Assembly: GCA_019637635.1 (NCBI GenBank)
Contig: JAHBVI010000004.1
Span: 6,497 to 70,496, forward strand
Source of the DNA: Anaerolineae bacterium
Lineage (GTDB): Bacteria; Chloroflexota; Anaerolineae; Promineifilales; Promineifilaceae
Length of the DNA stretch: 64,000 nucleotides
Direction of reading: 5' to 3'
Below the pieces are notes generated by a model. The model was not told the origin of the DNA. It did no database searches and was given only the letters and a program-made list of their open reading frames with translations. Position numbers and translations under genes: made by a program. Below, one piece after another: positions 1 to 64,000 of the stretch (position 1 is the stretch's first letter; the number at the start of each line of letters is the position of its first letter).

Positions 1-114
1 TTGTGACTGGCGCAACATAAATTGGTGCCGCCCACCAGAAAAAGGGCCTTCGAACCCTAATTTTTGCAGGCGGTGGATAAATTCGCGGCGTGAAATTGGA
101 GAAAGCTTGGGCAC
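1..114 (-). CDS. hicA: HicA-like mRNA interferase toxin, 3' truncated by window edge
   Basis: GTG at 114-112 directly after the hicB stop. Own translation VPKLSPISRREFIHRLQKLGFEGPFSGGRHQFMLRQSQ matches the HicA N-terminal pattern (R-EF-..L.KLGF....GG.H). Confidence 0.6.
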   Translation of the reverse strand, partial: MPKLSPISRREFIHRLQKLGFEGPFSGGRHQFMLRQSQ

Positions 115-115
115 G

Positions 116-364
116 TTAAAAAGTGACTGGAGCCGGTAATTCTATCGTTGTGTCTGCCAGCGAAGGAATGGGCAACCCTTTGGCAATACTAAATAACAGC
201 CAATCTTCAACGGCTGCCGCCAGATTACGACGACACACTTCAAGCGTTGGGCCTGTGGCCCAAACGCCGGGCAAGTCGGCAATCTCACCATAAAAGGGTT
301 CTTCATCCTCAATCATTTCATATTGGGCCAGCTCTAGAGCTTTGTGAATGTATTCTAAAATCAT
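116..364 (-). CDS. hicB: HicB-family antitoxin (UPF0150-like)
   Basis: 82-aa ORF. The YEMIEDEEPFYGEIADLPGVWATGPTLEVCRRNL pattern is typical of the HicB N-terminal domain. It is immediately followed by the hicA-like ORF. Confidence 0.7.
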   Translation of the reverse strand: MILEYIHKALELAQYEMIEDEEPFYGEIADLPGVWATGPTLEVCRRNLAAAVEDWLLFSIAKGLPIPSLADTTIELPAPVTF

Positions 365-444
365 GGACTTTTCATTCCTGTCAAGATTGGCTTAAACAAC
401 TCAATCGTTAACCAGACAGATTGTACCATACAAGGAAAATTCAG

Positions 445-1314
445 ATGAAACGTGTTTTGAAATGGATTGGTATTGTGATCGGGGGTTTATTGGGCGTCAT
501 TATTTTGGCCTACGGTGTTATGTGGGCCGTCAGCGCCAGCCGGTTGAACCGGACGTATGAAGTCACGGCCAACTTCAACCTCAACATCCCCACGGACCCC
601 GAACGCATCGCCGCCGGGGAAAAGTTGTTCACCATTTACTGCGAAAGCTGCCACGACGCGAATCTGGCCGGGGAACTCTTCTCTGAAGACCCCGCCTTTG
701 GCGAAATCTACAGCGCCAACCTCACCGGAGGCGAAAATGGGATCAGCCGCCGCTACAGCGACGAGGAGATTGCCAGAGCCATCTGGTACGGCGTCAAACA
801 AGACGGCTCGCCGACGGTGGGGATGCCTTACGAATTTAATCATGGCATCCACGTGGGCGACATGGAGAACCTGATCGCCTATCTGCGCAGCGCACCGCCC
901 GTAGACACCAATTACCCCCCACCCAGCTACGGCCCCATGCTGCGCGTCTTCCACACGGCCAATCTGTTCCCCCTGGTGACGGCCGAAAATGTGGCGATGA
1001 GCCAGCCGCCGCCGGCCATCGTCTCCCCGGACGATACGCTGGCTTATGGCGCTTATCTGTCCGTGTTTTGCACCGCCTGTCACGGCCCCGATTTTACCGG
1101 GATTGCCATCGCGGAAACGCCTTCGCTGTGGACGGCCGTAACCACCTGGACAGAAGCAGAGTTTGAGCGGGCGATCACGACGGGGGTGCTGCCCGACGGC
1201 CGCCAGATGGACCCGGAAATGATGCCCTGGCCCTCCTTCAACCTCTACACCGAGGCCGAGCGCCACGCCATCTGGGCTTATTTGCAAAGTTTGGAGCCGG
1301 TGGTACAGGAGTAG
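445..1314 (+). CDS. membrane-anchored diheme c-type cytochrome
   Basis: Two CxxCH haem-binding motifs (CESCH, CTACH) and an N-terminal TM helix. ATG at 445 with upstream AAGGA is preferred over the TTG at 421. Confidence 0.75.
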   Translation: MKRVLKWIGIVIGGLLGVIILAYGVMWAVSASRLNRTYEVTANFNLNIPTDPERIAAGEKLFTIYCESCHDANLAGELFSEDPAFGEIYSANLTGGENGISRRYSDEEIARAIWYGVKQDGSPTVGMPYEFNHGIHVGDMENLIAYLRSAPPVDTNYPPPSYGPMLRVFHTANLFPLVTAENVAMSQPPPAIVSPDDTLAYGAYLSVFCTACHGPDFTGIAIAETPSLWTAVTTWTEAEFERAITTGVLPDGRQMDPEMMPWPSFNLYTEAERHAIWAYLQSLEPVVQE

Positions 1315-1319
1315 CGTAG

Positions 1320-2216
1320 GTGAAACGCTTATGTGCTGGTTTTATAGGGTTGGCGGCGATGGGAGTGGTCTACGGCCGTTACCGCCACGAAAAAGCGCAA
1401 GCCCTGCTAACTTTACGTGCTGGCAGCCAACGGCTCAACGGGGTTGAGTTTGCCATGCAGGGTGAGGGTAAACCGATCCTCATCCTGCATGGCGGTTTTG
1501 GCGCTTACGAGCAAGGGTTGGCCACGGCCGAACTGCTCGGCCTTGACGGACAAATCATCGCCCTGTCGCGGCCTGGGTATCGGCGGACTGGGTTGGGAAA
1601 CGGCCGTACCCTGTCCGAACAAGCGCAAATGGCCTGCCGGTTACTCGACCAGTTGGGCATAGATTCCGTCTACGTCCTGGCTATTTCCGGCGGGGGATTG
1701 GCCGCCCTGCAATTGGCTCTGAACCATCCCACCCGCTGCGCCGGGTTAATTATGCTCTCGGCGCACGGGCCAGCCTTGCTAGAAAAGCGGCCGGCCGCCC
1801 ACTGGTTATGGCTGATGCGCCTGTTTATGGCTAGTGATTTTCCTGTGTGGGTCGCCTTCAAAATGGGCATGTGGGCCTTAATCCGTTTGAACGGCAATCA
1901 AAGGCAAGAGGGTGATTTCGCCAATTTTTGGTCTGGTTTTTTTCCCGGCATCGATTGGCGAGTCGGAATGCTGAACGATTTGGAGCAGTTGTTGGGGCTG
2001 ACCGGGATGCCATTGGAAAATATCCGCGTACCCACTCTGTTGATTCATGGCGATCGGGATACAATTGTTTCGTATAATGTCGCTGTGGACATGCACGGCC
2101 ATATCCCCCACTCTCATATCGTCACCATCCCCGGCGGCACCCATTTAATCGTCGCCACGCACGGCCCGGAAATTGGCCGGGTAGTGGCCCAGTTCATCGA
2201 GGAAAAAGGAATATAA
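1320..2216 (+). CDS. alpha/beta-fold hydrolase
   Basis: HGGFG oxyanion region, nucleophile elbow AISGGG, C-terminal HGDRD..GGTH pattern. Confidence 0.7.
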   Translation: MKRLCAGFIGLAAMGVVYGRYRHEKAQALLTLRAGSQRLNGVEFAMQGEGKPILILHGGFGAYEQGLATAELLGLDGQIIALSRPGYRRTGLGNGRTLSEQAQMACRLLDQLGIDSVYVLAISGGGLAALQLALNHPTRCAGLIMLSAHGPALLEKRPAAHWLWLMRLFMASDFPVWVAFKMGMWALIRLNGNQRQEGDFANFWSGFFPGIDWRVGMLNDLEQLLGLTGMPLENIRVPTLLIHGDRDTIVSYNVAVDMHGHIPHSHIVTIPGGTHLIVATHGPEIGRVVAQFIEEKGI

Positions 2217-2217
2217 A

Positions 2218-2808
2218 ATGGCCGCCCCTTTTCCTTTACCGCAAACCCTGATCATCCTCTCCGGCTTGCCCGGCTGCGGCAAAACAACGCTGGCCCGGCT
2301 GTTGGTTCAGGAATTGCGCCTGCCCATCCTGACCATTGACGACGTGGTGGACGCCATCCCGACGCACATGACCGGCCACTCAGAACGGTTTTGGGAAGAT
2401 ATGGTTCACATTTTGCTGCATCTGGTAGACGCCCAACTGGCCTGGGGACACAGCGTCATCGTGGATTCCGTGTTCATGGGTGTAGACGAGAACCAGACGC
2501 AGCACCGCTGGAGCGACCGCCAACGCGCCTACGAGATCGCCCAACACCGCCAGGTCAACTTTCGCCCCATCTACCTGCACATCTCCGACGAAACGGTCTG
2601 GCAAGAGCGGCTGGCCCAACGCGCCCGGCAGTTTCCCGACGCCCCCACCGCCACTTGGACGCAAGTAGACACGCAGCGGCGCTATTTCCAGCCCTGGCAG
2701 CCGGGTCAGGCCCTTTTTCTGGATGGGTTGAACAGCGTGGAAGATAACTTTGCGGCTGCCATGTCGTTAATAACCGACCCCATTATTCGTTTGACAGGAT
2801 GGGATTGA
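2218..2808 (+). CDS. P-loop (AAA_33-like) kinase/ATPase
   Basis: Walker A GLPGCGKTT near the N-terminus. Small size is typical of zeta/gluconate-kinase-like P-loop kinases. Confidence 0.55.
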   Translation: MAAPFPLPQTLIILSGLPGCGKTTLARLLVQELRLPILTIDDVVDAIPTHMTGHSERFWEDMVHILLHLVDAQLAWGHSVIVDSVFMGVDENQTQHRWSDRQRAYEIAQHRQVNFRPIYLHISDETVWQERLAQRARQFPDAPTATWTQVDTQRRYFQPWQPGQALFLDGLNSVEDNFAAAMSLITDPIIRLTGWD

Positions 2809-4286
2809 TGATGCGAACAAAAATCTTACTGCTTGGCCTGGTTGTTTTCTTCCCGCTTATGCCTGCGACACTGGCAGCACAAAGCAACGGCAGTCTCCCC
2901 ACCGTTGATGCCTTTGTCCACGAGCGGATGGAAAGCCTGAACATTCCCGGCGCGGTCGTTGCCATTGTGCATGAGGGTGAAATTGTTCATCTGGCGGGCT
3001 ATGGCACTGCCAACGAAGCGGGCGACCCCGTGACGCCGCAGACGCCGTTTCTGCTGGCCTCATTGAGCAAATCGGTCACGGCCGTGGCCGTCATGCAACT
3101 GGTAGAAGCCGGGCAAATTGAGCTCAACGCGCCCATCCAGAAATACCTGCCCTGGCTGCTGCCCGATACGCCCATTACGGTGCGCCAGCTTTTGCACCAG
3201 ACCAGCGGTTTGGACGAGACGCAGGGCTACCGGCGCAATCTGGAGGCCGACGGCCCTAATGCGCTGACCAACAGCATCCGGCAGTTGGCTGATACGGGGT
3301 TGAACAACCCGCCGGGCGCGGCGTTTGAATACACTAACAGCAACTATGACATTTTGGGGTTGCTTATCGAAACTGTTACGGGTCAGTCATATGCCGACAC
3401 CATTCAGGCCAACGTCTTCACGCCGCTGGCGATGAACAACTCGTTTACCTCGTTGAGCGAAGCCCGCGCCGCCGGGATGAGCAGCGCGTTTTACCCTTTC
3501 TTTGGGCGGCAGATGAGCTTTGACAATCGGATGCCCTACACGCGGGCGGTGCAACCTTCGGCGGGGTTGATTGGCAGCGCCGAAGATATGGCCCATTATA
3601 TGCTGGCTCATCTGGATAACGGCCGTTACCAGACTACCCAACTCCTCTCCCCGGCCAGCGTCCAGACATTGCACACCCCGGCTGCCGATGTGCCGTATGC
3701 GATGGGCTGGGCCGTCTGGCCGTTTGACGACGCCGCCTTGCCGGGTGATGATGCGCCAACGGCCGTTTCCCACGGCGGTGAATGGCTCGGCTTCAACAAC
3801 ATGATTGTCCTCATCCCGGAGTATGATTTAGGCGTGGCCGTGCTGATCAATGGCCCCGACTCCATCCGCAGTTCCGCTTATAGCAACATCGCTTTTGACG
3901 TCGTTCTGCTGGCATTGGGGCTGGAGGCGCAGCATTACCCGCCGCAAGAAGATTGGCTGACGCAGGGGTTACGGCCGTTATCCGTGATCATCATTTTGTT
4001 CTTGTTTGCCAGTGGGGTAGTGGCTATCCGGCGGCTGCGGCGGCTGCGCCGTTCTGCGTTTAGCCGCCGTGATAGCTGGACTTTTATCGCGTTGGCGCTG
4101 ATTGACCTGGCACTGGCGGGCTACCTGCTCTTTATCCGCCTGCCCGACGCCAAATCCAGCGTGTCCCTGACCCTGCGCTTTCAACCCGACCTGGGGCTCC
4201 TGCTGCTGGTCATCCTGCTGCTGACATTGGGTTGGGGATTAATCCGTTCGCTGTGGGCCGTCTGGCGCTGGCGAGCCAGCCATTAA
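2799..4286 (+). CDS. serine hydrolase of the beta-lactamase/PBP (class C-like) family with C-terminal TM helices
   Basis: Signal peptide, SxxK motif (SLSK), YxN-like YTNSNY, C-terminal hydrophobic segments. Confidence 0.75.
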   Translation: MGLMMRTKILLLGLVVFFPLMPATLAAQSNGSLPTVDAFVHERMESLNIPGAVVAIVHEGEIVHLAGYGTANEAGDPVTPQTPFLLASLSKSVTAVAVMQLVEAGQIELNAPIQKYLPWLLPDTPITVRQLLHQTSGLDETQGYRRNLEADGPNALTNSIRQLADTGLNNPPGAAFEYTNSNYDILGLLIETVTGQSYADTIQANVFTPLAMNNSFTSLSEARAAGMSSAFYPFFGRQMSFDNRMPYTRAVQPSAGLIGSAEDMAHYMLAHLDNGRYQTTQLLSPASVQTLHTPAADVPYAMGWAVWPFDDAALPGDDAPTAVSHGGEWLGFNNMIVLIPEYDLGVAVLINGPDSIRSSAYSNIAFDVVLLALGLEAQHYPPQEDWLTQGLRPLSVIIILFLFASGVVAIRRLRRLRRSAFSRRDSWTFIALALIDLALAGYLLFIRLPDAKSSVSLTLRFQPDLGLLLLVILLLTLGWGLIRSLWAVWRWRASH

Positions 4287-4377
4287 CCAACCAACGGCGC
4301 TGGCGCTTCACGGAGAGATATATGCTACACTTGACGCCTGTGGAAGAAAACGTCATCAACAATTAAGGAAAAACATC

Positions 4378-5235
4378 ATGCACACAAACCCCACTGAGCA
4401 ACCCGCAGGTTTTGTAGATGGCTGGCAAGAAGGGCATCTACAGGCCAACGGAATTGGTATTCACTATTACCGCACCGGCGGAAACAAGCCGCCGCTCATT
4501 TTGGCGCATGGCGTCAGCGACAACGGTCTTTGCTGGCGGCGTGTGGCCCTGGCCTTGCAGGCTGACTTTGACCTGATCATGGTAGATGCCCGCGGCCACG
4601 GCCGTTCCGACAAGCCGCCTACCGGTTATACCTATGATGAGTTCGCCGCCGATTTAGCCGCCATTATTCAGGAAATGGGACTCGGCGCAACGGCCGTCAT
4701 GGGGCACTCTATGGGCGCTCTCACGGCGGTGGTGACGGCTGCCCAAAACCCCAACTTAGTTAGCAAACTCATTCTAGAAGACCCACCCCTGATGAGTGAG
4801 CAGGCCGCCGCCGAATTGGCGGAACGGTTTACCCAAGGCGCGGCCATGTTCGCGATGATGCAAGAGCAGCCTGTAGAAGCAATTGTGCAGTTCGCCCAAC
4901 AAATGAACAGCGATTGGCACGAGATGGAGTTTCCGGCGTGGGCGGAATCCAAGAAGCAATTTGCGCCACAGGTATTTACGGAGCTGGGTGTGGCGGCGGT
5001 ACAGGTTGATTGGCGCGCCTTAATGCGGCAGTTGACCATGCCCACCTTGCTGATTACGGCCAACAACACCCCCCGTCCCTCAGGGCCAGCCATTGTCACC
5101 CCCGAAATCGCGGGCGAAGCGGCGGCCCTCAATCCCCACATCCAACTGGCTTATCTACCTGACGCGGGCCACAACATTCGCCGCGAGCAGTTCGATTTGT
5201 TTGTGCAGACAATACGGCCGTTTCTGACCACCTGA
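4378..5235 (+). CDS. alpha/beta-fold hydrolase
   Basis: HGVSDN oxyanion region, GHSMG nucleophile elbow, C-terminal DAGH. RBS AAGGA upstream. Confidence 0.75.
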   Translation: MHTNPTEQPAGFVDGWQEGHLQANGIGIHYYRTGGNKPPLILAHGVSDNGLCWRRVALALQADFDLIMVDARGHGRSDKPPTGYTYDEFAADLAAIIQEMGLGATAVMGHSMGALTAVVTAAQNPNLVSKLILEDPPLMSEQAAAELAERFTQGAAMFAMMQEQPVEAIVQFAQQMNSDWHEMEFPAWAESKKQFAPQVFTELGVAAVQVDWRALMRQLTMPTLLITANNTPRPSGPAIVTPEIAGEAAALNPHIQLAYLPDAGHNIRREQFDLFVQTIRPFLTT

Positions 5236-5273
5236 GTTGAAAATGGGGATCAAGAGGAAAGAAGGAGACGCAC

Positions 5274-5765
5274 ATGAATATCGAACTGCGGCGACCATCC
5301 CGATCCGACCGACACTTAATTCGGTGCATGATGCAACTGTATCTCTATGACTTCTCGGAATATGAAGATGCGGACCTGGATGAGCATGGACTTTTCTCAT
5401 ACGGCGATCTCGATTACTTTTGGTTTGAACCGACACACGCCGCCTTTCTGTTCACCGTAGATAATAAATTGGCCGGTTTTGTCCTGGTTGACAACGATGT
5501 AAAACTCCCTGAAAGTGAGCGGGCGGTCAGTGAATTTTTTGTGATGCGCAAGTACCGCCGTCGTGGGGTGGGCAAACAGGTCGTGCATCAACTTTTGGAC
5601 TTGCTGCCTGCCCGCTGGGAAGCAGCGGTGATGGAGACAAATCAACCGGCGCAGCAATTCTGGCGCCAGGCGTTTGCCGCCTATAGGCAGGGAATCTTTC
5701 AGGAAACGGCGCTCAACAATGATGAGTGGCAAGGCCCTGTATTCTCTTTGGATAACCGCACATGA
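5274..5765 (+). CDS. GNAT-family N-acetyltransferase
   Basis: Acetyl-CoA binding motif A (RKYRRRGVGKQ), about 160 aa, GGAG RBS upstream. Confidence 0.65.
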   Translation: MNIELRRPSRSDRHLIRCMMQLYLYDFSEYEDADLDEHGLFSYGDLDYFWFEPTHAAFLFTVDNKLAGFVLVDNDVKLPESERAVSEFFVMRKYRRRGVGKQVVHQLLDLLPARWEAAVMETNQPAQQFWRQAFAAYRQGIFQETALNNDEWQGPVFSLDNRT

Positions 5766-6844
5766 TGAATGAAACTGTAATTACCTCTCTGGAACAAGTG
5801 ACGAATGAATGGCTCACGGCCGTACTCACCCACAGCGGCGCACTCACCCAGGGCACAGTTGCCGGGTTTGATGTGACCGGCGGGCGCGGCAACTGGTCAG
5901 AAAGCGGCTCGCTGCAACTGACCTATTCACCGGATGCGCAGGGGGAACGGCCGTTACGCCTCTTCCTCAAACTGGTGAACGCCGATACCGGCGACGGCGA
6001 GTATTTTGGTTCGTCGGAGGTGGATTATTACCTGCGCGACTATGTGGATGTGCCCGATGCGCCGCTGCTGCGCTGTTACGACGGCCGTTACGCCGCCGCC
6101 ATTCATCGCTACCACCTGCTGCTGGAAGATGTCTCCGCCACCCACACGATGGCCTGTGGCCAGCCGTCCACGCTGGAGTATGGCCTGGCCCTGGCCGAGG
6201 CGTTTGCTATTTTGCACGGCCGTTGGTGGGGTGCGGCGCGGTTGGCCGAAGCCAACGCCCCCTTGCACGATGCCGACCACATCCGCCGCTGGGTGGCGAT
6301 TGCCGAGCCAGGCGCAGAGCACATCATCAGCCAGCTTGCCACAGAACTCAAACCTCACTGGCCCGCCGCCATTCGGGACATCTTCGCCCGCCATCCCCAG
6401 GCAATGATCCGTCGCAGCCAGGACGCCAACGGCTTCACCCTCTTTCACGGCGACGCTGGTTGTTACAACATCATGGTACCGCGGGAGGGAATACGGCCGA
6501 TCTACCTGATTGACCGCCAACCCTTCGACTGGAGCCTGACCACCTGGTTGGGTGTTTACGATCTGGCCTATGCCCTCATTTTCCACCCCGGCGGCAAGAC
6601 AGACCGCCAATGGGAACTAACCGTCCTGCGCCATTACCACGAAACGCTCATCCGTCGCGGCGTGTCCGGCTACAGTTGGGCACAGTTGTGGGACGATTAC
6701 CGGCTGTGTGTGGCCATGGGCGTTTACATTGCCGTGGAGTATTGTCGCGGCGGCATCAACGAGTCCACGCAATGGGTTTGGCTGCCCATGCTGCAACGCG
6801 CCCTCACCGCCTGCGACGATCTTAACTGCTTTGAACTTTTGTAG
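5762..6844 (+). CDS. phosphotransferase-family (APH/choline-kinase-like) protein
   Basis: Catalytic HGDxxxxN motif (HGDAGCYN) followed by IDRQ (DxD-like). ATGA overlap with the upstream GNAT gene. Confidence 0.6.
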   Translation: MMNETVITSLEQVTNEWLTAVLTHSGALTQGTVAGFDVTGGRGNWSESGSLQLTYSPDAQGERPLRLFLKLVNADTGDGEYFGSSEVDYYLRDYVDVPDAPLLRCYDGRYAAAIHRYHLLLEDVSATHTMACGQPSTLEYGLALAEAFAILHGRWWGAARLAEANAPLHDADHIRRWVAIAEPGAEHIISQLATELKPHWPAAIRDIFARHPQAMIRRSQDANGFTLFHGDAGCYNIMVPREGIRPIYLIDRQPFDWSLTTWLGVYDLAYALIFHPGGKTDRQWELTVLRHYHETLIRRGVSGYSWAQLWDDYRLCVAMGVYIAVEYCRGGINESTQWVWLPMLQRALTACDDLNCFELL

Positions 6845-6852
6845 AACGATTT

Positions 6853-7233
6853 TCAAAATCGTTCCACGACAGGTTGGGTTAACAAATCACGCAGCGGCAC
6901 ACCATCCCGCTGCACTTCGCGCCACAGCGTATCCCGCTGGGCCACAATGGCATCCCAACGCCCTTTTTCGTAGAGGTGGGTGTTGAACAAAACGTCGTAC
7001 TCCAACGAACAATTAGCTGCTACGCTTCGAGCCAGCCACCGACTATTTGCATCGAGATGGCACAGGATGATGAGTAAATCTATATCGGAATCAACGTGGG
7101 AATCACCACGCGCTTTGGAACCAAATAGATAGAGATCAACCAGGTTTTCTCCCAGCGTCTCAGCCAACATCAAGCAAACTCTCAAAAGAGCTTGCTGTTC
7201 GTTGATTTTTAGGTGATCGGGCAAATTAATCAT
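6853..7233 (-). CDS. MNT-type nucleotidyltransferase (antitoxin partner of HEPN)
   Basis: GSxxRG..x..SDIDL signature (GSKARGDSHVDSDIDL). Overlaps the upstream HEPN gene by 8 nt. Confidence 0.75.
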   Translation of the reverse strand: MINLPDHLKINEQQALLRVCLMLAETLGENLVDLYLFGSKARGDSHVDSDIDLLIILCHLDANSRWLARSVAANCSLEYDVLFNTHLYEKGRWDAIVAQRDTLWREVQRDGVPLRDLLTQPVVERF

Positions 7234-7636
7234 ATCGAATTCCCGCCTCCTGCAAAGCCCGTTCCATGCGCTCTAGAAAAATGGCGGCATTTTCCAGGTG
7301 GCGGCTGGCGCTTTCATAATCAAGCGGCGTAAGGTCATAATCACCGGCATGGCGTTCATCCATTGCCGCGCCGAAAAAACGGCTAAATTCTGGTTCGATG
7401 AGGCCCGTTTTGACAAAGTGCTGGCGGAAGGCGGCGATAACGGCCGAATGTTTGCTCCGTTCCAACCCTTTGCTGGCGAGTAAGGCGTTGGCGGCATAAA
7501 AAATGGCATAATAGGCGCGGTTTACCGTTGTAATATAATCTTCATGCGCCAACACCAATCGGCCCGTAGCAACCGCCTGGCGGGCATGGGCGATGTATTT
7601 GGCGATTTTTTCTTGAATTCCTGGTTCGATGCTCAT
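7226..7636 (-). CDS. HEPN-domain protein (toxin partner of MNT)
   Basis: HEPN (PF05168-like) pattern: AIFYAANALL..KG...SKHSAVIAAF ... ERHAGDY. Start moved to ATG 7636 (MSIEPG); the 51-aa upstream extension of the listed ORF is Arg/Ser/Pro junk that runs into the divergent kinase gene. Confidence 0.7.
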   Translation of the reverse strand: MSIEPGIQEKIAKYIAHARQAVATGRLVLAHEDYITTVNRAYYAIFYAANALLASKGLERSKHSAVIAAFRQHFVKTGLIEPEFSRFFGAAMDERHAGDYDLTPLDYESASRHLENAAIFLERMERALQEAGIRYD

Positions 7637-7677
7637 AATGAGTAGATTATACCACGAACAGGAAGGTAGACAGACGA

Positions 7678-10600
7678 ATGAATCTGGTAGAAGCTGCCCG
7701 GAAGATGACCTTATCTGAACAGACGGCCGTATGGCCGCAGCGTCTGCTCCTGGTGCTGTGGACGGCCGTCGCCGCTGCGTTTCTGGCAATTTTTGTGACC
7801 GATCTATGGCTCAGTTACCCCATGCTGGCTGCCCCTTGCACGGGCGAAGGGTGTCATTACCAGGCCATCGGCCCCACCGAAGCGGCGGTTCTGGCACAGT
7901 GGGGCCTGCCGGTGACCGCCTATGCTCTGTACATCTTGGGCATTTCCGTCCTGCCGGTCATCCTCTTCACTGCACTGGCTGTCCTGATGCTCAACCGTCT
8001 CTACCCGCAAAAAGAGGGTATGTTTTATTCCCTCACCCTCATTGTGATTCCGGTGGTCGCCATCTCCAGCTTTGACGTGGTCGCCGACGCTTTTCCCCAG
8101 CTCACCATCCCTATACAACTGGTCGTCGTCGTGGGCCATTTGCTGTTGATGTCTCTATTCCTCGTTTTCCCCCGCAGCCGGTTCGAGCCACGCTGGACGG
8201 CCGTTCTACCCATTTTCTCCGTCTTTTTTGGCCTCTACCCGCTTTTTTACGCCGAAGAAATGAGGCTGCCGATCAGCCAGCCTTACTTTTTGCTGCTCCT
8301 GCTCGTGTTGGCCGTTATCTTCTATCGTTACCGCCATCTTTTTGACGAGAGCGAAAGACGGCAGACCCGATTGGCGATTCTGGGTATATTCATCTTCTTT
8401 ATCGGCGTTCCCATTTGGAGCTACACCTTTGAGATAGCCGCGCCCGCGCCCGGTCAGGCCAGATTGCTCACCACAATGATCGGCTGGACCTTGTGCATAA
8501 TCACGACCATCGCCCTGCCTGCTACCCTATTTGTCGCTATCTTGCGCGATAGGCTGTGGGATATGGCGATTATTCTGAATCGGACACTGGTGTATGGCGG
8601 GCTGACGGTAGGAGTCACGGCCGTTTACCTGCTCATGATCGGTGGATTAGGGCTGTTGGCGGCGGGGCAGCAGTGGCGGCTGATCGGTGTAGTGCTGGCA
8701 ACGGCCGTCACCGCCATCCTGCTCAAACCGGTCAAAACCAGCCTGCAAACCCACGTCAACCGCCTCATCCCGCCAACCCCCAAAGATGTCCCCACGCCGA
8801 CAGAACATGCCCACCATCCAGCTATTCCCCACCGGCGCGGGCTGGTCGCGGGACTGCTTTTGCTGGCGCTGGCAGTGCAGGCGGCTTTGGCCTGGTTAAC
8901 AGCCGTTGGCTGCTACCGCTTCTCAGATTATGGATTGGTCGGCTTGTTTGTCTCCGCGGGCAGCGGCCTGCTTTTTACCACTGTCGGCGGCCTGATTCTC
9001 TATTATCGGCCCGATAACCGGATCGGCTGGCTTTGCCTGTGGACCGGCATCGGCCTGCCCGCTCTAGCCGTTATCGAATTGTATCTGCATTGTGGTTTGG
9101 CCGGACAATTGGCCGCGCCTGGATCGGCTTATCTGGCCTGGTTCACCTACAGCTATGGCGTTGTCCTGATCATCCTGCCCATGTTCATCCTGCTGCCCAT
9201 GCTTTATCCCAACGGGCACTTTTTATCCCCGCGCTGGCGCAATCTAACCATTGGCGGCCTCCTCATCATCGCCATCGCCAGTATAGGCACAGGTTTGCTG
9301 CCGGATTTCGGACAGATCAACGCTTTTGGCGGCGGCTGGGCTATTACCAACCCATTTGGTGTAACAGGATTGCCAACGTGGTGGTATGCCACTTTTAGAG
9401 CGATGCTGCTGCTGGCCGTTTTGTTTGTCAGTGTAGCCGGTATCGCCTCTATGGGCCTGCGGCTGAAACGGTCGGTAGGGGATGAGCGGCAGCAGATGAA
9501 ATGGCTGGTTTACTTTATGGCCACGGCCGTTATCGTCCAATTGCTCGTTTTTGAGCTGCCCGGTACTTTGTTCTATCCCGAACTTTTCCAAACCATCTGG
9601 TATGAACTGACCATCCTGATCGTCTTCTGGGGCTATCCGCTGATCATCGGTATAGCCGTTTTCAAATACCGGTTGTACGCCATTGACCTGGTAATCAACC
9701 GCACCCTGGTTTACGGCAGCCTGACGCTGATTGCCATCTCCATTTACGCCCTGATGATAGGGCTGCTGAGCCTTTTGTTTCATACATCAGGCAATCTGGT
9801 CATCTCCCTGGTTGCCACCGGCTTCATCGCCGTCTTGTTTCAACCACTGCACCAACGCTTGCAACGTGGCGTCAACCGGCTGATGTATGGTGAACGCGAC
9901 GACCCCTACAAGGTGCTGTCGCAGTTGGGGCGGCAGTTGGGGGAAACGGCCGTTCCCGGCCAGACCCTACCCGCCATCACCACCACCATCTGCCACACCC
10001 TCAAACTGCCCTACGCCGCCATCCAGCTCACAACGCCCGATGGGGGGCGGCAAACTGTCGCCGTCAGCGGCCAGCCAACCACCGTCAGCGAAGAGTGGCC
10101 GCTGCTGCACCAGAGAGAATTAGTCGGCTGGCTCATCGTCGCGCCTCGTTCCACCCAGGAGCAGTTTACGAGCCAGGAATGTCAACTGCTAACCGACATT
10201 GCCGGGCAAACCGGCGCAGTTGCTTATGCCGTGCGCCTCACCACCGCCTTACAGCACTCCCGTGAAAAGCTGGTGCTGGCCCGCGAGGAAGAGCGCCGCC
10301 GCCTGCGCCGCGATTTGCATGACGAACTTGGCCCCGTCATTGCCAGTCAGGGCCTCAAACTGGCCGCCGCCCGTGAACTGCTGCACACCGACCCGAACAC
10401 GGCCGTGCGCCTGCTGGATGATGTGCTGGCGAAAAACCAGAACACCGTCGCCGAGGTGCGCCGCCTGGTCTACAACCTGCGCCCACCCACACTGGACGAG
10501 TTGGGGCTGGTGGGGGCCATCTGCGAATATGTGCAAAACAGCGCCTCAACCGACCTGAAAGTGACCATCTCTGCTCCTGATAGCTTGCCGCCGCTTTCGG

Positions 10601-10911
10601 CGGCCGTAGAAGCGGCCGCTTACCGCATTGTGGCCGAGGCGTTTACCAATGTGCTGCGCCATGCGGCGGCGCACCATTGCTGGATTGAGTTAAAGGTGGA
10701 GGAGATTGGGAAAAAGCACATCTCCAATCACCAATCTCTGTTCCTCCTTATCAAAGATGACGGCCGGGGCTTGCCAGCCAACGGCCGTGCCGGAGTCGGT
10801 CTGCTCTCCATGCGCGAACGGGCGGAAGAAGTGGGTGGTTCGTGTGAGATTGTGTCCGGTGAGAGCGGGGTGCGGGTTACGGCCGTGCTGCCCATATCAA
10901 CAGATAATTAA
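7678..10911 (+). CDS. large polytopic sensor histidine kinase (two multi-TM blocks, GAF-like linker, HisKA_3 + HATPase_c)
   Basis: More than 15 hydrophobic helices in two blocks. Phospho-His box RRDLHDELGP (HisKA_3/NarX type). N/G boxes (AFTNVLRHA, DDGRGL, GVGLLSMRERA). Confidence 0.8.
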   Translation: MNLVEAARKMTLSEQTAVWPQRLLLVLWTAVAAAFLAIFVTDLWLSYPMLAAPCTGEGCHYQAIGPTEAAVLAQWGLPVTAYALYILGISVLPVILFTALAVLMLNRLYPQKEGMFYSLTLIVIPVVAISSFDVVADAFPQLTIPIQLVVVVGHLLLMSLFLVFPRSRFEPRWTAVLPIFSVFFGLYPLFYAEEMRLPISQPYFLLLLLVLAVIFYRYRHLFDESERRQTRLAILGIFIFFIGVPIWSYTFEIAAPAPGQARLLTTMIGWTLCIITTIALPATLFVAILRDRLWDMAIILNRTLVYGGLTVGVTAVYLLMIGGLGLLAAGQQWRLIGVVLATAVTAILLKPVKTSLQTHVNRLIPPTPKDVPTPTEHAHHPAIPHRRGLVAGLLLLALAVQAALAWLTAVGCYRFSDYGLVGLFVSAGSGLLFTTVGGLILYYRPDNRIGWLCLWTGIGLPALAVIELYLHCGLAGQLAAPGSAYLAWFTYSYGVVLIILPMFILLPMLYPNGHFLSPRWRNLTIGGLLIIAIASIGTGLLPDFGQINAFGGGWAITNPFGVTGLPTWWYATFRAMLLLAVLFVSVAGIASMGLRLKRSVGDERQQMKWLVYFMATAVIVQLLVFELPGTLFYPELFQTIWYELTILIVFWGYPLIIGIAVFKYRLYAIDLVINRTLVYGSLTLIAISIYALMIGLLSLLFHTSGNLVISLVATGFIAVLFQPLHQRLQRGVNRLMYGERDDPYKVLSQLGRQLGETAVPGQTLPAITTTICHTLKLPYAAIQLTTPDGGRQTVAVSGQPTTVSEEWPLLHQRELVGWLIVAPRSTQEQFTSQECQLLTDIAGQTGAVAYAVRLTTALQHSREKLVLAREEERRRLRRDLHDELGPVIASQGLKLAAARELLHTDPNTAVRLLDDVLAKNQNTVAEVRRLVYNLRPPTLDELGLVGAICEYVQNSASTDLKVTISAPDSLPPLSAAVEAAAYRIVAEAFTNVLRHAAAHHCWIELKVEEIGKKHISNHQSLFLLIKDDGRGLPANGRAGVGLLSMRERAEEVGGSCEIVSGESGVRVTAVLPISTDN

Positions 10912-10931
10912 AAGGAGCGCCTTAAAGAGCT

Positions 10932-12200
10932 ATGCCCCATCTCACCATTCTAGCCCTCGGTTCGCGGGGGGATGTGCTGCCTTATGTGGTGTTGGGCGCT
11001 GGACTGCAAGCCAGCGGCTTTGCCGTGCGCATGGTCACTTTTGCCAGCTTTGCGCCGCTGGTCGCCAGACACAACCTGGAATTTACGGCCGTGCCCGGCG
11101 ATGCCGAACAAATCACCACCAGCAGCAGCGGTATCTCCCTGGCCGAATCCGGCTACAACGTCTGGCGTATGTGGCGGTCGCTCAAGGCCTCCTACTGGCA
11201 GTTAGCCGCCAGCATCACCCAAACCCTCTCTCAGCCAGCCATCTGGCAAACAGACGCCATCCTCAACCAGCTACCCGGCGGCCTGTTTGGCTTCGATTTG
11301 GCCGAAACGCTGGGCATTCCGCACATCAATGTGGCCGTCATGCCCCTGCTGCGCACCCGCGCCTTCCCCATGCTTGCCTTTCCCCCTGGCCCGGCCATTT
11401 TGCCCGGCTACACGCCGCTTACCTACCGGGTGGCAGAGCAGCTTGTCTGGTCTGGCTTTCGCGGGGCGGTGAACCGCTGGCGGCAATCGGTTTTGGGGCT
11501 GCCGCCGCAGTCGTTCTGGGGTCGCTTTGGCGAGGTGGGTCAGTTGCCCACACTGCTTGGTTTTAGCGAACAGATTGTGCCTCGCCCGCCTGATTGGGGA
11601 GCCAATGTGCATTACACCGGCTACTGGCGGCCGCAAGAGCCGGAGTGGACGCCGCCGGAGGGGTTGCAATGCTTTTTGGAAGCCGGGGTGCCGCCTGTTT
11701 TTATCGGTTTTGGTAGTATGCCGGTGCGCGACCCACAACGGGTGACCCAAATTGTCCTGAAGGCTATCCAGCTCAGTGGGCAGCGGGCCATTCTTCATGC
11801 AGGGTGGGCCGGTATTGGGGACACGGCCGTACCTGACGCCATTTACCAACTTGATTATGCCCCGTATGGCTGGCTCTTTCCGCAGATGGCGGCGGTGGTC
11901 CATCATGGCGGTTCGGGCACGACCGGTTTTGGCTTTTGGGCCGGTCTGCCTACTGTGCTGGTACCGTTCCTCTTTGACCAGTTTTATTGGGGGCGGCGTA
12001 TTGTGGCCCTGGGTGTGGGGCCAGAACCGGTACCTTACAAAGCGCTCACGGCGGAACGGTTGGCGGCAGCGATAGACACGGCCGTGACCTCCCCTCACAT
12101 TCGCCAACGCACCGCCGAACTGGGGCAACATATCCGGCAAGAAGATGGGGTGGGTACGGCCGTTAAAATTGTTAAACAGATCGTCGGAGTAAAGCCATGA
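10932..12200 (+). CDS. GT1-family UDP-glycosyltransferase (MGT / sterol-macrolide glycosyltransferase-like)
   Basis: N-terminal GSRGDVLP motif (Glyco_transf_28-like) and C-terminal HHGGSGTT nucleotide-sugar motif. Confidence 0.75.
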   Translation: MPHLTILALGSRGDVLPYVVLGAGLQASGFAVRMVTFASFAPLVARHNLEFTAVPGDAEQITTSSSGISLAESGYNVWRMWRSLKASYWQLAASITQTLSQPAIWQTDAILNQLPGGLFGFDLAETLGIPHINVAVMPLLRTRAFPMLAFPPGPAILPGYTPLTYRVAEQLVWSGFRGAVNRWRQSVLGLPPQSFWGRFGEVGQLPTLLGFSEQIVPRPPDWGANVHYTGYWRPQEPEWTPPEGLQCFLEAGVPPVFIGFGSMPVRDPQRVTQIVLKAIQLSGQRAILHAGWAGIGDTAVPDAIYQLDYAPYGWLFPQMAAVVHHGGSGTTGFGFWAGLPTVLVPFLFDQFYWGRRIVALGVGPEPVPYKALTAERLAAAIDTAVTSPHIRQRTAELGQHIRQEDGVGTAVKIVKQIVGVKP

Positions 12201-12868
12201 ATCCCATTCGCATTCTTGTTGTGGATGACCACCAACTGTTCATTGAGGGATTGACCGCTTTGTTGAACGCCACGTCAGAAACGGCCGTTGTTGGCGAAGC
12301 GGCCACCGGTCAGGAAGCAATTACGCAGGCGACGGCCGTAGCCCCCGACGTGATCCTCATGGACATCCACATGCCGGACATGAACGGCGTAGAAGCCACC
12401 CGGCGCATCCTGAAAACGAACCCCCATGTGGGCATCATCATGCTCACCATGTTGGAAGACGACGCTTCCGTTTTTGCGGCCATGCGCGCCGGAGCGCGGG
12501 GCTATCTGCTCAAAGGCTCAAACCACAGTGAAATGCTGCAAACCATTCGCGCCGTTGCCCAGGGGCAGGCCCTCTTTGGCCCGGCCATTGCCCGCCGCAT
12601 CATGCACTTTTTCCAAATCGGCAGCCAGCTTACCGGCCCATCGGCCCCCGCCGAACCCTTTCCCGACCTGACTGAGCGAGAGCGCGAACTGCTGGCACTC
12701 ATCGCCCAGGGCAAAAACAACAGCGAAATCGCCGACATACTGGTGATCAGCCCCAAAACCGTGCGCAACCACATCACCAGCATCTTCAGCAAGCTACAAG
12801 TGGCCGACCGCGCCGAAGCCATCGTCAAGGCGCGCGATGCGGGTCTGGAGAATTGGGAGAGGGGCTGA
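12197..12868 (+). CDS. NarL/LuxR-family response regulator
   Basis: REC domain (VVDDH, ILMDIHMPDMNG, LLKG) plus LuxR HTH (LTERERELL..GKNNSEIA..ISPKTVRNH). ATGA overlap with the GT1 gene. Confidence 0.85.
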   Translation: MNPIRILVVDDHQLFIEGLTALLNATSETAVVGEAATGQEAITQATAVAPDVILMDIHMPDMNGVEATRRILKTNPHVGIIMLTMLEDDASVFAAMRAGARGYLLKGSNHSEMLQTIRAVAQGQALFGPAIARRIMHFFQIGSQLTGPSAPAEPFPDLTERERELLALIAQGKNNSEIADILVISPKTVRNHITSIFSKLQVADRAEAIVKARDAGLENWERG

Positions 12869-15284
12869 CGGATAGAGTGAGAGGTTGATCCTGTTTTAGT
12901 AAACTGACATTGAGCGCCTCATACTGCGCCTTTTCCTGGGGGGAAATGGCGCGTTGCACCGTTTGTCGCCACATTTGTGACTGCTTGAGGAGATTGGCTG
13001 CTTCTGCTGGCACACCCATTTTTCCGGCCAATTCCGCCTGCACCAACAGGGCCGTCGCCATCATGATGGCATCCTCCCGCGCCGCATAGTGGGCATACGC
13101 CAGCGCCGCCAAAGAAACGGCCGTTTCATACTCCCCCCGGTTCATAGCAATTTGCGCCAGCGTCAGTTGCGCGTCGGGTAGAAAGTGGCTGTCTTCCAAC
13201 TCGCTGAAAATGCGCAAACTCTCCTGCGCCAACTGCTCTGCCGCCGCCCACTCGTCCAATTCGCGCAGCACATCGGCCAAATAGTTACCCACAAAAGCCT
13301 TTGACCAACCATCACCCGCCTGCTTCGCCTGGTCGTAGGCTTGCTGCAAATAGCGCCGGGCAGACGGTAAATCCAGCGTTTCCTGGGCAATCAACCCCAG
13401 GTGAGCCAGTTCGGAGGCGTGATCGCCCTCCGGGTAGACGGCCATACTTTCCGTCAGCCGCGCCGTCGCCAACGAATAATCGCCCATGGTGTAAGCGGTC
13501 AGGCCCATGTTATGCAGCACAGTAGCCATGCCTTCCCTGTCGCCAAGCTGGCGGCGCAGGGCCAGCCCTTCTTCGTGGCAGGCCAGGTTGGCAGCATAAT
13601 CGCCTAATTCCAGGCAAAAGGAGGCCAGCCCATTGAGGGTGCGAGCGCGCTGCGACAGATCGGTGGAAGGAAGCTGCAACGCGGCCGTGAGCAGTTCCCG
13701 CCCCAGGGCAAACAGGCTGCGCCGATACCAGAACCACCACAGATTCCCGGCAATGGTGACGGCCGTTTCCCCATCCCCCGCTGCCAACGCCCAACGCAGC
13801 GCCGCCAAAAAGTTGTCCTGGTCGGCCAGCGCCCGCGGCATCCAGACCCCCTGCTCCTCCCCCAACAGCCCGGCGAACACCTCCTGGGTGAATTGGGCGT
13901 AGTAATGGGCATGCGTCTGCTGCGTGGCAGCTAATAGGTCGGCGGCCGTTAACTGTTCCAGGGCAAAGGCGCGCAGGGTTTCCAGCAGGTAGAAACGGCC
14001 GCCATCACGCACCCCCACCAGATTCGCCCGCGCCAACTGCGCCAGCAAAGCAGCGTCCGCCTGGGCAATAGCTTCTACGGCCGTCGCCGCCCCCCCGCCT
14101 ACAAAAACACCCAACCGATAAAAAGCGTGTTGAGCAGCGGCAGGCAGCAGGTGGACGCTCCAGGCGATGGCCGCGTGCAACGTGCGGTGCCGCTCGGCCA
14201 CATTGCGCCGCGTCTGCTGCAACCAGGTGGACGAAAGCTGATTGTGGCCGCGCAGCGTGAGTAACTGCTGCGTCAGGCTGGCCGGATCGTGGTCGCGCAG
14301 GCGGGCGGCGGCCAGTTCCAACGCCAGCGGCAGCCCATCCAGCGCCGCGCACAACGTCGCCAGCGACAGCAAATTATCGTCGCTCAGGGTGAAAGTGGGG
14401 TCTATGGCCTGCGCCCGCGCCAGCAAAAGCTGCATCGCTGCCGTGTGCGCCCAATCGGGCGACGGCCGTTGCGCCAGATCGGGCACAGGTAATGGGGCCA
14501 ACGGCCACTCCTGTTCACCGTACAAATCCAGCGGCGTGCGGCTGGTGCAGAGCAGCTTCAGGCATGGCGCCTGGGTGAGCCAATCGCTGAAAAGAGTGAC
14601 GCCTTCCAGCAAATGTTCGCAGTTGTCCAGCACCAGCAGCAGGTGACGGGGGGCGAGGTAGGATTGAATGGCGGCAACGGCCGTTTGCTGCGGCGTGGGG
14701 CTTATATCCAACTGGCGCAGCACGGCATAGGGGATGTCGTCCGGCGTGGTTGCTTCCGCCAGCGATACAAACGCCGCGCCGTCGGCGAACTGTGCCAGGG
14801 CGGCGTGAGCTACCGCCAACGCCAGGCGCGTCTTGCCAATGCCCGGCGCTCCTACCAGAGTGATCAGCCGCGCCGTTTGCAGCCGGTTCACCAACTCTGT
14901 CACCTCCGCCTGCCGCCCCAGCAGGGGCAGCAGCGGCGCGGGTGGTATGTGGCCGGGCGCGGTGGTGGTCACTGTTTCTTGCACCAGTTGGATGCGCGTC
15001 TGTTTGGTGTGGGTGATGGTGAGCTGCCGCTCGCGCCGGGTTTGCCCGGCCAGCGCCAGGAACTGCTCCACCAGGGCGCGGTCGCGTTCCAGCAGCAGGG
15101 CGGGCACAAACAGGGCGGCAATGACGGCCAGATCGGGCAGGCGGGAGCCGTTTTCCAGGCGGGCGATTTGCTCGCGGCTGTAGCCGACGGCGCGGCCCAG
15201 TTCGTCCTGGGTGAGGCGGGCACGTTTACGCAGGAAGCGCAGCGCCGGGCCGAAAGTGTCGGGTAAGGCGGGTGAAGGGAGCAT
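12825..15284 (-). CDS. STAND-type regulator: XRE-family HTH + NB-ARC-like P-loop NTPase + TPR repeats
   Basis: N-terminal HTH (LTQDELGRAVGYSREQIARLENG). Walker A GAPGIGKTRLA, Walker B LLVLDNCEH. C-terminal third shows TPR-like periodicity. The 3' end overlaps the convergent response regulator by 44 nt. Confidence 0.7.
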   Translation of the reverse strand: MLPSPALPDTFGPALRFLRKRARLTQDELGRAVGYSREQIARLENGSRLPDLAVIAALFVPALLLERDRALVEQFLALAGQTRRERQLTITHTKQTRIQLVQETVTTTAPGHIPPAPLLPLLGRQAEVTELVNRLQTARLITLVGAPGIGKTRLALAVAHAALAQFADGAAFVSLAEATTPDDIPYAVLRQLDISPTPQQTAVAAIQSYLAPRHLLLVLDNCEHLLEGVTLFSDWLTQAPCLKLLCTSRTPLDLYGEQEWPLAPLPVPDLAQRPSPDWAHTAAMQLLLARAQAIDPTFTLSDDNLLSLATLCAALDGLPLALELAAARLRDHDPASLTQQLLTLRGHNQLSSTWLQQTRRNVAERHRTLHAAIAWSVHLLPAAAQHAFYRLGVFVGGGAATAVEAIAQADAALLAQLARANLVGVRDGGRFYLLETLRAFALEQLTAADLLAATQQTHAHYYAQFTQEVFAGLLGEEQGVWMPRALADQDNFLAALRWALAAGDGETAVTIAGNLWWFWYRRSLFALGRELLTAALQLPSTDLSQRARTLNGLASFCLELGDYAANLACHEEGLALRRQLGDREGMATVLHNMGLTAYTMGDYSLATARLTESMAVYPEGDHASELAHLGLIAQETLDLPSARRYLQQAYDQAKQAGDGWSKAFVGNYLADVLRELDEWAAAEQLAQESLRIFSELEDSHFLPDAQLTLAQIAMNRGEYETAVSLAALAYAHYAAREDAIMMATALLVQAELAGKMGVPAEAANLLKQSQMWRQTVQRAISPQEKAQYEALNVSLLKQDQPLTLSVSPSPNSPDPHRAP

Positions 15285-15295
15285 AGAGTTCGGAT

Positions 15296-16411
15296 TTACA
15301 GCAGGGTGTAGGCTTCGCGGGCCATGAGCACTTCAAAGCAATCAGGGGGGCGGGGCGGGGGAACGTCTGTCGGCGCGTCGTTTTGCCGGAGCGACTCACT
15401 GAGCAGGTAAAGCTCAAACAGGCCGATACGCAGCGCGGCCGAGGCGGCGAAGGCAAAACGCACCTGCGGTGGATCAATCGGGCAGCCCGCATCTTGCAAC
15501 CCGGCCAGGTAGTGGGTAAAGAGGAGGTCGGTTGATTCTTGCGGCTGAACGGCCGTTACATTCAAATGGGCGCCGAGAACAAGCTGACCCAGGTCGTGCC
15601 CCAGCGGTTCGACGCCCATGAGCGCCCAATCCAGGGCGACGGTCTGCTCTTGTCCATCGGGCGTATGGCGCGACATGAAATTGGTGGGGTAGGTGTCGCC
15701 GTGGCACAGGGTATGGGGAATCTGGTCTAGCGCCGCCAGGAAGCGTTCGTGTTCCAGCAGCAGGCGGCGAAAGGGGTTGTCGTCGGGCGCGGGGTAACGC
15801 TGCAAGACGCGGGGATGCTGCCAGGGGATAGCCTGCCATTGGGGCAGCATCGTAATCCACTGGCGGGTGATTTGGTGACCAAACCAGGGGTAAGACGGCC
15901 GTTCGGCCACGTACCGCCCATTCAACCGCCCCAGATGGCGCGCCGCCAGCGCATAACGGGCCAGCGGCCATTCCCCAGCATAAGCGTCTTGCACATCTTC
16001 CAGCCAGAGCAGGGCAACGTCACCGGGCAGTTCAGCCGTGCCATAACAGCGCGGCGCGGTCAGGCCATCCGGCAGCCTGTCTAGCAGGCCAGATTGGTAG
16101 ATGAGCAACTCGCGCCGCCAGTAGTTCCAGTGGCTCTGATCGTCTCCTTCGCCCATATTGCTCCAACCAACGTTGGCCGGGGATTGCAGAATTTTCAGCA
16201 CCACCGACCAGTTGACCGGCTCAGCGCCATCTTGCCCAATGCCAGCGAAGCGGTACAGCCCCATGCTGACCGGGTTGCCCATGCCGCCGCCCAACTGGCT
16301 GACCTGCCAATCCTGAATTTTCAGAGCGGGGCGTTGGGTGGATTGACGGGCAACGGCCGTTAGCTGTCCCGGTTCAATGGATTGAATGATTGAAGTCGCA
16401 TCGTGTGTCAT
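15296..16411 (-). CDS. phosphotransferase-family (APH-like) protein
   Basis: HGDxxxxN motif (HGDTYPTN) and downstream LDWALMG (DxD-like). 11-nt gap to the downstream STAND gene. Confidence 0.6.
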   Translation of the reverse strand: MTHDATSIIQSIEPGQLTAVARQSTQRPALKIQDWQVSQLGGGMGNPVSMGLYRFAGIGQDGAEPVNWSVVLKILQSPANVGWSNMGEGDDQSHWNYWRRELLIYQSGLLDRLPDGLTAPRCYGTAELPGDVALLWLEDVQDAYAGEWPLARYALAARHLGRLNGRYVAERPSYPWFGHQITRQWITMLPQWQAIPWQHPRVLQRYPAPDDNPFRRLLLEHERFLAALDQIPHTLCHGDTYPTNFMSRHTPDGQEQTVALDWALMGVEPLGHDLGQLVLGAHLNVTAVQPQESTDLLFTHYLAGLQDAGCPIDPPQVRFAFAASAALRIGLFELYLLSESLRQNDAPTDVPPPRPPDCFEVLMAREAYTLL

Positions 16412-16515
16412 GGCTGCCTATGTATAAGCGTGATTGCGTCAGTGGATTGGAAACGAACCCACCAGCTTTTGCAAAGCGGTTTAATAATCATGGATTTTAT
16501 CCATTCCTGACCGGT

Positions 16516-16540
16516 TGTCACAAAATGTCACCTTTGTCAC
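16516..16540. promoter_or_regulatory. three direct TGTCAC repeats (spacing 10 and 9 nt) in a divergent promoter region
   Basis: tTGTCACaaaaTGTCACcttTGTCAC read directly. Lies between the APH/STAND operon (-) and the lipoprotein/beta-helix genes (+). Confidence 0.25.
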
Positions 16541-16646
16541 GGCCGTTACCCCTATCTTACGGCGATGAAAACAAAACGGGTGATTTTGACGATTGAAACA
16601 ATCGAAACCACAACGATCACCCTGAACGCACAAGGAGATATGCCTG

Positions 16647-17285
16647 ATGAAACAACTTCTCGTTTTGTATTTATTGCTGTGCGGCGCGATGTTTGGCGTA
16701 GCTTGTGGCGGCTCGGAAGCGGTGAGCGGATCGAAGACCGGCAGCAGCCAGGAGACGACCAACAACCAGACGGCCGTTAATCCACCAACGGCCGTGCCCG
16801 CAACCCCAGAATCTACTACTAACACCAGCTGCGAAGATTACTTTCGCTTTTGCACCCACGTGCAGATCAGCGGCAGCGTGACGGCCGATTTCACCAGCGG
16901 CATCGGCGGTAATGTGCCCGACTGCGCGGAATGGGTCGCCGGCGGGGCGTCGCGGCACCTGGATTTGCCGATGGTGCAGGCGTTTGAGCAAACGCCGCCG
17001 GTTGTGGTGGCGCTGACGGCGCTGGGAGAATACACCGGGCCGGGGCGCTATGAGATGCAGCACACCAAAACGGGCGCGCTGCCAGATTGGTTCCCATCGC
17101 TGACTGTGGGCGAGCGGGCATTTGAGCGGGGGGAGGGGGCAACGGCCGTTGCCGAAGTCGCCGCCGATGGTTCCGGCACATTCACAGCCACCGGGCTGGT
17201 GGAAGTGGCCTCCCTGCAAAACAGCAGCCCCGACGCGGACGCGCAGGTGGATTTAACCGTGACCTGGACGTGTCAGGAACCGTAA
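16647..17285 (+). CDS. putative secreted lipoprotein, unknown function
   Basis: Lipobox-like signal (LLLCGAMFGVACGG) followed by a low-complexity S/T/N linker. No recognisable family. Confidence 0.5.
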   Translation: MKQLLVLYLLLCGAMFGVACGGSEAVSGSKTGSSQETTNNQTAVNPPTAVPATPESTTNTSCEDYFRFCTHVQISGSVTADFTSGIGGNVPDCAEWVAGGASRHLDLPMVQAFEQTPPVVVALTALGEYTGPGRYEMQHTKTGALPDWFPSLTVGERAFERGEGATAVAEVAADGSGTFTATGLVEVASLQNSSPDADAQVDLTVTWTCQEP

Positions 17286-17408
17286 ACAGGCAATTGCCAA
17301 TGACTAATTGGCAATGGTCAATGGTCATCCGTTTATTTCTGAATCCGATGTAGTCATTTGTTAAGGCGAATACCAAATGGTTGAACAATACTCCAAAAAG
17401 GAAAAATT

Positions 17409-19064
17409 ATGAAAAAGCACTTCATTTTGTTTGTTGTCGGAATGTGTATGGTGGCGTTGGTGTGGGGCGCGGGGCGGGCACGGGCGGCCGATGCGGTGGT
17501 AGGCGATGGCTCTCCGGCGAGCTGCACGGAGGCGGCGTTTGATGCGGCGTTGGCCACGGCCGTGTCCGGCGGCGGCGCCATCACCTTCAATTGCGGCGCA
17601 GCCGAGGCAACCATCCCGTTTAGCCTAAGCAAAATTGTGAACCTGGGCAATGTGACCATAGACGGCGCAGACCGCATCACCCTGAACGCAAACAACAACG
17701 ACCGCCACTTTTTTGTCGGCGGCGGCGTCACCTTCCGCCTGCAAAACATCACCCTGCGTGATGGCAATTCGCTGGTGAGCGGCGGGGCGATTGAAGCTTC
17801 TGGGGCAACGATCATCCTGGAAAATGTGCGCCTGCTCAACAACTACTCCAGCGTGGCGGGCGGGGCCATCTATTGTTATGACAGCACGCTGACGATAAGC
17901 AACAGCCTGCTGGAAAACAACGCCTCGAACACGGCCGGAGCCATTTATAACGATGGCTGCGCCCTGACCATCAGCGGCTCCACGCTGCGGGGTAATGGGG
18001 CGCTGGGTACGTTTGGCCGGGGCGGGGCGATTGAAAATCAGCCCCCCGGAGCGTTGACGCTGACCGGTACGCGGCTGGAGAACAATACGGCGCCTGATGG
18101 CGGCGGCCTGTACAATGCCAGCGGCGCAACTGCCTGGTTAACGGCCGTTACGCTGGTCGAAAACACGGCCGGTTATGGCGGCGGTGTGGAAAACAGCGGC
18201 GCACTGACCGTGACGCACAGCCTGTTTGACGGCAACAACACAACGGGCAGCGGCGGCGGATTGTGGAATTTGGGGGGAACGGCCGTTATCGAAACGACAA
18301 CCTTCACCGACAACTTTGCCTACGAAGGGGGCGGCGTGAACAGCTATGGCGCGGTATTGGAGATGCGCGACGTGAATCTGGTGAGCAATTACGCCAATGG
18401 CTTGAGCGGTACGCCGCACGGCGGTGGGTTCTACCACGCGGGGGGCGCGGCAACCATCACCAACGCCACCATCCAGGGCAACTACGCGGCCAGCAACGGC
18501 GGCGGCGTCTACCAGGCGTCCGACGACAATCTGGTGCTGACCAATGTGACCATCGCCGGGAATGTGGCGACGGGGCTGGGGGGCGGCTTGTACCATTACG
18601 GCCGTTATGCGGTGCTGACCAATGCCACGATAGCCAATAACCAGGCGGGCATCGCCGGGCACGCCATTTATGAAGATTCGCCGCAGACCCCATCCGAACC
18701 TGGGGTGGTGCAGCTTGTCAACACGGTCATCTTCGGCGCGGCGGTCAATTGTGATGGCGGCTTGTTCCAATCGCTGGGGCATAACTTGAGCCAGGGCAGT
18801 TGCGCCTCGCTCACCGACCCGACCGATCAAGATGGCTTCACGGGCGACCTGCTGCTCGGCCCGCTGGCTTTTAACGGCGGCGCTTTTGCCATGCAAACGC
18901 TGCTGCCCCAAACCAGCAGCCCGCTGATTGACGCGGGCGACCCCACCGCCTGTTCGGCCACCGACCAGCGCGGCGACAGCCGGGTGGGTGTATGCGATCT
19001 GGGCGCGGTGGAGTACGGGGCAAGTGTGATGCGGGTGTATTTGCCGCTGGTGACACGGCCGTGA
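17409..19064 (+). CDS. secreted right-handed beta-helix protein with PMP-type (GGAI/FxxN) repeats
   Basis: Signal peptide. More than 10 iterations of GG[AG][IL][YEW]N...N..A (GGAIEA, GGAIYC, GGGLYN, GGGVEN, GGGLWN). The C-terminal CDLGAVE region resembles the choice-of-anchor Q domain. Confidence 0.65.
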   Translation: MKKHFILFVVGMCMVALVWGAGRARAADAVVGDGSPASCTEAAFDAALATAVSGGGAITFNCGAAEATIPFSLSKIVNLGNVTIDGADRITLNANNNDRHFFVGGGVTFRLQNITLRDGNSLVSGGAIEASGATIILENVRLLNNYSSVAGGAIYCYDSTLTISNSLLENNASNTAGAIYNDGCALTISGSTLRGNGALGTFGRGGAIENQPPGALTLTGTRLENNTAPDGGGLYNASGATAWLTAVTLVENTAGYGGGVENSGALTVTHSLFDGNNTTGSGGGLWNLGGTAVIETTTFTDNFAYEGGGVNSYGAVLEMRDVNLVSNYANGLSGTPHGGGFYHAGGAATITNATIQGNYAASNGGGVYQASDDNLVLTNVTIAGNVATGLGGGLYHYGRYAVLTNATIANNQAGIAGHAIYEDSPQTPSEPGVVQLVNTVIFGAAVNCDGGLFQSLGHNLSQGSCASLTDPTDQDGFTGDLLLGPLAFNGGAFAMQTLLPQTSSPLIDAGDPTACSATDQRGDSRVGVCDLGAVEYGASVMRVYLPLVTRP

Positions 19065-19070
19065 CGCGCT

Positions 19071-19661
19071 TCAGGACGTTTCAGGCGACGGCCAAAGCTG
19101 ATGGAGGGGCAGGTTAAAGCCGGGCAGGATGTCAGTCAGGGTGAGGGTATCGTTTAAGGTGAATTCTTGAATATCGGTAGGGGAACGGTGGAGGGCGAGG
19201 GTTTGCTCCTCCGGTTCGACGATGAGCACGGCCGTGACCCCTACCTCAAAATACTCTTTAATATTCTTGCGCACCTCGCTCCACCGATCAGAGGGGGACA
19301 TCACTTCCACAATGAGTTCCGGGGCCACATCCATAAATCCACCCGGCGTCACCTGCGCCAGCCGTTCATGGGAGATGAACAACACATCCGCCCCGCGTAC
19401 CGTATCCGGGTTCCGCCGGGTGTATACGCCCACTTCGCCCACCATAACCACACCTAAATTATGTTCCTCCACAAAATTTCCCAAAAACCTTGCCATTTCA
19501 AATTCATAACGGCCATGTAGCATCTTTGCCGGACTCAACTTCACAACCCTCCCTTCCACCAGTTCACACCGGCCCAGGTCGCCCATCGCCGCCAACTCCT
19601 CGCCGGTAATGAGCGCCTCTTCGTTCAATTTGGACTGGACTAAATCTTGTTGTGCAATCAT
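19071..19661 (-). CDS. Uma2-family (DUF820) putative endonuclease
   Basis: Typical Uma2 layout (ELVEGRVV..SPA...H, ..GAD.. , PELIVEV.SPSD). Start moved to ATG 19661 (MIAQQD); the upstream extension runs into a heptamer array. Confidence 0.7.
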   Translation of the reverse strand: MIAQQDLVQSKLNEEALITGEELAAMGDLGRCELVEGRVVKLSPAKMLHGRYEFEMARFLGNFVEEHNLGVVMVGEVGVYTRRNPDTVRGADVLFISHERLAQVTPGGFMDVAPELIVEVMSPSDRWSEVRKNIKEYFEVGVTAVLIVEPEEQTLALHRSPTDIQEFTLNDTLTLTDILPGFNLPLHQLWPSPETS

Positions 19662-19744
19662 GCTTCTCACCCTGCCAGACAGTTTCATCCTACCCGGCTG
19701 CCCGGCAGTATACACCATAAGAGACAAAGGCCGAAACCCCACCA

Positions 19745-19779
19745 CCGATAACCGATTACCGATTACGGATTACCGATTT
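19745..19779. repeat. heptamer tandem array (CCGATTA x5, variants)
   Basis: ccgataa ccgatta ccgatta cggatta ccgattt. Contains the stop codon of the BCCP gene (..EIGNP*). Confidence 0.9.
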
Positions 19780-20266
19780 CCACCAACACCTCATCCCGCG
19801 CTACCGTCTGCCCTGGCGTCACATGCACGGCCGTGACCACCCCACGCAACGGCGCTCGAATTTCGTTCTCCATCTTCATCGCTTCCAGCACCAGGATGGA
19901 ACTGCCCGCTTCCACGGCGTCGCCCACCTGCACCCGCATGTGCGTGATCAGGCCGGGAATGGGCGCTTTGACACGGCCGTCGCCGCTGCGGGGTCGGCTC
20001 ACCACTGCATCCAGGTCTCTAATCTCCAGCCGGTGCAGCCCGCTAAACGCCTTGATCCAGGTGAGATGGGGATCCATGACAAACTCATACGGCCGTTCAT
20101 CCACCACCAACCACTCCAACTCCCCATGCAACAGCGCCGCCTCCGGCAGCAGCACCTTCACCCGCTGCCCATCCACCTCCACCTCATAGCCCGACCCATT
20201 CGGCGACGGCAAATTCAACATTACATCATACGTGTGCCCGTCTATGGTGACTTGTAAGTTACTCAT
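19763..20266 (-). CDS. biotin carboxyl carrier protein of acyl-CoA carboxylase
   Basis: C-terminal biotinyl domain with EAMKMENEI (biotinyl-Lys in the AMKM motif). Confidence 0.8.
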   Translation of the reverse strand: MSNLQVTIDGHTYDVMLNLPSPNGSGYEVEVDGQRVKVLLPEAALLHGELEWLVVDERPYEFVMDPHLTWIKAFSGLHRLEIRDLDAVVSRPRSGDGRVKAPIPGLITHMRVQVGDAVEAGSSILVLEAMKMENEIRAPLRGVVTAVHVTPGQTVARDEVLVEIGNP

Positions 20267-20279
20267 AACGCCCTTGTTT

Positions 20280-20349
20280 CGTAACCCGTAATCCGTAAAC
20301 CGTAAACCGATTACGGATTACGCATCACGGATTACGGATTACCGATTCT
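20280..20349. repeat. inverted heptamer arrays (CGTAATC-type x4 then GGATTAC-type x6), hairpin-forming
   Basis: Ten consecutive 7-nt units read directly. The second half is the reverse complement of the first. Spans the BC/BCCP junction and supplies the BC stop codon (..RRIGNP*). Confidence 0.9.
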
Positions 20350-21813
20350 CCTGCTTTCCCGATGCCAACCCGTCGCCAACCGTTCCGGGGCCGCCGGGTC
20401 AAACTGCTGGTGCCGCCGGATATAGGTGATGGCGGCAATCACCGCCAGGTCGCGCAAATGGGGCGCGGCTGCGCCGTTTTCCAGGGCAGGTTCTTTGAGC
20501 GAGCCGGTGTGGTAACGGCCGTTCACAAACCCCTCCGCCTGTACAATCTGCTGCAATAACGGGATGTTCGTCGGAATGCCCGCCGCCGCAAAATCGGCCA
20601 ACCCCTGGCGCAGCCGGGCCATGCTGGCCACCCGATCCGGCCCCCAGGTTGTGAGTTTGGCAAAAAGCGGCGCATACGCCGCCGGTACCGGGCAACCACT
20701 ATAAGCATAGGTGTCTACGCGAATATCTGGCCCCGTTGGCAGCCGCAGCCGCGTTAACTTTCCCGGACTGGGCAAAAAGTGGCGCTGGGGGTCCTCGGCA
20801 TAAATACGGGCCAACATGGCCCAACCGCGCAACTGAACGTCCGCCTGCCGAAATGAGAGGGGTTCTCCCGCCGCGACGCGCAGTTGCTCTTGCACCAGGT
20901 CTACCCCGGCGCGCATCTCCGTCAGTGAATGTTCCACCTGGATGCGGGCTTTGATTTCGCTAAAGTAGAAACAGCCCTCATCCGTGACCAGGAATTCCAC
21001 CGAGCCGACATTTTGGTAGTGGAAAAGATGGGCAATGGCAACGGCCGTGTCACACAACTTCTGTCGTTGCGCTGGCGCCAGGCAAGGGGCGGGCGACTCT
21101 TCCACCACCTTCTGGTTGTGGTACATAATCGAGCCTTCTCGCTCGCCCAGGCAAACCAGGTTGCCGTACCGGTCGCCCAAAACCTGCACGCTAATCTGGT
21201 GAGCGGGCATGATCGCTTTTTCCAGATACACACGCAAATCGCTGTAGTCGGCCTGCGATTCCTGTCCCTGGCGAATGGCAGCCGCCAGCCACGTGGACGA
21301 CGGGACAAGACGAGAGCCACGCCCACGCCCGCCCTGGTATGACTTGATGACCAGCGGGTAGCCCATCATGTCGGCCGCTTGCTGCAATTCAATGGCATCC
21401 TCACGGCCGTAAGCCTCCGGCGAACTCTCTACCGTCAAAAAACCGGCCTCCCGCACCCGCGCCAGCGCCGCCAGCTTGTCCCGCGTCTGCTGCAAAATTT
21501 CCGGCGACGGCCCAATAAAGGTCAGCCCCGCATCCAGACACGCCTGGGCAAAATCCGCCTCCTCCGCTAAAAAACCATAGCCGGGATAAATACCGTCCAC
21601 CCCCCGCACCTGCGCCAATTGCACAATCGCCGGGACATCCATAAAAAAGTCCGGCGACTCCACACGCACACATTCATCCGCCAGCCGCACATGCAGCGAA
21701 TTAATATCGGAGGGATCGTAGACGGCCACGGCCGTGACCCCCATCTCCCGGCACGCCCGCACCGCCCGCACCGCAATTTCCCCCCGGTTGGCAATTAGAA
21801 TCTTGTTGAACAT
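20332..21813 (-). CDS. accC: biotin carboxylase subunit of acetyl/acyl-CoA carboxylase
   Basis: MFNKILIANRGEIAVRAVRACREMG N-terminus and ATP-grasp motifs. Start moved to ATG 21813; the listed extension lies in a repeat array. Confidence 0.85.
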   Translation of the reverse strand: MFNKILIANRGEIAVRAVRACREMGVTAVAVYDPSDINSLHVRLADECVRVESPDFFMDVPAIVQLAQVRGVDGIYPGYGFLAEEADFAQACLDAGLTFIGPSPEILQQTRDKLAALARVREAGFLTVESSPEAYGREDAIELQQAADMMGYPLVIKSYQGGRGRGSRLVPSSTWLAAAIRQGQESQADYSDLRVYLEKAIMPAHQISVQVLGDRYGNLVCLGEREGSIMYHNQKVVEESPAPCLAPAQRQKLCDTAVAIAHLFHYQNVGSVEFLVTDEGCFYFSEIKARIQVEHSLTEMRAGVDLVQEQLRVAAGEPLSFRQADVQLRGWAMLARIYAEDPQRHFLPSPGKLTRLRLPTGPDIRVDTYAYSGCPVPAAYAPLFAKLTTWGPDRVASMARLRQGLADFAAAGIPTNIPLLQQIVQAEGFVNGRYHTGSLKEPALENGAAAPHLRDLAVIAAITYIRRHQQFDPAAPERLATGWHRESRRIGNP

Positions 21814-21833
21814 CTCCACCTTCCTGAATAGGG

Positions 21834-21900
21834 TGGCAGGTTGCAGGTTGCAAGTTGCAGGTAAAAGCACTCACCTGCCACTTGCTACTTGCCACTTGCC
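21834..21900. repeat. inverted heptamer arrays (TTGCAGG x4 / ACTTGCC x4)
   Basis: tggcagg ttgcagg ttgcaag ttgcagg - 11-nt spacer - acctgcc acttgct acttgcc acttgcc. Lies at the CT/BC junction. Confidence 0.85.
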
Positions 21901-21907
21901 ACCCTCT

Positions 21908-23467
21908 CTACATCGGCGAAATCCCATGTTTGCGGGCCACGTGCCGCTCCCGTTTGGAGAGTGTCAGTTCCAGCGCCCGGATCAGGGTGCGGCGCGTATC
22001 GCGGGGCTGGATCACATCATCAATCAGCCCCCGCGCCGCGGCCACATAGGGATTGTTAAAGCGCGTCTCGTAATCTTCTACCAACTCCTGCCGTCTGGCA
22101 TCCGGGTCGGCCGCTTCCTGCACCTCTTTGCGGAAGAGAATGTTGACCGCCCCTTCCGCGCCCATCACCGCAATTTCGGCATTGGGCCAGGCGTAGAGCA
22201 GGTCGCCGCGTAACCCTTTGCTGCTCATCACACAGTACGCGCCGCCATAACTCTTGCGCAAAATGACCATCAGCTTGGGCACGGTAGCCTCACTGTAGGC
22301 GTAAATCAGCCGCGCTCCGTTGCGAATGATGCCGCCATACTCCTGGTCTTTGCCCGGCAAGAAGCCGGGAACATCTTGCAGGGTGATGATGGGCACGTTG
22401 TAGGCGTCGCAAATGCGGATGAAGTGGGTGGCTTTGATACTCGCCTTGATGTCAATGCAGCCCGCCAGCACCATCGGCTGGTTGGCGACGATGCCCACCA
22501 CATACCCATTGAGCCGGGCGAAACCCACCACCATGTTTTGCGCCCACAGTTGATGCACTTCAAAGAAACGGCCGTCATCCACCAAACTGGCAATCACCCG
22601 GCGCACCTCATACGGCTTGTGTGGGTCGGTAGGTACGATTTCTTCCAATTCCGGGCAGGGGCGGTGGGGGTCGTCGAGCGGCCGCATATACGGCGGATCA
22701 TCCTGGTTATTGCCGGGCAGGTAACTGAGCAGTTCCCGCACCCGCGCCAGGCACTCTTTATCGTCGCCGGTCAGAAAATGGCAGACGCCGCTCTCCTGGC
22801 TGTGCATCAGGCCGCCGCCCAACTCCTCAAACGTCACGTCTTCCTGCATCACCGCCTTCACCACCTGCGGCCCGGTGATGAACATGTAGCTCTTCTCCGT
22901 CATAAACACAAAATCCGTCAGCGCCGGAGAATAAACCGCCCCACCCGCGCACGGCCCCATGATGACGGAAATCTGGGGGATGACGCCGGACGCCTCACAG
23001 TTAGCGTCGAAAATTTTGGCGTATCCGCCCAGGCTGTCTACCCCTTCCTGGATGCGCGCCCCGCCGGAGTCGTTGATGGCGATAAACGGGCAGCCATACT
23101 GCAAGGCCATACGCATCGCTTTGGCAATTTTGTTGGCGTGCATCTCCCCCAACGAGCCGCCCATCACGCTGGCATCCTGAGACGCAGCCATGACGTGACG
23201 GCCGTTGACCAGCCCAAAACCGACCACCACCCCATCGCCATAACGTGACCCCTTACCACCCACATAGTTCTCATACCGGGGCAGCGCCAGGGAATCAATC
23301 TCCTCAAACGTGCCCGTATCAAACAGCAAATCCAGCCGCTCACGGGCCGTCAGCCGCCCTTTGGCGTGTTGGCTGGTGGTGTCCTTCTCCGTCCCCCGCG
23401 CCTGGCACTTCCGCTTATCCAATTCTTCCTTGTAGACCTGCATCTCTTTAATCATCTTCAACCTCAC
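21908..23467 (-). CDS. acyl-CoA carboxylase carboxyltransferase subunit (PccB/AccD5-like, fused beta-alpha CT)
   Basis: About 520 aa. Motifs include GRLTARERLDLL, GGARIQEG, GPCAGGAVYSPALTDF and GGAYCVM, typical of the propionyl/acetyl-CoA carboxylase beta chain. Confidence 0.85.
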   Translation of the reverse strand: MRLKMIKEMQVYKEELDKRKCQARGTEKDTTSQHAKGRLTARERLDLLFDTGTFEEIDSLALPRYENYVGGKGSRYGDGVVVGFGLVNGRHVMAASQDASVMGGSLGEMHANKIAKAMRMALQYGCPFIAINDSGGARIQEGVDSLGGYAKIFDANCEASGVIPQISVIMGPCAGGAVYSPALTDFVFMTEKSYMFITGPQVVKAVMQEDVTFEELGGGLMHSQESGVCHFLTGDDKECLARVRELLSYLPGNNQDDPPYMRPLDDPHRPCPELEEIVPTDPHKPYEVRRVIASLVDDGRFFEVHQLWAQNMVVGFARLNGYVVGIVANQPMVLAGCIDIKASIKATHFIRICDAYNVPIITLQDVPGFLPGKDQEYGGIIRNGARLIYAYSEATVPKLMVILRKSYGGAYCVMSSKGLRGDLLYAWPNAEIAVMGAEGAVNILFRKEVQEAADPDARRQELVEDYETRFNNPYVAAARGLIDDVIQPRDTRRTLIRALELTLSKRERHVARKHGISPM

Positions 23468-23471
23468 GACT

Positions 23472-23528
23472 ACAACGGATGGGGAAATGAGCGGATGAAG
23501 AAAATCCGTTCATTTCGCCGTCCGTTGT
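23472..23528. repeat. 57-nt imperfect nested palindrome at the PPTase/CT junction
   Basis: acaacggatgg..aaatgagcggat-gaagaaa-atccgttcattt..ccgtccgttgt. Outer and inner arms are complementary, with 1 mismatch each. Confidence 0.75.
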
Positions 23529-23530
23529 TG

Positions 23531-24205
23531 TCACCCCACCGCAATCGTCAACACAAACCCATCCTCCACCCGCCACCAGCCGGTTAAGGGGGGGGCAGGG
23601 CGGGGCAAACGGCCGTTATCACAGCGAATGGCAAAGGGCGTCCAGATTCCCGGCGGCTGGGCCACCGGCTCAATCAGGCAGCTTACGGCGCGGGTGTTCA
23701 CCGACAGCCCCAGGTGCAACGCTTTCAACACCGCTTCTTTGGCGCTCCACACGGCCGTTTCCCAAACCACCCGCTCCTGCCCCACCAGCCCATACCCCAG
23801 AGCAATCTCCGCCAGCGTAAAATACTCTTCGGCAAAGCCCACCGGGCGTGACTGGATCAATTCTATATCGGCCCCGATGGGAGCGTGTGCTCTTTCGGTG
23901 GCGGCCACAAAGGCACGGCCGTGTGCATGACTGATGGAAATGGAAAAGCGGTGATCGGTAATCGGTAATCGGTAATCGGGGACGCCATCCGCGTTGTTGG
24001 TGATCGTGATCATGTCCAGGGGCAGCGTCACGCCGTTCGTTTCCCAGATGACGGTTTGCAGCAGCCGCTTGGCCGTCCAGCGCCCCAGCAGCCAATCCGC
24101 GCGCCGTTTGTCCGTCTTCAACTCCTGAAACCGCGCCAATTCCGTCTCGGTCAAATAATCACATGCCGGAATCTCGTGGTGCGTTTGTGTCAACCAATGA
24201 ATCAT
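23531..24205 (-). CDS. Sfp-type 4'-phosphopantetheinyl transferase
   Basis: PPTase motifs IGADIE and WSAKEAVLKA. Size about 220 aa. Confidence 0.75.
   Translation of the reverse strand: MIHWLTQTHHEIPACDYLTETELARFQELKTDKRRADWLLGRWTAKRLLQTVIWETNGVTLPLDMITITNNADGVPDYRLPITDHRFSISISHAHGRAFVAATERAHAPIGADIELIQSRPVGFAEEYFTLAEIALGYGLVGQERVVWETAVWSAKEAVLKALHLGLSVNTRAVSCLIEPVAQPPGIWTPFAIRCDNGRLPRPAPPLTGWWRVEDGFVLTIAVG
23949..23979. repeat. heptamer array (CGGTAAT x4) inside the PPTase coding sequence
   Basis: cggtgat cggtaat cggtaat cggtaat. On the sense (-) strand it reads ATTACCG and encodes ..DYRLPITDHRF.. Confidence 0.9.
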
Positions 24206-24226
24206 GGTAATCAGTAATCGGTAATC
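24206..24226. repeat. heptamer array (GGTAATC x3) abutting the PPTase start codon
   Basis: ggtaatc agtaatc ggtaatc directly 5' of ATG 24205. Confidence 0.8.
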
Positions 24227-24276
24227 GTCTGTCGAGCAATAACCGGCATCATCGTTTTGAGAAACCCCTTCCCCCT

Positions 24277-24362
24277 GTCATTCCGAACGAAGTCTTCGGA
24301 GTGAGGAATCTCTCACCTGTACAAATGGGAGGGATTCCTCCTCGAAGACTCGTCGGAATGAC
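24277..24362. repeat. 86-nt imperfect inverted repeat (about 30-nt arms), REP/MITE-like hairpin
   Basis: gtcattccgaacgaagtcttcggagtgaggaatc ... gattcctcctcgaagactcgtcggaatgac. Intergenic between the KR-DH and PPTase genes. Confidence 0.7.
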
Positions 24363-24391
24363 ACGAGAAAGTTCACATTATTTTGTTAACG

Positions 24392-26959
24392 CTACAAAGT
24401 GACCTGGCCTGGCAATGAAACTGTTTTGTAGCCCGTCAGGGTCAGGTAAACAGCGCCTTCCGTGTCCACAACCTGAGCGTTGAACTCTTCGCCGCCGTTG
24501 ACAGCTTCCACAATGGCATACAGGCGACGGCCGTCCACCACCTCCCGCTCCTGCCGATAAACCGATACCGCGCCAATCGCCAGCGGCAGGGCCATCGTCT
24601 GCCGCTGCCGGATTTGCCACACACCGGCCGTCTGGAAGCACAGTTCAATCAGGCGCGGGGCCAACAGTTCCAGCGCATCCGCCGGATTCATGTTAGGCGG
24701 CAAATTCTCCGCCAGCAGCCCAATCGCCCGGCTGCCTTCCACCTGCACCGCTTCTAGCACCTGATACGCCGGGCCGTGGAAGTAGATGTCATAAATCGCC
24801 TCTTTGCCGATGTCCAGTGTAGCCGGTGGGGTGAAATCAACCGACGCCACCTCTGCTGGTTTACGACTCATGCACACTGTAGCTGTAAAGTGCAGTTTCT
24901 CCTGCAAACCTCCTTTCAATTCACGGCGAGAATGGAGGGCCGCATACACCAGCAGATCGTCGCCATCGGGCACGGCCGTACCGCGCAAATACAACGTCTG
25001 CGGTTCCATCCGGTAAAACTTAAAGGGAGCGTGGAACTGTTCGTTGAATACGGCCGTGACGTGATAATCCGGCGCGATGGTCTGGGCCAATTCCGCAAAC
25101 GCCTCCGTCCCCATCACCCCCGGCAGCAGCGGCGTCCCCTCCATGGCATGGTCATAGAGAAACGGTTGCTCCTTTGGGTCCAACACCGTTTCCACTTCCC
25201 ACCCGCCATACACCTTCGCCGCCGCCAAGCCACCAACCAACAAAAACTCCTCTGCGCCCCCGCGTCTCCGCGTTAAAATCCCGCCGCTTTCATCCCACTC
25301 ATCCACCAGCAAACCCAGTTTGCCGCCCACCAGCACCTCGCCGCCGCCTACCAGCAACTCCCGGCGTACAGTGGGAATCCCGGCAGCCGGTGGCAGCATC
25401 TCAATGCCCGCATACTCCATAATCTTGGGAATCGAGCCGCGTGTGGCCATGCCTATGCCGCCCCAGGCCGTCCAGTCAATGGCAATCGCCTTTGTCTCTG
25501 GCCGTGTCCGTTGCCGGCTGCTGGTGAGTTTGCACAGCAGGTCATTGGCCGCGCTGTAATCCGTCTGCCCGGCGTTGCCAAAACGGCCGGCTACCGAACT
25601 AAAGACCACCGTCGCCGCAACAGGCAAATCCTGGGCGGCGTGCAGCAGGCTGTAAAAGCCGTCCGCCTTGATGTCATACACCAGGTCAAACTGGGCGGCG
25701 TCTTTCTGGTTCAGCGCCTTGCTGATTTCAATGCCGCCGGCATGAACCAGCACGTCAATCCGGCCAAACTGCTGGCGGATTTCGGCCACGATCCCGGTCA
25801 GGGCCTCATGGTCGAGCAAATTGACGCTGCGATACACGGCCGTGCCGCCAACCTTTTCCACCGCCTCAATCGCGCTCAACGCCGCTTCCAACCGCTCCAC
25901 CGCTGCCAGCTTCTTCTCAATCATCACCGGCGTCGGCTTTTCACCCGCCACCTTTGTTTCTTCAATAAGCTGCTGCTTCAAGGCATCCTTGTCGGCGCGG
26001 AAAAGGGCAATTTGGGGATCGGCGCGGTCGGGTTCCGGCGTCAAGTCCAGCAGGTAGAACGTGCCGCCGCTGGCTGCGGCCAGGTCGGCCACAATGGCGC
26101 TGGTAATGCCACCCGCCGCCCCCGTCACCAGGAAAACCTGTTTGTCTGGCTGTGGCCGGTGTCCCCACCGAGCCACGTCGGGTGGCACGGTCTGAAGACC
26201 GGCCACAGCATCATAAGTTGCGGGTTGTTCCATCAAGGTGATGGTGTAACGGCCGTCCCGCCAATACCCCACCTCCACACAACCCGGATCCGCCAGCGTT
26301 TCGGCAATCAGAAGGTCGGCAAAAGCGGCCGTTTTGCGGCTGGCCTCAAAATCTACGGCCTTCACCAGGACGGACGGCCGTTCCCGTTTATACGCTTTGG
26401 TAAAGCCGGTGACGCCGCCGCCCAACGGAGCGATTGCCGGTTCCGGCCCATAGCCATGCAGCCCGCCCATTCGTGTGGCGGATACCAGGAACGCGCCCGG
26501 TTCGCACACCGCGTCATACAGCGCCCGCATGGTCACAGCCAGGTTTTTCACCCGCACCCGGTTCGCCTCCCGCCAGTCAGCCAGGGACATCGTCGCCAGA
26601 TCAGGCTCCACGTCCAGCGCGGGCAGCCAGTAGACACCCTGCACCGGCCCTTCGGCCAGCCAGGTTTGCGCCTGCGCTGCTACCGCTTCGGCAGCCAGGG
26701 CCACGTCCAGCAGCAGCACGGCCACGCCCAGCTTTTCCAGCTTTTTAACCAGCGCCTTACCCACGCCGCCCTCGTCCAGGGCCACCACCACGCGGCTGGC
26801 TTCGTTTAAGAGGACGCCGGTTGGTTTGCATTGGGTGAGCGACGGCCGTAAGGCGGGCATCGGTACGCGGCGGGGCATCGTGTCCGCATCGGCCAGGGTA
26901 TATTCCGGTTCAATTTGGGGAATCAGGGGTGGCGCAGTGGTCGTCTCCGGGGCGACCAC
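24392..26959 (-). CDS. polyketide/PUFA-synthase-type ketoreductase + PS-type dehydratase protein (pseudo-KR / KR / DH)
   Basis: Rossmann motif FLVTGAAGGITSAIV and KR catalytic YSAAND. DH motif LYDHAMEGTPLLPGVMGTEAF (HxxxGxxxxP). GTG start 12 nt after the megasynthase stop. Confidence 0.8.
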   Translation of the reverse strand: MVAPETTTAPPLIPQIEPEYTLADADTMPRRVPMPALRPSLTQCKPTGVLLNEASRVVVALDEGGVGKALVKKLEKLGVAVLLLDVALAAEAVAAQAQTWLAEGPVQGVYWLPALDVEPDLATMSLADWREANRVRVKNLAVTMRALYDAVCEPGAFLVSATRMGGLHGYGPEPAIAPLGGGVTGFTKAYKRERPSVLVKAVDFEASRKTAAFADLLIAETLADPGCVEVGYWRDGRYTITLMEQPATYDAVAGLQTVPPDVARWGHRPQPDKQVFLVTGAAGGITSAIVADLAAASGGTFYLLDLTPEPDRADPQIALFRADKDALKQQLIEETKVAGEKPTPVMIEKKLAAVERLEAALSAIEAVEKVGGTAVYRSVNLLDHEALTGIVAEIRQQFGRIDVLVHAGGIEISKALNQKDAAQFDLVYDIKADGFYSLLHAAQDLPVAATVVFSSVAGRFGNAGQTDYSAANDLLCKLTSSRQRTRPETKAIAIDWTAWGGIGMATRGSIPKIMEYAGIEMLPPAAGIPTVRRELLVGGGEVLVGGKLGLLVDEWDESGGILTRRRGGAEEFLLVGGLAAAKVYGGWEVETVLDPKEQPFLYDHAMEGTPLLPGVMGTEAFAELAQTIAPDYHVTAVFNEQFHAPFKFYRMEPQTLYLRGTAVPDGDDLLVYAALHSRRELKGGLQEKLHFTATVCMSRKPAEVASVDFTPPATLDIGKEAIYDIYFHGPAYQVLEAVQVEGSRAIGLLAENLPPNMNPADALELLAPRLIELCFQTAGVWQIRQRQTMALPLAIGAVSVYRQEREVVDGRRLYAIVEAVNGGEEFNAQVVDTEGAVYLTLTGYKTVSLPGQVTL

Positions 26960-26970
26960 CAGGCCACCCT

Positions 26971-29900
26971 CTAGGCTTTTAAATCCGACGGCTGCTCCAC
27001 AACAACTACCAGATCAGGCCGCATCTCCCGCACAAACCCCACCACCTTTGCCAGTGTGTTGTAGTCGCGCAGGCTCAGGTCGTCGCGGCGAGGGATGTCA
27101 AACTCTTGCCGGATCGCCAGGAACGTTTCTGCCTGTTTCACCGTGTCTACCCCTAAATCCGCTTCCAAATCCAAGTCCATTTCTAGCATGTCCGTCGGGT
27201 AGCCGGTTTGTTCGGCCACGATGGCCAGCACTTTGTCGGCGATGGGATCGGAGATTGGAGATTGGAGATTGGGAGATTGAGAGATTGGGGGGGCGACCTG
27301 CTCACTGCTCACTGCCTGCGGACGCTGCGTCTGCCGCTCACTTTTCACCAGATCGGGCCGCATCTCGCGCACAAACTCCACCACCTTCGCCAGCGTGTTG
27401 TAATCGCGCAGGCTCAGGTCATCGCGGCGGGGAATGTTGAACTCGGTACGAATCGCCAGGAACGTCTCCGCCTGTTTCACGGTGTCTACGCCCAAATCCG
27501 CTTCCAGGTCTAAATCCATTTCCAACATATCCGTCGGGTAGCCGGTCTGTTCGGCCACAATCGCCAGGATTTTGTCGGCAACGGGATCGGAGATTGGAGA
27601 TTGGAGAGTAGAGATTGGGAGATTGGGAGATTGAGAGATTAGCGGAGCGACTTGCTCACTGCTCACTGCCTGCGGACGCTGCGTCCGCCGCTCACTGTCC
27701 ACTTTCTGTGCGCCACCATTTGCCGGCACCGCTTCCACTTTCACGGGGGCGGGCTGTGGCGTCACGGCCGTCGGCTGATTATTCACCGGCCTCGGCTGCA
27801 CCTGAACTGACGCGGGCATAGGCGATGGTACGGCATACGGCTCACGGGCTACGGTAAACGGATCACGGATTACGGCATACGGATTACCGCCCCTCGTCCG
27901 CATTACCGGTTCCGTGCCATACTGCCAGGTGGAGGGACACGGCCGTTTACCCGGCGCACCCCTGGCTACAATGCGTAAATTCCGCTTTTCCACTTCCAGT
28001 TCCGCATAATCGTAGCCGCTGATGGCGTCCAGCCATTGCTGGTAACGCGGTTTGCTGTCCACCCGATCCAGCGCGCCGGGAATGCGCCGCGTCAGCGTGA
28101 GGGAAATTTGCGAACCAAAACCGGCGGCCAGATGCAGCGCGTACTGCACCGGATAACGCCCACCCCGGCTCAGGTTCAACTCGCCCAAATCGGGGTCAAC
28201 TTCTTTGTAATTGGGCACTGGCGGCACAATGCCGTGTTCCAGGATTTTGAGGGCGATCACATCTTCCACGCCCACGCCCATGGGATGGCCGGTGAACCCT
28301 TTGGTATTGGCCACCACAATCTCTTTGGCTGCTTCGCCAAAGGTTTGGCGCAGCGCCACTACTTCCGCCGAGGCCGAGCCGCCCCGCGCCGGGGTATACG
28401 TTTCGTGGGACATAAAGACCAACTGTGGCGCGATGGTGTAGCGATTCAGGCCAAAGCGGTATTCGGCAACAGTCATCAGGTCGTTCATCACCTGGGCAAT
28501 GTGATCCACGTCCAACCGCGAGCCATGAAAGGCGCTGTTGCGGGTTTCGCTGCTCAGTAGCTCCACAATGCCGCGCATCCCCCGCTCTTGCACCGCGTCT
28601 TCACTTTCCACCACCAGCGCACAGGCGCCCATGCCCAAGATGGTGCCATGCCGCCGTTTGTCAAAAGGCAGCGCGGCTTCTTCCACCCGGTCATCGGTAG
28701 CGGCTGCCCCCAGCGCCAGGAAACCGGCGCCAATCCATTCCAGCAGGTGGTCGCCGGTCACATCATCGGCAGCAATGACCAACACGCGGCGGCAACGGCC
28801 GTTCCTGATCCAATCCTCCGCTATGCCAATTGCCTGGGTGGTGCTGGCGCAGGCCGCATTCACCTGCGTATTGGGGCCGCGTGCGCCAATGTACTCGGCA
28901 AACTGGCTGTGCCCCATGGAGAGAATGCGGAAGATGAAGCGCCGGTCAAAGACATACGCCTCTCGCGCCAGCGTCTCACGCAGGTCATTGATGCGCCGCG
29001 TGATTTCCAGCAAGGTCTGGTTATCGGTGCAGGTTCGGCGCAGTTGATCCAGCATCTCCAACTGCTCGACGCGATTCTGGTAAACGTAGAAGCGTTCAAA
29101 ATCTTCCACAAACCGGTCACCGCCGGGGAAGGCGCTGGCAAAAATCACGCCCGTCTCGTCGCGCAATGACTCCGGCAGCATCCAACGCTGCGGCAGGTAA
29201 GAGCCATTGCTGGTATTTTTGTAGGTCATCACCAGGGGGATGCCCGCTTCGCGCAGGGCGTCCAGCCCGGCGGCAAAGGCCAGTTGCGTGGTCACATCCA
29301 GCGAATCCACCAGCTTTTGTGGCACGCCGTATTCGGCCGCCAGGTCAAAGGTTCCGGGACGGCCGGCCAGTTTGATCACGTCATCGCTGTTGTCAATGGG
29401 GGCAAAACTGCCACCGCCATTTTCGTCTTTGATCAGCCGGGTGATCCGCTTGCCCACCATCTTGCGCCGGAAACGTTCAGGGATCAGGTCTACAAACTGT
29501 TCACCCTGCAAAATGCGCCAGGCGTTGTCCGGGGCCATCACCGCCTTCTCCGCCCCCGGCAGCCCCAGCCCCGTGCCGCTAATGACGACGGAGCCGAGAG
29601 GGGGGTGGGCGCGGTTGTACGGCTGCGCCGAGATTGGAGATTGGAGATTGGAGATTGGGAGATTGGGAGATTGGAAGGCGTTCATTGGCTGCCCGGTTGT
29701 TTCCGGGGCTACGGCCGTAGCCATCCCGTTTGTTACTTTCATCACAGGTTCCTCCATTTGGTTAACTGAAGTAAGAGTTAGAGTCCCGGTTTTAATCTCT
29801 AATCTCCGATCTCCAATCTCTGTAACATAACCCGCCGCATACAATGCGCACAATGCCTGATTAAAAGCGGGCAGTTCGCCGGGTTTGGGATGGTTGGTCA

Positions 29901-32607
29901 TCAGGGCCAGCACATCGTTTTTGTCTTTAAATACATCGTTGGCAAAACCGCGCAGGGCGCGTTTGGGGCCAACTTCCACAAAGGTGCGCACACCAAAGTC
30001 ATAGAGCGTGTGCAGCCCTTTCACCCATTGCACGGTGGCGGCCACCTGTTGTTGCAGGTTGTCTTTGATGGCATTTACCGTTGTCGGGTAAAAATCACCC
30101 GTCACATTGGTCACAATGGGTAAGGTGGGCGGGGCGATGTGCAGCCGATCCAGCACCCGGCGCAGCGGCGCGCTGGCAGGGGCAATGATGCTGGTGTGGA
30201 AGGCGTGGCTGACGGGGATGATCATCGCCTGAAAGCCCGCTTCCTGGAAAAGGGTCACGGCCGTTTCCACCGCCGCACTCGCTCCGCCAATCACACATTG
30301 GCTGCTGCTGTTGATATTGGCCGGAATGACGTAACCGTCCACCTGCTTCAAGGTGGCCTCGATTACGTCATACGGGGCCAGGACGGCGGCCATCTTGCCG
30401 TTGTCGTCCAGCTTCAAATGAGCCATCTCGCCGCCCCGTGCCGCCGCCGCTTCCAGCGCATCGGCAAAGGGCATAATGCCGGCCACAATCAGCGCCGCAT
30501 ACTCACCCAATGAATGACCCATCACCACATCCGGGCTGAAACCAAACGATTCCAACAGCCGGTACATGGCAATGTCCATTGTCAGCATCGCCGGTTGGGT
30601 GATTTCCGTTTGCATCAGGTCAAAGGTGGCTTTGTTCACGGCGGCGTTATCGTTCGGGTCAACAAAAATGTAATCGGTCAGCGGTTGGCCCAAAATCGGC
30701 TTCATCACCGCATCCGCTTCGTCAAAAACGGCCTGCACTTCTGGATAGAGCGCGGCCAGTTCGCGGCCCATGTTCACATACTGGCTGCCCTGGCCGGGGA
30801 ACATGAAGGCAATCTTGCCTTCCGGTTTGCCTGCACCACGATAAATGCCCTGCGCCTCCATCGCTTTCCACGCCGGCGGCGAGTCAGAGACCATCACCTT
30901 CTGCGCCTTTTGCAGCCGATCCAGCAGTTCCACCTGATCGCCAAAATCAATAAACAGCCGCTCATTAGCGGCAATAACCATCGGTTCGGGCAGTTCTCGC
31001 GGCGGCGTCCAACCCGTCTCCACCCGACTGAGATATTGGTCTAGTTTCTCCTTCAATTCCTGCGGCGTCGCCGCACCAATGGCGGCAATGCCGCGTGGGG
31101 GAGATTGGAGATTGGAGATGGGAGATGGGGTTGAATCTCCAATCTCTACTCTCTGATCTCTCTTCTCCACCGCAAACACCTTCTTCGGCTGCGTCAGTTC
31201 ACCAGGGCGGTGTTCTTCCAACACCAGATGGAAATTGGTACCACCAAAGCCATAGGCGCTGACGCCGGCGCGGCGGGGTGTGCCGTTGGGTGGTTCCCAG
31301 GCACGGCCGTCGTGCAGCAAATAAAACGGCGTCTGGCTGAAATCCACATAGGAATTAGGCGGGTTAGCATTCAGCGTCGGCGGCAGGATTTTGTGGTGCA
31401 AGGCCATCACGGTTTTGAACATGCCGGCTGCGCCCGCGCCGGCCTTCAGGTGGCCGATGTTGCTCTTGACCGACCCCAGGCCGATGCTGTTTGGCCTGGC
31501 ATAACCAAATACGGCTGCCAGACTCTCCACTTCGGCCACGTCCCCCACCGGGGTGCTGGTGCCGTGCGCTTCCACCAGGGTGGCTGTGGCCGGGTCCAGT
31601 CCCGCCGCTTCCCAGGCGCGCTGCATGGCTAACTGCTGCCCGATGGGGTTGGGCGCGGTGATGCCCTTACCTTTGCCGTCACTGGCCCCGCCCACACCAC
31701 GAATGACGGCGTAAATTTTGTCGCCGTCCCGTTCTGCGTCTTCCAGCCGTTTCAGCAGGAAGAGGGCCGCCCCTTCACCCATGACAAAACCATCGGCGCC
31801 ATCACCAAACGGCCGTGTGCCCGTCGCACTCAACGCCCCAATTTTGCAGAACTTCACAAACGGCCCAATGCCCATATTGCGGTCTACGCCGCCGGTGATC
31901 ACCGCGTCTACCTTGTGTTCAAAAAGCAGTTCCAGCGCCGCTTCCACGGCGGCAAAGCTGGAGGCACAGGCGGCGTCGGTGATGAAGTTGGGGCCGCGCA
32001 AATTGAGCATGTTGGCGATACGGCCGCTGACGATGTTGGGCAGTTCGCCGGGCATGGAGTCTTCGGAAATGGGTGGGTACTGCTCGTCAATGTGGTCATG
32101 CCAGCCGGCCAGGATGGCCTGGCGGGTGGGCGTGGGCAGGGCGGCAAATTCGGACACGGCCGTCAGCGCCCGCGCATAGTTGGGGAAGACGATCCGTTCG
32201 TTGGTGGTGTAGTGCAGTTCCCCGCCCATAGCCGTGCCGATGATAGTGGCGGTGCGTTCGGTGTCTAACGGCCGTACCGGATGCCCATAATCGGCCAGCA
32301 CGTCGGCGGCAATGGTCAGCGCCCACTGCTGCCCCTCGTCCATGGCCGCCGCCACTTTGGGCGGCATCCGAAAACGCTTCCAATCAAACTGAAAGCCCCG
32401 CACCCAGCCGCCAATTTTGGTGTATGTCTTGTCTGGCGCTTTAGGGTCGGGGTCGTAATAATCGGCAATAGACCACCGCTCCGGCGGCGTTTCCGTGATG
32501 CTGTATCGTTTGTTGAGGATGTTTTGCCAGAATGTGGCTGCGTTCAGCGCCTCCGGCATAATGGCCCCCACCCCCACAATGGCAATGGCTCGTTCACTTG
32601 AGTCCAT
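26971..32607 (-). CDS. type I FAS/PKS megasynthase: KS - AT(malonyl) - KS(2, with insertion) - ACP-like - ACP-like
   Basis: KS1: DAACASS / EAHGTST / [11 protein letters not shown]: FPGQGSQ, GHSLGEY, HAFH. KS2: NAACASTT / SHETYT / TGHPMG. Two carrier domains with [11 protein letters not shown]. Start set to ATG 32607 (MDSSER) with GGAGG 6 nt upstream. Confidence 0.85.
27251..27287. repeat. GAGATTG heptamer array in the inter-ACP linker (coding)
   Basis: gagattg x3 then ggagattg agagattg. The sense strand encodes ..[11 protein letters not shown].. Confidence 0.9.
27589..27641. repeat. GAGATTG heptamer array in the pre-ACP1 linker (coding)
   Basis: ggagattggagattggagagtagagattgggagattgggagattgagagatta. 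Encodes ..[18 protein letters not shown].. Confidence 0.9.
27827..27889. repeat. nine-unit NNNACGG heptamer array inside the megasynthase coding sequence
   Basis: ggtacgg catacgg ctcacgg gctacgg taaacgg atcacgg attacgg catacgg attaccg. Encodes [21 protein letters not shown]. Confidence 0.85.
29630..29674. repeat. GAGATTG heptamer array in the AT-KS2 linker (coding)
   Basis: gagattg x4 plus ggagattg x2. Encodes ..[18 protein letters not shown].. Confidence 0.9.
29793..29820. repeat. opposite-orientation (CAATCTC-type) array 120 nt from the 29630 array, also coding
   Basis: taatctc taatctc cgatctc caatctc. Encodes ..[10 protein letters not shown].. Could pair with 29630-29674 in the mRNA. Confidence 0.85.
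31101..31168. repeat. inverted heptamer arrays (hairpin) in the KS1-AT linker (coding)
   Basis: gagattg gagattg gagatgg gagatgg ggttg aatctcc aatctct actctct gatctct cttctcc. Encodes ..[24 protein letters not shown].. Confidence 0.9.
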
Positions 32608-32625
32608 GAGATACCTCCGCAAAAA

Positions 32626-32698
32626 GGAGATCGGAGATTAGAGATTGGAGATTGGCGTTCGCTGGACGACCAATCTCTAATCTTCAATCTCTAATCTC
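32626..32698. repeat. inverted heptamer arrays at the ACAD/megasynthase junction
   Basis: ggagatc ggagatt agagatt ggagatt gg - 14-nt loop - ccaatct ctaatct tcaatct ctaatctc. Overlaps the ACAD stop codon. Confidence 0.9.
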
Positions 32699-34349
32699 AA
32701 CGAAATGCTTTATTCAACTGCTCTGCCGCAAAATCCATATCCCCCACCAGCCCCTCCTGCACGGCATAAATGCCGGGCAGGTCGAGGGATTGGGCTAATG
32801 CCGGATCAGTCTGCCCCGCGCCGATGGCCCAGCGCAATCCTTCGGTGGCAACTTTGAGGGCGGCGTCACGGCCGTGAATCCGGCTGAGCGCCTGCCGGGT
32901 GGGTACGTCCAGGTGGATGGCTTCGGTGGGTTTGTCGGCTACCCGTTCGGCGAAGATGGCGGCCGTTTCCGCGTAGGCGATGAGTTCACCCAGGCGGAAC
33001 AGCACATGCTGGCTGCGCGTCAGCCGATCCAGGCGACAGCGTTCCAAAATAACGGCCAACGCCCGCATGGCCAGGGCCGCATAATTGGCCCCATTCTCCG
33101 GCTGCTCCTGGTGGATGAGCGAGAGGCGGTTGGCCCACTCCTTGTAATAATCGCCGCGTGATTTCAGATGCAACTGCCAGCGGTCGCGGGCAATCGTCCA
33201 CTCCATAATCTCCGACGTGCCTTCGTAAATGGTGGTGATGCGCACATCGCGCTTGATTTTTTCCACCAGATACTCTTTGGTGTAACCGTATCCGCCGTGG
33301 GCCTGGATAGCATCTTCGGCCGCTTTGTTGCCTGCTTCGGTAGCCATGTATTTGGCCACCGCCCCTTCCGTTTGCAGCCCTTCTTCGCCGCTGTCCAGCC
33401 GTTCGGCCACCCATTCAATGTAGCTGCGGGCCGCTTCCAGCCGGGCGGCGTTGGGCACAATCAGCTTGTGGGTGTAGCCTTGTTTCTGGCTGAGGGGTGC
33501 GCCGCCCTGGATGCGCTCTTGTGAATAGCGAATGGCGCGTTTGAGGGCCTCCCAGCCCGCGCCCAGCCCAAACGCGCCCACCATGAGACGGGTGTAGCCA
33601 AAAACGGCCTGCGCCTGGGCCAATCCCTGCCCTTCTTGCAGACCCACCAGCCGGTCGGCGGGCACGTAGACGTTATCGAGGAAGAGAGCGGCCGTGTTGC
33701 TGGCGCGGATGCCATGTTTGTCTTCCGGTTTGCCGCGTGTGAACCCTTCGCTGTCCCGGTCTACGATGAACCAGCTTGGCCCACCGGGGGCCAGCGCCAG
33801 GATGGTGTACAGATCGGCCACACCGCCGTTGCTGATCCACTGTTTCTGCCCGGAGATGCGGTAGCCGGTGACGACGCCATTTTCAATAACAGGTTCGGCT
33901 TTGGTGGTCATGGCGGCTAAATCGGAACCGGCCTGCGGTTCGGTAGCGCCATAGGCCATGAGCAGTGCTTCTTCAGCGATACGGCCGTACCAAACCTTCT
34001 TCTGCTCTTCTGTCGCCCCCACACTGATAGGGTCGGAGCCGAGAAAGGTAGCCAGGACGCCGGTAGCCACACCCAGGTCAATGGCGGCCATCAATTCGGC
34101 CACGCGGTAAATGTCATACGCGCCGCCGCCCAGCCCATCATATGCTTCGGGGATGAAGAGCAGGTGCAGCCCCAGAGACATGGGGTCATACAGTTCTTGC
34201 AAAACTTCGTGGGGGAATTCGTCGTTGTGGTCTAGTTTGAGTAGATAATCGGGGGTGAGTTTTTTGTCAGCATACTTTTTCAGGGTGTCCAGGATCATGT
34301 CGCGGGTTTCTTTGTCCAGGCCGACGGCCGTTTCTTCCATCTTTAACAT
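32697..34349 (-). CDS. acyl-CoA/acyl-ACP dehydrogenase-family flavoprotein with an approximately 150-aa C-terminal extension
   Basis: ACAD motifs ([34 protein letters not shown]). 550 aa versus about 380-400 for canonical ACADs. Confidence 0.8.
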
Positions 34350-34371
34350 CGCTCTCTCCTCTTTATCAGGG

Positions 34372-34440
34372 AGCAGTCAGTAGTCAACAGTAAACAGTAA
34401 GCCGTGCGATCACTGCTTACTGTTCACTGCCCACTGCTCA
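34372..34440. repeat. inverted heptamer arrays (NNACAGT x4 / ACTGNNN x4) just upstream of the ACAD start
   Basis: gagcagt cagtagt caacagt aaacagt - spacer - actgctt actgttc actgccc actgctc. Confidence 0.85.
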
Positions 34441-34472
34441 CTTTTCAAACATGCGGATCAGGGTGCTTTGAT

Positions 34473-34488
34473 TGTGGAATAATTCACA
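34473..34488. promoter_or_regulatory. CRP/FNR-type palindrome TGTGG-N6-TCACA
   Basis: tgtggaataattcaca read directly, one mismatch to TGTGA-N6-TCACA. About 125 nt upstream of the ACAD start, in the low-GC 34446-34757 divergent intergenic region. Confidence 0.3.
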
Positions 34489-34757
34489 ATATCCGATGGT
34501 ATTGTAGGCCAAATGGGGGGGAGACCAGAGTGACAAGTGTCATATGATACATAGGCGAAAAGCATAATGCAGTGTGTCATTAGCACAACACCCCAACAAA
34601 CAGGGGATATTTACAAGCTGTTAGAAAGTTTGTAACCTATAGCCAGTATTATGCAGCTGTATCTGATTCAACACAGTAAATCAATTGCATAGCTCACTCA
34701 GATTTCTGTATTGGCACTAATTCGTAAAGTTATTCAACAAGTGGAGGAAGTATTGAA

Positions 34758-35825
34758 ATGGCTAAAATGACAACTGCTTTAGTTTCCCGTTTTGTGTCCC
34801 CCCAGGTCAGGCAAAAACCCCTCGTCAGTTTGATTGTGCCTACGCTCAATGAAGAGCGCAATCTCCCCCAACTTTTTGCTTCAATCCCTGACATGGTGGA
34901 TGAGGTGGTGTTGGTTGACGGCCGTTCCACCGACCGCACCGTGGCATTGGCCAAAGAATTACGCCCAGACATCGTCGTTGTCCACCAGAAAGGCAAAGGC
35001 AAGGGCAACGCGCTGCGCCAGGGTTTTGAAGCCGCCAGCGGCGAGATCATCGTGATGATAGACGCCGATGGCTCTACCAACCCCGCCGAAATCCCCAACT
35101 TTGTGGGCGCTTTGTTAGCCGGCGCCGATTTTGCCAAAGGCTCTCGTTTCATGCAGGGTGGTGGCACATCCGACATGGAACCGCATCGGTATCTGGGCAA
35201 TCAGTTTTTTGTCTGGACGGTGCGCCTCCTGTTTGGTGGCAAATATACCGACCTTTGCTATGGCTACAACGCTTTCTGGACCTGGACACTGCCGCTGTTA
35301 AACCTCAATGGCGATGGTTTTGAAATCGAGACGATGATGAACGTGCGGGCGCTGCAAGCCGGCCTGCGTGTGGCCGAAGTGCCCAGCTTTGAAAACCGGC
35401 GTTTTATGGGCCTTTCTAACTTGAATGCTTTTCGGGATGGATTCCGCGTTTTGGGCACCATTTTTAAGGAATGGCTCAATAATCCCGGTCTGCGCGCCGT
35501 GAAAAAACATGAAAATTCGGTCGCCCAGGAAACCTTTGAAGAAGCCTTCCACGCCCTGCTGGAAGATACAAACGAATTTGTGAAAATGAGCCACCAGTTG
35601 CCCAATGACCGGTTAAAGCATTTGGCTGCCAAACTGCTCGTTCGCTTCGACGCCCTCATGTCCACCGAGATGAACTGCGCCGTCTGCCACGAACTGCAAA
35701 CGCGCTATGCCGAACATTACCGGGACATTTACGCCAACTACTTGCTCTCGTATATCCAGAAGGACAAGGGTGGGGCGGCGCCACTCCCTCAGCCCGTTTT
35801 CCAAACGGCGCCTTTGTCCCGCTAA
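34758..35825 (+). CDS. GT2-family glycosyltransferase (dolichol/polyprenol-phosphate hexosyltransferase-like) with C-terminal extension
   Basis: VSLIVPTLNEE..., DGRSTDRT, and DADG (DxD) motifs typical of DPM1/GtrB-like GT2. Confidence 0.75.
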   Translation: MAKMTTALVSRFVSPQVRQKPLVSLIVPTLNEERNLPQLFASIPDMVDEVVLVDGRSTDRTVALAKELRPDIVVVHQKGKGKGNALRQGFEAASGEIIVMIDADGSTNPAEIPNFVGALLAGADFAKGSRFMQGGGTSDMEPHRYLGNQFFVWTVRLLFGGKYTDLCYGYNAFWTWTLPLLNLNGDGFEIETMMNVRALQAGLRVAEVPSFENRRFMGLSNLNAFRDGFRVLGTIFKEWLNNPGLRAVKKHENSVAQETFEEAFHALLEDTNEFVKMSHQLPNDRLKHLAAKLLVRFDALMSTEMNCAVCHELQTRYAEHYRDIYANYLLSYIQKDKGGAAPLPQPVFQTAPLSR

Positions 35826-35869
35826 CCAATACTTCTGCCTCAGAATCAGGAATTGAATAATTTGTATAC

Positions 35870-35917
35870 GATGGGAGATTAGAGATTGGCAATTCGCCCA
35901 GGCTCTAATCTCCCATC
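35870..35917. terminator. hairpin built from GAGATT-type units after the GT2 gene
   Basis: gatgggagattagag - 18-nt loop - ctctaatctcccatc. Perfect 15-bp stem, 45 nt after the stop codon. Confidence 0.5.
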
Positions 35918-35956
35918 CTGGCTACAACCATTATTTGATTCATCTCTTCACTTCCA

Positions 35957-37519
35957 TTGATGATGAATAATAGAAACCTTCCGGCAAATGCCTATCAAAT
36001 TTTGCTTATTGAAGACGACGTAAGCGCCTCCCGATTAATTTCGGCGATGTTGGAACGAGGGGGGTACACCGCCCTTATCGCCAATTCGGGCAATGAGGGC
36101 ATCACCTTAGCTCACCAAAAGCGGCCTGATTTAATTTTGTGCGACGTGATGATGCCCGACATCACCGGGCTGGACGTCTTGCGCGCCCTGCAGAAACAAT
36201 CTGACACGGCCACAATTCCCTTTATTTTCCTGACGGCCCTGGCCAGACAGGAAGATATGCGGGTGGGCATGGAATTGGGGGCAGACGATTACCTGACCAA
36301 ACCGATACATACAGACGTACTGCTCAATGCGGTTGGCAGCCGCCTTAAACGGCACCAGCAATTGCAGACGGACCGGTTAGCCCATTTTACACAGCGGCTG
36401 GTGCTGTCACAGGAACACCAGCAGCAGCAGATGGCTTCTATGCTGGATGACAAGCTCAACCAATCGCTGCGCAGCCTGCAATTTGTCTTGAACATGTTGG
36501 CAGCGCCCGCACACGAAGACGCTTCTTTGTACAACGGGGCAAAGGAGATGTTGGGGGAATTAATTCTACAAGTGGAGGGGATGGCCCAGGAAATGCATCC
36601 GACGATTCTGGCGCGCCTGGGGTTAGCGCCAACGCTCCGTTGGCTCTCCGAACAATACGAGTTGGCCATTGAACTGGATATGCCGTCAGTGGCTTACCAG
36701 TTTGAGCCGAGGGTGAAGGTGTGTGTATTTCGCCTGGTGCAAGAAGCACTAAACAATATCCAACGTCACGCCCAAACGGATCATGCTAAAATTTCGCTGA
36801 ATTACGTAGCGCCGTACCTGGAGGTACGCATTGAAGATAAAGGGACGGGGTTTGACCTGGAGCGCACCTTACAATCAAGCCAGAGCATGGGTTTGCAATA
36901 TATGCATGGATTGGTGGCCTGGGTGAATGGCGAACTGCATGTCACATCCGGGCCAGATGAGGGCACGGCCGTTTATGCGCTGCTGCCTCAAGCCAATGCC
37001 GTGCCCATCAACACCTCGCCCGTTTCACCGGATTTGCTGCGCCTGGCCGGCCGTACCCGACCAATAGAACCAACGGAAGACACGGCCGTAACCGTCAAGA
37101 TATTACTGGCTATTGAACAACCCTTACAGTTACAGGGGATGTACAAGTTATTGGCGCGCAATCCCCACTTTGAGGTAGTCGGCGAAATTCAGGATTTGAC
37201 CCAGGTTGCGGACGCCATAGACACATACCAACCACAGTTGCTTATCATCAATCCGCTCACCGAGGGCAAAAGCCAGGCAGAGGTATTACAATCCATCATC
37301 GCCGTGCGTCCGGGCACGGCCGTGTTGGTCATCAGCACCGCCACCCATGAAGAATATGTACGCGCCGCTTTTGAGAGTGGTGTGCTTGGCTATATCCCCA
37401 ACACGGCCACCATTACCGATTTGCACACCGCCATCATGCGCGTCGCCCGCAATCAATACTACGTCAGCCCTGGCCTGTCATTTGATCTGGCGCAGTGGCA
37501 AGAAGCACAGGCAGTCTGA
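35957..37519 (+). CDS. hybrid REC - HisKA_3/HATPase_c histidine kinase - C-terminal pseudo-receiver
   Basis: N-terminal REC (LLIEDD, LILCDVMMPD, FLTA, DDYLTKP). His box QEMHPTILARLGL, N box EALNNIQRHA, G box DKGTGF. C-terminal NarL-like REC fold with Asn at the phospho-acceptor position (LLIINP). Confidence 0.7.
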   Translation: MMMNNRNLPANAYQILLIEDDVSASRLISAMLERGGYTALIANSGNEGITLAHQKRPDLILCDVMMPDITGLDVLRALQKQSDTATIPFIFLTALARQEDMRVGMELGADDYLTKPIHTDVLLNAVGSRLKRHQQLQTDRLAHFTQRLVLSQEHQQQQMASMLDDKLNQSLRSLQFVLNMLAAPAHEDASLYNGAKEMLGELILQVEGMAQEMHPTILARLGLAPTLRWLSEQYELAIELDMPSVAYQFEPRVKVCVFRLVQEALNNIQRHAQTDHAKISLNYVAPYLEVRIEDKGTGFDLERTLQSSQSMGLQYMHGLVAWVNGELHVTSGPDEGTAVYALLPQANAVPINTSPVSPDLLRLAGRTRPIEPTEDTAVTVKILLAIEQPLQLQGMYKLLARNPHFEVVGEIQDLTQVADAIDTYQPQLLIINPLTEGKSQAEVLQSIIAVRPGTAVLVISTATHEEYVRAAFESGVLGYIPNTATITDLHTAIMRVARNQYYVSPGLSFDLAQWQEAQAV

Positions 37520-37536
37520 CGCCAACCCGAGGTTCC

Positions 37537-38469
37537 ATGAATTTTTCTGTGATTATTTGCGCCCATACGGAGGAGCGCTGGCAAGATTTAATCGAAGCGG
37601 TGGCTTCGGTAGCCAACCAGACCATACCCCCCCACCAAATTGTCGTTGCTATTGACCATAACCCGGCCATGTTGGCCCGCGCCCGCGCCCAATTTCCAGA
37701 AGCAACGGTGGTAGAAAATGTGCAAGAACGCGGCCTGAATGGCACGCGCAACAGCGGCGTGGCTGCCACCACCGGCGAGATTGTGGCTTTTCTGGATGAT
37801 GATGCCATTGCCGCCCCCGATTGGTTGGAACAGCTACAGGCGGCGTATACGGCCGTACACATCGTCGGTGCGGGTGGCAAAATCAATCCCCTGTGGCTCA
37901 ACGGCCGTCCCCGCTGGTTCCCCGAAGAATTCAATTGGGTCGTGGGCTGCACCTATCGTGGCCTGCCGGAACAAACCGCCCCGGTACGCAACCTGATCGG
38001 CTGCAACATGTCCTATCGCCGCGCCGTGATCGAGCAAATGGGCGGCTTTCGCAACGGCATTGGGCACGTAGGCGGCCGGCCACAGGGTGACGACGAGACC
38101 GAATTTTGCATCCGGCTGCGCCAGGCCATGCCCCAGGCCACCCTGCTCTACCAACCCCAGGCGCAGGTATCTCACAAAGTACCCGCCGGTCGCGCCAATT
38201 TTGGTTATTACCGCTGGCGTTGTTACCTGGAAGGGCGCTCCAAAGCACTGCTCTCCCGCCTGGTGGGGGCCAATGACGGCCTGTCTACCGAGCGCACCTA
38301 TACGCTCAAAGTATTGCCCAGCGGCATGTGGCACGGCCTGACAGACAGCGCCCGCCACCGTAACCTGGCCGGTATTGGCCGGGCCGCGGCCATTGCCGCC
38401 GGTCTATTTATCACCACCTTCGGCTATGGGTTGGGGCGTCTGACCCTCGTTGGCAAACGGGTTGAGTAG
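37537..38469 (+). CDS. GT2-family glycosyltransferase
   Basis: MNFSVIICAHTEERW.., FLDDDA (DxD). Start moved to ATG 37537; the listed upstream extension overlaps the kinase gene. Confidence 0.75.
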   Translation: MNFSVIICAHTEERWQDLIEAVASVANQTIPPHQIVVAIDHNPAMLARARAQFPEATVVENVQERGLNGTRNSGVAATTGEIVAFLDDDAIAAPDWLEQLQAAYTAVHIVGAGGKINPLWLNGRPRWFPEEFNWVVGCTYRGLPEQTAPVRNLIGCNMSYRRAVIEQMGGFRNGIGHVGGRPQGDDETEFCIRLRQAMPQATLLYQPQAQVSHKVPAGRANFGYYRWRCYLEGRSKALLSRLVGANDGLSTERTYTLKVLPSGMWHGLTDSARHRNLAGIGRAAAIAAGLFITTFGYGLGRLTLVGKRVE

Positions 38470-38499
38470 CCAGGAGGCCTGGCTTACGGTATAAACAAC

Positions 38500-38533
38500 A
38501 GACCCTAAGGGTTTTCTGAAACCCTTAGGGTCT
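38500..38533. terminator. perfect 15-bp stem / 4-nt loop hairpin
   Basis: agaccctaagggttt tctg aaacccttagggtct, 31 nt after the GT2 stop. No clear T-tract. Confidence 0.5.
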
Positions 38534-38556
38534 ATGGGTATTTTAGGATTGATTTC

Positions 38557-39819
38557 ATGCGAATTGTCATGTTAACGCAATTTTACCCGCCTGTTTTAGG
38601 TGGGCTGGAGCGGCACGTCAAAGATTTGAGCGAGGCGCTGGCCGCGCGGGGACACGATGTGGCCGTCATCACCCTGCGGCAGGGTGGCTGGGGCCAGGAC
38701 ATGCCCGCCTACGAAGAGGTGCAGGGAGTGCGCCTGTATCGCATTCGCGGCACAGTGTCGCGGGCAGAAAAGCTATTGTTTGTGGATGAACGGCGCAGTT
38801 ATGCCCCTCCTTTTCCTGACCCGGAACTGGCGCTGGCTATCCGCCGCATTCTGGCCCAGGAAAAGCCGCACGTTGTCCACGCCCATAACTGGCTCTCCTT
38901 TTCCTATCTGCCACTCAAACGGTGGAGCAAGGCCAAACTGGTCATTACGCTGCACGAATTTGGTTTGAGTTGTGGCAAGTGGACGTTCATTCATCAAGAT
39001 GCTTTTTGCAGTGGCCCGGCGTGGGGAAAATGCTGGAGCTGCCTGAATGACCATTATGGCCTGGCCAAAGGCACGATGACCCACCTGGGGCAGCGCACCA
39101 TGCGCCGGGCACAAGATCGGCGCGTGGACATGTACGTGCCCGTCAGCCAGGCCGTAGCCGAAGGCAGCCAACTGGTGGGCAGCGGCCTGCCCTATGAGGT
39201 AGTGCCCAACTTCATCCCCGACCAGATCGCCGCGCCGCCACCTGATTGGGAAGCACAGTTGACACAGTTGCCAACCGATCCGTTTATGCTGTTTGTTGGT
39301 TCTTTTGGCAAGCAAAAGGGGATGGATGTGCTGCTGGAAGCCTACCGGGGATTAGAAGTGGCTGATTCCACAGAGCGCCCTGTGCCCCTCGTCCTTATTG
39401 GTTATGAACTCAGCGACTTCCCTCTATCGCAACTGGATATTCCGCCCCAGGTACATATCTTCAAGAACTGGCCAAACACGGCCGTGATGGAGGCATGGCG
39501 GCGCAGTCATATCGGCATTGTGCCCTCCAACTGGCCGGAACCCAGCCCCACCGTTGTCATGGAAGCGATGGTCGCCAGCGTGCCCGTCATTGCCAGCCGC
39601 GTCGGCGGCATTCCCGACATTGTGGCCGATGGCGAAACCGGTCTGCTGGTGCCGCCCGGCGACCCGGTTGCTTTACGCCAGGCCATGTCTCGGCTGCTGC
39701 AAGACCCGACCTTGCGCCAGCAAATGAGCGCCGCAGCCCGCCAGCGCGTCACCAACTTCCAGGCACACACCGTCGTTACCCGCATCGAAGGCATCTACCA
39801 ACAGCTTTGCCAATCATGA
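38557..39819 (+). CDS. GT4-family (GT-B, Glycos_transf_1) glycosyltransferase
   Basis: N-terminal MRIVMLTQFYPPVLGGLERHV and C-terminal EPSPTVVMEAMVASVPVIASRVGGIPDIV..GETGLLVPPGD (E-x7-E region). Confidence 0.8.
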   Translation: MRIVMLTQFYPPVLGGLERHVKDLSEALAARGHDVAVITLRQGGWGQDMPAYEEVQGVRLYRIRGTVSRAEKLLFVDERRSYAPPFPDPELALAIRRILAQEKPHVVHAHNWLSFSYLPLKRWSKAKLVITLHEFGLSCGKWTFIHQDAFCSGPAWGKCWSCLNDHYGLAKGTMTHLGQRTMRRAQDRRVDMYVPVSQAVAEGSQLVGSGLPYEVVPNFIPDQIAAPPPDWEAQLTQLPTDPFMLFVGSFGKQKGMDVLLEAYRGLEVADSTERPVPLVLIGYELSDFPLSQLDIPPQVHIFKNWPNTAVMEAWRRSHIGIVPSNWPEPSPTVVMEAMVASVPVIASRVGGIPDIVADGETGLLVPPGDPVALRQAMSRLLQDPTLRQQMSAAARQRVTNFQAHTVVTRIEGIYQQLCQS

Positions 39820-41732
39820 AAGACATCCTGGCGCATCCACGTCTGCACTGGCTGGAACTATGGGTATTTCCGCCACCGCTGGCAGCCCCCGCGCACGGCG
39901 ATTTGCCCTACGACGAAAGCGAAAACCAGAAGTGGGGTTGGGCGCCGGCCATCAGCTTTGCCGGGGCCGTTTGTTTGTTGGTGGTGGCCTGGGGTTTTAA
40001 TGGGGCGCGCCGCGACGATCCCTATTACGAACTGGTTTTCTGGCTGGGCATCTTGACCTTTTATGCCCTGATTGTCTGGCGGCTGATCTCGCCGCTGGCC
40101 TCGCGCCGTGAGCGGGTGGCGTTGGTGCTGCTGGCGGGCATCGGCCTGTACATGGTCAAGGTAATGCACAGCCCGCTTTACTTCACCTTCTACGACGAGC
40201 TACTGCATTACCGCACAGCCGCCAATCTCCTGGAAACGGGTTTTCACTTCCGGGAACACCCGCTGCTGCCTGTCAGCCCCCTGTACCCTGGCCTGGAAAA
40301 CATTGCCATCGCCCTGGTAAACCTGAGCGGCTTGAACATTTATTACGCGGGCATTATCACCATTTTGGTAGCGCGGGCGGTGTTTGTGCTGGTGCTGTTT
40401 CTCTTTTTTGAGAAAACGAGTGAATCGCCGCGTCTGGCGGGAATGGCTACGGTCATTTATGCCGCGAACCCACACTTTATCTTTTTTGACGCCCAATTTT
40501 CGTATGAATCGCTGGCGCTAGTTTTTGTGGTGATGGTGTTTTTGGGTATTCAATACCGGATGAGCCATCACAAGGACAAACCGCTGGGGTCTTCGCTGCT
40601 GATTATTTTTGGCATTTGCGCTACGCTGGTGACGCACCACGTCACCAGCTATTTTTTGCTGATCTGCCTGACGTTGTGGGCGGTGGTAGCCTACTTTTTT
40701 CCGTATGAGGGGCAAAGCCGGACGATGTTGTTTGGCACGGCCGTACTCGCTCTGGTGGCTATCCTGTCGTGGATGATGTACGTGGCCATCATCACCATTG
40801 ATTACCTGGTGCCGGTGTTGTCCGGCGCGGTGTTTGATTTGTTCAAGGTGTTGGTGCGCGACGAAACGGGGCGGCAGCTATTTTCGGCGCAGGGAGAAAA
40901 CGCGCTGCGGTTGTGGGAACGGGTTATTGTTTACAGCACAGCCCTGTCTATTTTGTTGGGGCTGATGCTGGGGGCCATTGTCATCTGGCGGGAGTATCGC
41001 AACCGGCCGACCTATCTCTTCCTGTGCATCATTGGCCTGCTGTATCCGGTCACGCAACTGCTCCGTTTTACGGAAAAAGGGCCGGAGATCGCTTCCCGCA
41101 TAGGCCCGTTTATGTTTTTTGGCATTGCCTTTGTGCTGGCGGTGAGCGCCGCCAAACTGTACCCTGCGGCGAACGTTTCCTGGGCGCGATGGCGGCATGT
41201 GGCGCTGACGGCCGTTATCGTCCTCATGTTTTGGGGCAACTTCCTGGTCAGCTTTCCCCGCTGGGCGTTAATGCCCGGCCCGTATCGGGCGGCAGCAGAT
41301 ACCCGCTCGGTGGAAGTGCAGGGGCTGGCGGCGACGGAATGGATACGCGACTATTTGGGGCCGGAACACCGGCTGGCGGCCGACCGCATCAATGGTTTGT
41401 TGCAGGTGGCTTACGGCCGTCAGTATCAGGTAACCGGCTCCTGGAATAACATCAACGTGCCCGGCGTCTTTCTGGACGTCCCATTCACCGAAGTGGAGTA
41501 CCGTACCCTCTGCGAAGGGCAGGCGGAGTATCTGATTGTAGATTATCGTTTTAATTCCCATCTGCCGTTGTTAGGCTTTTACTATGAAGACGCCGAAAGT
41601 GAATGGCCCTACACGGAACCGCTGGAAACGGCCGTGCTGGAAAAGTTCAGAGGGCGTGACGAATTCAGCCTGATTTACGATGGGGGCGATCTGGTCATTT
41701 ACCAGGTGGATTTGAGTAACTGTGACCGCTAA
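39816..41732 (+). CDS. large polytopic membrane protein (possible glycan polymerase / GT-C-like), function unknown
   Basis: ATGA overlap with the GT4 stop. About 12 hydrophobic helices followed by a soluble C-terminal domain. The listed ORF start (39495) is an out-of-frame overlap with the GT4 gene and was rejected. Confidence 0.55.
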   Translation: MKDILAHPRLHWLELWVFPPPLAAPAHGDLPYDESENQKWGWAPAISFAGAVCLLVVAWGFNGARRDDPYYELVFWLGILTFYALIVWRLISPLASRRERVALVLLAGIGLYMVKVMHSPLYFTFYDELLHYRTAANLLETGFHFREHPLLPVSPLYPGLENIAIALVNLSGLNIYYAGIITILVARAVFVLVLFLFFEKTSESPRLAGMATVIYAANPHFIFFDAQFSYESLALVFVVMVFLGIQYRMSHHKDKPLGSSLLIIFGICATLVTHHVTSYFLLICLTLWAVVAYFFPYEGQSRTMLFGTAVLALVAILSWMMYVAIITIDYLVPVLSGAVFDLFKVLVRDETGRQLFSAQGENALRLWERVIVYSTALSILLGLMLGAIVIWREYRNRPTYLFLCIIGLLYPVTQLLRFTEKGPEIASRIGPFMFFGIAFVLAVSAAKLYPAANVSWARWRHVALTAVIVLMFWGNFLVSFPRWALMPGPYRAAADTRSVEVQGLAATEWIRDYLGPEHRLAADRINGLLQVAYGRQYQVTGSWNNINVPGVFLDVPFTEVEYRTLCEGQAEYLIVDYRFNSHLPLLGFYYEDAESEWPYTEPLETAVLEKFRGRDEFSLIYDGGDLVIYQVDLSNCDR

Positions 41733-42492
41733 AGTAACCAACCGGCTGATCATGATATTGGTAACGGCCGTGCTGATGCTGCTGACCCTGCTGGAATGGG
41801 AACTCAGCGCCGTGCGGGTCTTATTTGCCGTCGCCCTGGTGGGCATCCTGCCCGGCTACGCCCTGACCACCGCCATATTCGTCAAATACCCGCTTGGTTT
41901 TGCCGAAAAGCTGGCCTTTAGCTGCGGCCTCAGTCTGGGGCTGGCGGCCGTTGGTGGGCTGCTGCTGCATTTCACACCCTGGGGTTTGCAGCCGGCCTCC
42001 TGGGTCATCTATCTGGGCGGCATCACCGTCGTCGCCAATGCCCTGGCGCTGGGGCGGATGCAGCAAACCACGCAGGTAGACCTGAGCGTCATTCACGTGC
42101 CGCTGCGCCTGCACCAACTGCTGCTCATGTTTCTGGCCGGCGTCGTGATCATGGGCGCATTTCTAACGGCCCGCGCCGGCGCCGAGAACCGGCCCGCGCC
42201 CCAGTTCACACAGTTATGGCTGCTGTGGGCCGATGATACCCAAAGTGAAGTCCAGCTAGGCATTCAAAACCAGGAAAATGGCGTCCGCCAATACCGGCTG
42301 GAATTAAGCACCCGCCAGGGACAAACGCAAGAATGGCCGGTGATTACGCTGGCTCCTGGCGAAACCTGGCAAATCACGTTCCCACCGCCGCCGGCCGTTG
42401 GCGAAACTGATTTTATTAAGGCCACCCTTTACCGGCTGGACGCGCCGCAAGAAATTTACCGTGAAGTCTATCTGCGGCGTATCGCCCGGTAG
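41722..42492 (+). CDS. membrane protein (DUF1616-like: N-terminal TM bundle + C-terminal beta domain)
   Basis: Four to five TM helices, then a soluble domain (QLWLLWADDTQSEVQLGIQNQE..YRLEL). Family assignment is from memory and tentative. Confidence 0.4.
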   Translation: MTAKVTNRLIMILVTAVLMLLTLLEWELSAVRVLFAVALVGILPGYALTTAIFVKYPLGFAEKLAFSCGLSLGLAAVGGLLLHFTPWGLQPASWVIYLGGITVVANALALGRMQQTTQVDLSVIHVPLRLHQLLLMFLAGVVIMGAFLTARAGAENRPAPQFTQLWLLWADDTQSEVQLGIQNQENGVRQYRLELSTRQGQTQEWPVITLAPGETWQITFPPPPAVGETDFIKATLYRLDAPQEIYREVYLRRIAR

Positions 42493-42506
42493 GAGAGAGT
42501 AATAAG

Positions 42507-43838
42507 ATGCCCACACGACTACACATGATGCTAACAAAGAATTGGTGGGTTGATATGTTGACCAGCAACCGGGTCATTTTGGTGAATGCCCTGTCGTTGG
42601 TAGGCACCCTGATGGTCACCTCCGGCCTGGGTTTTGCCTATTGGTGGGTAGTGGCGCGGCAGTTCACGGCCGCCGAAGCGGGGTTGGCAGCCGCGGCCGT
42701 TTCCGCCATGTTATTGCTCGGCACCATCGGTATGATGGGCATGGGCACTTTACTCATTGGCGAACTGCGCCGCCGTTCACAAATTGTGGTCTCGCTCATT
42801 ACGACGGCCCTGGTTATAGCCGGCGTAGCTTCTCTGCTGTTGGGGGCCGGTTTTGCCATTGTTTCCGCTTATTTTTCGGCCGACTTTGCCTTGCTCACAG
42901 CGTCCTGGAAAAATTTCCTGTTGTTTACGGCCGGGGTGGCCATCACGGGCATGGTCCTGGTGCTGGATCAGGCTATGTTGGGGCTGCTGCACGGAAGCTG
43001 GCAGTTGTGGCGTAATGCTGTTTTTGCCATCAGTAAACTCATCCTGCTCTTCCCCATTGCTACCTATTTCCGGCAAGCCGGGGCCATGGCGATTTATGCC
43101 GCCTGGTTTTCAGGCAATCTCGTGTCGCTGGTTTTTCTGGTATGGCTGGTGGGACGAAGGCGACTGCTGACGGCCAGCTACCGGCTGCGCTGGGATGTTT
43201 TCCGCGAACTGCGGGGCATGGCGCTGGCGCATCATATCCTTAATCTGTCCTTGCAAACGGTGCAGTTTGCCATGCCGGTCATTGTCACCATCATGTTATC
43301 GCCGGAGATAAACGCCAGTTTTTACGTGGCCTGGCTGGTAGCCAGCAGCCTGTTCATTGTGCCCACCTCCCTGACACAGGCGCTTTATGCCATCAGTTCG
43401 GCTGACGTCTCGATGCTGGCGCAAAAAATTCGCTTTACGCTGCGCGCTTCGGTAATGGGGGTAGTGGCTGCGGGGCTGGTTATTATGGTGGGCGCGGAGT
43501 TTATGCTGAACTTTTTTGACCCGGCTTATGGGGAAACGGCCGCGCTAAGCCTGCGGATTTTGCTGCTGGCGGCTTTACCCATCATTATTCGGGTACATTA
43601 TGTGGCCATTCGCCAGATCAGGCGCGAACTGAAACAGGCTGCGACGTTGTTTCTGGCGGCGGCTGTTTTGGAGTTGTCGCTGGCAATTACCGGGGCGGCT
43701 GTGGGTGGCCTGACGGGGCTGAGCGCCGGTTGGGTGCTGGCTATCTATCTGGAAGGGGTCTGGATGGCCCCGGCCGTGTACCGGGTGGCCGTGCAGGCGA
43801 AAACGCTCCCGCCGACTTCCGGGGAACCTGTTCACTGA
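42507..43838 (+). CDS. MOP/Wzx-type polysaccharide flippase
   Basis: About 12-14 TM helices, around 440 aa. Context of glycosyltransferases. Confidence 0.6.
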   Translation: MPTRLHMMLTKNWWVDMLTSNRVILVNALSLVGTLMVTSGLGFAYWWVVARQFTAAEAGLAAAAVSAMLLLGTIGMMGMGTLLIGELRRRSQIVVSLITTALVIAGVASLLLGAGFAIVSAYFSADFALLTASWKNFLLFTAGVAITGMVLVLDQAMLGLLHGSWQLWRNAVFAISKLILLFPIATYFRQAGAMAIYAAWFSGNLVSLVFLVWLVGRRRLLTASYRLRWDVFRELRGMALAHHILNLSLQTVQFAMPVIVTIMLSPEINASFYVAWLVASSLFIVPTSLTQALYAISSADVSMLAQKIRFTLRASVMGVVAAGLVIMVGAEFMLNFFDPAYGETAALSLRILLLAALPIIIRVHYVAIRQIRRELKQAATLFLAAAVLELSLAITGAAVGGLTGLSAGWVLAIYLEGVWMAPAVYRVAVQAKTLPPTSGEPVH

Positions 43839-43844
43839 GGCAGC

Positions 43845-44660
43845 ATGGCATTAGACCGCGTTGAAAGTTGGGTTGTGGCCGCGGCCGCCGGTTTGGTGGC
43901 TTTGTTGGCTGAGGTGCTGCTGATACAGTCGTTTGTCTTGTCGGGCATAACACTGTACAGCGTGCTGCTCATTTTGCTGCTGCTGTATGGCACTTTTCGC
44001 TGGCCGCATCCGCAGCACGAACTGCTGGTGCTGACCATCCCGGCTGTACTGCGACTGATGGCTTATACCTTACCCCTGGGCAACCTATCACCTCTGTTTG
44101 CACAATTGGTGGTGAGTGTCCCGGTAGGATTAACCGTCGTTACCTACAGATGGCTGTTGGAACAACAATGGCCTAAATGGCCCAGTTTTCGGATTGCCTG
44201 GCAGCAGTTTCCTCTCTATCTACTGCTGGTAGCGGCCGGCGCCGCGGGCGGCTGGTTGCTATACCAGTTCCAGCAGCCAGCGCTGCCGGGACCGGGCAGC
44301 CCCCTGCTCTGGCTCTTTTACGCTTTTGTGCTGGTGGCGGCGATGGCGTTTCTGGAAGAATGGTTGTTCCGGGGCATCATGCAAAACGCGCTGACCCGAC
44401 TATGGCACAATCGGTTTGTGGCCGGATTGGTAGTTGCCCTCATCTACACCACCCTCAGCCTGGGACAAGGCCCCTGGCCCTACATCCTGCTCATCTTTGT
44501 GATGGCGCTGGCGTTAAGCTGGTTGCGGCAGACCACCAACAATCTGGTGGGCGTCACCGTGGCCCATGCCGCTGCCAATCTGATGTTTTTTTTGATCTTA
44601 CCAGGCATGAGTAGCGCCAGCCTCCTGGCTCACTTGCTGGCCTTGGGGGTATTTGCATGA
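43845..44660 (+). CDS. CPBP-family (CAAX-protease-like) intramembrane glutamic endopeptidase
   Basis: Motif 1 EEWLFRG (EExxxR), motif 3 HAAAN (HxxxN), polytopic. Confidence 0.7.
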   Translation: MALDRVESWVVAAAAGLVALLAEVLLIQSFVLSGITLYSVLLILLLLYGTFRWPHPQHELLVLTIPAVLRLMAYTLPLGNLSPLFAQLVVSVPVGLTVVTYRWLLEQQWPKWPSFRIAWQQFPLYLLLVAAGAAGGWLLYQFQQPALPGPGSPLLWLFYAFVLVAAMAFLEEWLFRGIMQNALTRLWHNRFVAGLVVALIYTTLSLGQGPWPYILLIFVMALALSWLRQTTNNLVGVTVAHAAANLMFFLILPGMSSASLLAHLLALGVFA

Positions 44661-44890
44661 ACGTGTTGTTACCGCCGGCGGCGCTCACGGCCGTGCGTCA
44701 GGAAGAGCTGTACCTGTACTTGCAATTGATTGCGGTGTTTACACTGCTACTGCTGCTGATCGGCCGGGAACTAACCATCGGCCTGAAATTCCCCTATGCC
44801 CGCTGGCGGCGCGTGTCGCTGGTGGGCATTGTGCCCCTGCTCTTCGCCTTTCTACTTATTTTGATGTGGCATATCGTCCGCTCCATGTAG
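44657..44890 (+). CDS. small two-TM membrane protein, hypothetical
   Basis: ATGA overlap with the CPBP gene and two hydrophobic helices. Overlaps the convergent GT2 gene by 39 nt. Weak support. Confidence 0.3.
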   Translation: MNVLLPPAALTAVRQEELYLYLQLIAVFTLLLLLIGRELTIGLKFPYARWRRVSLVGIVPLLFAFLLILMWHIVRSM

Positions 44891-46201
44891 GTCTAGCTCG
44901 CGCTGGTGCAGCAGGCGGCGGGTCTGGCGGCGGCTTTTCAGGTAAGCGTACCCGCCGTAAAGCATCCCACGCAGTTCCAACCCATTCAAGTCGGCGGGAT
45001 ATTCGGCCTGCTTTTTGACATTCTTAAAGGATTGCGGACTGAGCAGCAGATAGAGACCATACGGAATGCGCAGCACAAAACCAGGGATGCGGCCGGGGTT
45101 ATCCCACATGGTTTTGGTGAGAAACGCGGCAAAGCCGACGCCATAGTTGTAAATTTGCTTTTGCAGGGCAGCGTATTCACGGCGGTGAATGTGCTGCAAA
45201 AAGGCAGTTGGTTCATAAACCAGTTGGTAGCCGGCAAACAATAGCTGCACATACATGGCCAGGTCGTCACCACAGGTGGTAATGGTGCCCGCACCCAGAG
45301 CCGGGTCAAAGTAGCCCACCTTTTCCAGGGCGCTTTTTTTGATGGACAGGTTGGCGCCGGTACCAAATAGTCCGGCAGAGAGGGGGTAAAACGGCCGTGC
45401 CGGTTTATACACCCCCATATCATAAATCTGCCGCTCGTACCCCTTGTTGAACCCACCCGACTGCTCAAACCAGAGCTGCTCCACCGTATCCAGTTCCGCC
45501 GGGATGGTCAGCCCATTCACGCCGCCCACATTGTCGCCCGCGGCAAAGCCACGCAGCACGCCAATCAGCCAATGCGGATCCACAATCACGTCATCATCGG
45601 TATTGGCGATGATCTCCCCCCGCGCCGCCATCGCCCCTGTATTCCGCGCCCAACACTGCCCCTGGTTTGGCTCCACCACATAGCGTATATGGGGCAGATG
45701 CCCATACTTTTCCTGCACCACGCGCCGGGTGGCATCGGTGCGCGGCGCATTATCCACCACCACCACCTCGTAATTTGGATAATCCAATGCCAACACCGAA
45801 TTCAGGCACACATCCAGCATAGACGGCCGTTCATGGGTGCAAATGACCACACTGATCAACGGTGGATTCTCCAACAAACGGGCCTGCTCTTGCTGGCACA
45901 ACGGTGGCTGCGAGTGAGAAATGCCCGTCAGGGGCAGTTCGCTCAGGCGCGGCCAGCCATCCTGCTCTAAATGCGTATTGATCGCCTGGCCCAGCGCCGC
46001 CCATATGGCCGGGGCATAATCCGTCGGCAGCAGCATTTCCGCCGTCATGGGCAGTTCCAGCAGCCCCAGGGGATGATTGTGCAGGCGCACCAATAGTTGC
46101 ACCGCGCCATAACGCAGCCCTTTGCCGGGGTCTACGGCCGTGATGGGGGGTAAGACAGAGCTTAACTCAATTTTCGTAACATAAATAGGTTGGAATGTCA
46201 T
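44852..46201 (-). CDS. GT2-family glycosyltransferase with an approximately 110-aa N-terminal extension
   Basis: ISVVICTHERP.., NTDDDV (DxD), QSGGFN... pattern. Confidence 0.75.
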   Translation of the reverse strand: MTFQPIYVTKIELSSVLPPITAVDPGKGLRYGAVQLLVRLHNHPLGLLELPMTAEMLLPTDYAPAIWAALGQAINTHLEQDGWPRLSELPLTGISHSQPPLCQQEQARLLENPPLISVVICTHERPSMLDVCLNSVLALDYPNYEVVVVDNAPRTDATRRVVQEKYGHLPHIRYVVEPNQGQCWARNTGAMAARGEIIANTDDDVIVDPHWLIGVLRGFAAGDNVGGVNGLTIPAELDTVEQLWFEQSGGFNKGYERQIYDMGVYKPARPFYPLSAGLFGTGANLSIKKSALEKVGYFDPALGAGTITTCGDDLAMYVQLLFAGYQLVYEPTAFLQHIHRREYAALQKQIYNYGVGFAAFLTKTMWDNPGRIPGFVLRIPYGLYLLLSPQSFKNVKKQAEYPADLNGLELRGMLYGGYAYLKSRRQTRRLLHQRELDLHGADDMPHQNK

Positions 46202-46324
46202 ATGCGGCTTATTTTCAGGTTAGCGTATAATGATGTTTCACCGAACGAATACTGGATAATACCCGAAATAAAGAGTATCGTCAGGAAATCTACCAGACTC
46301 CGTAGAGTTACAAGAGAGAAGAAT

Positions 46325-48589
46325 ATGCTAACTAAACTCCATTTTATTTCCATTTTTTGCCTGGCTTGTTTCTTTTTAAGTGGGAGCATTACCCCGGCTG
46401 TGGCCCAAGAACAAGGAATACCAGAGCAAGAAGTACCGGAAACAACCAGCCGGACATTTGCCGATTTAGGTTATGAGGACTTACGCTTAAAAGGTCTATA
46501 TGGCATTAGTTCGCTGTGGATTCCTTTCCAATCCGATTGGCCTATCGCCGATGACGTGCAATTTGAACTGACTTATACCGGCTCCCCGCTGCTAAACAGT
46601 AATGCCGCCATTATGACCATTCTGGCGAACAACCAGGAAGTAACCAGCTTTCGGCCGGTGGGCGACGGCCGTCCGCACACCATCACCTTCTCCGTGCCAC
46701 CCGGGCAACAACTGCCCGGCGGCATCAACCTCACCTTTGCCGGACATTTGCGGCTCACCGACGACCCCTGTGAAGACAGTTTTAACGTGGGCCAATGGCT
46801 CACCGTTCACAACAACAGCCGGGTCAACGCCAATCTGCTGCCCACCGCACCCACGCCGGAAATCACCGATTTACCCCAGGCAATTGTGGTACAGGGCAGC
46901 CAAAACCCACCACCCATCATCTTTGTGCTGCCGGAAAATGCGGACGATCAGACATTATCAACCGCCGCCCAGGTGGCCACTCGGTTAGGTGGCGGCCTCA
47001 CGGCCGATCACCTGCCCATCCGTGTGGCCACTGCCAACAGCCTGACCGACGCCAACAAAAGAAACGCCAACCTGGTGCTGATTGGTCTACCGGGCAACCA
47101 GCCCCTCATCCAGGAGTTGAGCAGCCTGATGCCGGTTCCCCCAACCGAGGCTGGTTTTGTGTCTCAAGATGGCGTACTTATCCCGTCTGGCGATGGCGTT
47201 ATCCAGATATTTCCCTCTCCCTGGCAGCCCCGCCATCATATCCTGCTCGTCAGCGGCAATGACGCCGCCGGACTGGCCAAAGCCGGGCAGGCTTTTGCCC
47301 ATCAACCCACGTTTGAATCCTTAACCGGCTCCTTCCATTTTGTGCGCGATCTGGTCAATCGGCCGGAGCCGCCCGTGCCCCCACCCTGGACAACGGCCCA
47401 AACGACCTTTACCCAATTGGGTGAAGTGGATCGTGAGGTGGTGGGGTTGGGGCTGACTGACAGTTCCTATTTTTTCCAATATCCACCGGGGACTATGCTG
47501 GCCGATAATGCCAAACTGGTGCTGCATCTGGCGTTTAGCCCGGCCTTACGCGCCCAGGGTTCTTATGCCGAGGTATACGTCAACGACATTTACGTGGGGG
47601 CGGTGGAAGCGGCCCGCGCGGGCGGCGGGGCCTGGGTCTCGTTAGATTTACCGGCACAGGCATTAAACGAGTTGATTCGCAACGGCCGTGCCCGCGAACT
47701 AAACGTCAAGCTCGCCATTGCCAATCTGCTGCCCGCCAATAACTGTGAACAGGTGAATGCGGAAAGCAGTTGGACCAAAATCTACGCCGATTCCTACTTC
47801 CAATTCGATTTTCTGCCGGTGGAGTTGCCCGACCTTTACCACTTCCCCTACCCGTTTGTAACGCCGGAGAACCATACGCCGGTACGCCTGGTTTTGCCCC
47901 AAACGCCCACCGTTGAAGAGCTGCAAACGGCGCTTTCCGTATCGGCACTGATGGGCAGCCAGGGCATAGCCGATTTGACGGTAGACGTGGTGCGGGGGAC
48001 GGCCGTTGATCTCGAAGCCCTTGCCGGCCATCACCTGGTTCTCATTGGCACCCCCTTTGACAACCCGGTGCTGCAAGAGACGATGGCCGGGCAGCAAACC
48101 AGTATGCCGGTGGAGGTATACCAGGTTTTAGGCACGCCAAACGCCGGGTTTTTCCATATGTTCACCTCGCCCTGGGATGAAACAATGAGTGCATTGGGCA
48201 TCTATGGGGAAATGGAACCCGGCTTTCAGGCAGCGGCCAATACGTTGTATGAACAGGGCCGGTTGGCGAGTGAATCTGGCTCCATTGCCCTGGCCCGCAC
48301 CGGGGAAGCGCCGGTCATCATTTACCGGGAAGCCGGATTGTCCGGCCCGCAGTTTGTTCAACCGGACATCATTCTGTCGGAATCCGGCCAACAGCCAGAC
48401 GCTGCCGCCGATCCCACGGCCACGGCCGTGACCGCCAGCGAATCCACATCCCCCACCAGCGAAACAGAAACGGATTCCGGTAACAGACTCACCAATACCG
48501 AACAACTCATTTTGATCATCACCGCCTTCCTCATCATTCTGGTAACGGTGGCAGCGCTGCTTCGTATCGCCTGGCGCATTCGGGCATAG
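46325..48589 (+). CDS. BcsB-like (cellulose-synthase regulatory subunit-like) periplasmic protein with a C-terminal TM anchor
   Basis: Signal peptide from ATG 46325. Two repeats of the pattern L.L.Y..SP.L....S...v..N......(C..D/E....W..i...S). Single C-terminal TM helix. Family call is from pattern memory only. Confidence 0.4.
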   Translation: MLTKLHFISIFCLACFFLSGSITPAVAQEQGIPEQEVPETTSRTFADLGYEDLRLKGLYGISSLWIPFQSDWPIADDVQFELTYTGSPLLNSNAAIMTILANNQEVTSFRPVGDGRPHTITFSVPPGQQLPGGINLTFAGHLRLTDDPCEDSFNVGQWLTVHNNSRVNANLLPTAPTPEITDLPQAIVVQGSQNPPPIIFVLPENADDQTLSTAAQVATRLGGGLTADHLPIRVATANSLTDANKRNANLVLIGLPGNQPLIQELSSLMPVPPTEAGFVSQDGVLIPSGDGVIQIFPSPWQPRHHILLVSGNDAAGLAKAGQAFAHQPTFESLTGSFHFVRDLVNRPEPPVPPPWTTAQTTFTQLGEVDREVVGLGLTDSSYFFQYPPGTMLADNAKLVLHLAFSPALRAQGSYAEVYVNDIYVGAVEAARAGGGAWVSLDLPAQALNELIRNGRARELNVKLAIANLLPANNCEQVNAESSWTKIYADSYFQFDFLPVELPDLYHFPYPFVTPENHTPVRLVLPQTPTVEELQTALSVSALMGSQGIADLTVDVVRGTAVDLEALAGHHLVLIGTPFDNPVLQETMAGQQTSMPVEVYQVLGTPNAGFFHMFTSPWDETMSALGIYGEMEPGFQAAANTLYEQGRLASESGSIALARTGEAPVIIYREAGLSGPQFVQPDIILSESGQQPDAAADPTATAVTASESTSPTSETETDSGNRLTNTEQLILIITAFLIILVTVAALLRIAWRIRA

Positions 48590-48607
48590 GTGGCCATTGG
48601 GTAAGTT

Positions 48608-49372
48608 ATGATGCGCATTGATATTCTCACCCTCTTACCGGAAGCATTTACTTACCTGAATTACAGCATTTTGCAACGGGCGCAAACGGCCGGGCTGGTG
48701 GACATCCACCTGCACTACCTGCGTGACTTTGCCACCGGCAGACACCGCATCACCGACGAACCCCCTTTTGGCGGCGGCGGTGGCATGGTGCTGAAACCGG
48801 ACCCAATTTTCACGGCCGTAGAGAACATCCTGCAAGACCACCAGGTAAATGATCACCCCCTCACCCCCTCACCCCCTCACCCTATCATCCTAATGACGCC
48901 ACAGGGACGGCCGTTTACCCAATCTATCGCCCAGGAATTAGCCCAACATAAACGGCTGCTGCTCATTTGCGGCCGGTACGAGGGGGTGGACGAGCGGGTG
49001 CGCCAACGCCTGGTGACGGACGAAATTTCTATTGGCGACTATGTGCTGACCGGCGGAGAACTGGCGGCGATGGTGGTGGTAGATGCCGTGGTGCGGCTGC
49101 TGCCGGGCGCGCTGGGGGCTGAAGGCGCGGCGGAAACAGACAGCCACGCCACGGGCCTGCTGGAAGGCCCCCACTACACCAAACCGGCCAACTTTCGTGG
49201 TTGGGAAGTGCCTGAAGTTCTGCGCTCCGGCCATGCCGGGCAGATTGCCCGCTGGCGGCGGCAGGAGGCGCTGCGCCGCACCTGGGATCGCCGACCCGAC
49301 CTGCTGCTCACGGCCGTACTCAGCGAAGAAGACAAATGGTTCCTCGGCCAACTGGCGGCCGGCGAAGCATGA
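48608..49372 (+). CDS. trmD: tRNA (guanine37-N1)-methyltransferase
   Basis: [11 protein letters not shown].., [48 protein letters not shown]. Confidence 0.9.
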
Positions 49373-49406
49373 GCAGGTGATATTCGTGTGGGCAAAGAGA
49401 ACGCAA

Positions 49407-49979
49407 ATGGACACAGGCGAATCTGACCTGGTTCTACCGCGCGAAAAAGGAAGTTACGCGCTTCTTTTACGGCTAGACCAGAGTGCGTGGCTGCAAATTG
49501 GGCGATTGGGGCGGTGGCCGTTTGCCGCCGGGTATTACCTCTACCTGGGCAGCGGGTTGGGACCAGGGGGATTGGCGGCGCGGCTGCGGCGTCATTTGTC
49601 GCCGGTGGAACGGCCGTTTTGGCACATAGATTATTTGCGGCGTCAGGCAGTGGTCACGGCCGTGTGGGTTCAGGAAGGCCCGGCGCGTCTGGAATGTACC
49701 TGGGCGGCGTTGGCGGCACGGCCGTTATACATCCACTTTGATACCGACATCATCAATCCGCTGGACGCACCGGCGATGAGCTACCTGGCCACAGGTGGGC
49801 CACGGGCTGCCGCGTTGACGCCGATATTTCGCCATCTGGCGCAGCGTGGTCAAGTGACGGCCGTGTCCCTCTCCACCTGGAACCCAAAGCTCGATACAAA
49901 CGGGCGAACCAGGGAAATCTGCATGGGGCTGCTCGGGGAGTTGCTAGATGCCGCCACGCAAACAGCCACAGACTTTTGA
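49407..49979 (+). pseudogene. chimeric ORF: DUF123 (GIY-YIG/Uri-like) N-terminal part fused to an arginase/ureohydrolase-family C-terminal fragment
   Basis: N-terminal GYYLYLGSG..ARLRRH..RPFWHIDYL is the DUF123 signature. From about aa 110, IHFDTDIINPLDAP...GGP...VTAVSLSTWNPKLD resembles the last third of arginase-fold enzymes, and the upstream two thirds are absent. Confidence 0.4.
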
Positions 49980-50091
49980 TTCTGTAGTCTCAGCGGTGCA
50001 TGATAATTGGCGAATGGTGGGGTAGTTGTCCATATTTGTTGTTACACTTGCTCCGGCAACCTACTACTGATTACCGATTACGGAGAACAAC

Positions 50092-51159
50092 ATGCGTGGA
50101 TGTTTACAGGCAACAGCAGGATTTGTGGCGGCGTTATTTGTGCTCACGGCCGTGACCGCCCTCATTGGTTACAACTTAATCGTCGTAGCTACTGACCGGG
50201 AAACGGTCAAGGGGCTGTTTACGGGGCTGGATGAGGTGGTGCGCCAGACCGCGCCCGCCCTCATCATCGAAGCAGCGCGACAAGAAGCGTTGGCGCGGGG
50301 CATTACCGATCTGCCCATTGATGAAAGCCAGTTGCAAACGGCCGTCGCCACCGTGATCCCCCCTGGCTGGATGGACGCCCAGGCGGAAGCGGCCGTAGAC
50401 GGGCTGTATGATTACCTGGAAACGGGCGACCCGGCGAATGCAGAAGTGACGTTGGACACACGGCCGTTGCTCGATTCGTTGCGGGGAGCGGCAGGGCAGC
50501 AGATGGTCACGGCCGTTGTCGCCAATCTGCCCCCCTGCACCACTGCCGCGCCCAATTTCACTACCGTTGGCAATGTGGACATTCCCGACTGCCTGCCACC
50601 GGGAACAAACGTGCAGCAGATCAGCGGCATGGTACATACGGCCGTTGTCAACGCCATTGATCAAAACCCAGAAATCCTGGCCAATGCTGGCGTGGTACGT
50701 ATTCCCCTCATTGGCAATGACGGCCCCACCGGATTGAGCAGCGCACAGCAGGCGCAGTGGGCGCGTGTTCAGCGCAATTTTGCCCTGGCCCGCACCTGGG
50801 GCTGGACGTTGTGGCTGGCGCCGCTGGCCTGCCTGTTTTTGCTGGTCTTGCTGGTGGTACGTTCGCTGCCTACCTGGGGGCATTGGTGGGGCTGGCCGAT
50901 GGTGATTGCCGCCGTCACCGTCCTCTTCTTCGCCATCATCACCCCGGCGCTGCTATTATTTTTGGCCCGCACGGCCGTGCCGCCGCCCACCGACCCATTG
51001 ACCCTACCGCTGCACCAGTTAGGGTTGAATCTGGTTACGGCCGTGGCCGACCGCTGGCTGGTACGCATCTATTTTCAGGCGGGCATCATGCTGGCGCTTG
51101 GTGTGGGGTTGATATTGATGGCGTTTGGGGTGACGGCCGTGCGGGAACGAGGATATTGA
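50092..51159 (+). CDS. membrane protein, unknown function (N-terminal TM, extracytoplasmic domain, C-terminal TM bundle)
   Basis: Hydrophobicity pattern only. Confidence 0.45.
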   Translation: MRGCLQATAGFVAALFVLTAVTALIGYNLIVVATDRETVKGLFTGLDEVVRQTAPALIIEAARQEALARGITDLPIDESQLQTAVATVIPPGWMDAQAEAAVDGLYDYLETGDPANAEVTLDTRPLLDSLRGAAGQQMVTAVVANLPPCTTAAPNFTTVGNVDIPDCLPPGTNVQQISGMVHTAVVNAIDQNPEILANAGVVRIPLIGNDGPTGLSSAQQAQWARVQRNFALARTWGWTLWLAPLACLFLLVLLVVRSLPTWGHWWGWPMVIAAVTVLFFAIITPALLLFLARTAVPPPTDPLTLPLHQLGLNLVTAVADRWLVRIYFQAGIMLALGVGLILMAFGVTAVRERGY

Positions 51160-51261
51160 GATATTGGTCGAGCGGCAATACCCCCATACCCCAATTTCAG
51201 TTATAATCATCCCCAATACCTTCCCTTGAACAACCGATTTCAACCACAAGGCAGGCAACCC

Positions 51262-52206
51262 ATGTATGGCAAAGAAACTGACCCTGATTACCCCACAAAA
51301 TTAGCCGAATTTGAAGCCCGCATTGCGCGCGGCGAAAAAATTGAGCCGGGCGACTGGATGCCGGAGCGGTATCGCAAACAGTTGATCCGCATGATCTCCC
51401 AACACGCCCACAGCGAAGTGGTGGGCATGTTGCCCGAAGGGGCCTGGATCACCCGCGCCCCTAACCTGCGCCGCAAACAAGTGCTGCTGGCCAAAGTGCA
51501 AGACGAAGCCGGGCACGGCCAATATCTCTACCACGCCGCCGAAACCCTGGGCGCCACCCGCGAAGAAATGCTGCAAGCCCTGCTCACCGGGCAGGCCAAA
51601 TACTCCAGCATCTTCAACTACCCTACCGTCACCTGGAGCGACATGGGGGCCATCGGCTGGCTGGTGGATGGCGCGGCCATTATGAACCAGACCATGCTGG
51701 CGCAATGTTCCTACGGCCCCTATTCGCGGGCCATGGTGCGCATCTGCGCCGAAGAAGGTTTTCACAAAAAACAGGGGCAGGAGATGATTATCCAATACGC
51801 CCAGGGCACACCAGAGCAAAAAGCCATGGCCCAGGACAGCATCAACCGCTTCTGGTGGCCCACCCTGATGATGTTTGGCCCGCACGACTCCGCCTCCACC
51901 AATTCCGATGAACTGATCCGTTGGGGCATCAAAACGAAAACAAATGACCAGCTTCGCCAGGAATTTGTTAACGAACTCGTCCCCCTGCTGCACGCTCTGG
52001 GGCTGGAAGTGCCAGACCCCAACCTGCGCTACGATAAAGAAACCGGCAACTGGGTTTCCGGCGAAATCAACTGGGACGAATTTTGGCAGGTGGTCAAAGG
52101 CCACGGCCCCATGAACGCCGCCCGCCTGCAAGCCAGACAAGAAGCCCACGAGAACGGCCGTTGGGTGCGTGAAGCCCTGGCGGCGTATGCGGAACGTGCT
52201 GTGTGA
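51262..52206 (+). CDS. paaA: 1,2-phenylacetyl-CoA epoxidase subunit A-like di-iron oxygenase
   Basis: Ferritin-like di-iron motifs ([26 protein letters not shown]) and strong PaaA-like N-terminus ([27 protein letters not shown]). Confidence 0.8.
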
Positions 52207-52235
52207 GATTTTCACACAGCACGCATCACAAAAAC

Positions 52236-52778
52236 ATGGACACTCAATGGCCTCGCTACGAGGTATTCAAACAAGATCGCCCCGGCGAACCGCACGAGAG
52301 TATTGGCACGGTTCATGCGGTGGATGCGGAGATGGCGCTGCAAAACGGCCGTGACCTCTTCGCCCGCCGCCCCAAATGCCACAGCCTGTGGGTGGCCCGC
52401 GCCGACGCCATCACCAGCAAAACGGCCGAGCAACTCGCCGCCGATAATTCCTGGCAAGGAGAGATTGATCTGCAAGCAGCCACCGAAACCTATCTGGTTT
52501 TCCAAAAACAAACCGAACGGCGCGGTATGACTTTCACCACCCATGTGGGTGAAGTGCAAGCCAGTTCCCCGGCCCATGCTTTGCAACAAGCCATCGCCAC
52601 CTTCCCGGCGGAACAGGTCTTTGTGTGGTGGGTGTGCCCGGCAACGGCCGTGACCCGCAGCGAAGAAGCCGACGCCCAACCCCTATTTGCTCCTGCCAAA
52701 GACAAACTGTTCCGTATGCCCAATCAGTATCGCACAGTGTTTACCATGCAGAAGATTAAAAGAGAGATTGGAGATTAG
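52236..52778 (+). CDS. paaB: tandem (duplicated) PaaB-like protein
   Basis: aa 1-80: WPRYEVFKQ..HESIGTVHAVDAEMALQNGRDLFARR.. is the PaaB signature. A second PaaB-like module (TYLVFQKQ..THVGEVQASSPAHALQQA) is followed by the PaaB C-terminal tail (F.PAKDKLFRMPNQY). The stop TAG lies in a heptamer array. Confidence 0.7.
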   Translation: MDTQWPRYEVFKQDRPGEPHESIGTVHAVDAEMALQNGRDLFARRPKCHSLWVARADAITSKTAEQLAADNSWQGEIDLQAATETYLVFQKQTERRGMTFTTHVGEVQASSPAHALQQAIATFPAEQVFVWWVCPATAVTRSEEADAQPLFAPAKDKLFRMPNQYRTVFTMQKIKREIGD

Positions 52779-52821
52779 AGATTGGAGATGAGTGAATCTC
52801 CAATCTCTAATCTCCAATCTC
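52762..52821. repeat. inverted GAGATTG/CAATCTC arrays at the paaB/paaC junction
   Basis: gagagattggagattagagattggagat - gagtg - aatctccaatctctaatctccaatctc. Confidence 0.9.
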
Positions 52822-52830
52822 ATTCATAAC

Positions 52831-53586
52831 ATGACCCCACAAGTGCAATCCGCCCTCGCCCAAAAACTACTTTTCCTGGCCGACGATGAGTTGATCCTGG
52901 CGCACCGCAATTCGGAATGGACGGGGCATGGCCCCATTTTGGAAGAGGATATTGCTTTTACCAACATTGCCCTGGACGAGATGGGGCACGCTGCCACCTG
53001 GCACCGGCTGCGGCAGGAGTTGACGGGGGAAGATGTGGACACGGCCGTGTTCTTCCGTGACCCCGCCGCTTACCGCAATGGGCAACTGGTGGAACTGCCC
53101 ATTGGCGATTGGGCCTTCAGTATGCTGCGCCAATACCTGTTTGACGTGTACGAAATGGTACATCTGGCGCAGTTAGCCGCCAGCAGCTACCGTCCATTGG
53201 CCGAAGCCGCCGCCAAAATCCGCATCGAGGAGATTTACCACCTGCGTCATACCGCCGCCTGGGTGACACGATTAGGGTTGGGCACGGCCGAAAGCCACCG
53301 GCGGATGCAGACGGCGCTGGATACCCTCTGGCCTTATGCCCACCAACTATTTGTGAACATGCCGGAGGATGAAGAGTTGGCGGAATCGGGTACGGCCGTC
53401 CGCCCTTCGTCCCTCCTTGAAGAATGGCAGCACAACACCACCAGCCACCTGACCCAGGCCAACCTGACCATTCCCACCGACCACACCCCACCCACCACCG
53501 ACCGCGCCCACCATACCCACCACCTGACCGGCCTGCTAATGGAAATGCAATCCGTCGCCCGCCAATACCCGACGGCCGTGTGGTAA
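52831..53586 (+). CDS. paaC: 1,2-phenylacetyl-CoA epoxidase subunit C-like
   Basis: LADDELILAHRNSEWTGHGPILEEDIAFTNIALDEMGHA matches the PaaC pattern. Start set at ATG 52831; the listed 13-aa extension (MNLQSLISNLIHN) is repeat-encoded. Confidence 0.7.
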   Translation: MTPQVQSALAQKLLFLADDELILAHRNSEWTGHGPILEEDIAFTNIALDEMGHAATWHRLRQELTGEDVDTAVFFRDPAAYRNGQLVELPIGDWAFSMLRQYLFDVYEMVHLAQLAASSYRPLAEAAAKIRIEEIYHLRHTAAWVTRLGLGTAESHRRMQTALDTLWPYAHQLFVNMPEDEELAESGTAVRPSSLLEEWQHNTTSHLTQANLTIPTDHTPPTTDRAHHTHHLTGLLMEMQSVARQYPTAVW

Positions 53587-53645
53587 TTGTTTGTAGTAGG
53601 CGATTTATCGCCTTTTGAAGGCGATAAATCGCCTACTACAAACAA
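53587..53645. repeat. perfect 26-bp inverted repeat with a 7-nt loop between paaC and paaD
   Basis: ttgtttgtagtaggcgatttatcgcc ttttgaa ggcgataaatcgcctactacaaacaa. Arms are exact reverse complements. Confidence 0.95.
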
Positions 53646-53649
53646 AAAT

Positions 53650-54129
53650 ATGATGATTGAAGACATCTGGCAAGCCCTGGAAGAAGTTAAAGACCCGGAA
53701 CTTCCCCACGTCTCCGTCGTGGAAATGGGCATTGTGCGTGACGTGCAGGTTGAGGCCGGCCGCGTCCACGTGAAAATGACGCCCACCTTCTCCGGCTGCC
53801 CGGCGCTGGACGTGATGCGGCAGGACATTGCCGCGAAGGTGCGCGAACTGGGTTTTGCCCAAGTCACAGTGGAAACGGTGCTGCACCCGCCCTGGACATC
53901 TGACTGGATCGCGGATTCGGCGCGGGCCAAACTGCAACAGTTGGGCATTGCGCCTCCCATCCGGCACGGCGGCGACCTGATCCCCATTGCCTTTCTGGAT
54001 GTCGCCACCTGCCCCCGCTGCGGCTCCACCAATACCATCCTCAAAAACGCCTTTGGCCCCACCCTGTGCAAAAGCGTCTGGTACTGCCAGGACTGCCAGG
54101 ATGGGTTTGAGCAGTTTAAGGCGCTGTAA
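53650..54129 (+). CDS. paaD: PaaD-like (DUF59/SufT-like + C-terminal Zn-ribbon) epoxidase accessory subunit
   Basis: VKDPELPHVSVVEMGIV, TPTFSGCPA, and C-terminal CPRCGS...CQDC. Start moved to ATG 53650, past the palindrome. Confidence 0.75.
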   Translation: MMIEDIWQALEEVKDPELPHVSVVEMGIVRDVQVEAGRVHVKMTPTFSGCPALDVMRQDIAAKVRELGFAQVTVETVLHPPWTSDWIADSARAKLQQLGIAPPIRHGGDLIPIAFLDVATCPRCGSTNTILKNAFGPTLCKSVWYCQDCQDGFEQFKAL

Positions 54130-54133
54130 CAAC

Positions 54134-54182
54134 GAGATTGAGAGATTGGGAGAGTAAGAGATTGGTCAATGTTCCAATCTCC
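54134..54182. repeat. GAGATTG array with a partial inverted copy after paaD
   Basis: gagattg agagattg ggagagta agagattg gtcaatgtt ccaatctcc. Confidence 0.8.
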
Positions 54183-54343
54183 GAAACTCCCCATCTGCCC
54201 CGGTGTTTTCTCAATCGGCATAAGCGCCGACTTACACTGCTTGACAATTTGGTGGTTGCTTCTAAAATTGCCCCGCCATTGCAGATGGAATTCAAAATTT
54301 GAAAAAGTCCAACAGTGATGTGGCACACCTCGATGGATGAAAA

Positions 54344-54371
54344 TTCATAATTCATCCTTCATAATTCATAA
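54344..54371. repeat. AT-rich heptamer array (TTCATAA x4) upstream of acpP
   Basis: ttcataa ttcatcc ttcataa ttcataa. Confidence 0.8.
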
Positions 54372-54392
54372 TTTTCAGAGGAGATCAGGTAA

Positions 54393-54632
54393 ATGAGTGA
54401 TACACAGACTCGTATAACCGCTATTATCGTGGATTTATTAGGCGTAGACGAAGAACAGGTAGTGCCTGAAGCGCGTTTCCGCGAAGACCTGGAAGCTGAT
54501 TCGCTGGATTTGGTCGAACTCATTATGGCTTTTGAAGAAGAGTTTGGCGGCGAAATTTCCGATGATGAAGCCCAAAAAATCACGACTGTGGGCGAAGCGG
54601 TTTATTACATTGACCATCGTATGGCGGTTTAG
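54393..54632 (+). CDS. acpP: acyl carrier protein (canonical, discrete)
   Basis: [20 protein letters not shown] with the canonical DSL phosphopantetheine site. 79 aa. Confidence 0.9.
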
Positions 54633-54638
54633 CGCCTA

Positions 54639-55343
54639 TTATTGTGTCGTGCGCCAGGCCGATTGGGCCGGCGCACGACGCTTTTGTCTCACCATTTGCA
54701 GCAGTTGCCAGCCACCGACCCCGGCAATGAGCAAATGCCCCACCCCGTTTAAGATCAATCCCCACCCATAACCAACTGATATACCCAGCAATTGCACCAC
54801 ATTGGGCTGGATTTGCAGGTATATTCCTGTTGGTTGTATAGCCCCAATCAATCCCAATATGACCAGCAGCAGCCAGCAGAGCCATTGCCGGGTCTCCAAC
54901 TTCACCAGCCAGCAAAGAATGGCGGCGACCACAATCGCCAGCAGCACCAGGCCAATCCACTGCACACGGGGGATGTATTCGTGGCGCACGGGGCCGGTGA
55001 TGTCTTCAATGGCGGGGAATGCCTGCCAGCTAATAAGCAGCGCCAGACCGCGTATAGCCCAACTCTGCCAACGGCCGTTGCCCCACAACAACGTCAGCGT
55101 CACCAACATCAGCGCCAGGGTAATCGGCGGTAAATAAAAGAGGTTGCGTTCCAGCCCCACCCCCATGAACTTGACCCACTCGCCCAACTCAATGCCCAAA
55201 AAGCTAAGACCGGCCCCCGGCCCCGGCAGCCAGACCATGAGATAACCGACGAATACGGCCGTTAGCCCAACCTGCAATATCGTCCGCGTCTGTTTCTCAA
55301 TCACTGGGCAATCAGGTAATTGAGTAATTGGGTAATTACGCAA
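54639..55343 (-). CDS. polytopic membrane protein, unknown function (start uncertain)
   Basis: Six to seven hydrophobic helices. The listed TTG start and the first ~10 codons (MRNYPITQLPD) lie inside a repeat array, so the real start is probably further downstream. Confidence 0.45.
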   Translation of the reverse strand: MRNYPITQLPDCPVIEKQTRTILQVGLTAVFVGYLMVWLPGPGAGLSFLGIELGEWVKFMGVGLERNLFYLPPITLALMLVTLTLLWGNGRWQSWAIRGLALLISWQAFPAIEDITGPVRHEYIPRVQWIGLVLLAIVVAAILCWLVKLETRQWLCWLLLVILGLIGAIQPTGIYLQIQPNVVQLLGISVGYGWGLILNGVGHLLIAGVGGWQLLQMVRQKRRAPAQSAWRTTQ

Positions 55344-55363
55344 TTACCCAATTACGCGATTAC
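55316..55363. repeat. six-unit 8-nt-period array forming a loopless palindrome
   Basis: gtaattga gtaattgg gtaattac gcaattac ccaattac gcgattac. Supplies the TAA stop of the ChlI-like gene. Confidence 0.85.
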
Positions 55364-56508
55364 TTTCGCTCCCACACGGCCGTCAGCCGGGCGTCTTCCT
55401 CGGATTGGTCGGCGAAAAATTTGTCCAGGGCGTGGCTCTGGCGTTGGCGCAGGGCCAGCAGGGCGACGGCGCGGATGTCTTCTGGGGTCACGGCCGTGCG
55501 TTCATCTGCCGCCGCATGGGCCCGCGCCGCTTCAAACAGGGTAATCTCCGCCCGACCGGACTCAATTTGCAGGGCCGCCACCAGCGCCAACCCTAACTGG
55601 CGGGCTTCATCTGTCAGTGTCACCTGCGGCAGGCGGTCACGCGCCTGCTGAATTTCGTCAGCCAGGGCAATGGTTGCTTCAGCATAACCGGCGGCAAAGA
55701 GGTCCGGCTGCCGCCGGTAAACGGTGGCTCGTTCATATGCCTGGTAGCGCAGGTCGGCGTCCGCCAGGCCGCGCACAATAGCCCGCAGCCCAAAACGATC
55801 CATTAGCTGCGGGCGCAGCCAGCCCTCCTCCGGGTTCATGGAGCCAATGAGCATGATGCGCGCCTTGTAGGTCAGCTTGAGCGGGCCGCGGCGCACGGTG
55901 TAATGCCCCTGCGCCGCCGCGTCTAACATGGCGTCGGTAATACCATCATCCAGCAAATTCACTTCGTCAATATAAACAATGTGCCCATCGGCATGGCCGA
56001 GCAGACCCCGTTCCAGCCGCACCTTCTGCTGTTCCAGCGCCAGCCGCTCGTTAATGCCGCCGACCACGTCTTCCAGACGAGAATTCAGGGGCAGCTCAAA
56101 AATACGCACTTTGTCGGTGACGGTCAGCGGGTCGCCATGACCAAATTTGGTGGCGCAATCCTTACACACGCCATCCATGCCGTATAGTTCCACATCTTCT
56201 TCGGTGCAGCCATAGGCGCACAGGCTGCGCCGGGTGGTAGGCAGCAGGTCGGTGAGGGCGCGCACGGCCGTTGTTTTGGCCGTGCCGCGTGGGCCAATGA
56301 GCAAAACGCCGCCAACGAGTGGGTTGATCAGGGAGAGGGTCAGCGCCAGCTTCATCTCATACTGGCCGACAATGGCTAAAAAGGGGAATGGCTCGACTTC
56401 GGCGACGCCGATGTCCGGCGCGGGCAAACGGCTGACCTGCCCGGCGGGGGAGGCCAGCAATATCTCCAGCAGCTTGGAGCGTGGTTGGCTGGCTGTTTCG
56501 TCACTCAT
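55360..56508 (-). CDS. ChlI/BchI-family AAA+ ATPase (Mg-chelatase subunit I-like)
   Basis: FPFLAIVGQYEMKLALTL, Walker A GPRGTAKTT, Walker B VYIDEVNLLDD, and sensor regions (GSMNPEEG.LRPQLMDRFG). Start set at ATG 56508, overlapping the thioesterase stop by 8 nt. Confidence 0.7.
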   Translation of the reverse strand: MSDETASQPRSKLLEILLASPAGQVSRLPAPDIGVAEVEPFPFLAIVGQYEMKLALTLSLINPLVGGVLLIGPRGTAKTTAVRALTDLLPTTRRSLCAYGCTEEDVELYGMDGVCKDCATKFGHGDPLTVTDKVRIFELPLNSRLEDVVGGINERLALEQQKVRLERGLLGHADGHIVYIDEVNLLDDGITDAMLDAAAQGHYTVRRGPLKLTYKARIMLIGSMNPEEGWLRPQLMDRFGLRAIVRGLADADLRYQAYERATVYRRQPDLFAAGYAEATIALADEIQQARDRLPQVTLTDEARQLGLALVAALQIESGRAEITLFEAARAHAAADERTAVTPEDIRAVALLALRQRQSHALDKFFADQSEEDARLTAVWERK

Positions 56509-56980
56509 GGCTGTCTTGTTTGTGCTGCTGCAAGCGGTAAGCCTGGCGTTGGGCGGCACGCTCAAAACGGGACCGTTCCTCGTCGGTGGTGCATAAGAGC
56601 GGGGGGACGGGAGTGGGACGGCCGTGTTCGTCCAATGCCACGTAAACAAAGTAAGCGGTATTGGTGTGGGTGGTCTGCCCGGTCAGCACATCTTCGGCAG
56701 TTACCACCACCCGCGTTTCCATGGAGGTGCGCCCCACCCAACTGACCTCGGCCGTGACCGTCATCAGGTTGCCGATGTGTACGGGTGAGTGAAAACGCAT
56801 AGAGTCTACAGCGACGGTGACCGCCGGATGGCGGGCATGTCGGATGGCCGCCATGCCGCCGGCTTCGTCACAAATTTTCATAATGTAGCCGCCATGCACA
56901 TTGCCCATGACGTTGGCGTGGGACGGCCCCATGACCTGGGTGAGGATGACGCGGGATTCGGCGGGGCTTTTGGGGGGCAT
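56501..56980 (-). CDS. hotdog-fold acyl-CoA thioesterase (YciA/BFIT-like)
   Basis: ANVMGNVHGGYIMKICDEAGGMAA and the downstream pattern VTVAVDSMRFHSPVHIGN. Confidence 0.75.
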   Translation of the reverse strand: MPPKSPAESRVILTQVMGPSHANVMGNVHGGYIMKICDEAGGMAAIRHARHPAVTVAVDSMRFHSPVHIGNLMTVTAEVSWVGRTSMETRVVVTAEDVLTGQTTHTNTAYFVYVALDEHGRPTPVPPLLCTTDEERSRFERAAQRQAYRLQQHKQDSHE

Positions 56981-56992
56981 AGGGGAGCAGGG

Positions 56993-57083
56993 ATCGTAAT
57001 CCGTAATCCGTTATCCGTAAGCCGTAAGCCGTAAGCCGAAACCAGATGTCGGATTACGGCGCACGAGTTACGGATTACGCATC
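56993..57083. repeat. inverted heptamer arrays (TCCGTAA/GCCGTAA x6 then CGGATTA-type x5)
   Basis: atcgtaa tccgtaa tccgtta tccgtaa gccgtaa gccgtaa ... cggatta cggcgca cgagtta cggatta cgcatca. Abuts the stop of the 57082 ORF. Confidence 0.9.
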
Positions 57084-57462
57084 AGTCCATATCCGGCCTG
57101 GTTTCCGAAACGTAGCTTAACTTTTCGGGGAACTCCTCAAACATGTCAATAATCTGGTGCGGCAGCGCGGGAAACATGGGAGGGAGGGGCACGGCCGTGG
57201 GTAGTTTCAGGCGTTGTGGTTGTGGCGGCGGTTTCATCATGGGCCGGTCAATCGGGCGGGACCGTTTACGCAGCAAGCGTTGATCATCACTCAGAAAGCC
57301 GAGATACGAGCCGCCGGTATCAAAAACTTCACGTCCCACGACAAAACCAATCCATTCCCCATCCACGTTAAAGACGTTACCTTTTTCATACACAGCCACC
57401 CACTCGCCATCTGATCGGTAAATTGGAATCATTTCTCCTCTTATTGTGACTACAGGTCGCAA
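57082..57462 (-). CDS. small hypothetical protein (repeated GEW[IV] beta-strand motifs)
   Basis: ORF with repeated DGEWVAV / DGEWIGFV / GGSYLGFL strands, then a Pro-rich tail. No confident family. Confidence 0.4.
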   Translation of the reverse strand: MRPVVTIRGEMIPIYRSDGEWVAVYEKGNVFNVDGEWIGFVVGREVFDTGGSYLGFLSDDQRLLRKRSRPIDRPMMKPPPQPQRLKLPTAVPLPPMFPALPHQIIDMFEEFPEKLSYVSETRPDMD

Positions 57463-57588
57463 CAGCCAACGTGAAGGGCACGATGCGACAATACGCTGAC
57501 TTTGGTTCCATATTATGCCAGCAGCATTATAGTGAAGGGGGCACGGGTGGGCAACTTATGTGATGAGGCGAACGACCGGCTAATTTGG

Positions 57589-58701
57589 TTATATGCTGAA
57601 GAAGGCGGAGAGTACGGCCGTATCCCTTCCTACCTCGGCCGTTTCTGGCAGCGGCACGGCCGTGTGCTGCCGTATCCAGGTGGTGAAAATGTGCCCATTC
57701 ACCATTACCTGGCGTCCCCGGTCTACCACCAGGCCAAACTGTCGCAGCCGTCGTTCGGCTTCGGCCAGGGTAAAGGGACTAAATGGCGCAGGGGACGCCA
57801 CCGGGGCCCCTACTAATTCGGCCAAAATCTGGCGCTGGCAGGGGTCGAAATTTGCCCACCACTGGCTAAACCAGGGGGACAATTCCGCCACGAGCTGTGT
57901 CTGCACGGCGCCGGCATTGGGCACACCGTCCAGCCGTTTGTGGTACAGCCAGCGCGCGGCCGTTAGTTGCAGCAAGAAGGGCAATGTGCCCGCCAACCGC
58001 TGTATTTGCTGCACGTCGGTGGCGCTGAAAGGGGCGCCGACCTGGAGGGCGGGATGGGTGATCAGCGGCGGGATGACGGCCGTTTCCAGTTCGGCCAGAT
58101 AAAGAGGCGTGGGCGAAAAAATGTTGAAAAAGGGAGAGGTGGCCGGCAATCCCAGGCGGCTGCCCATATGGTACAGGTCGGCCAGCGCGGTGGTGACACA
58201 GACCAGGTCGTAATCATTGACGCTGGTCATAGCCCGTAGTTCCGTCAGGAAATGGCGGTCAAACGTCTCGGTATGCAGCGCGTCAAAATCATCCAGCAGC
58301 AGCACCATACGATGCAAGGGGAAGTGGCACAGGAACGCCTCCACATCGTAAATGCTGGTCTGCTCCGGCGGCGACTCTTTCCACAAGAAACCGGTATGCA
58401 CCTGGCCCAGACTCATCTTCAACTGCGTCAATATGCGGTAATAAAACTGGCCCGGCGTTTTGCAAGAAGTCATGTCCACATAGACCATCACCATGCGTTC
58501 TGGGTGGCGCACGTGGCGCACCAGTACCGTGGGGTGGGCAATGTGGCGCAGAAAGGAGGTTTTGCCGGAACGGGGCAGGCCGATGATGTTCGCCGATTGG
58601 GGATGAGCGCCGCCGATAATTTCAAAGAGTTGGGTGATCTGGCGTTGACGGCCGTAAAAATCAGCAGGGCTTTGCACAGGATGACCAACAGTGTAAGGCA
58701 T
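57589..58701 (-). CDS. P-loop ATPase (archaeal-ATPase/ORC-like or STAND-like), unknown function
   Basis: Walker A GLPRSGKTS, Walker B VLLLDDFD, C-terminal helical (winged-helix-like) region. Confidence 0.55.
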   Translation of the reverse strand: MPYTVGHPVQSPADFYGRQRQITQLFEIIGGAHPQSANIIGLPRSGKTSFLRHIAHPTVLVRHVRHPERMVMVYVDMTSCKTPGQFYYRILTQLKMSLGQVHTGFLWKESPPEQTSIYDVEAFLCHFPLHRMVLLLDDFDALHTETFDRHFLTELRAMTSVNDYDLVCVTTALADLYHMGSRLGLPATSPFFNIFSPTPLYLAELETAVIPPLITHPALQVGAPFSATDVQQIQRLAGTLPFLLQLTAARWLYHKRLDGVPNAGAVQTQLVAELSPWFSQWWANFDPCQRQILAELVGAPVASPAPFSPFTLAEAERRLRQFGLVVDRGRQVMVNGHIFTTWIRQHTAVPLPETAEVGRDTAVLSAFFSI

Positions 58702-58870
58702 AATTGCGCTCCTGTCTGCGTAAAACCAGATGGCTCACCACACAAGGCAGGCTTCTCATGGCGGCGGCAGGTATCAAATTGAATAACTACAACGTGAAAA
58801 AGTTTCTCGACTATTATGCCCGTATTGGCCGGGAAAATGTAGCCAACCTGATAGGAGAAAAGTACCAACA

Positions 58871-58905
58871 ATTGACAGTTGTCAATTGTCAACTGTCAAT
58901 TGCTC
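58871..58905. repeat. heptamer array (ATTGTCA-type x5) containing the GT4 stop codon
   Basis: attgaca gttgtca attgtca actgtca attgctc. Confidence 0.85.
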
Positions 58906-60027
58906 GTAGAGCTGCTGCAACTGCCGGGCGGATTGCTCCCAGGTGAAGCGGCGCGCCTGGCGAAAACCGGCAGCCACCAGGCGGGTGCGCTCCGCCGGGT
59001 CGGTCAACAGATGATGCATAGTCTGTGTCCAGTCAGCCTGATCATGCGGTGAGAGTTGGATGGCGGCGTTACCCGCTACTTCCGGCAGGGAGGAGGCGTT
59101 GGAGGTAACAACCGGGACGCCGCAGCCCATTGCTTCTAACAGCGGCAGGCCAAACCCTTCATACAGGCTGGGGAAAACAAACAGGGCCGCGCCGCTGTAG
59201 AGAGCGGGCAAATCCTCATCGGCCACAAAACCGGGGAAATGGACACGGCCGTCCATCCCCTGCCGCCCCACCTCTGCCATCATCTCCTCCATCAACCACC
59301 CTTTGCCGCCGGTGATAATCAGATGGTGGGGGTGGGTTTGGGCAATCGGCTGGAAGGCGCGGATGAGCATCTGGTAATTTTTGCGCGGCTGCACGGTGCC
59401 CACCGCCAGAATGTAAGGCGTGTCTCCCAATTGATATTGGCGGCGCACGGCGGTGAGCTTCTGTTCATCTGTTACCGGCTGGAAACGGGCGTGGACGCCG
59501 CTGTACAGGACGGTCACTTTTTCCGGTGGTACCTGCCACACGGCCGTCAGGTCATCTTTGGTCGCCTGTGAATCGGCCAGAATGTGCGTGGCCCGGCCAA
59601 CTGACCAGGGCACAACCCGGTTCAAATAAGCCACCAACTGTTCGGGGAATACCTCCGGGTAATGGACGAAGGAGAGATCATGCACGGTGAGCAGGGTGGG
59701 GATACGGCCGTAAACCGGCGGCAGCACAAAATCAGGTGAATGAAATAAATCCAGCTTCCCGGTAAACCACTGCACCGGCAAGGGCAGCCGCAGCCGGTAC
59801 CACAGCCGGTAAAGCCAGCGTTCATCTACCGGCGCGGTGTGCAGGTGTACATTGTCAGTTTGGGGGATGGGGTTGGGAACAGGAGAGGCGGTGGGGTTTT
59901 TGGCGGCGAAGAAGTGATAGTCGTTGTGGGGGTCTACGGCCGTGAGTGCAAAAATCAACTCGCGGGTGTATCGGCCGATCCCGCCCCCCTGGGTAATCGC
60001 GGCGGTAACGTCAATGCCAATTTTCAT
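58882..60027 (-). CDS. GT4-family (GT-B) glycosyltransferase
   Basis: MKIGIDVTAAITQGGGIGRYTREL.. N-terminus and C-terminal FPSLYEGFGLPLLEAMGCGVPVVTSNASSLPEV. Start moved to ATG 60027; the extension is repeat-encoded (..LPNLQSPIS). Confidence 0.8.
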   Translation of the reverse strand: MKIGIDVTAAITQGGGIGRYTRELIFALTAVDPHNDYHFFAAKNPTASPVPNPIPQTDNVHLHTAPVDERWLYRLWYRLRLPLPVQWFTGKLDLFHSPDFVLPPVYGRIPTLLTVHDLSFVHYPEVFPEQLVAYLNRVVPWSVGRATHILADSQATKDDLTAVWQVPPEKVTVLYSGVHARFQPVTDEQKLTAVRRQYQLGDTPYILAVGTVQPRKNYQMLIRAFQPIAQTHPHHLIITGGKGWLMEEMMAEVGRQGMDGRVHFPGFVADEDLPALYSGAALFVFPSLYEGFGLPLLEAMGCGVPVVTSNASSLPEVAGNAAIQLSPHDQADWTQTMHHLLTDPAERTRLVAAGFRQARRFTWEQSARQLQQLYEQLTVDN

Positions 60028-60093
60028 GGAGATTGGAGATTGGAGATTAGGGAGCAGAGATTGAACAATCTCCAATCTCTGATCTCCAATCTC
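60028..60093. repeat. inverted GAGATTG/CAATCTC arrays at the GtrA/GT4 junction
   Basis: ggagatt x3 agggagc agagatt gaa caatctc caatctc tgatctc caatctc. Confidence 0.9.
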
Positions 60094-60099
60094 TAACCC

Positions 60100-60666
60100 C
60101 TATTTATCCACATCGCCATACGTCCAATAGCGGTTCACAAAGAAGTTCCAGAAGAGGATGACCAGCACCGACAGCGCCAGGGCCATATTGTCGCCAATGC
60201 GTTGGGCAATATCTGGGCCGAGACCGCCAAACAGTTCGGCTGCCAGCCGGGTAAACGGCAGATGGGTCAGAGCCATAATGGGCAAACGCAGCACAATGCC
60301 GGTGACGCTGACCAGGAAAAATTGGGCAAACTGGCGCCCAATGGGCTTGGAACGGGAATCGGGGTACGTCCAGTAACGGTTCCAGGTGAAGTTGCTGATA
60401 ATGGCACAAACAAAGGAGATGGTACCGGCTAATAAAGCGGGGATGGTTCCTTCTATCCATTCCTGGCTCAAACCAAGCGAAAGTAAAAATTCGTCAAACG
60501 GTGTGCCTGGTATAATAAGATTGCTAAATGGCCCTAACAACAAATTGTAAATGCCAAAATCCACCACAAAACCAAAAGCGCCAACAACCAGAAATTTGAT
60601 AAATCTTTCTGCTTCTTTGGTATTGACGCCCATGCGCCCGGCTGCACTTGCAAACATTGCTACCAT
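60100..60666 (-). CDS. GtrA-family membrane protein
   Basis: RFIKFLVVGAFGFVVDFGIYNLL.. and a C-terminal NFFVNRYWTY motif. Four TM helices. Confidence 0.8.
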   Translation of the reverse strand: MVAMFASAAGRMGVNTKEAERFIKFLVVGAFGFVVDFGIYNLLLGPFSNLIIPGTPFDEFLLSLGLSQEWIEGTIPALLAGTISFVCAIISNFTWNRYWTYPDSRSKPIGRQFAQFFLVSVTGIVLRLPIMALTHLPFTRLAAELFGGLGPDIAQRIGDNMALALSVLVILFWNFFVNRYWTYGDVDK

Positions 60667-60791
60667 AAAAATAACATTCTCCCGATTCTTGAAATTTTAT
60701 CTGCTGTGGCCGGTCTCTGACCGCGCCACCCCTCGCTGTGGCCGGTCTCTGACCGTGCCACTTTTGGTTCCTCATACCAAACCGCCGCATT

Positions 60792-62369
60792 TTAGCGGAT
60801 AACGGCCGTCTGGTTCAATCCCTCTTTAGTGCTGTTTGCCCGGCGCTCATATTCCAGCAGTTGCAGCAAGCCAAACATCACCCCCAGGTGAATATAGATA
60901 TTGTTGACGTATAGTTTATCCACGAGATGATGAACCGTCACGGCCGTCCACGCCCCCAACAAGCCTAAAGCAATACCGCGCACCGGCCAATCAAGCCGGC
61001 GCAATTGGCGGATGGTCTGGAAAAAGACGGCCGTCCACAACACTACATACGCCGCCAACCCCCAAACGCCCGTTTCCGCCAGGATATTCAAATAATAGTT
61101 GTGGGCGTGACCCAACGGGTAGGGCCAGTTGAGAAGCGCATAGGTATCATAAACCGGTTCATAGTTGCCAAAACCCACACCCAACCAGACATTCTCGCGG
61201 GCCATATCCAGCGCCGCCTGCCAGTGCGCCAACCGCTCTAAGACGGCATAGTTGGCGTCGTTAATGCCCACGCCACGCACGTCACCAAAACGTAAATCTT
61301 CGCTAAAACTGGTGATACGCTCCGTTACCGAAGCAGGCACCAGGCCAAGCCGCACCCCGCCCCAAAAGAGTAAGCCCGCCAACAGCAATAAAGTGACACC
61401 CTGCCACAATTTTTTCGGCCAAAACAACACAATCATCGCCCCACCCACCGCCAGACTCAGCCACGCCCCCCGGCTCCAGGAGAAAAGAACGGCCAGGATA
61501 CTGAGTACGGCCGTAACCCCGGTGAAGAGCGCCAGGGTGAGGAGGGGAAGGGGGGCGTAATGCGTGATGCGTGCCACTCGCCACCTGCCACCTGCCACCT
61601 GCCGCCAAATAGCCGCTAACATTCCCAAAAACGCTCCCACAGCCAGCAGCGCCGTCAGGTTCATGTAACCGGCGTAGGGGTTGGGCTGCTCAAAAGTGCC
61701 ATAGGCGCGGTAGAAACGGCCGAGTACCAGAAAATGCTCTGGCCCATCCCCCCGCAGGCCAAACTGCCAGATGCCGATGAGCGCCTGGCTTAGACCGGCG
61801 AGGAGGAGGATGGTGAGGACGTAAAACGTAAAACGTAATCGGTAATCGGTAATCGGTGATCTGTAATCGGTAATTCGTAATCGGTTTACGGAATACGGAT
61901 CACGGGTTACGGCCAGATCAACGACCAGGAGCATCACGGCCGTGACCTGCAACCACTTAATCAATTCCTTGAAACCAAATGACAGGGAGGTGGCATGAGG
62001 CAGGGAAAGCGCCGCGACAAACATGAACAGCGCCAGCGGCAGATTCAAAAACGTTTGGGGGATAAAAATGCGCCGGTAAGCCAGCCCGCGCCCCAGCCAG
62101 ACGGCCAACGTGAACAGCAGCAGCAGTTGACCACTGTCCAGCAGCGATGGCCCCCGCGCGATGTTCTCCAGCGCGCCCCAGGGCGCCGCCAACAGCGCCG
62201 CAAATAAACCAACCAACGGATTGATGAAAGTGAGCAGGAGAACGGCCGTGCCCCCCACCAACCCCACCGCCCACGCCAACGGCAATTGGGCCAGCAGCAA
62301 ACCGGTCAGCACGGCCGTGAATATGCCGGCCAAAGGCCAATTGGCGCGGGGGCGAGAGAGACGAATCAT
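60792..62369 (-). CDS. O-antigen ligase/polymerase-family (Wzy_C) membrane protein
   Basis: Polytopic, with a Wzy_C-like loop region (SWSRGAWLSLAVGG....). Two heptamer arrays are embedded in-frame. Confidence 0.7.
   Translation of the reverse strand: MIRLSRPRANWPLAGIFTAVLTGLLLAQLPLAWAVGLVGGTAVLLLTFINPLVGLFAALLAAPWGALENIARGPSLLDSGQLLLLFTLAVWLGRGLAYRRIFIPQTFLNLPLALFMFVAALSLPHATSLSFGFKELIKWLQVTAVMLLVVDLAVTRDPYSVNRLRITDYRSPITDYRLRFTFYVLTILLLAGLSQALIGIWQFGLRGDGPEHFLVLGRFYRAYGTFEQPNPYAGYMNLTALLAVGAFLGMLAAIWRQVAGGRWRVARITHYAPLPLLTLALFTGVTAVLSILAVLFSWSRGAWLSLAVGGAMIVLFWPKKLWQGVTLLLLAGLLFWGGVRLGLVPASVTERITSFSEDLRFGDVRGVGINDANYAVLERLAHWQAALDMARENVWLGVGFGNYEPVYDTYALLNWPYPLGHAHNYYLNILAETGVWGLAAYVVLWTAVFFQTIRQLRRLDWPVRGIALGLLGAWTAVTVHHLVDKLYVNNIYIHLGVMFGLLQLLEYERRANSTKEGLNQTAVIR
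61555..61603. repeat. heptamer array (GCGTNAT x2, then ACCTGCC-type x5) inside the O-antigen ligase gene
   Basis: gcgtaat gcgtgat gcgtgcc actcgcc acctgcc acctgcc acctgcc. Encodes ..QVAGGRWRVARITHYAP.. Confidence 0.85.
61820..61910. repeat. 13-unit heptamer array (CGTAAAA/GGTAATC/GGATCAC variants) inside the O-antigen ligase gene
   Basis: Thirteen consecutive 7-nt units read directly. Encodes ..TRDPYSVNRLRITDYRSPITDYRLRFTFYV.. Confidence 0.9.
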
Positions 62370-62372
62370 GGG

Positions 62373-62456
62373 GAGATTGGAGATTGGAGATTGGAGATTG
62401 GGAGATTGGGAGATTGTAATCTCTTAATCTCCTAATCTCTCAATCTCTTAATCTCC
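62373..62456. repeat. inverted GAGATTG x6 / TAATCTC x6 arrays at the UXS/ligase junction
   Basis: gagattg x4, ggagattg x2, then taatctc ttaatctc ctaatctc tcaatctc ttaatctcc. Fills the whole intergenic gap. Confidence 0.9.
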
Positions 62457-62460
62457 TCCC

Positions 62461-63402
62461 TTACACCCTCCCCCGAAAGTAAGCAATCGTTTCCGTTAAC
62501 CCTTCCGCCAGGTTTATCTTTGGCTCCCAGCCCAACACCTGCCGTGCTTTGTTGATGTCCGGGCGGCGCACTTTGGGGTCGTCGGTTATACGGTCATCTT
62601 TGGGGTGAATAAAAACAATCTCCGATTCACTACGTGATATTTCTTTGACAGCCTCGGCGAATTCCAAGATCGTCATCTCTACCGGATTGCCGATATTGAC
62701 CGGCAGCTTTTCATCGGAGTGCAGCAGCCGGTAAATACCTTCAATCAGATCGCTGTAATACTGGAAGGAACGGGTGCGGCTGCCATCGCCATACACGGTG
62801 ATGGGCTGGTTGGTGAGCGCCTGGTAGATAAAGTTGGGCACGACACGGCCGTCGTGCAGCCGCATCCGTGGCCCATAGGTGTTGAAAATGCGCACAATGC
62901 GCGTTTCCAGACCATGATACCGCTGGTAAGCCAGCGTCATGGCTTCGGCAAACCGCTTGGCCTCGTCATACACCCCGCGCGGGCCAATGGGGTTCACATG
63001 CCCCCAATACGTCTCCGGCTGCGGGTTGATCTGCGGGTCGCCATATACCTCCGACGTGGAAGCCAGCAAATACCGCGCTCCTTTGGCCTTGGCCAGTCCC
63101 AACGTATTGTGGGTGCCCAACGACCCCACCTTCAAGGTGGGAATGGGATGTTCCAGATAATCGTTCGGGCTGGCAGGCGAGGCAAAATGCAGCACGGCAT
63201 CCAGCGGCCCGGCCACATAGATATAATTGCTCACGTCTTGCTCAAAGAAACTAAACCGTTCATGCCCCATCAAGTGGGCAATGTTGTCCATATTACCGGT
63301 GATCAGGTTGTCCATGCCGATGACCTCGTGGCCTTCGGCAATAAACCGGTCAGACAGGTGAGAACCCAGAAAACCAGCAGCTCCTGTAATTAATACACGC
63401 AT
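62461..63402 (-). CDS. UDP-glucuronate decarboxylase (UDP-xylose synthase), SDR family
   Basis: [23 protein letters not shown], and YDEAKR catalytic motifs, with high similarity to UXS. Start at ATG 63402 with GGAGGC 5 nt upstream. Confidence 0.85.
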
Positions 63403-63767
63403 AGTAGCCTCCAATTCAAATACATCTCGATATTGTAACGTGGGTAAAGGTGGGTGACGAATGGTTACGGCCGTTTGGCCGGAAATCGTATATCATGCGC
63501 AGCTTACACGTTGGCTATCTACCGCTACAACGTCGGTGAACATTCAGGGCAATAGTCCACTACCAAAGCCAGCACCCCCCGCCACGTCACCCAACAGTGA
63601 TAAATGTCCTACAAATTTTGTGACGTTCCCCCCATCCCCCACAGCGAAAAATCGCGCATTATTATCCCAGCAAACCTTACAAACCATACCCCACCCCCAC
63701 CGGCATCCTCATTTCACGGCAAGACCATATCTGATAAACCCATTATCAGTAGATCAAGGCAGTGTTC

Positions 63768-63805
63768 GCATCCTCAGATGCGAACCGGTGGGCATCTGAG
63801 GATGC
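63768..63805. promoter_or_regulatory. perfect 14-bp stem / 10-nt loop hairpin in the pckA upstream region
   Basis: gcatcctcagatgc gaaccggtgg gcatctgaggatgc, 50 nt upstream of the pckA ATG. Confidence 0.4.
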
Positions 63806-63855
63806 CCACTCCTCTCATTTCGCTCTACTGATTATAAAAAAAAGGAGCATGTCAA

Positions 63856-64000
63856 ATGTCTGATTTTAGTCCAATCTCCCGCAGCCCCATTGGGCTGGAA
63901 ACACACGGCCTGAACAATCTGAAAACCGTTTACTGGAACCTGCCCACCCCATCCCTTTACGAAGAGTCACTTAAGCGGCACGAAAGCATCATGGCCCATC
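63856..64000 (+). CDS. pckA: phosphoenolpyruvate carboxykinase (ATP), N-terminal fragment (runs off the window)
   Basis: GLETHGLNNLKTVYWNLPTPSLYEESLKRHESIMAH matches the conserved PckA N-terminus. AAAGGAG RBS upstream. Confidence 0.7.
   Translation, partial: MSDFSPISRSPIGLETHGLNNLKTVYWNLPTPSLYEESLKRHESIMAH

Follow-up and report, generated by a model that had tools for sequence, protein, structure and literature searches.

Sequence features of the window

The window, meaning the whole analysed stretch of 64,000 bases, comes from an uncultured bacterium of the Promineifilaceae (filamentous Chloroflexota, Ardenticatenia). Its genes, among them those for a cytochrome c, a beta-lactamase-family protein and a block of glycosyltransferase, BcsB and membrane-protein genes, are interspersed with the 8-letter palindrome ACGGCCGT. 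Copies were located by exact counting, each extending from the start to start+7, without strand assignment:

Starts 1132, 1372, 1600, 3078, 3619, 3759, 3971, 4598, 4690, 5214, 5816, 5947, 6081, 6216, 7723, 7762, 8197, 8617, 8701, 9523, 9946
10399, 10781, 10879, 11085, 11823, 12078, 12156, 12281, 12332, 13117, 13759, 14077, 14462, 14677, 15549, 15895, 16353, 16539, 16770, 16788, 17142, 17556, 18141, 18279, 18598, 19055, 19228, 19827, 19973
20089, 20515, 21041, 21403, 21728, 22568, 23198, 23609, 23751, 23915, 24527, 24972, 25050, 25836, 26249, 26374, 26842, 27764, 27939, 28795, 29711
30257, 31303, 31809, 32156, 32268, 32868, 33981, 34324, 34918, 36965, 37082, 37316, 37849, 37901, 39478
40737, 41208, 41413, 41628, 41764, 44687, 45391, 45823, 46134, 46665, 47682, 47999, 48422, 48812, 48907, 49310, 49610, 49656, 49718, 49857
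50146, 50338, 50460, 50509, 50638, 50971, 51037, 51133, 52154, 52345, 52644, 53041, 53392, 53572, 55071, 55255, 55376, 55490, 56264, 56618, 57191, 57614, 57656, 58076, 58648, 59245, 59540, 59704, 59936
60802, 60940, 61027, 61507, 61936, 62242, 62311, 62845, 63467

Further features were as follows (strand given where one applies):

1132..1139, +, frame-0 example (ACG GCC GTn = T-A-V), peptide LWTAVTTW, cytochrome c gene 421-1314 (+)
3619..3626, +, frame-1 example (nAC GGC CGT = [NDHY]-G-R), peptide LDNGRYQ, beta-lactamase-family gene 2799-4286 (+)
3971..3978, +, frame-2 example (nnA CGG CCG Tnn = x-R-P-x), peptide GLRPLSV, same gene
16539..16546, intergenic copy flanked by genes 15296-16411 (-) and 16647-17285 (+)
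16770..16795, nearest pair of copies, starts 18 bp apart
34350..48600, lower-density segment, 20 copies, 1.4 per kb vs 2.5 per kb elsewhere in the window
41772..44686, longest stretch free of the word (2.9 kb), within the lower-density segment
49610..49864, four copies in a stretch without gene call, overlapping ORF 49083-49979 (+) with a DUF123 domain and an arginase-like C-terminal piece

Abundance

The count of exactly 144 copies (2.25 per kb, ~100-fold above chance) and the mean spacing of 436 bp (median 351, coefficient of variation 0.93) agree with a preliminary description of this DNA, which had given about 144 copies at one per ~440 bp; its chance expectation of about 2 was also right. 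Dinucleotide-preserving shuffles (n = 100) contained a mean of 1.46 copies (sd 1.18, maximum 5). Shuffling of synonymous codons within each called gene (n = 500) yielded a mean of 19.4 copies (sd 3.9, maximum 32); the genes actually contain 138. The claimed excess persists under both null models, and the hyper-abundance of the word is confirmed as real. The runner-up palindromic 8-mer was present in 5 copies. Copies were evenly spread (5–16 per 4 kb), with a lower density in the segment 34350..48600, which corresponds to the block of glycosyltransferase, BcsB and membrane-protein genes and which L001, the closest relative, lacks at its orthologous locus; there, positions up to 34324 join directly to those from 48812 onwards.

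Reading frames and encoded peptides

Copies in genes were found on the + strand (72) and the - strand (66) and were split 89/33/16 between the frames T-A-V, [NDHY]-G-R and x-R-P-[FLSYCW]; six lay outside gene calls, four of these within the single ORF region 49610..49864. Both strands, all three frames and a few intergenic spots had been noted before, and the peptides then given as examples were located at 1126-1149 (LWTAVTTW), 3612-3632 (LDNGRYQ) and 3966-3986 (GLRPLSV). Codon contexts that can accommodate the word are nearly all filled (89/92 TAV, 33/37 [NDHY]GR and 15/18 xRP[FLSYCW] are encoded by it) because its fixation is strongly directional, as described below.

A by-product of protein composition and codon usage, i.e. 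of Thr-Ala-Val-rich proteins with favoured ACG, GCC and GTN codons, would be in keeping with the 62% of copies in the T-A-V frame and with the high GC3 (~0.7), but is highly improbable: fixed proteins and codon usage yield 19 copies instead of 138, and non-coding DNA and both remaining frames are occupied as well. The TAV tripeptide is 9.5x over-represented (92 observed vs 9.7 expected), whereas counts for the other five permutations of these residues range from 9 to 24, with VAT, TVA, ATV and AVT at expectation. Orthologues from lineages without the word carry different residues at the site positions, and an Ala-to-Val change was often the route of gain (ACGGCCGC to ACGGCCGT, 10 times). From all of this it follows that the DNA shapes the protein and not the reverse, and an origin in composition or codon usage was refuted by the codon-preserving null together with the three-frame distribution.

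Conservation and spread by substitution

Between the window and L001, 41/48 aligned copies were identical, compared with 38.5% of all other 8-mers; for L002 the figures were 21/22 vs 36%, and for L003 12/19 vs 17%. Gaps affected only 6/163 aligned sites.

That the copies belong to a miniature mobile element, a REP-like repeat or a tandem-repeat family containing the word is scarcely credible, even though degenerate short repeats with such words exist on some metagenome contigs (see below): the copies lie within conserved ORFs, orthologues align without indels and differ by substitutions, no conserved sequence accompanies the window copies past a weak preference reaching at most 4 positions on each side, and Tandem Repeats Finder reported no array based on ACGGCCGT in the window. 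For the window, the flank profile and the gap-free alignments with orthologues refute such an origin.

The substitution history was reconstructed by Fitch parsimony on a 14.1 kb codon alignment of 19 taxa; the reconstruction is approximate, and the null was drawn from other 8-mers through the identical pipeline. Across branches, the word was kept 589 times, lost 47 times and gained 106 times. In words differing from it by one letter, 41 changes of the deviating base produced the word and one produced a different base (null for all other 8-mers 0.387; binomial p = 3e-16). Gain per one-off word per branch amounted to 14.2% vs 1.6% for other 8-mers (~9x), and single-step loss to 1.7% vs 24.5% (~1/15). 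In the same test and the same genomes, GCGGCCGC behaved like the null. The word arises by point substitution at near-word places, protein-changing substitutions included, and its fixation is strongly directional; together with the conservation of sites, this is a pattern that selection per site and biased conversion fit alike.

One-off variants in the window numbered 0–3 at inner positions, apart from two with 5, and 2–10 at positions 1 and 8; half of all single-step gains likewise fell on one of these two outer positions. Among the 13 single-step losses, no one cytosine stood out as hot. A simple Vsr-type T:G repair ratchet fails to explain the spectrum of gains, because these are not dominated by T-to-C: only 10/46 single-step gains were inner C/T or G/A transitions.

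Distribution

Metagenome-assembled genomes (MAGs) of Promineifilaceae/Ardenticatenaceae from at least 8 independent projects, comprising short-read and long-read assemblies and one complete 6.36 Mb chromosome, were included. In the family of the window, some 20 independent MAGs carried the word at 12–22 per 10 kb in orthologous and non-orthologous DNA; it was the top palindromic 8-mer, at this density, in L001-L013, L017, L019, L022 and L039, and was weaker in deeper branches. It also occurred on 24 IMG/VR contigs, and a 40-kb phage-like contig and a conjugative-element-like contig contained 30–37 copies per 10 kb, more than the chromosome. Some metagenome contigs caught by a three-copy pattern consisted of degenerate short repeats (GTACACGGCCGT...) with 10–18 copies per kb.

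ACGGCCGT is a genome- and lineage-wide word rather than a mobile element. Enrichment confined to the window, which the preliminary description had named as a possible refutation, is contradicted by these MAGs and contigs. The likelihood of an assembly, binning or sequencing artefact, or of a window-limited feature, is negligible; no evidence favouring it was found, and it was refuted by the equal word and density in MAGs of the independent projects, the complete chromosome among them, and by the sites at conserved orthologous positions.

Flanks, dialects and the CGGCCG core

Measured against codon-position baselines, the flanks were symmetric, with G preferred at -4/-3 (z = 6.6/4.0) and C at +3/+4 (z = 5.6/5.5), so that the symmetric preference spans at least 16 bp (GGnnACGGCCGTnnCC). 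The form AACGGCCGTT made up 21/25 copies in L017 and 22/34 in L039. The outer letters of the word vary between sub-lineages in a dialect-like manner: the sister lineages L014 and L016 have GCGGCCGC instead (40 and 34 copies, O/E 34–38) and the sister lineage L018 has CCGGCCGG (52 copies, O/E 20), while TCGGCCGA, TGCCGGCA and GGCCGGCC are tentative further members of the series. In a neighbour-joining phylogeny of 7 linked genes, L018 clustered with the core ACGGCCGT taxa in 80/100 bootstraps (the key node). CGGCCG itself was absent from L027, L029, L033 and L042 (0 copies vs 11–26 expected; Poisson p down to 6e-12), an avoidance that looks like the footprint of a restriction enzyme.

Constant cores with dialects are also found in DNA uptake signals. 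The USS of Pasteurellaceae and the DUS of Neisseriaceae are short words at ~1 per kb that sit within genes, favour certain frames and influence the make-up of the encoded peptides; they are maintained by directional drive, with lineage-specific dialects around a constant core; they are non-palindromic and act in natural transformation. ACGGCCGT shares the preferred frames in genes, the drive, the dialects and, at ~2 per kb, the order of density. It is conceivable, though we consider it rather unlikely, that a competence or DNA-processing protein recognises the word and that preferred uptake or recombination spreads its copies, in which case the lineage-specific outer letters would be dialects restricting exchange to close relatives. 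Known uptake sequences are, to our knowledge, asymmetric, whereas every variant here is a perfect palindrome with flanks symmetric to 16 bp, and a symmetric dimer on duplex DNA is therefore indicated; moreover, the phage-like and conjugative-element-like contigs, which are transformation-independent elements, are denser in the word than the chromosome. Directional gain with slow loss is what transformation-linked drive predicts, methylated HIP1 sites boost natural transformation up to 100-fold in Synechococcus PCC 7002 (bioRxiv 10.1101/2024.09.10.611283), and HIP1 abundance correlates with DNA-transfer genes (bioRxiv 10.64898/2026.06.24.733823). An uptake signal overlaps with the explanation preferred below and the two are not mutually exclusive.

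Less probable still is that selection retains every copy as a target for a protein that organises the chromosome or associates with the nucleoid, the view of HIP1 taken by Xu, Lawrence and Durand. The 16-bp symmetric preference resembles the footprint of a dimeric DNA-binding protein, and sites are kept far above background, a pattern read as selection by Xu et al. (PMC5861425). Such a signal predicts a periodicity of 10–90 kb; over the 64 kb of the window, the spacing of copies (coefficient of variation 0.93) is near random placement. An architecture signal would not be expected to be denser on the phage-like and conjugative-element-like contigs than on the chromosome, and the total avoidance of the core hexamer in neighbouring lineages is left unexplained.

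Proposed explanation

ACGGCCGT is probably a highly iterated palindrome (HIP) of the cyanobacterial HIP1 kind in a Promineifilaceae bacterium, which we regard as the best explanation overall, and very probably a HIP-class element maintained by a word-specific directional process. Its reader may be a lineage-specific protein of two-fold symmetry and drifting specificity that recognises the word in duplex DNA. As the ACGGCCGT, GCGGCCGC and CCGGCCGG lineages all retain CGGCCG, which neighbouring lineages avoid completely, this protein would most probably be part of, or a partner to, a CGGCCG-directed modification or restriction-type system. The most likely mechanism would be the one debated for HIP1, in which marking of the core by an orphan methyltransferase is followed by fixation of new copies through a process that prefers marked sites, candidates being biased mismatch or heteroduplex repair and preferential uptake or recombination of word-carrying DNA; this methylation-coupled version specifically is proposed tentatively, at somewhat less than even confidence. 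In environmental MAGs, both m4C and m5C methylation have been documented at the motif CGGCCG (bioRxiv 10.1101/2024.04.29.591623, supplement). Within the 64-kb window, no DNA methyltransferase, Vsr or restriction genes were found.

Comparison with known systems

CGGCCG (EagI/XmaIII/Eco52I type) and GCGGCCGC (NotI type) are classical type II recognition sites; no enzyme recognising ACGGCCGT is known to us. Genomes normally avoid restriction targets, and the ~100-fold enrichment of this CGGCCG-containing word is the opposite. Repair-ratchet models of HIPs are patterned on Dcm/Vsr very-short-patch repair in E. coli (PMC4390886), which favours the methylatable word and so raises the frequency of the methyltransferase site CCWGG, but modestly compared with ~100-fold; it also differs in that gains here are not T-to-C dominated and that the window showed neither vsr nor dcm.

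Judged from sequence by the HIP criteria of PMC5861425 and PMC4390886, the word has every property that can be checked in this way: abundance and fold enrichment, presence in all frames and non-coding DNA, substitution spread, conservation, one-off variants at outer positions, and palindromic extensions. This supports the earlier suggestion that another word here behaves like HIP1. The link drawn at the same time to enzymes of the CGGCCG/GGCC type gains indirect support from the sister lineages, some of which retain the core and exchange the outer base pair while others shun CGGCCG altogether. In the literature searched, neither ACGGCCGT nor any HIP was reported outside cyanobacteria, in keeping with the suggestion that the word may be undescribed. 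HIP1 (GCGATCGC) is likewise an 8-bp GC-rich perfect palindrome, and its range of 0.2–2.73 per kb and 16–317-fold enrichment (PMC5861425) includes the values found here. The two are alike in occupying all frames and non-coding DNA, in spreading by substitution and not insertion, in interspecies conservation, in one-off variants biased toward the first and last letters, and in extending palindromically (GGCGATCGCC for HIP1; PMC4390886). They differ in phylum (cyanobacteria vs Chloroflexota) and core (CGATCG vs CGGCCG): without an internal GATC, ACGGCCGT offers no site to the Dam-type adenine methylase that accompanies HIP1. Unlike HIP1, it has A before the core and a flank preference to 16 bp, and Elhai's G-meC model for HIP1 is inapplicable because the base preceding the core is A, G or C depending on the lineage.

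Alternate HIPs in cyanobacteria (GGGATCCC in Synechococcus JA-3-3Ab/JA-2-3B'a, TCGATCGA in Dactylococcopsis, CAGGCCTG in Synechococcus PCC 6312) illustrate how one hyper-abundant palindrome replaces another, sometimes with the inner letters kept (PMC5861425, PMC4390886). The Chloroflexota series of ACGGCCGT, AACGGCCGTT, GCGGCCGC, CCGGCCGG and, tentatively, TCGGCCGA, TGCCGGCA and GGCCGGCC is denser and more systematic within one family and, unlike the cyanobacterial cases, has neighbouring lineages completely without the core hexamer; the dialects of the CGGCCG core in sister lineages provide a new route to studying the role of such words.

Abundance and coding context of the word in the window

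The 8-bp palindrome ACGGCCGT (a CGGCCG core flanked by A and T, the word) was counted exactly 144 times in the 64,000 bases of the window (2.25 per kb, 1 per 444 bases; window GC 58%), the figure that the preliminary description had given as approximate. In 100 dinucleotide-preserving shuffles the mean was 1.46 copies and never more than 5 (observed/expected, O/E, ~99), and the runner-up palindromic 8-mer of the window reached 5 copies versus 144. Copies were evenly distributed (5–16 per 4 kb across the window), with near-random local spacing (coefficient of variation 0.93, for 64 kb only). CGGCCG hexamers numbered 206, 144 of them with A...T flanks; the 62 outside the word compare with 47 expected for all CGGCCG. 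The 24 one-letter variants were scarce, those deviating at inner positions mostly with 0–3 copies (two at 5) and those deviating at the first or last position with 2–10.

Genes were called by codon-usage score (52 genes, 93% of the window). In total 138 copies were located in genes (72 in plus-strand genes and 66 in minus-strand genes; 96% of copies inside ORFs) and 2–6 were non-coding. Three frames were used, 89 copies reading T-A-V, 33 [NDHY]-G-R and 16 x-R-P-[FLSYCW], and the three example peptides of the preliminary description were all found where it had placed them. As a much stricter null, synonymous codons were shuffled within each gene, so that proteins and codon usage were held, including the inflated TAV content; this gave 19.4 copies (sd 3.9, max 32) versus 138 observed in genes (O/E ~7). 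The excess thus stands against the dinucleotide and the codon null alike. The word filled 89/92 TAV, 33/37 [NDHY]GR and 15/18 xRP[FLSYCW] contexts. TAV was the top over-represented tripeptide in the window (92 versus 9.7 expected from amino-acid composition), and the remaining five orderings of T, A and V occurred 9–24 times each. Proteins are altered by the word.

Gene content of the window

Window genes were ordinary chromosomal genes, among them a PUFA-synthase-like polyketide cluster, acyl-CoA carboxylase subunits, paaABCD, trmD, two-component regulators, glycosyltransferases and BcsB. Relatives of the acyl-CoA dehydrogenase (32697–34349, minus strand) were 80–97% identical and annotated as Chloroflexota, Ardenticatenaceae, Promineifilaceae and 'Candidatus Leptofilum' (lineage Chloroflexota; Ardenticatenia; Promineifilales; Promineifilaceae). 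Neither Rfam nor a tRNA search gave a match in the window. The following features were recorded:

116–364, minus strand: UPF0150 (HicB-like) protein, small defence or toxin-antitoxin-type gene
6853–7636, minus strand: nucleotidyltransferase/HEPN pair, small defence or toxin-antitoxin-type genes
19071–19745, minus strand: Uma2-family protein, small defence or toxin-antitoxin-type gene
19763–34349, minus strand: conserved gene cluster with acyl-CoA carboxylase subunits (biotin carrier, biotin carboxylase, carboxyltransferase), phosphopantetheinyl transferase, KR-DH protein, acyl-CoA dehydrogenase and a 1883-aa KS-AT-ACP polyketide/PUFA-type synthase
34350–48600 (14 kb): variable block with glycosyltransferase, DUF1616, CAAX-protease-like, membrane-protein and BcsB genes
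49083–49979, plus strand: ORF with a DUF123 domain and an arginase C-terminus-like fragment, overlapping the trmD 3' end (trmD, 48608–49372)
19744–19778, 20309–20347, 23949–23979, 27246–27288, 27585–27640: heptamer arrays
29630–29675, 32671–32697, 52763–52821, 54342–54373: heptamer arrays
56995–57038, 60068–60094, 61835–61885, 62372–62455: heptamer arrays

The cluster at 19763–34349 was syntenic across the 80 loci of relatives described below and across much of Anaerolineae/Ardenticatenia. The closest relative (L001) lacks the variable block at the orthologous locus, its acyl-CoA dehydrogenase region directly abutting the trmD region; the block may be a variable surface-polysaccharide island, and recent acquisition or a different gene composition could explain its lower density of the word (1.4 per kb versus 2.5 elsewhere in the window). 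The ORF at 49083–49979 could result from a frameshift or a gene fusion and contains four copies of the word. The heptamer arrays are tandem, with 4–8 copies each of 7-base units (GGAGATT, ACCGATT, GATTACG, CGGTAAT, CGTAAGC, GTAATCG, AATTCAT), many at gene boundaries and some within the ORF of the 1883-aa polyketide synthase; GGAGATTGG was present 26 times in the window versus 0.47 expected. The arrays are like cyanobacterial heptamer STRR repeats and would give this genome, besides the word, another repeat feature of cyanobacterial type.

Conservation, gain and loss of sites

Sites were compared between the window and seven relatives, and identity at the word was above that of other 8-mers throughout.

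Conservation of ACGGCCGT sites between the window and loci of relatives
Locus; sites identical to window; other 8-mers identical
L001; 41/48 (85%); 38.5%
L002; 21/22 (95%); 36%
L003; 12/19 (63%); 17%
Relatives at ~74% identity; 38–50%; 12–16%

Only 6 of the 163 aligned sites were gapped (157 gap-free), so copies differ from orthologous positions by substitutions. Direction of change was determined by Fitch parsimony, an approximate reconstruction of ancestors, on a query-anchored codon alignment (14.1 kb, 19 taxa); the null came from the same pipeline. Branch-site events comprised 589 sites kept, 47 lost and 106 gained; per branch, 92.6% of sites were unchanged versus 69% for background. Where an ancestral word was one letter off, 41 changes at the deviating position completed the word and 1 led to another letter, compared with a 'to target' rate of 38.7% for all other 8-mers (binomial p = 3e-16). 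Gain per one-off word per branch was 14.2% versus 1.6% for other 8-mers and single-step loss 1.7% versus 24.5%; the product of the gain and loss ratios (~130) is in line with the observed enrichment. In the same genomes GCGGCCGC, a palindrome used by sister lineages, behaved like the null, so the substitution bias is specific to ACGGCCGT.

Positions 1 or 8 accounted for 23/46 single-step gains. The change from ACGGCCGC to ACGGCCGT, Ala-to-Val in frame 0, was seen 10 times. A simple Vsr-type ratchet is argued against by the gain spectrum, T-to-C gains not being dominant and losses being without a single hot cytosine (n = 13, small numbers).

Occurrence in relatives

One genome per GTDB species was scanned, which yielded 80 loci of up to 21.6 kb around the acyl-CoA dehydrogenase orthologue. 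ACGGCCGT was the top palindromic 8-mer, at 12–22 per 10 kb, in L001–L013, L017, L019, L022 and L039, was present at 3–10 per 10 kb in the deeper branches L021, L023–L026, L028, L032 and L041, and was absent, among the loci scanned, from Caldilineaceae, Roseiflexus, Amarolinea and other more distant relatives. The MAGs carrying it were produced in many different projects with various sequencing technologies and included a complete chromosome of 6.36 Mb. A local or artefactual origin of the word is thereby excluded; confinement to the window, which the preliminary description had set against its own proposal, fails, with ACGGCCGT the top palindromic 8-mer in ~20 related MAG loci.

Dialects, flanks and avoidance of the core

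Sister lineages used other palindromes with the same core and different outer letters (dialects). L014 (Ca. Trichofilum aggregatum) and L016 had zero ACGGCCGT and 40 and 34 copies of GCGGCCGC, respectively (O/E 34–38); L018 had 52 copies of CCGGCCGG (O/E 20), and L030 combined CCGGCCGG with GGCCGGCC, the latter based on few copies. Tentative dialects, also with few copies, were TCGGCCGA in L036 (6 copies in 6.4 kb) and TGCCGGCA in L015 (10 copies).

In the window, flanking letters exceeded codon-position baselines for G at −4 and −3 and C at +3 and +4 (z = 6.6, 4.0, 5.6 and 5.5); this excess is symmetric, and the preferred site is therefore a 16-bp palindrome, GGnnACGGCCGTnnCC. The window's own clade was relaxed at the letters next to the word ([C/A]ACGGCCGT[G/T]), AACGGCCGTT was used in L017 (21/25) and L039 (22/34), the clade of L004–L007, L011 and L022 had A at 67% of half-sites flanking the word, and GCGGCCGC and CCGGCCGG preferred C...G. 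The extended forms were all palindromic (AACGGCCGTT, CACGGCCGTG, CGCGGCCGCG and CCCGGCCGGG; GG at −4/−3, CC at +3/+4).

A neighbour-joining tree was built from ~4,700 aligned residues of seven linked genes in one genomic neighbourhood (100 bootstraps). L018 fell inside the ACGGCCGT clade, 80/100 bootstraps joining it with the core taxa to the exclusion of L039 and all word-less taxa, and ACGGCCGT taxa alone were monophyletic in none of the bootstraps; either the ancestral ACGGCCGT was lost in L018 or ACGGCCGT was gained in parallel by sub-clades. L014 and L016 were placed in a sister clade together with CGGCCG-free lineages. Word switching in place was rejected, as GCGGCCGC and CCGGCCGG sites of sister lineages did not coincide with ACGGCCGT positions of the window; each word therefore accumulated separately.

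CGGCCG was present in 0 copies in the sister lineages L027, L029, L033 and L042 versus 11–26 expected (Poisson p down to 6e-12); counting also L034, L015, L020, L037 and L044, loci with none or nearly none had 3–26 expected. This scarcity resembles the trace left by an active restriction system of EagI type. Restriction-site avoidance does not describe ACGGCCGT, which is ~100-fold over-represented here; avoidance of CGGCCG was found instead in the four sister lineages with 0 copies. CGCGCGCG heads the palindrome list of the CGGCCG-poor sister lineages; as a candidate for a further highly iterated palindrome (HIP) in L027, L042 and L075 it was rejected, being accounted for by dinucleotide content (O/E 1–2).

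Methyltransferase search and mobile elements

No DNA methyltransferase, Vsr or restriction enzyme was found in the 64 kb window apart from one candidate, the Uma2-family protein, whose family is described in Pfam as putative restriction endonucleases. Every fetched locus was searched by tblastn with M.HhaI, M.HaeIII, Vsr and an N4/N6 motif query. Across all fetched loci the only complete C5-methyltransferase on a CGGCCG-rich contig was that of the viral contig L172 (IMGVR_UViG), which has 52% GC and 80 CGGCCG in 13.2 kb versus 5.4 expected, with a half-site preference only (ACGGCCG).

L172, 1253–2596, plus strand: complete C5 cytosine methyltransferase (PF00145, E = 4e-69)
L137, 2549–3640, minus strand: N6-type methyltransferase fragment on a HIP-dense contig

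The L172 enzyme was rejected as a lead, its closest homologues (<=52% identity) being on phage contigs that are not CGGCCG-rich. CGGCCG methylation is listed for MAGs in the Nanomotif supplement (bioRxiv 10.1101/2024.04.29.591623); no CGGCCG-methylated MAG of that supplement could be linked to Promineifilaceae.

IMG/VR was scanned for two copies of ACGGCCGT 30–60 bases apart, which returned 120 loci, 24 of them, all predicted viral contigs, truly dense in the word at 10–37 per 10 kb (including L081, L098, L137, L093, L195 and L133). With 44 copies over 14.7 kb, L081, part of a 40 kb contig, was phage-like and had genes for a small terminase subunit, a DnaC/IstB-like loader and a GIY-YIG-like protein. 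L098, part of a 100 kb contig and with 49 copies over 13 kb, encoded ParA-like, FtsK/TraB-like and transglycosylase proteins and looks like a conjugative element. Mobile elements that presumably live in these hosts thus have no fewer copies than the chromosome. A metagenome scan with a three-copy pattern gave mostly short contigs, on which no methyltransferase was found. Many metagenome matches were an unrelated degenerate repeat, GTACACGGCCGT, at 10–18 copies per kb; for L241, L259, L306, L288, L253 and similar short contigs the range was 5–18 copies per kb, with recurrent spacings of 12, 19, 23 and 45 bases. These contigs are apparently non-coding, mostly from one sample group (Ga0056108, Ga0056133-135, Ga0209259, Ga0209459), and represent a different phenomenon that contains the word.

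Assignment to a class of repeats

HIPs are defined by >0.2 copies per kb and observed/expected >16 (Xu et al. 2018, PMC5861425); the values here were 2.25 per kb and ~99 (dinucleotide shuffle) or ~7 (synonymous-codon shuffle). ACGGCCGT is a perfect palindromic octamer and by far the top palindromic 8-mer in the window and in ~20 related MAG loci. It occupies all frames, non-coding DNA and genes of both strands and so is not one peptide motif; it spread by substitution, not insertion, with flanks only weakly and symmetrically biased, its sites are conserved between genomes above background, and its extensions stay palindromic. One-letter deviations of HIP1, the cyanobacterial prototype, gather at its first and last positions (Elhai 2015, PMC4390886), and those of ACGGCCGT were mainly at the same positions. 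In all sequence-testable properties of HIPs (PMC5861425, PMC4390886) it agrees with the earlier proposal of a HIP1-like phenomenon with a different word. HIP1 is further characterized by a methyltransferase in the genome specific for the word or its core (Elhai 2015, PMC4390886) and by quasi-periodic spacing at the 10–90 kb scale (Xu et al. 2018, PMC5861425).

A dispersed repeat of the REP/MITE type, whose units exceed the core in length, lie mostly between genes and insert as blocks, was rejected, since 96% of copies lie in ORFs, without conserved flanks and without indels relative to orthologues. USS/DUS are asymmetric words that a competence receptor recognises in hosts with genes for natural transformation; in contrast to such asymmetric words, ACGGCCGT and all dialects are perfect palindromes with symmetric flanks.

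Interpretation and comparison with known systems

A word-specific, strongly directional substitution process operates on the DNA itself across a whole bacterial family. All dialects are perfectly two-fold symmetric out to 16 bp, which speaks for a symmetric protein that reads duplex DNA, and the constant core, the variable outer letters and the total avoidance of the core in neighbouring lineages argue for CGGCCG-directed enzymes of modification/restriction type across the order. A HIP1-style, methylation-coupled explanation is favoured on the same grounds. An orphan methyltransferase would mark the CGGCCG core, and marked sites would be favoured by some process, either biased mismatch/heteroduplex repair or preferential uptake/recombination, by which new copies of the word would be fixed. 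For HIP1, a methylation-dependent rise in natural transformation (bioRxiv 10.1101/2024.09.10.611283) and a correlation with DNA-transfer genes (bioRxiv 10.64898/2026.06.24.733823) were reported, and Xu et al. favour selection and chromosome structure (PMC5861425). Selection and biased conversion fit the present data alike. A pure role in chromosome architecture is argued against by the density of the word on phage-like contigs, and Elhai's G-meC reading as a general rule by the letter before the core, which is A, G or C depending on lineage.

On balance we lean towards the reading that HIPs are not a cyanobacterial peculiarity and that Chloroflexota (Promineifilales) have an independent CGGCCG-core system, in which outer letters were switched repeatedly among sisters (ACGGCCGT, AACGGCCGTT, GCGGCCGC, CCGGCCGG), other sisters purge the core, and the drive rewrites proteins and loads phage-like and conjugative-like elements. 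If this is true, the many complete long-read MAGs of Promineifilaceae could be used to identify the reader/writer protein, by setting the genes and methylation calls of each genome against its dialect. Close relatives that differ in dialect or lack the core amount to a natural experiment, through which comparative genomics, together with nanopore methylation data already available, can lead to the genes involved. What HIPs do, a question 30 years old, could then be tested directly in a second and independent system. Known since 1993, HIP1 still has a disputed function (biased repair, chromosome architecture, DNA uptake or recombination). To our knowledge, the evidence on HIPs so far is limited to a single phylum and, in essence, a single word. 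An independent occurrence in another phylum would make the phenomenon general and rule out explanations tied to GATC/Dam or to a G-meC dinucleotide as the general cause. In practical terms, ACGGCCGT sharply marks abundant activated-sludge filaments for taxonomy and binning, and its density on mobile-element contigs is a possible marker for host prediction.

Full-text literature, with subscription journals poorly covered and absence being no proof, gave no report of ACGGCCGT as an abundant motif or of a HIP outside cyanobacteria, and a preprint of June 2026 still regards HIPs as cyanobacterial (bioRxiv 10.64898/2026.06.24.733823). ACGGCCGT was accordingly rated as new in phylum, core and dialect series, within a class that is itself already known but unexplained. 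It differs from HIP1 in belonging to another phylum and having another core, without GATC, in its clear series of dialects, and in that its core is avoided by related lineages.

Follow-up and report, generated by a model that had tools for sequence, protein, structure and literature searches.

Mazel and colleagues reportedly described, in 1990, the STRR sequences of cyanobacteria, short tandemly repeated repetitive heptamers, and cyanobacteria also carry the octamer palindrome HIP1. The DNA considered here, a window of 64,000 nucleotides from an Anaerolineae bacterium placed near Ardenticatenia/Promineifilales (contig JAHBVI010000004.1), holds arrays to which the likeness, drawn in an earlier note on this DNA, is apt: tandem 7-nt units that belong, in each genome, to several word families and are scattered over many loci, most of them between genes, in filamentous bacteria, and in a genome that also has a hyper-abundant octamer palindrome comparable to HIP1. 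Its xxACAGT family resembles CAACAGT, the word of STRR3. The differences are that the phylum here is Chloroflexota, with GAGATTG and CGGTAAT as the dominant words, that a large fraction of the arrays is translated in frame, and that inverted pairs of strict polarity dominate the junctions.

Other described systems share one or another of these features. Rehm et al. (2015), in a paper that mentions the cyanobacterial STRRs, dealt with the G-rich heptameric simple sequence repeats GGGAATC of Xanthomonas and GGGGA(C/T)T of Nostoc (PMC4692102). These too have a period of 7, lie near stop or start codons, with some overlapping the stop, occur in inverted pairs in Xanthomonas, and are shared by orthologous gene gaps while varying in length and sequence; a regulatory role was not found (PMC4692102). 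In contrast to the window's arrays, which are often coding and whose words cannot form such structures, theirs are strongly biased to non-coding DNA and form G-quadruplexes, with G runs of at least 3 and a preference for 4 units (PMC4692102). Within the Chloroflexota, the heptamer-derived (GATAGRA)n satellites of Chloroflexus aurantiacus comprise one word at 22 loci, belong to the class Chloroflexia, and were reported without a coding role or palindromic pairing (Subirana & Messeguer 2019, PMC6749651). The Rickettsia palindromic elements (Ogata et al. 2000, 2002; outlined in PMC10969869) are repeats of ~100-150 bp with a family consensus that lie in frame in unrelated, often essential, protein genes and are translated to extra peptide segments at tolerant positions; the arms seen here differ in being heptamer arrays of variable length with no conserved core. 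Finally, REP/BIME elements and the REPIN doublets mobilised by RAYT transposases (Bertels & Rainey 2011, PMC3116915) are likewise abundant, lineage-specific hairpin doublets at junctions that might stabilise mRNA, but REPs are fixed 20-40-nt sequences with a RAYT gene, neither of which was seen in the window.

The tandem heptamers are real, with period 7 in excess over other periods and over shuffled sequence. Tandem Repeats Finder returned 35 period-7 rows where arrays had been proposed, and a strict match/mismatch run finder gave 17 runs of period 7, 5 of period 8, 1 of period 9 and none of periods 4, 5, 6, 10, 11 or 12 in the window. GAGATTGx3 with at most 2 mismatches had 21 matches, and 100 dinucleotide shuffles had none. 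Every word family that had been named was found (GAGATTG, CGGTAAT, GGTTGCA/ACTTGCC, xxACAGT, ATTGTCA and TTCATAA), although the range of 3-13 units given for the arrays did not stand, as single arrays have about 8 units at most and 13 are reached only on joining adjacent arrays (61819-61912). In ~900 kb of related loci, period-7 arrays number 337, and periods 5, 6 and 8-11 reach only 4-53. GAGATTGx3 occurs at >119 places, overwhelmingly in Chloroflexota MAGs, and arrays of this word were found in >100 genomes, most of them Chloroflexota, and on one phage contig. Assembly artefacts can be dismissed as their source, since an independently assembled orthologous locus (L035, ~85% identical to the window) and >100 other assemblies carry them.

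Most junctions of the 14.6-kb FAS/PKS-carboxylase operon do have an array or another palindrome, as had been claimed, the exception being the 11-nt PfaA/KR-DH gap. At the 17-nt Uma2|BCCP junction, five units of ATTACCG/CGGTAAT (19744..19778) encode the last BCCP codons and the TAA stop (...EIGNP*). The BCCP|BC junction holds an inverted pair, CGTAAxC x4 and GATTACG x5.6 (20280..20347, -39.7 kcal/mol), within which the C-terminus of biotin carboxylase falls (...RIGNP*); L035 has ACTGCxx arrays in its place and no long hairpin at this junction. At BC|CT, GGTTGCA x4.4 is paired with ACTTGCC x4.4 (21832..21902, -49.8 kcal/mol), and L035 has the same family with one arm shorter by 2 units (14 nt). 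The palindrome at CT|PPTase (23472..23528) is not heptameric, and its stem is conserved in L035 with the loop inverted. Inside the PPTase gene, CGGTAAT x4.4 (23949..23979, minus strand) reads ...DYRLPITDH... in a variable loop and has an equal number of units in L035, while GGTAATC x3 adjoining the PPTase start codon (24206..24227) is replaced there by a GGAATTA/TTCATAA inverted pair. The words of L035 differ from those of the window at two junctions. Between PPTase and KR-DH lies an 86-nt non-heptamer palindrome (24277..24362), missing from L035; folded at full length, this junction gives -78.6 kcal/mol.

The PfaA-like synthase gene carries translated array sites, all on the minus strand: GGAGATT x6 with CTGCTCA x2.6 in the linker preceding ACP2 (27246..27315), GGAGATT x7.6 with TGCTCAC x2.4 in the linker preceding ACP1 (27585..27669), TACGGxx x8 (27829..27887; shorter in L035 by 21 nt, that is, 3 units or 7 codons), GAGATTG x6.3 (29630..29675) and, in reverse orientation, TAATCTC x4 (29793..29821, ...EIGDRRLEI...), both in the AT-KS2 linker, and an inverted GAGATTG pair in the KS-AT linker (31099..31150). 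The ACAD|PfaA junction has a GGAGATT/CCAATCT inverted pair (32626..32698, -34.9 kcal/mol) flanked by a TGA stop and a GGAGG ribosome-binding site, and an xxACAGT/ACTGxxx pair lies upstream of ACAD in a divergent intergenic region (34382..34442, -47.4 kcal/mol).

The PaaB|PaaC junction is occupied by a perfect 26-bp inverted GAGATTG pair (52763..52821, -46.5 kcal/mol, z -14), whose two arms share a mirrored variant unit that provides a TAG stop, and directly after the PaaD stop comes a GAGATTG-type array whose inverted partner is short (54134..54190). Upstream of an ACP gene, AATTCAT x4.6 (54342..54373) is unpaired and without notable structure. The array of 8-nt period reported at 55316 was confirmed as an inverted pair, GTAATTGx/CAATTACx (55316..55363), spanning a 16-nt junction. 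Downstream of the thioesterase gene, CGTAAxC x6.3 faces a degenerate partner (56995..57083, -47.4 kcal/mol); 4.9 self-complementary units of CAATTGT/ATTGTCA lie at the 3' end of a GT4 gene (58869..58902); and at the GtrA|GT4 junction the GT4 ATG overlaps the last unit of an inverted GAGATTG pair (60027..60094). The Wzy-like O-antigen ligase gene contains GCGTGAT x2.7 with TGCCACC x4.6 (61555..61603, minus strand), translated as WRQVAGGRWRVARITHYAP, and, in a loop of the protein, ~13 units of ACGTAAA/GTAATCG with inverted CGGATTA (61819..61912, minus strand), translated as TRDPYSVNRLRITDYRSPITDYRLRFTFY. The epimerase|Wzy junction has GGAGATT x6 paired with TAATCTCT x5 (62372..62455, -46.2 kcal/mol), stopping 2 nt short of the start codon. 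All eight hairpins that had been offered as examples are present, with foldings of -25 to -50 kcal/mol and z of -5 to -14.

The proposed association with gene boundaries goes beyond chance. Among the window's 23 array sites, 12 lie largely between genes and another 2 span a gene end, so that 12-14 of 23 compare with 1.4 expected (binomial p = 2e-9). Many junction arrays fill the exact gap between stop codon and ribosome-binding site, widening short intercistronic spacers from <=15 nt to 60-190 nt, and for some genes the units themselves provide stop codons and start contexts. What the first reading overlooked is the coding fraction: at 9-11 of the 23 sites the array is part of a coding sequence, and its in-frame translation gives 7-residue repeats (PISNLQS and EIGDWRL, for example) that form linkers or loops in the PfaA-like synthase, the PPTase and the Wzy-like protein. 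Among exact arrays in relatives, 43 of 118 have an open frame that runs on for 300 nt or more to either side, and in the host proteins Pfam domains flank the array on both sides. The interrupted genes include CarB, PFK, PBP1, RecD2 and NRPS, with TrmD and an acyl-CoA carboxylase as further hosts. In the CarB of locus L084, the array peptide falls within an insert of ~40 aa that comes between residues 506 and 508 of the E. coli protein.

Around 20 syntenic operon copies in other lineages are free of arrays, and their PPT|CT, CT|BC and BC|BCCP junctions measure only -22 to +14 nt, which makes the arrays lineage-specific expansions of otherwise coupled junctions. A 42-sequence PPTase alignment places the array peptides in two variable loops, both of them short where a relative is free of arrays, and orthologous operons carry arrays with different words at matching junctions and loops. 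Relative to array-free orthologues the arrays are thus shown to be insertions, permissive sites (short intercistronic spacers, inter-domain linkers and surface loops) keep arrays while the words turn over, and the words are common to many genomes and the arrays to many unrelated sites, with lengths changing by whole units. The arrays are best read as a lineage-wide heptanucleotide class in Chloroflexota of the Ardenticatenia/Promineifilales/Caldilineae type, which behaves as fast-turning-over selfish or neutral repeat DNA, unlike conserved operon signals. Probably they are STRR-type simple-sequence DNA, expanded by slippage and persisting where tolerated, with the mRNA hairpins as a by-product. 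Replication slippage, kept in a 7-nt register, would lengthen and shorten the arrays; an existing array may give rise to an inverted pair when it is duplicated in inverse orientation or when the template is switched, in a biased process that leaves the G-rich arm 5'; and words may spread between sites by ectopic conversion or re-seeding. Selection would then mainly govern which places tolerate an array, as opposed to what the array does. Intercistronic stem-loops, repeat-supplied stops and start contexts, and new protein linkers would be by-products with no conserved design, although the arrays may secondarily influence mRNA decay or the coupling of translation. The phage arrays sit in a bona fide structural module, where a cell-wide mutational process would predict them. 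Slippage alone, however, fails to account for GAGATTG at hundreds of unrelated sites in >100 genomes, or for the replacement of one word by an unrelated one at a junction at only ~15% divergence. Polarity also counts against it: the G-rich arm is 5' in 88:3 inverted pairs (59:2 + 29:1), while ordinary palindromes are without polarity (153:124), which argues for a specific mechanism or selection outside the slippage account.

One such form of selection would make the pairs REP/BIME-like RNA stem-loops that tune expression in long operons by shielding upstream cistrons from 3' exonucleases, uncoupling translation or avoiding Rho loading. This is possible but unlikely. Placement is exact, from stop codon to ribosome-binding site or start codon, and the stabilities are considerable; with the G-rich arm 5', transcription from either side never leaves a C-rich, G-poor arm exposed as a single strand. 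(Unpaired intergenic arrays, compared with Rho avoidance in mind, are 36 G-rich and 26 C-rich.) The PPT|KR-DH junction has a strong hairpin of unrelated sequence in the window, L035 and almost all other lineages, so selection may act on this hairpin at any rate. Yet the array-free operons function with overlapping or <=14-nt junctions, the long BCCP|BC hairpin is missing in L035, identical inverted pairs occur in frame within many proteins, and neither strand of the window's arrays folds consistently better. The arrays match no Rfam family and their hairpins show no terminator-like signal beyond chance; a single pair (32626..32698) is followed by a five-U run. Comparison with relatives thus gives no support to a conserved role as operon punctuation, suggested in the earlier note.

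A less probable explanation takes the pairs for non-autonomous mobile elements, comparable to RPEs, REPINs or MITEs, with heptamer-array arms, whose polar ssDNA hairpin a putative trans-acting enzyme would recognise, single arrays being decayed or half elements. The recurrence of one word in a great many genomes and at a great many unrelated sites, the substitution of unrelated words at one junction and the arrays in a phage genome are consistent with it, as is a polarity such as defined ends would give; the in-frame insertion into housekeeping genes recalls the Rickettsia elements (PMC10969869). However, a conserved core or loop is lacking, arms and spacers (0-60 nt) are of variable length, the window's pairs show no target-site duplication, unpaired arrays exceed pairs (177 vs 78), whole-unit indels suit slippage, and no transposase or RAYT-like gene is present among the window's 50 genes.

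It is very improbable that the arrays are contingency loci, as had also been suggested, switching surface-polysaccharide and lipid genes through frameshifts or altered promoter spacing when unit number changes. The hosts do include several envelope genes (Wzy-like, GT4, GtrA), 7 is not a multiple of 3, and strains 99.5% identical differ by one 7-nt indel, but the coding arrays lie in linkers and loops, not at 5' ends, and hosts such as CarB, PFK, PBP1, RecD2, TrmD and the carboxylase are of another kind. Arrays do not differ between strains that are 99.9% identical, and indels between orthologous genes keep the frame in multiples of 21 or 24 nt, which speaks against switching. Binding sites for nucleoid protein arrays, or G-quadruplexes, are hardly credible, for despite the regular periodicity, the evenly spaced GG runs of GGAGATT and the G4 formed in vitro by the Xanthomonas and Nostoc repeats (PMC4692102), the window has at least 10 unrelated words, most lacking G runs and none with a run of 3 or more G, and relatives differ in word at matching sites.

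Counting against the simple-sequence reading, the arrays are patchy in the window, with none at 1-17 kb and 35-52 kb, and junction occupancy is uneven, at 13 of 16 against 0 of 13 in a post hoc comparison.

Arrays of tandem 7-nt units were recovered at the places where the earlier note had reported them, with Tandem Repeats Finder returning 35 period-7 rows; after merging, there are 23 sites, which make up 2.06% of the window. A strict run finder detected 17 runs with a period of 7, five with a period of 8, one with a period of 9 and none with periods of 4–6 or 10–12, and GAGATTGx3, with up to two mismatches, matched 21 times in the window vs. 0 in 100 shuffles. As in the short tandemly repeated repetitive (STRR) heptamers of cyanobacteria, the units lie head to tail, at least three per array and well above chance, and ten canonical words are scattered over the 23 sites, which are mainly intergenic within the window. 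The GAGATTG/CAATCTC family accounts for nine arrays in the window; the remaining families are CGGTAAT with its CGTAAxC variants, GGTTGCA/ACTTGCC, TGCCACC, xxACAGT, CAATTGT and AATTCAT, and there is an 8-nt inverted pair at 55316. The distribution is patchy, with array-rich segments at 19700–34450 and 52750–62460 and array-poor ones at 1–17300 and 35000–52700. With this post hoc split, and counting intergenic gaps of 15 nt or more, the array-rich segments have an array in 13 of 16 gaps, compared to 0 of 13 elsewhere. Gene content gives no obvious reason for the patchiness; the array-free parts carry ordinary genes.

The arrays are also present in independent assemblies, including L035, an independently assembled orthologous locus from the isolate CFX4. 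Since this orthologue and the related loci carry them, the repeats are real and a trait of the lineage. A scan for GAGATTGx3 in one genome per species gave at least 119 stretches and, among the matches listed, nearly all were from Chloroflexota metagenome-assembled genomes (Ardenticatenaceae, Promineifilaceae such as Ca. Leptofilum and Leptovillus, Caldilineaceae, and others labelled Anaerolineae or Chloroflexia), with a few from Verrucomicrobiota and Bacteroidota. The related loci hold 337 period-7 arrays vs. 4, 15, 53, 30, 8 and 6 for periods 5, 6, 8, 9, 10 and 11, respectively, and window words other than GAGATTG are found there too. GAGATTGx3 is likewise seen in predicted viral contigs, namely L208 (IMGVR_UViG_3300032295_003689) and 21 other IMG/VR stretches. 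L208 1–14991 is a genuine tailed-phage structural module, with major head protein, protease, portal, large terminase and tape measure genes, and has five heptamer arrays of several words, including TGAAAAT/GGAGATT, CATTCGT/ACGAATG, CCGAATG and AGTGCTC.

Pfam confirmed the minus-strand operon at 19763–34349, which encodes an acyl-CoA dehydrogenase (ACAD), a PfaA-like KS-AT-KS-ACP2 synthase of 1883 aa, KR-DH, a PPTase (PPT), and the carboxyltransferase (CT), biotin carboxylase (BC) and BCCP of a carboxylase. The second array-rich segment contains paa genes, an ACP, a thioesterase, glycosyltransferases, GtrA, a Wzy-like ligase and an epimerase. The idea that the arrays punctuate gene junctions stood for part of them only: 12 sites are mostly intergenic, with two straddling gene ends, vs. 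1.4 expected (p = 2e-9), and 9–11 of the 23 lie within genes and in frame, which had been overlooked. Arrays also supply stop codons, with two proteins terminating as ...IGNP-stop within CGGTAAT arrays, PaaB at a variant GAGATTA-G unit, and the ACAD at a TGA formed by the first bases of an array, and start codons too are abutted or overlapped. The open PaaB frame (52203–52778) has 191 aa and two matches to the 89-position PaaB profile, which suggests that PaaB is duplicated or fused, or else that the reading frame was called too long.

Within the PfaA-like synthase, arrays are present in every inter-domain linker (e.g., ...SPISNLQSP... and ...EIGDRRLEI...), one of them an inverted pair, that is, an array followed by its reverse complement, kept in frame. 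The PPTase has ...DYRLPITDH..., encoded by an ATTACCG array, and the Wzy-like protein has array-encoded segments of about 35 and 19 residues. As 7 shares no factor with 3, the 7-residue repeat encoded by an array is the same in any frame, and GAGATTG is stop-free in all six. Around half of random heptamers, by our estimate, are equally stop-free. Freedom from stops was rejected as the reason for the vocabulary, as several intergenic words contain them. Exact GAGATTG arrays of at least three units number 118 in the related loci, and 43 of them sit in an open frame that continues for at least 300 nt to either side. Pfam was run on 18 host frames, most of which proved to be identifiable multi-domain proteins in which the array falls within a domain or between two. 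Hosts include an NRPS C-A-T module, CarB, an SNF2 helicase, a molybdopterin oxidoreductase, PBP1, RecD2, phosphofructokinase, HypF, ABC transporters, RACo, a HemN-like enzyme and PMT-type glycosyltransferases, and many of these coding arrays are inverted pairs in frame. In CarB, the array peptide sits in an insertion of about 40 residues between E. coli residues 506 and 508. A search with (PISNLQS)x6 returned two matches and tells little, since so short and low-complexity a query cannot reach significance against 5.8 billion sequences. An 8-nt-period array, TCACCCCC x4–5, lies in the gene for TrmD, the tRNA m1G37 methyltransferase (48852–48892), where it would be read in frame as an additional loop in a housekeeping enzyme.

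L035 matches window 20190–28300 at 84–88% nucleotide identity. At the BCCP|BC junction, the window has CGTAAxC/GATTACG and L035 has ACTGCxx arrays with no long hairpin; at PPT|KR-DH, the window has GGTAATCx3 and an unrelated 86-nt palindrome, and L035 has a GGAATTA/TTCATAA inverted pair. The BC|CT pair is of one family in both with two units fewer in L035, the PPTase coding array is kept, and the synthase coding arrays differ by 21 nt (three units) or by a 24-nt insert. When metagenomes were scanned with the carboxyltransferase, 80 loci were recovered, around 35 of which (within L132–L198) keep the operon gene order with PfaA 55–70% identical. Some of these lineages have many arrays at homologous places with other words: AATCTGC, AAAATCC, AACCTGC, GGTGGCA, GCGAGGG or GAGATTG pairs in PPTase loops, ACAACCG, AGCCCTC, GCGAGGG or TCTCCAG in the pre-ACP linker, and AAATTGT/CAATTTA at KR-DH|PPT. 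The sites thus persist and the words turn over.

About 20 of the syntenic operons have no arrays. In these, the PPT|CT, CT|BC and BC|BCCP junctions measure −22 to +14 nt vs. 63–94 nt in the window, and only at KR-DH|PPT is the junction long and structured in nearly all lineages. When 42 PPTases were aligned, the array peptides fell into two variable loops, both of them short where relatives have no arrays, and decayed arrays persist there as loop peptides, such as QLSMVNGQL from CAATTGT. Given the compact junctions and short loops, the arrays are therefore insertions at these places. Single-substitution neighbours among the words (AATCTCC-AATCTGC-AACCTGC-AACTTGC and CTCCAAT-CTCCAGT) fit a process in which a unit would mutate and slippage would then homogenise the array. 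The replacements seen at 85% identity, unlike this series, involve unrelated words. Slippage-prone contingency loci, as had been proposed, were not borne out: arrays are identical between strains at 99.9% identity and the coding indels are of 21 or 24 nt. One 7-nt intergenic indel at 99.5% identity is slippage, slower than at contingency loci. Filled and empty sites were sought among close strains, with no usable case.

Altogether, the arrays are probably slippage-driven simple-sequence DNA, selfish or neutral and filtered by tolerance, with the hairpins as by-products. The hairpins quoted in the earlier note all proved to be stable, folding at −25 to −50 kcal/mol with z of −5 to −14. A REP-like role in RNA is unlikely. 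Folding of the sense and antisense strands of the window hairpins revealed no consistent asymmetry or sense-strand advantage, and RNA-level selection acting through strand folding is thus not indicated. Intrinsic terminators, which consist of a G+C-rich stem and a U tract behind it, were discarded, as the window scan predicted 19 vs. 16.5 expected with none at an array; UUUUU follows a hairpin only at 32626–32698, and Rfam 15 gave no match in the window at the gathering threshold.

The inverted pairs have a strict polarity: the arm rich in G comes first (5') and the C-rich one follows (3'). A pattern count gave 74 GAGATTG pairs with the G-rich arm 5' vs. 4, and an independent detector gave 59:2 within the GAGATTG family and 29:1 where the pairs were built from other words. 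Perfect non-heptamer palindromes of the same DNA gave 153:124, which rules out a general hairpin property of these genomes. Nor is it an effect of strand or transcription direction, because a palindrome reads alike on both strands. Selection against exposing the C-rich, G-poor arm to Rho was considered with unpaired arrays, for which the sense strand was G-rich in 36 vs. C-rich in 26 intergenic cases, and 48 vs. 90 in coding ones. Biased template switching or enzyme recognition may be the cause. A dedicated mobilisation mechanism is quite improbable; neither a transposase nor the RAYT (Y1 transposase) expected for REP/REPIN elements was found among the window genes. We hold it similarly doubtful that the heptamer palindromes are a new, polar class of non-autonomous mobile DNA, spread by an enzyme or a lineage-specific replication or repair quirk that recognises single-stranded hairpins with a G-rich 5' arm. 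In that case, hairpins would be copied into junctions, phage genomes and, in frame, protein linkers and loops, and the enzyme or quirk would be a generator of new protein linkers.

The proposed likeness to STRRs held, and the arrays are of a known kind, STRR-type heptamer repeats. Canonical STRR1–3 words are CCCCAGT, TTGGTCA and CAACAGT, and we take only the family at 34382–34442 to resemble STRR3. The dominant words here are GAGATTG and CGGTAAT, and the nearest relatives are Chloroflexota, not heterocystous cyanobacteria. Small repeats dispersed among heptamer arrays were reportedly the topic of Elhai 2008; Mrazek 2007 is said to have treated simple sequence repeats (SSRs). G4-forming heptameric SSRs of the Xanthomonas/Nostoc type, which have at least three consecutive G per unit and favour four or more units, were rejected: no unit here goes beyond GG and the majority of words lack a G run altogether, so canonical G-quadruplexes are not possible. 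REP/REPIN elements were rejected too, as there is no common 20–40-nt palindrome, the arms are arrays of variable unit number, and the spacers of 0–60 nt have no consensus. The coding insertions behave most like Rickettsia palindromic elements (PMC10969869), in that palindromic repeat DNA lies in frame within protein genes and would be translated. The consensus of about 100–150 bp and the conserved peptide of those elements are missing; only the 7-residue repeat is common, and length and centre vary. Cyanobacteria have been known to carry heptameric repeats since 1990, and over-representation in many bacteria was reported in 2007, with no established function or mechanism; the SSRs described are the STRRs of Calothrix and Nostoc and GGGAATC of Xanthomonas, which forms inverted pairs, overlaps stop codons and has no function found (PMC4692102). 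Chloroflexus aurantiacus has (GATAGRA)n repeats (PMC6749651). No description of the present repeats, their translation or the polarity rule was found in literature of incomplete coverage, which is absence of evidence only. The unreported features would be the new phylum and vocabulary, frequent in-frame translation, sites that persist as their words turn over, and the strict polarity of the pairs.

The lineage is informative, as the repeats occur across hundreds of metagenome-assembled genomes at graded divergence, with a strict pair polarity, conserved sites with changing words, and many arrays read in frame in well-known enzymes. This opens three long-standing questions, namely why 7 nt, how words spread and whether the hairpins are used at all, to comparative genomics and to work in cultured relatives. 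For annotation, the arrays lead to false ORF extensions, stop codons and low-complexity peptides in housekeeping proteins.

A second repeated word, the palindromic octamer ACGGCCGT, has 144 copies spread evenly over window 1–64000 (2.25 per kb; e.g., 19054–19061 and 19229–19236), vs. 3 expected from an order-2 Markov model, and the next palindromic octamer has five. ORFs contain 137 copies in codon phases of 88:33:16, mostly as Thr-Ala-Val. It occurs at 1–3 per kb in a subset of related loci (Ardenticatenaceae, Ca. Leptofilum/Leptovillus, CFX4, CFX8 and BC3.16) and is missing from others that still have heptamer arrays. Its density is at the top of the range of HIP1, the abundant cyanobacterial octamer palindrome (PMC4390886), and searching full texts for the word retrieved no publication. 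If the mobile-DNA reading were true, ACGGCCGT and the arrays would together amount to the HIP-plus-STRR genome architecture known from cyanobacteria, evolved independently in Promineifilales/Ardenticatenia.

Other structures were observed in the operon. The CT|PPTase palindrome has a conserved stem and an inverted loop (GAAGAAAA at window 23472–23528 vs. TTTTCTTC at L035 3272–3342), as expected from hairpin- or cruciform-mediated inversion. The 86-nt palindrome at PPT|KR-DH (24277–24362) is near-perfect and not heptameric; it is missing in L035 and repeated in none of the fetched loci. In pairs of near-identical strains, the PfaA-like synthases are set apart by whole ACP-domain units, namely by 345 nt between L143 and L144 (5954), 309 nt between L192 and L193 (5402) and 1017 nt between L197 and L198 (5331), and such differences occur whether or not the linkers carry heptamer arrays.

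What the first reader, a model, noticed from the sequence alone, without database searches (positions are those of the whole stretch)
19763..34349. Non-canonical PUFA-synthase-like type I FAS/PKS operon with its own PPTase and acyl-CoA carboxylase
This is one minus-strand operon. It encodes an ACAD-family flavoprotein (550 aa, extended) and a 1878-aa KS-AT-KS-ACP-ACP protein. These are followed by an 855-aa pseudoKR-KR-DH protein, an Sfp-type PPTase, a carboxyltransferase, a biotin carboxylase and a BCCP. Tandem ACPs and a KR followed by a PS-type DH are hallmarks of Pfa-type (secondary lipid) synthases, but several features differ. (i) The second KS retains Cys/His/His, so it is not a chain-length factor, and it has an approximately 90-aa helical insertion before the active-site Cys. 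(ii) There is no FabA-type DH pair. (iii) There is no PfaD/NMO-type enoyl reductase, and the only extra redox enzyme is the acyl-CoA-dehydrogenase homologue. (iv) The AT has the malonyl-specific HAFH motif, and the extender-unit supply (ACC) is co-transcribed. The product is not predictable from sequence. It could be a specialised membrane lipid, or this could be the organism's main FAS.
Basis: partly seen in the sequence, partly recalled or inferred. Interest (0 to 1): 0.7.

Follow-up and report, generated by a model that had tools for sequence, protein, structure and literature searches.

The report
Pfa-like lipid synthase with flavoprotein reductase
This is a real seven-gene operon for a catalogued but never characterised fatty-acid-building machine ("Type R" secondary lipid synthase), and comparison with relatives suggests two undescribed features: its missing reducing enzyme is probably the adjacent acyl-CoA-dehydrogenase-like flavoprotein, and its carrier domains have threonine where all known ones have serine.

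Summary
Window 19763-34349 (minus strand) encodes ACAD, KS-AT-KS-ACP-ACP, KR-DH, a PPTase and CT/BC/BCCP.

The architecture is not new. It is the "Type R" secondary lipid synthase of Shulse & Allen 2011 (KS-MAT-CLF-ACPn-KR plus PPTase), whose product is still unknown. Relatives occur in hundreds of genomes, mostly Chloroflexota, also Acidobacteriota, Myxococcota and Leptospiraceae. Most are one fused protein; the window has a split form.

Three results are new.
- **ACAD as reductase.** The ACAD sits immediately upstream in 58 loci with both flanks informative. It is replaced, never accompanied, by a PfaD-type ER (16 loci) or a FabI-type ER (7). I therefore read it as the trans-acting enoyl reductase.
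- **Threonine in the ACPs.** Every ACP copy (471/472 and 463/464) has Thr at the phosphopantetheine-attachment position. In E. coli, ACP S36T cannot be modified. This may explain the ever-present dedicated PPTase.
- **A separate AcpP.** A canonical Ser-type AcpP lies elsewhere in the window.

The likely product is a saturated long acyl chain. Whether this is the organism's main FAS could not be tested.

The parts
32697..34349 (-). ACAD-family flavoprotein, 550 aa, with VLCAD-like architecture. The core spans aa 14-389 and keeps the catalytic Glu376 (IYEGTSEI). A helical C-terminal domain spans aa about 400-550. Proposed role: trans-acting enoyl-ACP reductase.
   Evidence: Domain and structure evidence:
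- Pfam and NCBIfam assignments.
- PDB sequence matches at E about 1e-57, with the catalytic Glu aligned.
- AF2 model, with Foldseek best full-length matches to 2z1q, 3owa, VLCAD and ACAD9.

Comparative evidence:
- It lies immediately upstream of the synthase in 58+ loci and is mutually exclusive with PfaD-type and FabI-type ERs.
- ACAD identity tracks KS2 identity with r = 0.905 over 79 loci.
26971..32622 (-). Megasynthase subunit 1: KS1-AT-KS2-ACP-ACP. The ORF is 1883 aa from TTG; the annotated start is probably the ATG at 32607, giving 1878 aa.
31213..32592 (-). KS1 domain (aa 11-470), PfaA-like. It has the Cys in DAACASS (motif from aa 216), the His in EAHGTST (from aa 351) and the His in SNIGHLK (from aa 387).
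   Evidence: Pfam; NCBIfam omega_3_PfaA scores 752 bits over aa 11-913; motifs located.
29914..30816 (-). Malonyl-specific acyltransferase domain (aa 603-903), with GHSLGE and HAFH.
27898..29595 (-). KS2 domain (aa about 1010-1575). This is the 'CLF' position of Type R, but it keeps the complete Cys1258/His1406/Lys1441/His1446 set.
   Evidence: Alignment to FabF 1j3n. The four residues are invariant in alignments A1 and A3 and read CHKH in 164/164 loci.
28963..29118 (-). Helical hairpin insertion in the N-terminal half of KS2 (aa about 1169-1220).
   Evidence: AF2 predicts helices at construct residues 163-191 and 195-214 with pLDDT 76-91. The rest of the model is poor. FabF alignment begins only after this segment.
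27349..27591 (-). ACP1 (aa 1678-1758). The attachment position is Thr1714 (codon ACC, 27481-27483) in the motif [13 protein letters not shown].
27010..27252 (-). ACP2 (aa 1791-1871). The attachment position is Thr1827 (codon ACG, 27142-27144).
   Evidence: Pfam PP-binding covers aa 1796-1863. Alignment to solved ACPs places the Thr opposite the modified Ser. Coordinates.
24392..26959 (-). Megasynthase subunit 2 (855 aa). It comprises an N-terminal structural (pseudo-KR) region, the KR (aa 276-500) and a PKS-type double-hotdog DH (aa 586-852) with His604 in HAMEGTPLLP. In most relatives it is fused to subunit 1.
23531..24205 (-). Dedicated Sfp-type PPTase (224 aa), with motifs ISISH, GADIE and WSAKEAVLK.
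   Evidence: It lies downstream of the synthase in nearly all loci.
21908..23467 (-). Acyl-CoA carboxylase carboxyltransferase (PccB/AccD type, 519 aa).
   Evidence: It is syntenic in most Chloroflexota loci.
20332..21870 (-). Biotin carboxylase (512 aa).
19763..20266 (-). Biotin carboxyl carrier protein (167 aa).

Best explanation
The operon is a two-polypeptide member of the 'Type R' Pfa-like iterative synthase family, in an Anaerolineae-class Chloroflexota MAG.

Proposed mechanism:
- **Supply.** The co-transcribed carboxylase (BC, BCCP, CT) makes malonyl-CoA.
- **Loading.** The HAFH acyltransferase loads malonate onto the two tandem ACPs.
- **Condensation.** Two catalytically complete ketosynthases, KS1 and KS2, do the condensations. 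They probably divide the work by chain length or between priming and elongation.
- **Reduction and dehydration.** KR and the PKS-type DH produce trans-2-enoyl-ACP.
- **Enoyl reduction (inferred).** The adjacent VLCAD-like ACAD flavoprotein runs in the reductive direction as the trans-acting enoyl reductase. Each cycle therefore ends in a saturated chain.
- **Product (inferred).** There is no FabA-type dehydratase/isomerase, so the product should be a saturated, probably long, acyl chain rather than a PUFA.
- **ACP activation (inferred).** The ACPs carry Thr at the 4'-phosphopantetheine position. I infer that the operon's own PPTase is specialised to modify Thr. This would make the synthase independent of, and insulated from, the housekeeping AcpS/AcpP system.

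What is shown and what is not:
- Shown: domain content, catalytic motifs, synteny, mutual exclusion of the ER types and conservation of Thr.
- Inferred: the direction and substrate of the ACAD, Thr modification and the product.
- Unknown: the electron donor of the ACAD (no ETF gene is in the operon or window), chain length, and how the chain is released (there is no TE).
For: Family and distribution:
- Domains and motifs.
- Family identity: 67% identity to Roseiflexus proteins, which are founding Type R members (PMC3098273).
- Gene order ACAD-synthase-PPTase(-CT-BC-BCCP) is conserved in Leptofilum, Oscillochloris, Caldilineaceae, Leptospiraceae and many more.

ACAD as ER:
- Among loci with both flanks informative, 58 have only the ACAD, 16 only a PfaD-type NMO ER, 7 only a FabI-type ER, 1 has none, and none has two.
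- The window itself and L063 also carry the ACAD.
- ACAD and KS2 identities co-vary, r = 0.905, n = 79.
- The catalytic Glu376 is invariant.
- ACAD-family reductases exist: CarC 6fah, the Bcd/Etf complex 5ol2 and AcrC. So do carrier-protein-acting ACADs: prolyl-ACP dehydrogenase 4irn and RedW/PigA. All appear among its homologues.

Thr-ACP:
- Thr occupies the attachment position in 471/472 and 463/464 ACP copies across all three clades.
- The window's two copies use two different Thr codons.
- The alignment to solved ACPs is gap-free at this position.
- E. coli ACP(S36T) cannot be modified (PMC3340395).
- The same window encodes a normal Ser-type AcpP.
- PPTase catalytic motifs are intact and the gene almost always accompanies the synthase.
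Against: - No biochemical data exist for any member.
- ACADs do not normally take electrons from NAD(P)H. No ETF or other donor gene is linked.
- The ER displacement argument is comparative. The ER classes track distinct clades, so the 81 loci that carry an ER partner represent far fewer independent events.
- Phosphopantetheinylation of Thr has no precedent that I could find. It is inferred only from conservation.
- Both AF2 models are low-confidence outside limited regions.
- Release mechanism and chain length are unknown.
Confidence: 0.6

Rival explanations
1. The operon is the organism's main (housekeeping) fatty acid synthase and replaces FAS II. The co-transcribed ACC is then the cell's principal malonyl-CoA source.
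For: - ACC genes are co-transcribed in the window and in most Chloroflexota relatives.
- Sequence conservation is very high and the distribution is wide.
- The window's acpP is not embedded in a fabD-fabG-fabF cluster.
- The domain set plus an ER amounts to a complete saturating FAS.
Against: - A canonical discrete AcpP is present in the window.
- FabH genes lie next to the cluster in four relatives.
- Shulse & Allen list only Type M and Type S hosts as lacking fabA/fabZ. The Type R hosts they examined, including Roseiflexus, are not listed as exceptions.
- By their survey, Chloroflexus lacks the cluster.
- Leptospiraceae and several other loci carry no linked ACC.
- The rest of the source genome could not be searched.
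Confidence: 0.25
2. The ACAD is not the enoyl reductase. It acts oxidatively as a tailoring acyl-ACP/CoA dehydrogenase that introduces or maintains a 2,3-double bond, or it is a beta-oxidation enzyme that merely sits beside the synthase. Enoyl reduction, if any, is then done by a FAS II FabI/FabK elsewhere, or the product is unsaturated or hydroxylated.
For: - All characterised carrier-protein-acting ACAD homologues work oxidatively, for example prolyl-PCP dehydrogenases and 4irn.
- No electron donor is linked.
- One locus (L140) has no ER of any kind nearby.
Against: - The ACAD is mutually exclusive with two unrelated, bona fide enoyl-ACP reductase families positioned next to the same core, 58: 16: 7 with no co-occurrence.
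- It is co-inherited across phyla.
- KR plus DH already generate the trans-2-enoyl intermediate, so a 2,3-dehydrogenase would be redundant.
Confidence: 0.1
3. It is a true PUFA synthase, or a heterocyst-glycolipid or olefin type synthase, and makes a polyunsaturated or hydroxylated very-long-chain product.
For: Tandem ACPs are present. KS1-AT and KR-DH are PfaA-like (NCBIfam omega_3_PfaA, 752 and 158 bits).
Against: - No FabA-type DH/isomerase domains, no PfaB, no PfaC and no thioester reductase or sulfotransferase/TE offloading domains were found in the window or the loci.
- The combined score is below the PfaA family cut-off of 1010.
- An ER partner is always present, which argues for full reduction.
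Confidence: 0.04

Closest known systems
Type R secondary lipid synthase cluster (Shulse & Allen 2011, PLoS One 6:e20146; Roseiflexus, Koribacter, Solibacter, Elusimicrobium)
   Same: - The domain order is KS-MAT-'CLF'-ACPn-KR, followed by a PPTase.
- An occasional linked ACC gene was already noted there.
- The window protein is 67% identical to Roseiflexus members.
   Different: - The window has 2 ACPs rather than 3-6, and the synthase is split after the ACPs into two genes. This form is shared with its nearest relatives.
- The original description does not mention four things: the C-terminal DH, the upstream ACAD, the intact catalytic set of the 'CLF', or the Thr in the ACPs. The words 'serine', 'threonine' and 'acyl-CoA dehydrogenase' do not occur in that paper.
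- The product is still unknown.
Canonical Pfa PUFA synthase (pfaABCDE)
   Same: - PfaA-like KS-MAT...ACPn-KR-DH backbone.
- Tandem ACPs.
- A dedicated Sfp-type PPTase (PfaE).
- Iterative logic.
   Different: - There is no PfaB and no PfaC with FabA-type DH pair.
- There is no PfaD; an ACAD takes its place.
- A second, catalytically complete KS is inserted between AT and the ACPs.
- The ACP attachment residue is Thr, not Ser.
VLCAD-type long acyl-CoA dehydrogenases (human VLCAD/ACAD9, T. thermophilus 2z1q, B. anthracis 3owa)
   Same: - ACAD core with catalytic Glu at the MCAD-E376 position.
- An additional helical C-terminal domain of about 150 aa.
- These are the best full-length Foldseek matches.
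   Different: - The extension shows no detectable sequence similarity to them.
- Genomic context points to a biosynthetic, reductive role on ACP-bound substrates rather than beta-oxidation.
ACAD-family enoyl-thioester reductases (Bcd-EtfAB, caffeyl-CoA reductase CarC, acryloyl-CoA reductase AcrC)
   Same: - The same fold.
- They are precedents for running the ACAD reaction in the reductive direction.
- AcrC is the top NCBIfam hit and 6fah/5ol2 are among the PDB matches.
   Different: - Those enzymes use CoA thioesters and a co-encoded EtfAB.
- Here no etf genes are linked, and the substrate is presumably ACP-bound.

Membership tests
Type R secondary lipid synthase (Shulse & Allen 2011) | One pfaA homologue with domain order KS-MAT-CLF-ACP(n)-KR | tested here: met
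   The order KS1-AT-KS2-ACP-ACP then KR-DH is confirmed. It deviates in having 2 ACPs and in being split into two adjacent genes. Relatives are fused and carry 2-6 ACPs.
Type R secondary lipid synthase (Shulse & Allen 2011) | A downstream gene for a PPTase with the P1b'-type motif (hShxH) | tested here: met
   The PPTase lies 186 nt downstream and contains ISISH.
Type R secondary lipid synthase (Shulse & Allen 2011) | KS clusters phylogenetically with the Roseiflexus, Koribacter, Solibacter and Elusimicrobium KS domains | tested here: inconclusive
   No tree was built against their reference set. Close full-length homology to Roseiflexus (67% identity) and to Acidobacteriota members supports it.
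Canonical Pfa PUFA synthase | PfaC with KS-CLF and two FabA-type DH/isomerase domains | tested here: not met
   No FabA-type domain occurs in any ORF of the window.
Canonical Pfa PUFA synthase | PfaD (NMO/FabK-type) enoyl reductase | tested here: not met
   tblastn with a PfaD-type ER finds nothing in the window or in ACAD-bearing loci.
Canonical Pfa PUFA synthase | NCBIfam TIGR02813 omega_3_PfaA score above the cut-off (1010 bits) | tested here: not met
   The two subunits score 752 and 158 bits.
KS/CLF pair (chain-length factor lacking the active-site Cys) | The second KS-like domain lacks the catalytic Cys | tested here: not met
   Cys, His, Lys and His are all present in the window and in 164/164 loci.
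Acyl-CoA dehydrogenase superfamily | Three-domain ACAD fold with a catalytic Glu at the MCAD-E376 position | tested here: met
   All three Pfam domains are present. The Glu in YEGT aligns in the PDB matches and is invariant in 30 homologues.
Acyl-CoA dehydrogenase superfamily | FAD binding and activity on acyl thioesters | not testable with these tools
   This requires purified protein.
Acyl carrier protein (PP-binding) | A conserved Ser at the N-terminus of helix II that carries 4'-phosphopantetheine | tested here: not met
   Thr occupies that position in both window ACPs and in more than 99% of about 930 copies examined. The fold-level match to PP-binding is retained.
Sfp-type PPTase | Two-domain 4PPT_N plus ACPS architecture with GxDxE and (W/F)SxKE(A/S)xxK motifs | tested here: met
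Bacterial/eukaryotic type I FAS | An integrated ER domain and an integrated release domain (TE or MPT) on the megasynthase | tested here: not met
   Neither polypeptide has an ER or TE domain.

The most novel reading that the evidence does not exclude
In this widespread family the acyl carrier domains carry 4'-phosphopantetheine on a threonine. It is installed only by the co-encoded PPTase, giving a natural orthogonal carrier/PPTase pair insulated from AcpS, AcpH and FAS II. The enoyl-reduction step is done by a VLCAD-like flavoprotein that takes electrons from ETF or the quinone pool rather than directly from NAD(P)H. Lipid synthesis would then be linked to the respiratory or electron-bifurcating flavin network.
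Probability: 0.4. Interest if true: 0.85.

Novelty: new member of a known kind. Interest (0 to 1): 0.68.

Why it matters
Type R synthases were catalogued in 2011, and I found no characterisation since. This analysis shows relatives in hundreds of species-level genomes, including abundant wastewater, soil and hot-spring Chloroflexota and Acidobacteriota.

The analysis yields three directly testable hypotheses.
- **A new class of enoyl-ACP reductase.** If the ACAD is the reductase, this would add an ACAD fold to FabI, FabK/PfaD, FabL and FabV. It would also raise the question of which electron donor feeds lipid synthesis.
- **A break in a textbook rule.** If Thr is the attachment site, the rule that the prosthetic group sits on Ser would have an exception. 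It would also provide a natural orthogonal PPTase/carrier pair useful for engineering.
- **A new role for the 'CLF'.** The second KS is a real ketosynthase in this family.

The product may be a bulk or specialised membrane lipid relevant to biomarker interpretation.

Tried and rejected
Uninformative computations:
- Promoter and terminator scans of 18500-35500 found 3 promoter-like sites against 7.3 expected and 20 terminator-like sites against 19.1 expected. The result is uninformative.
- The AF2 model of the ACAD has mean pLDDT 64. Only the beta-domain and the C-terminal helical domain are usable.
- The AF2 model of KS2 has mean pLDDT 48.7. Only the helical hairpin is confident, and I did not use it for a fold search.
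- The ACAD C-terminal extension gave no Pfam, NCBIfam or PDB sequence match.
- The window synthase P0001 is not in the contig index.

Literature:
- Ten full-text searches found no characterisation of Type R, no ACAD-type enoyl-ACP reductase and no natural Thr-linked phosphopantetheine.
- The Elusimicrobium genome paper is not held.
- Two further papers checked contained nothing relevant.

FAS II status:
In the window only acpP was found.

Readings rejected:
- PUFA, Hgl or Ols synthase, because there is no FabA DH and no matching offloading domains.
- A classical CLF, because the catalytic set is intact.
- A sequencing artefact for the gene split, because the same split occurs in the nearest relatives at 73-91% identity.
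- Uma2 (19071-19745) as part of the system, because it is not syntenic elsewhere.
Full report
**1. The observation**

ORF listing shows seven co-directional minus-strand genes at 19763-34349, separated by gaps of 11-186 nt. Pfam and NCBIfam assign the following:
- a 550-aa acyl-CoA dehydrogenase (ACAD), with its three domains in aa 14-388 and about 160 further residues;
- a 1883-aa ORF with KS, AT, a second KS and PP-binding domains. The NCBI protein is 1878 aa and 100% identical, labelled 'MAG: Anaerolineae bacterium' (P0001);
- an 855-aa KR plus PS-DH protein;
- an Sfp-type PPTase;
- a PccB-type carboxyltransferase, a biotin carboxylase and a BCCP.

Catalytic motifs are all present:
- KS1: DAACASS, EAHGTST, SNIGHLK.
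- AT: GHSLGE and HAFH.
- KR: TGAAGG and S...Y...N.
- DH: HAMEGTPLLP.
- PPTase: ISISH, GADIE and WSAKEAVLK.

KS2 aligns to Thermus FabF with its Cys, first His, Lys and second His all in place. A low-confidence AF2 model nevertheless predicts a confident two-helix hairpin at about aa 1169-1220, upstream of that Cys. No FabA-type dehydratase, NMO/PfaD reductase, ETF or fab gene other than acpP occurs among the larger ORFs of the window. Flanking genes are glycosyltransferases, regulators and an Uma2 nuclease, and none is syntenic elsewhere.

**2. What family it is**

The synthase has thousands of homologues. The best 120 are almost all Chloroflexota: Promineifilaceae, Ardenticatenaceae, Caldilineaceae, Leptofilum, Roseiflexus, Oscillochloris, Chloroploca, Kouleothrix and Viridilinea. 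One Leptospiraceae protein is also among them.

Most are a single 2800-3200-aa protein, KS-AT-KS-ACPn-KR-DH. The nearest relatives of the window (73-91% identity) share its split after the ACPs, so the split is inherited and not an artefact.

[quoted passage not shown] They found it in Roseiflexus, Koribacter, Solibacter and Elusimicrobium, noted an ACC gene inside the Koribacter cluster, and reported no known product (PMC3098273). It is the only paper in the held library that mentions such a domain order. Nine further searches found no characterisation.

It gave 592 confirmed stretches. Beyond Chloroflexota these include Acidobacteriota, Myxococcota, Binatia, a KSB1/Deferribacteres MAG and others.

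**3. The ACAD is a conserved partner and probably the enoyl reductase**

In Leptofilum, Oscillochloris, Caldilineaceae and Leptospiraceae, a 544-555-aa ACAD lies directly upstream of the synthase. tblastn over 85 loci shows the ACAD core (64-89% identity) and its C-terminal extension immediately upstream on the same strand. This holds wherever enough upstream DNA exists, with three Anaerolineaceae exceptions.

Two of those three exceptions retain DNA downstream of the PPTase. Both carry, convergently after the PPTase, a protein with PfaD_N, NMO and FabD_helical_ins domains, which is a PfaD-type enoyl reductase. PfaD is absent from every ACAD-bearing locus and from the window.

A metagenome scan seeded with that clade enlarged the picture. 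It also revealed a third, marine clade (KS2 about 45% identical). There a 263-aa protein ends 2 nt before the synthase start. Its twelve best NCBIfam hits are all FabI models, and it is 37-44% identical to E. coli FabI.

Counting loci with both flanks informative gives:

| ER partner next to the core | Loci |
|---|---|
| ACAD only | 58 |
| PfaD-type only | 16 |
| FabI-type only | 7 |
| None | 1 (L140) |
| Two together | 0 |

My script also listed the window and L063 as lacking an ER partner, because of strand orientation and a partial hit. Both do carry the ACAD.

Further support:
- ACAD and KS2 identities to the window co-vary, r = 0.905, n = 79. This is consistent with inheritance and transfer as a unit.
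- The catalytic Glu (IYEGTSEI) is invariant.
- The best full-length structural matches of the AF2 model are VLCAD-type long ACADs: 2z1q, 3owa, VLCAD and ACAD9. The core of that model is weak, but its C-terminal helical domain is confident.
- Among its sequence relatives are ACADs that act reductively (CarC, Bcd, AcrC) and ACADs that act on carrier-protein thioesters (prolyl-PCP dehydrogenases).

KR and DH already produce the trans-2-enoyl intermediate, and two unrelated genuine enoyl-ACP reductases occupy the ACAD's place in sister clades. The most economical reading is that the ACAD is the trans-acting ER.

This is inference from comparative genomics, with two caveats. The ER classes follow clades, so the number of independent replacement events is small. 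The electron donor is also unknown, because no etf gene is linked.

**4. KS2**

The Cys/His/Lys/His set is invariant in the alignments and reads CHKH in 164 of 164 loci across all three clades. The domain that Shulse & Allen labelled CLF is therefore, by motif, a competent ketosynthase. I infer a division of labour with KS1, either priming versus elongation or by chain length. This was not tested.

**5. An unexpected feature: threonine at the phosphopantetheine site**

Both window ACPs read [13 protein letters not shown]. Pairwise and profile alignments to the window's own AcpP and to solved ACPs (PigH 5y08, Aquifex 2ehs, Plasmodium 2fq0/3gzl) place this Thr opposite the modified Ser without gaps.

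The same is true of 471 of 472 ACP motifs in the 120 homologous proteins. It is also true of 463 of 464 motifs in the 166 DNA sources, in all three ER clades and all phyla. The two window copies use different Thr codons, ACC and ACG.

[quoted passage not shown] I found no report of a natural Thr attachment site.

The synthase cannot work without a thiol arm and is under strong purifying selection. I therefore infer that the Thr is modified, by the PPTase that accompanies the synthase almost everywhere and whose catalytic motifs are intact. That would explain why the operon carries its own PPTase, and it would insulate these carriers from the housekeeping system.

The window also encodes a normal discrete AcpP (54393-54629) that is 55% identical to E. 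coli AcpP. It has EADSLD and lies beside paaABCD rather than in a fab cluster.

**6. Product and role**

The system has a malonyl-specific AT, KR, DH and an ER, but no isomerising dehydratase. Each cycle should therefore give a saturated chain. The VLCAD-like reductase and the tandem ACPs suggest long chains and high flux. Chain length and release are unknown, because there is no TE.

Evidence leaning against sole-FAS status:
- the canonical AcpP in the window;
- FabH genes directly upstream of the ACAD in four relatives;
- Shulse & Allen's survey, which names only Type M and Type S hosts as lacking fabA/fabZ.

Evidence leaning toward it:
- the co-transcribed ACC in most Chloroflexota;
- the acpP lying outside any fab cluster.

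**7. Comparison with known systems and verdict**

The operon works like a Pfa-type iterative synthase, but it fails the membership tests for a canonical PUFA synthase. It has no PfaC with FabA-type DHs and no PfaD, and it scores below the TIGR02813 cut-off. It also fails the test for a KS/CLF pair. It meets the architectural definition of Type R and is a split-gene member of that catalogued but uncharacterised kind.

Its implied architectural novelty is reduced. However, the family turns out to hold two features that appear undescribed: an ACAD-type ER and Thr-ACPs with a dedicated PPTase. Both are directly testable.

Interest is 0.68. The novelty class is 'new member of a known kind'.

Noticed in passing
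window 54393-54629 (+): A discrete 79-aa AcpP, 55% identical to E. coli AcpP, with the canonical EADSLD serine motif. It lies next to paaABCD-like genes (51226-54129) and not in a fabD-fabG-fabF cluster. The genome therefore has both a Ser-type free ACP and Thr-type tethered ACPs.
   Followed up: partly
L040:3542-4693, L053:~3624-4595, L032:~1377-2348, L031:1-525: A FabH (KAS III) homologue, about 44% identical to E. coli FabH, lies directly upstream of the ACAD on the same strand in four Chloroflexia/Caldilineaceae loci. It may be a dedicated primer-selecting enzyme, or simply a linked FAS II gene.
   Followed up: no
L141-L165 (e.g. L154:5656-6447, synthase 6449-15241, PPTase 15253-16020): A marine (TARA and ocean metagenome) clade of the same synthase, with KS2 about 45% identical. 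A FabI-type reductase gene ends 2 nt before the synthase start. In some loci the DH region shows weak FabZ similarity (35% over 90 aa). The ACPs still carry Thr.
   Followed up: partly
L069, L071, L072, L075, L076, L083, L084 (Acidobacteriota and others): In these loci a different biotin carboxylase/BCCP (about 33% identity) and a distant carboxyltransferase sit between the DH end of the synthase and the PPTase. This matches the Koribacter arrangement noted in 2011. Leptospiraceae loci (L003, L004) have no linked ACC at all.
   Followed up: partly
window synthase aa ~498-512, 984-1000, 1664-1680, 1782-1793 (within 26971-32622): A recurring proline/serine linker peptide ([15 protein letters not shown] and variants) appears in four inter-domain linkers: after KS1, after AT and before each ACP. 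Each ACP is also preceded by a repeated [18 protein letters not shown] stretch.
   Followed up: no
L105 (one ACP copy) and one of P0001-P0120: These are the only exceptions to Thr at the ACP attachment position. One copy reads LGIDIVK (Ile) and one has Lys. Both are presumably dead copies within tandem arrays.
   Followed up: no
L140: This is the only locus with both flanks informative that has no ACAD, PfaD or FabI gene next to the synthase and PPTase. Its neighbours are a mechanosensitive channel and a UDP-glucose dehydrogenase.
   Followed up: partly
window 19071-19745 (-): An Uma2-family putative endonuclease gene starts 17 nt after the BCCP stop on the same strand. It is not syntenic in other loci, although an unrelated Uma2 gene also lies upstream of the Leptospiraceae cluster (L003:2867-3469).
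   Followed up: partly
L046 and L049: Two separate contigs of one Oscillochloris MAG (Kiruna_bin-09937) each carry a copy of the synthase region. This could reflect two paralogous clusters or strain heterogeneity in the bin.
   Followed up: no
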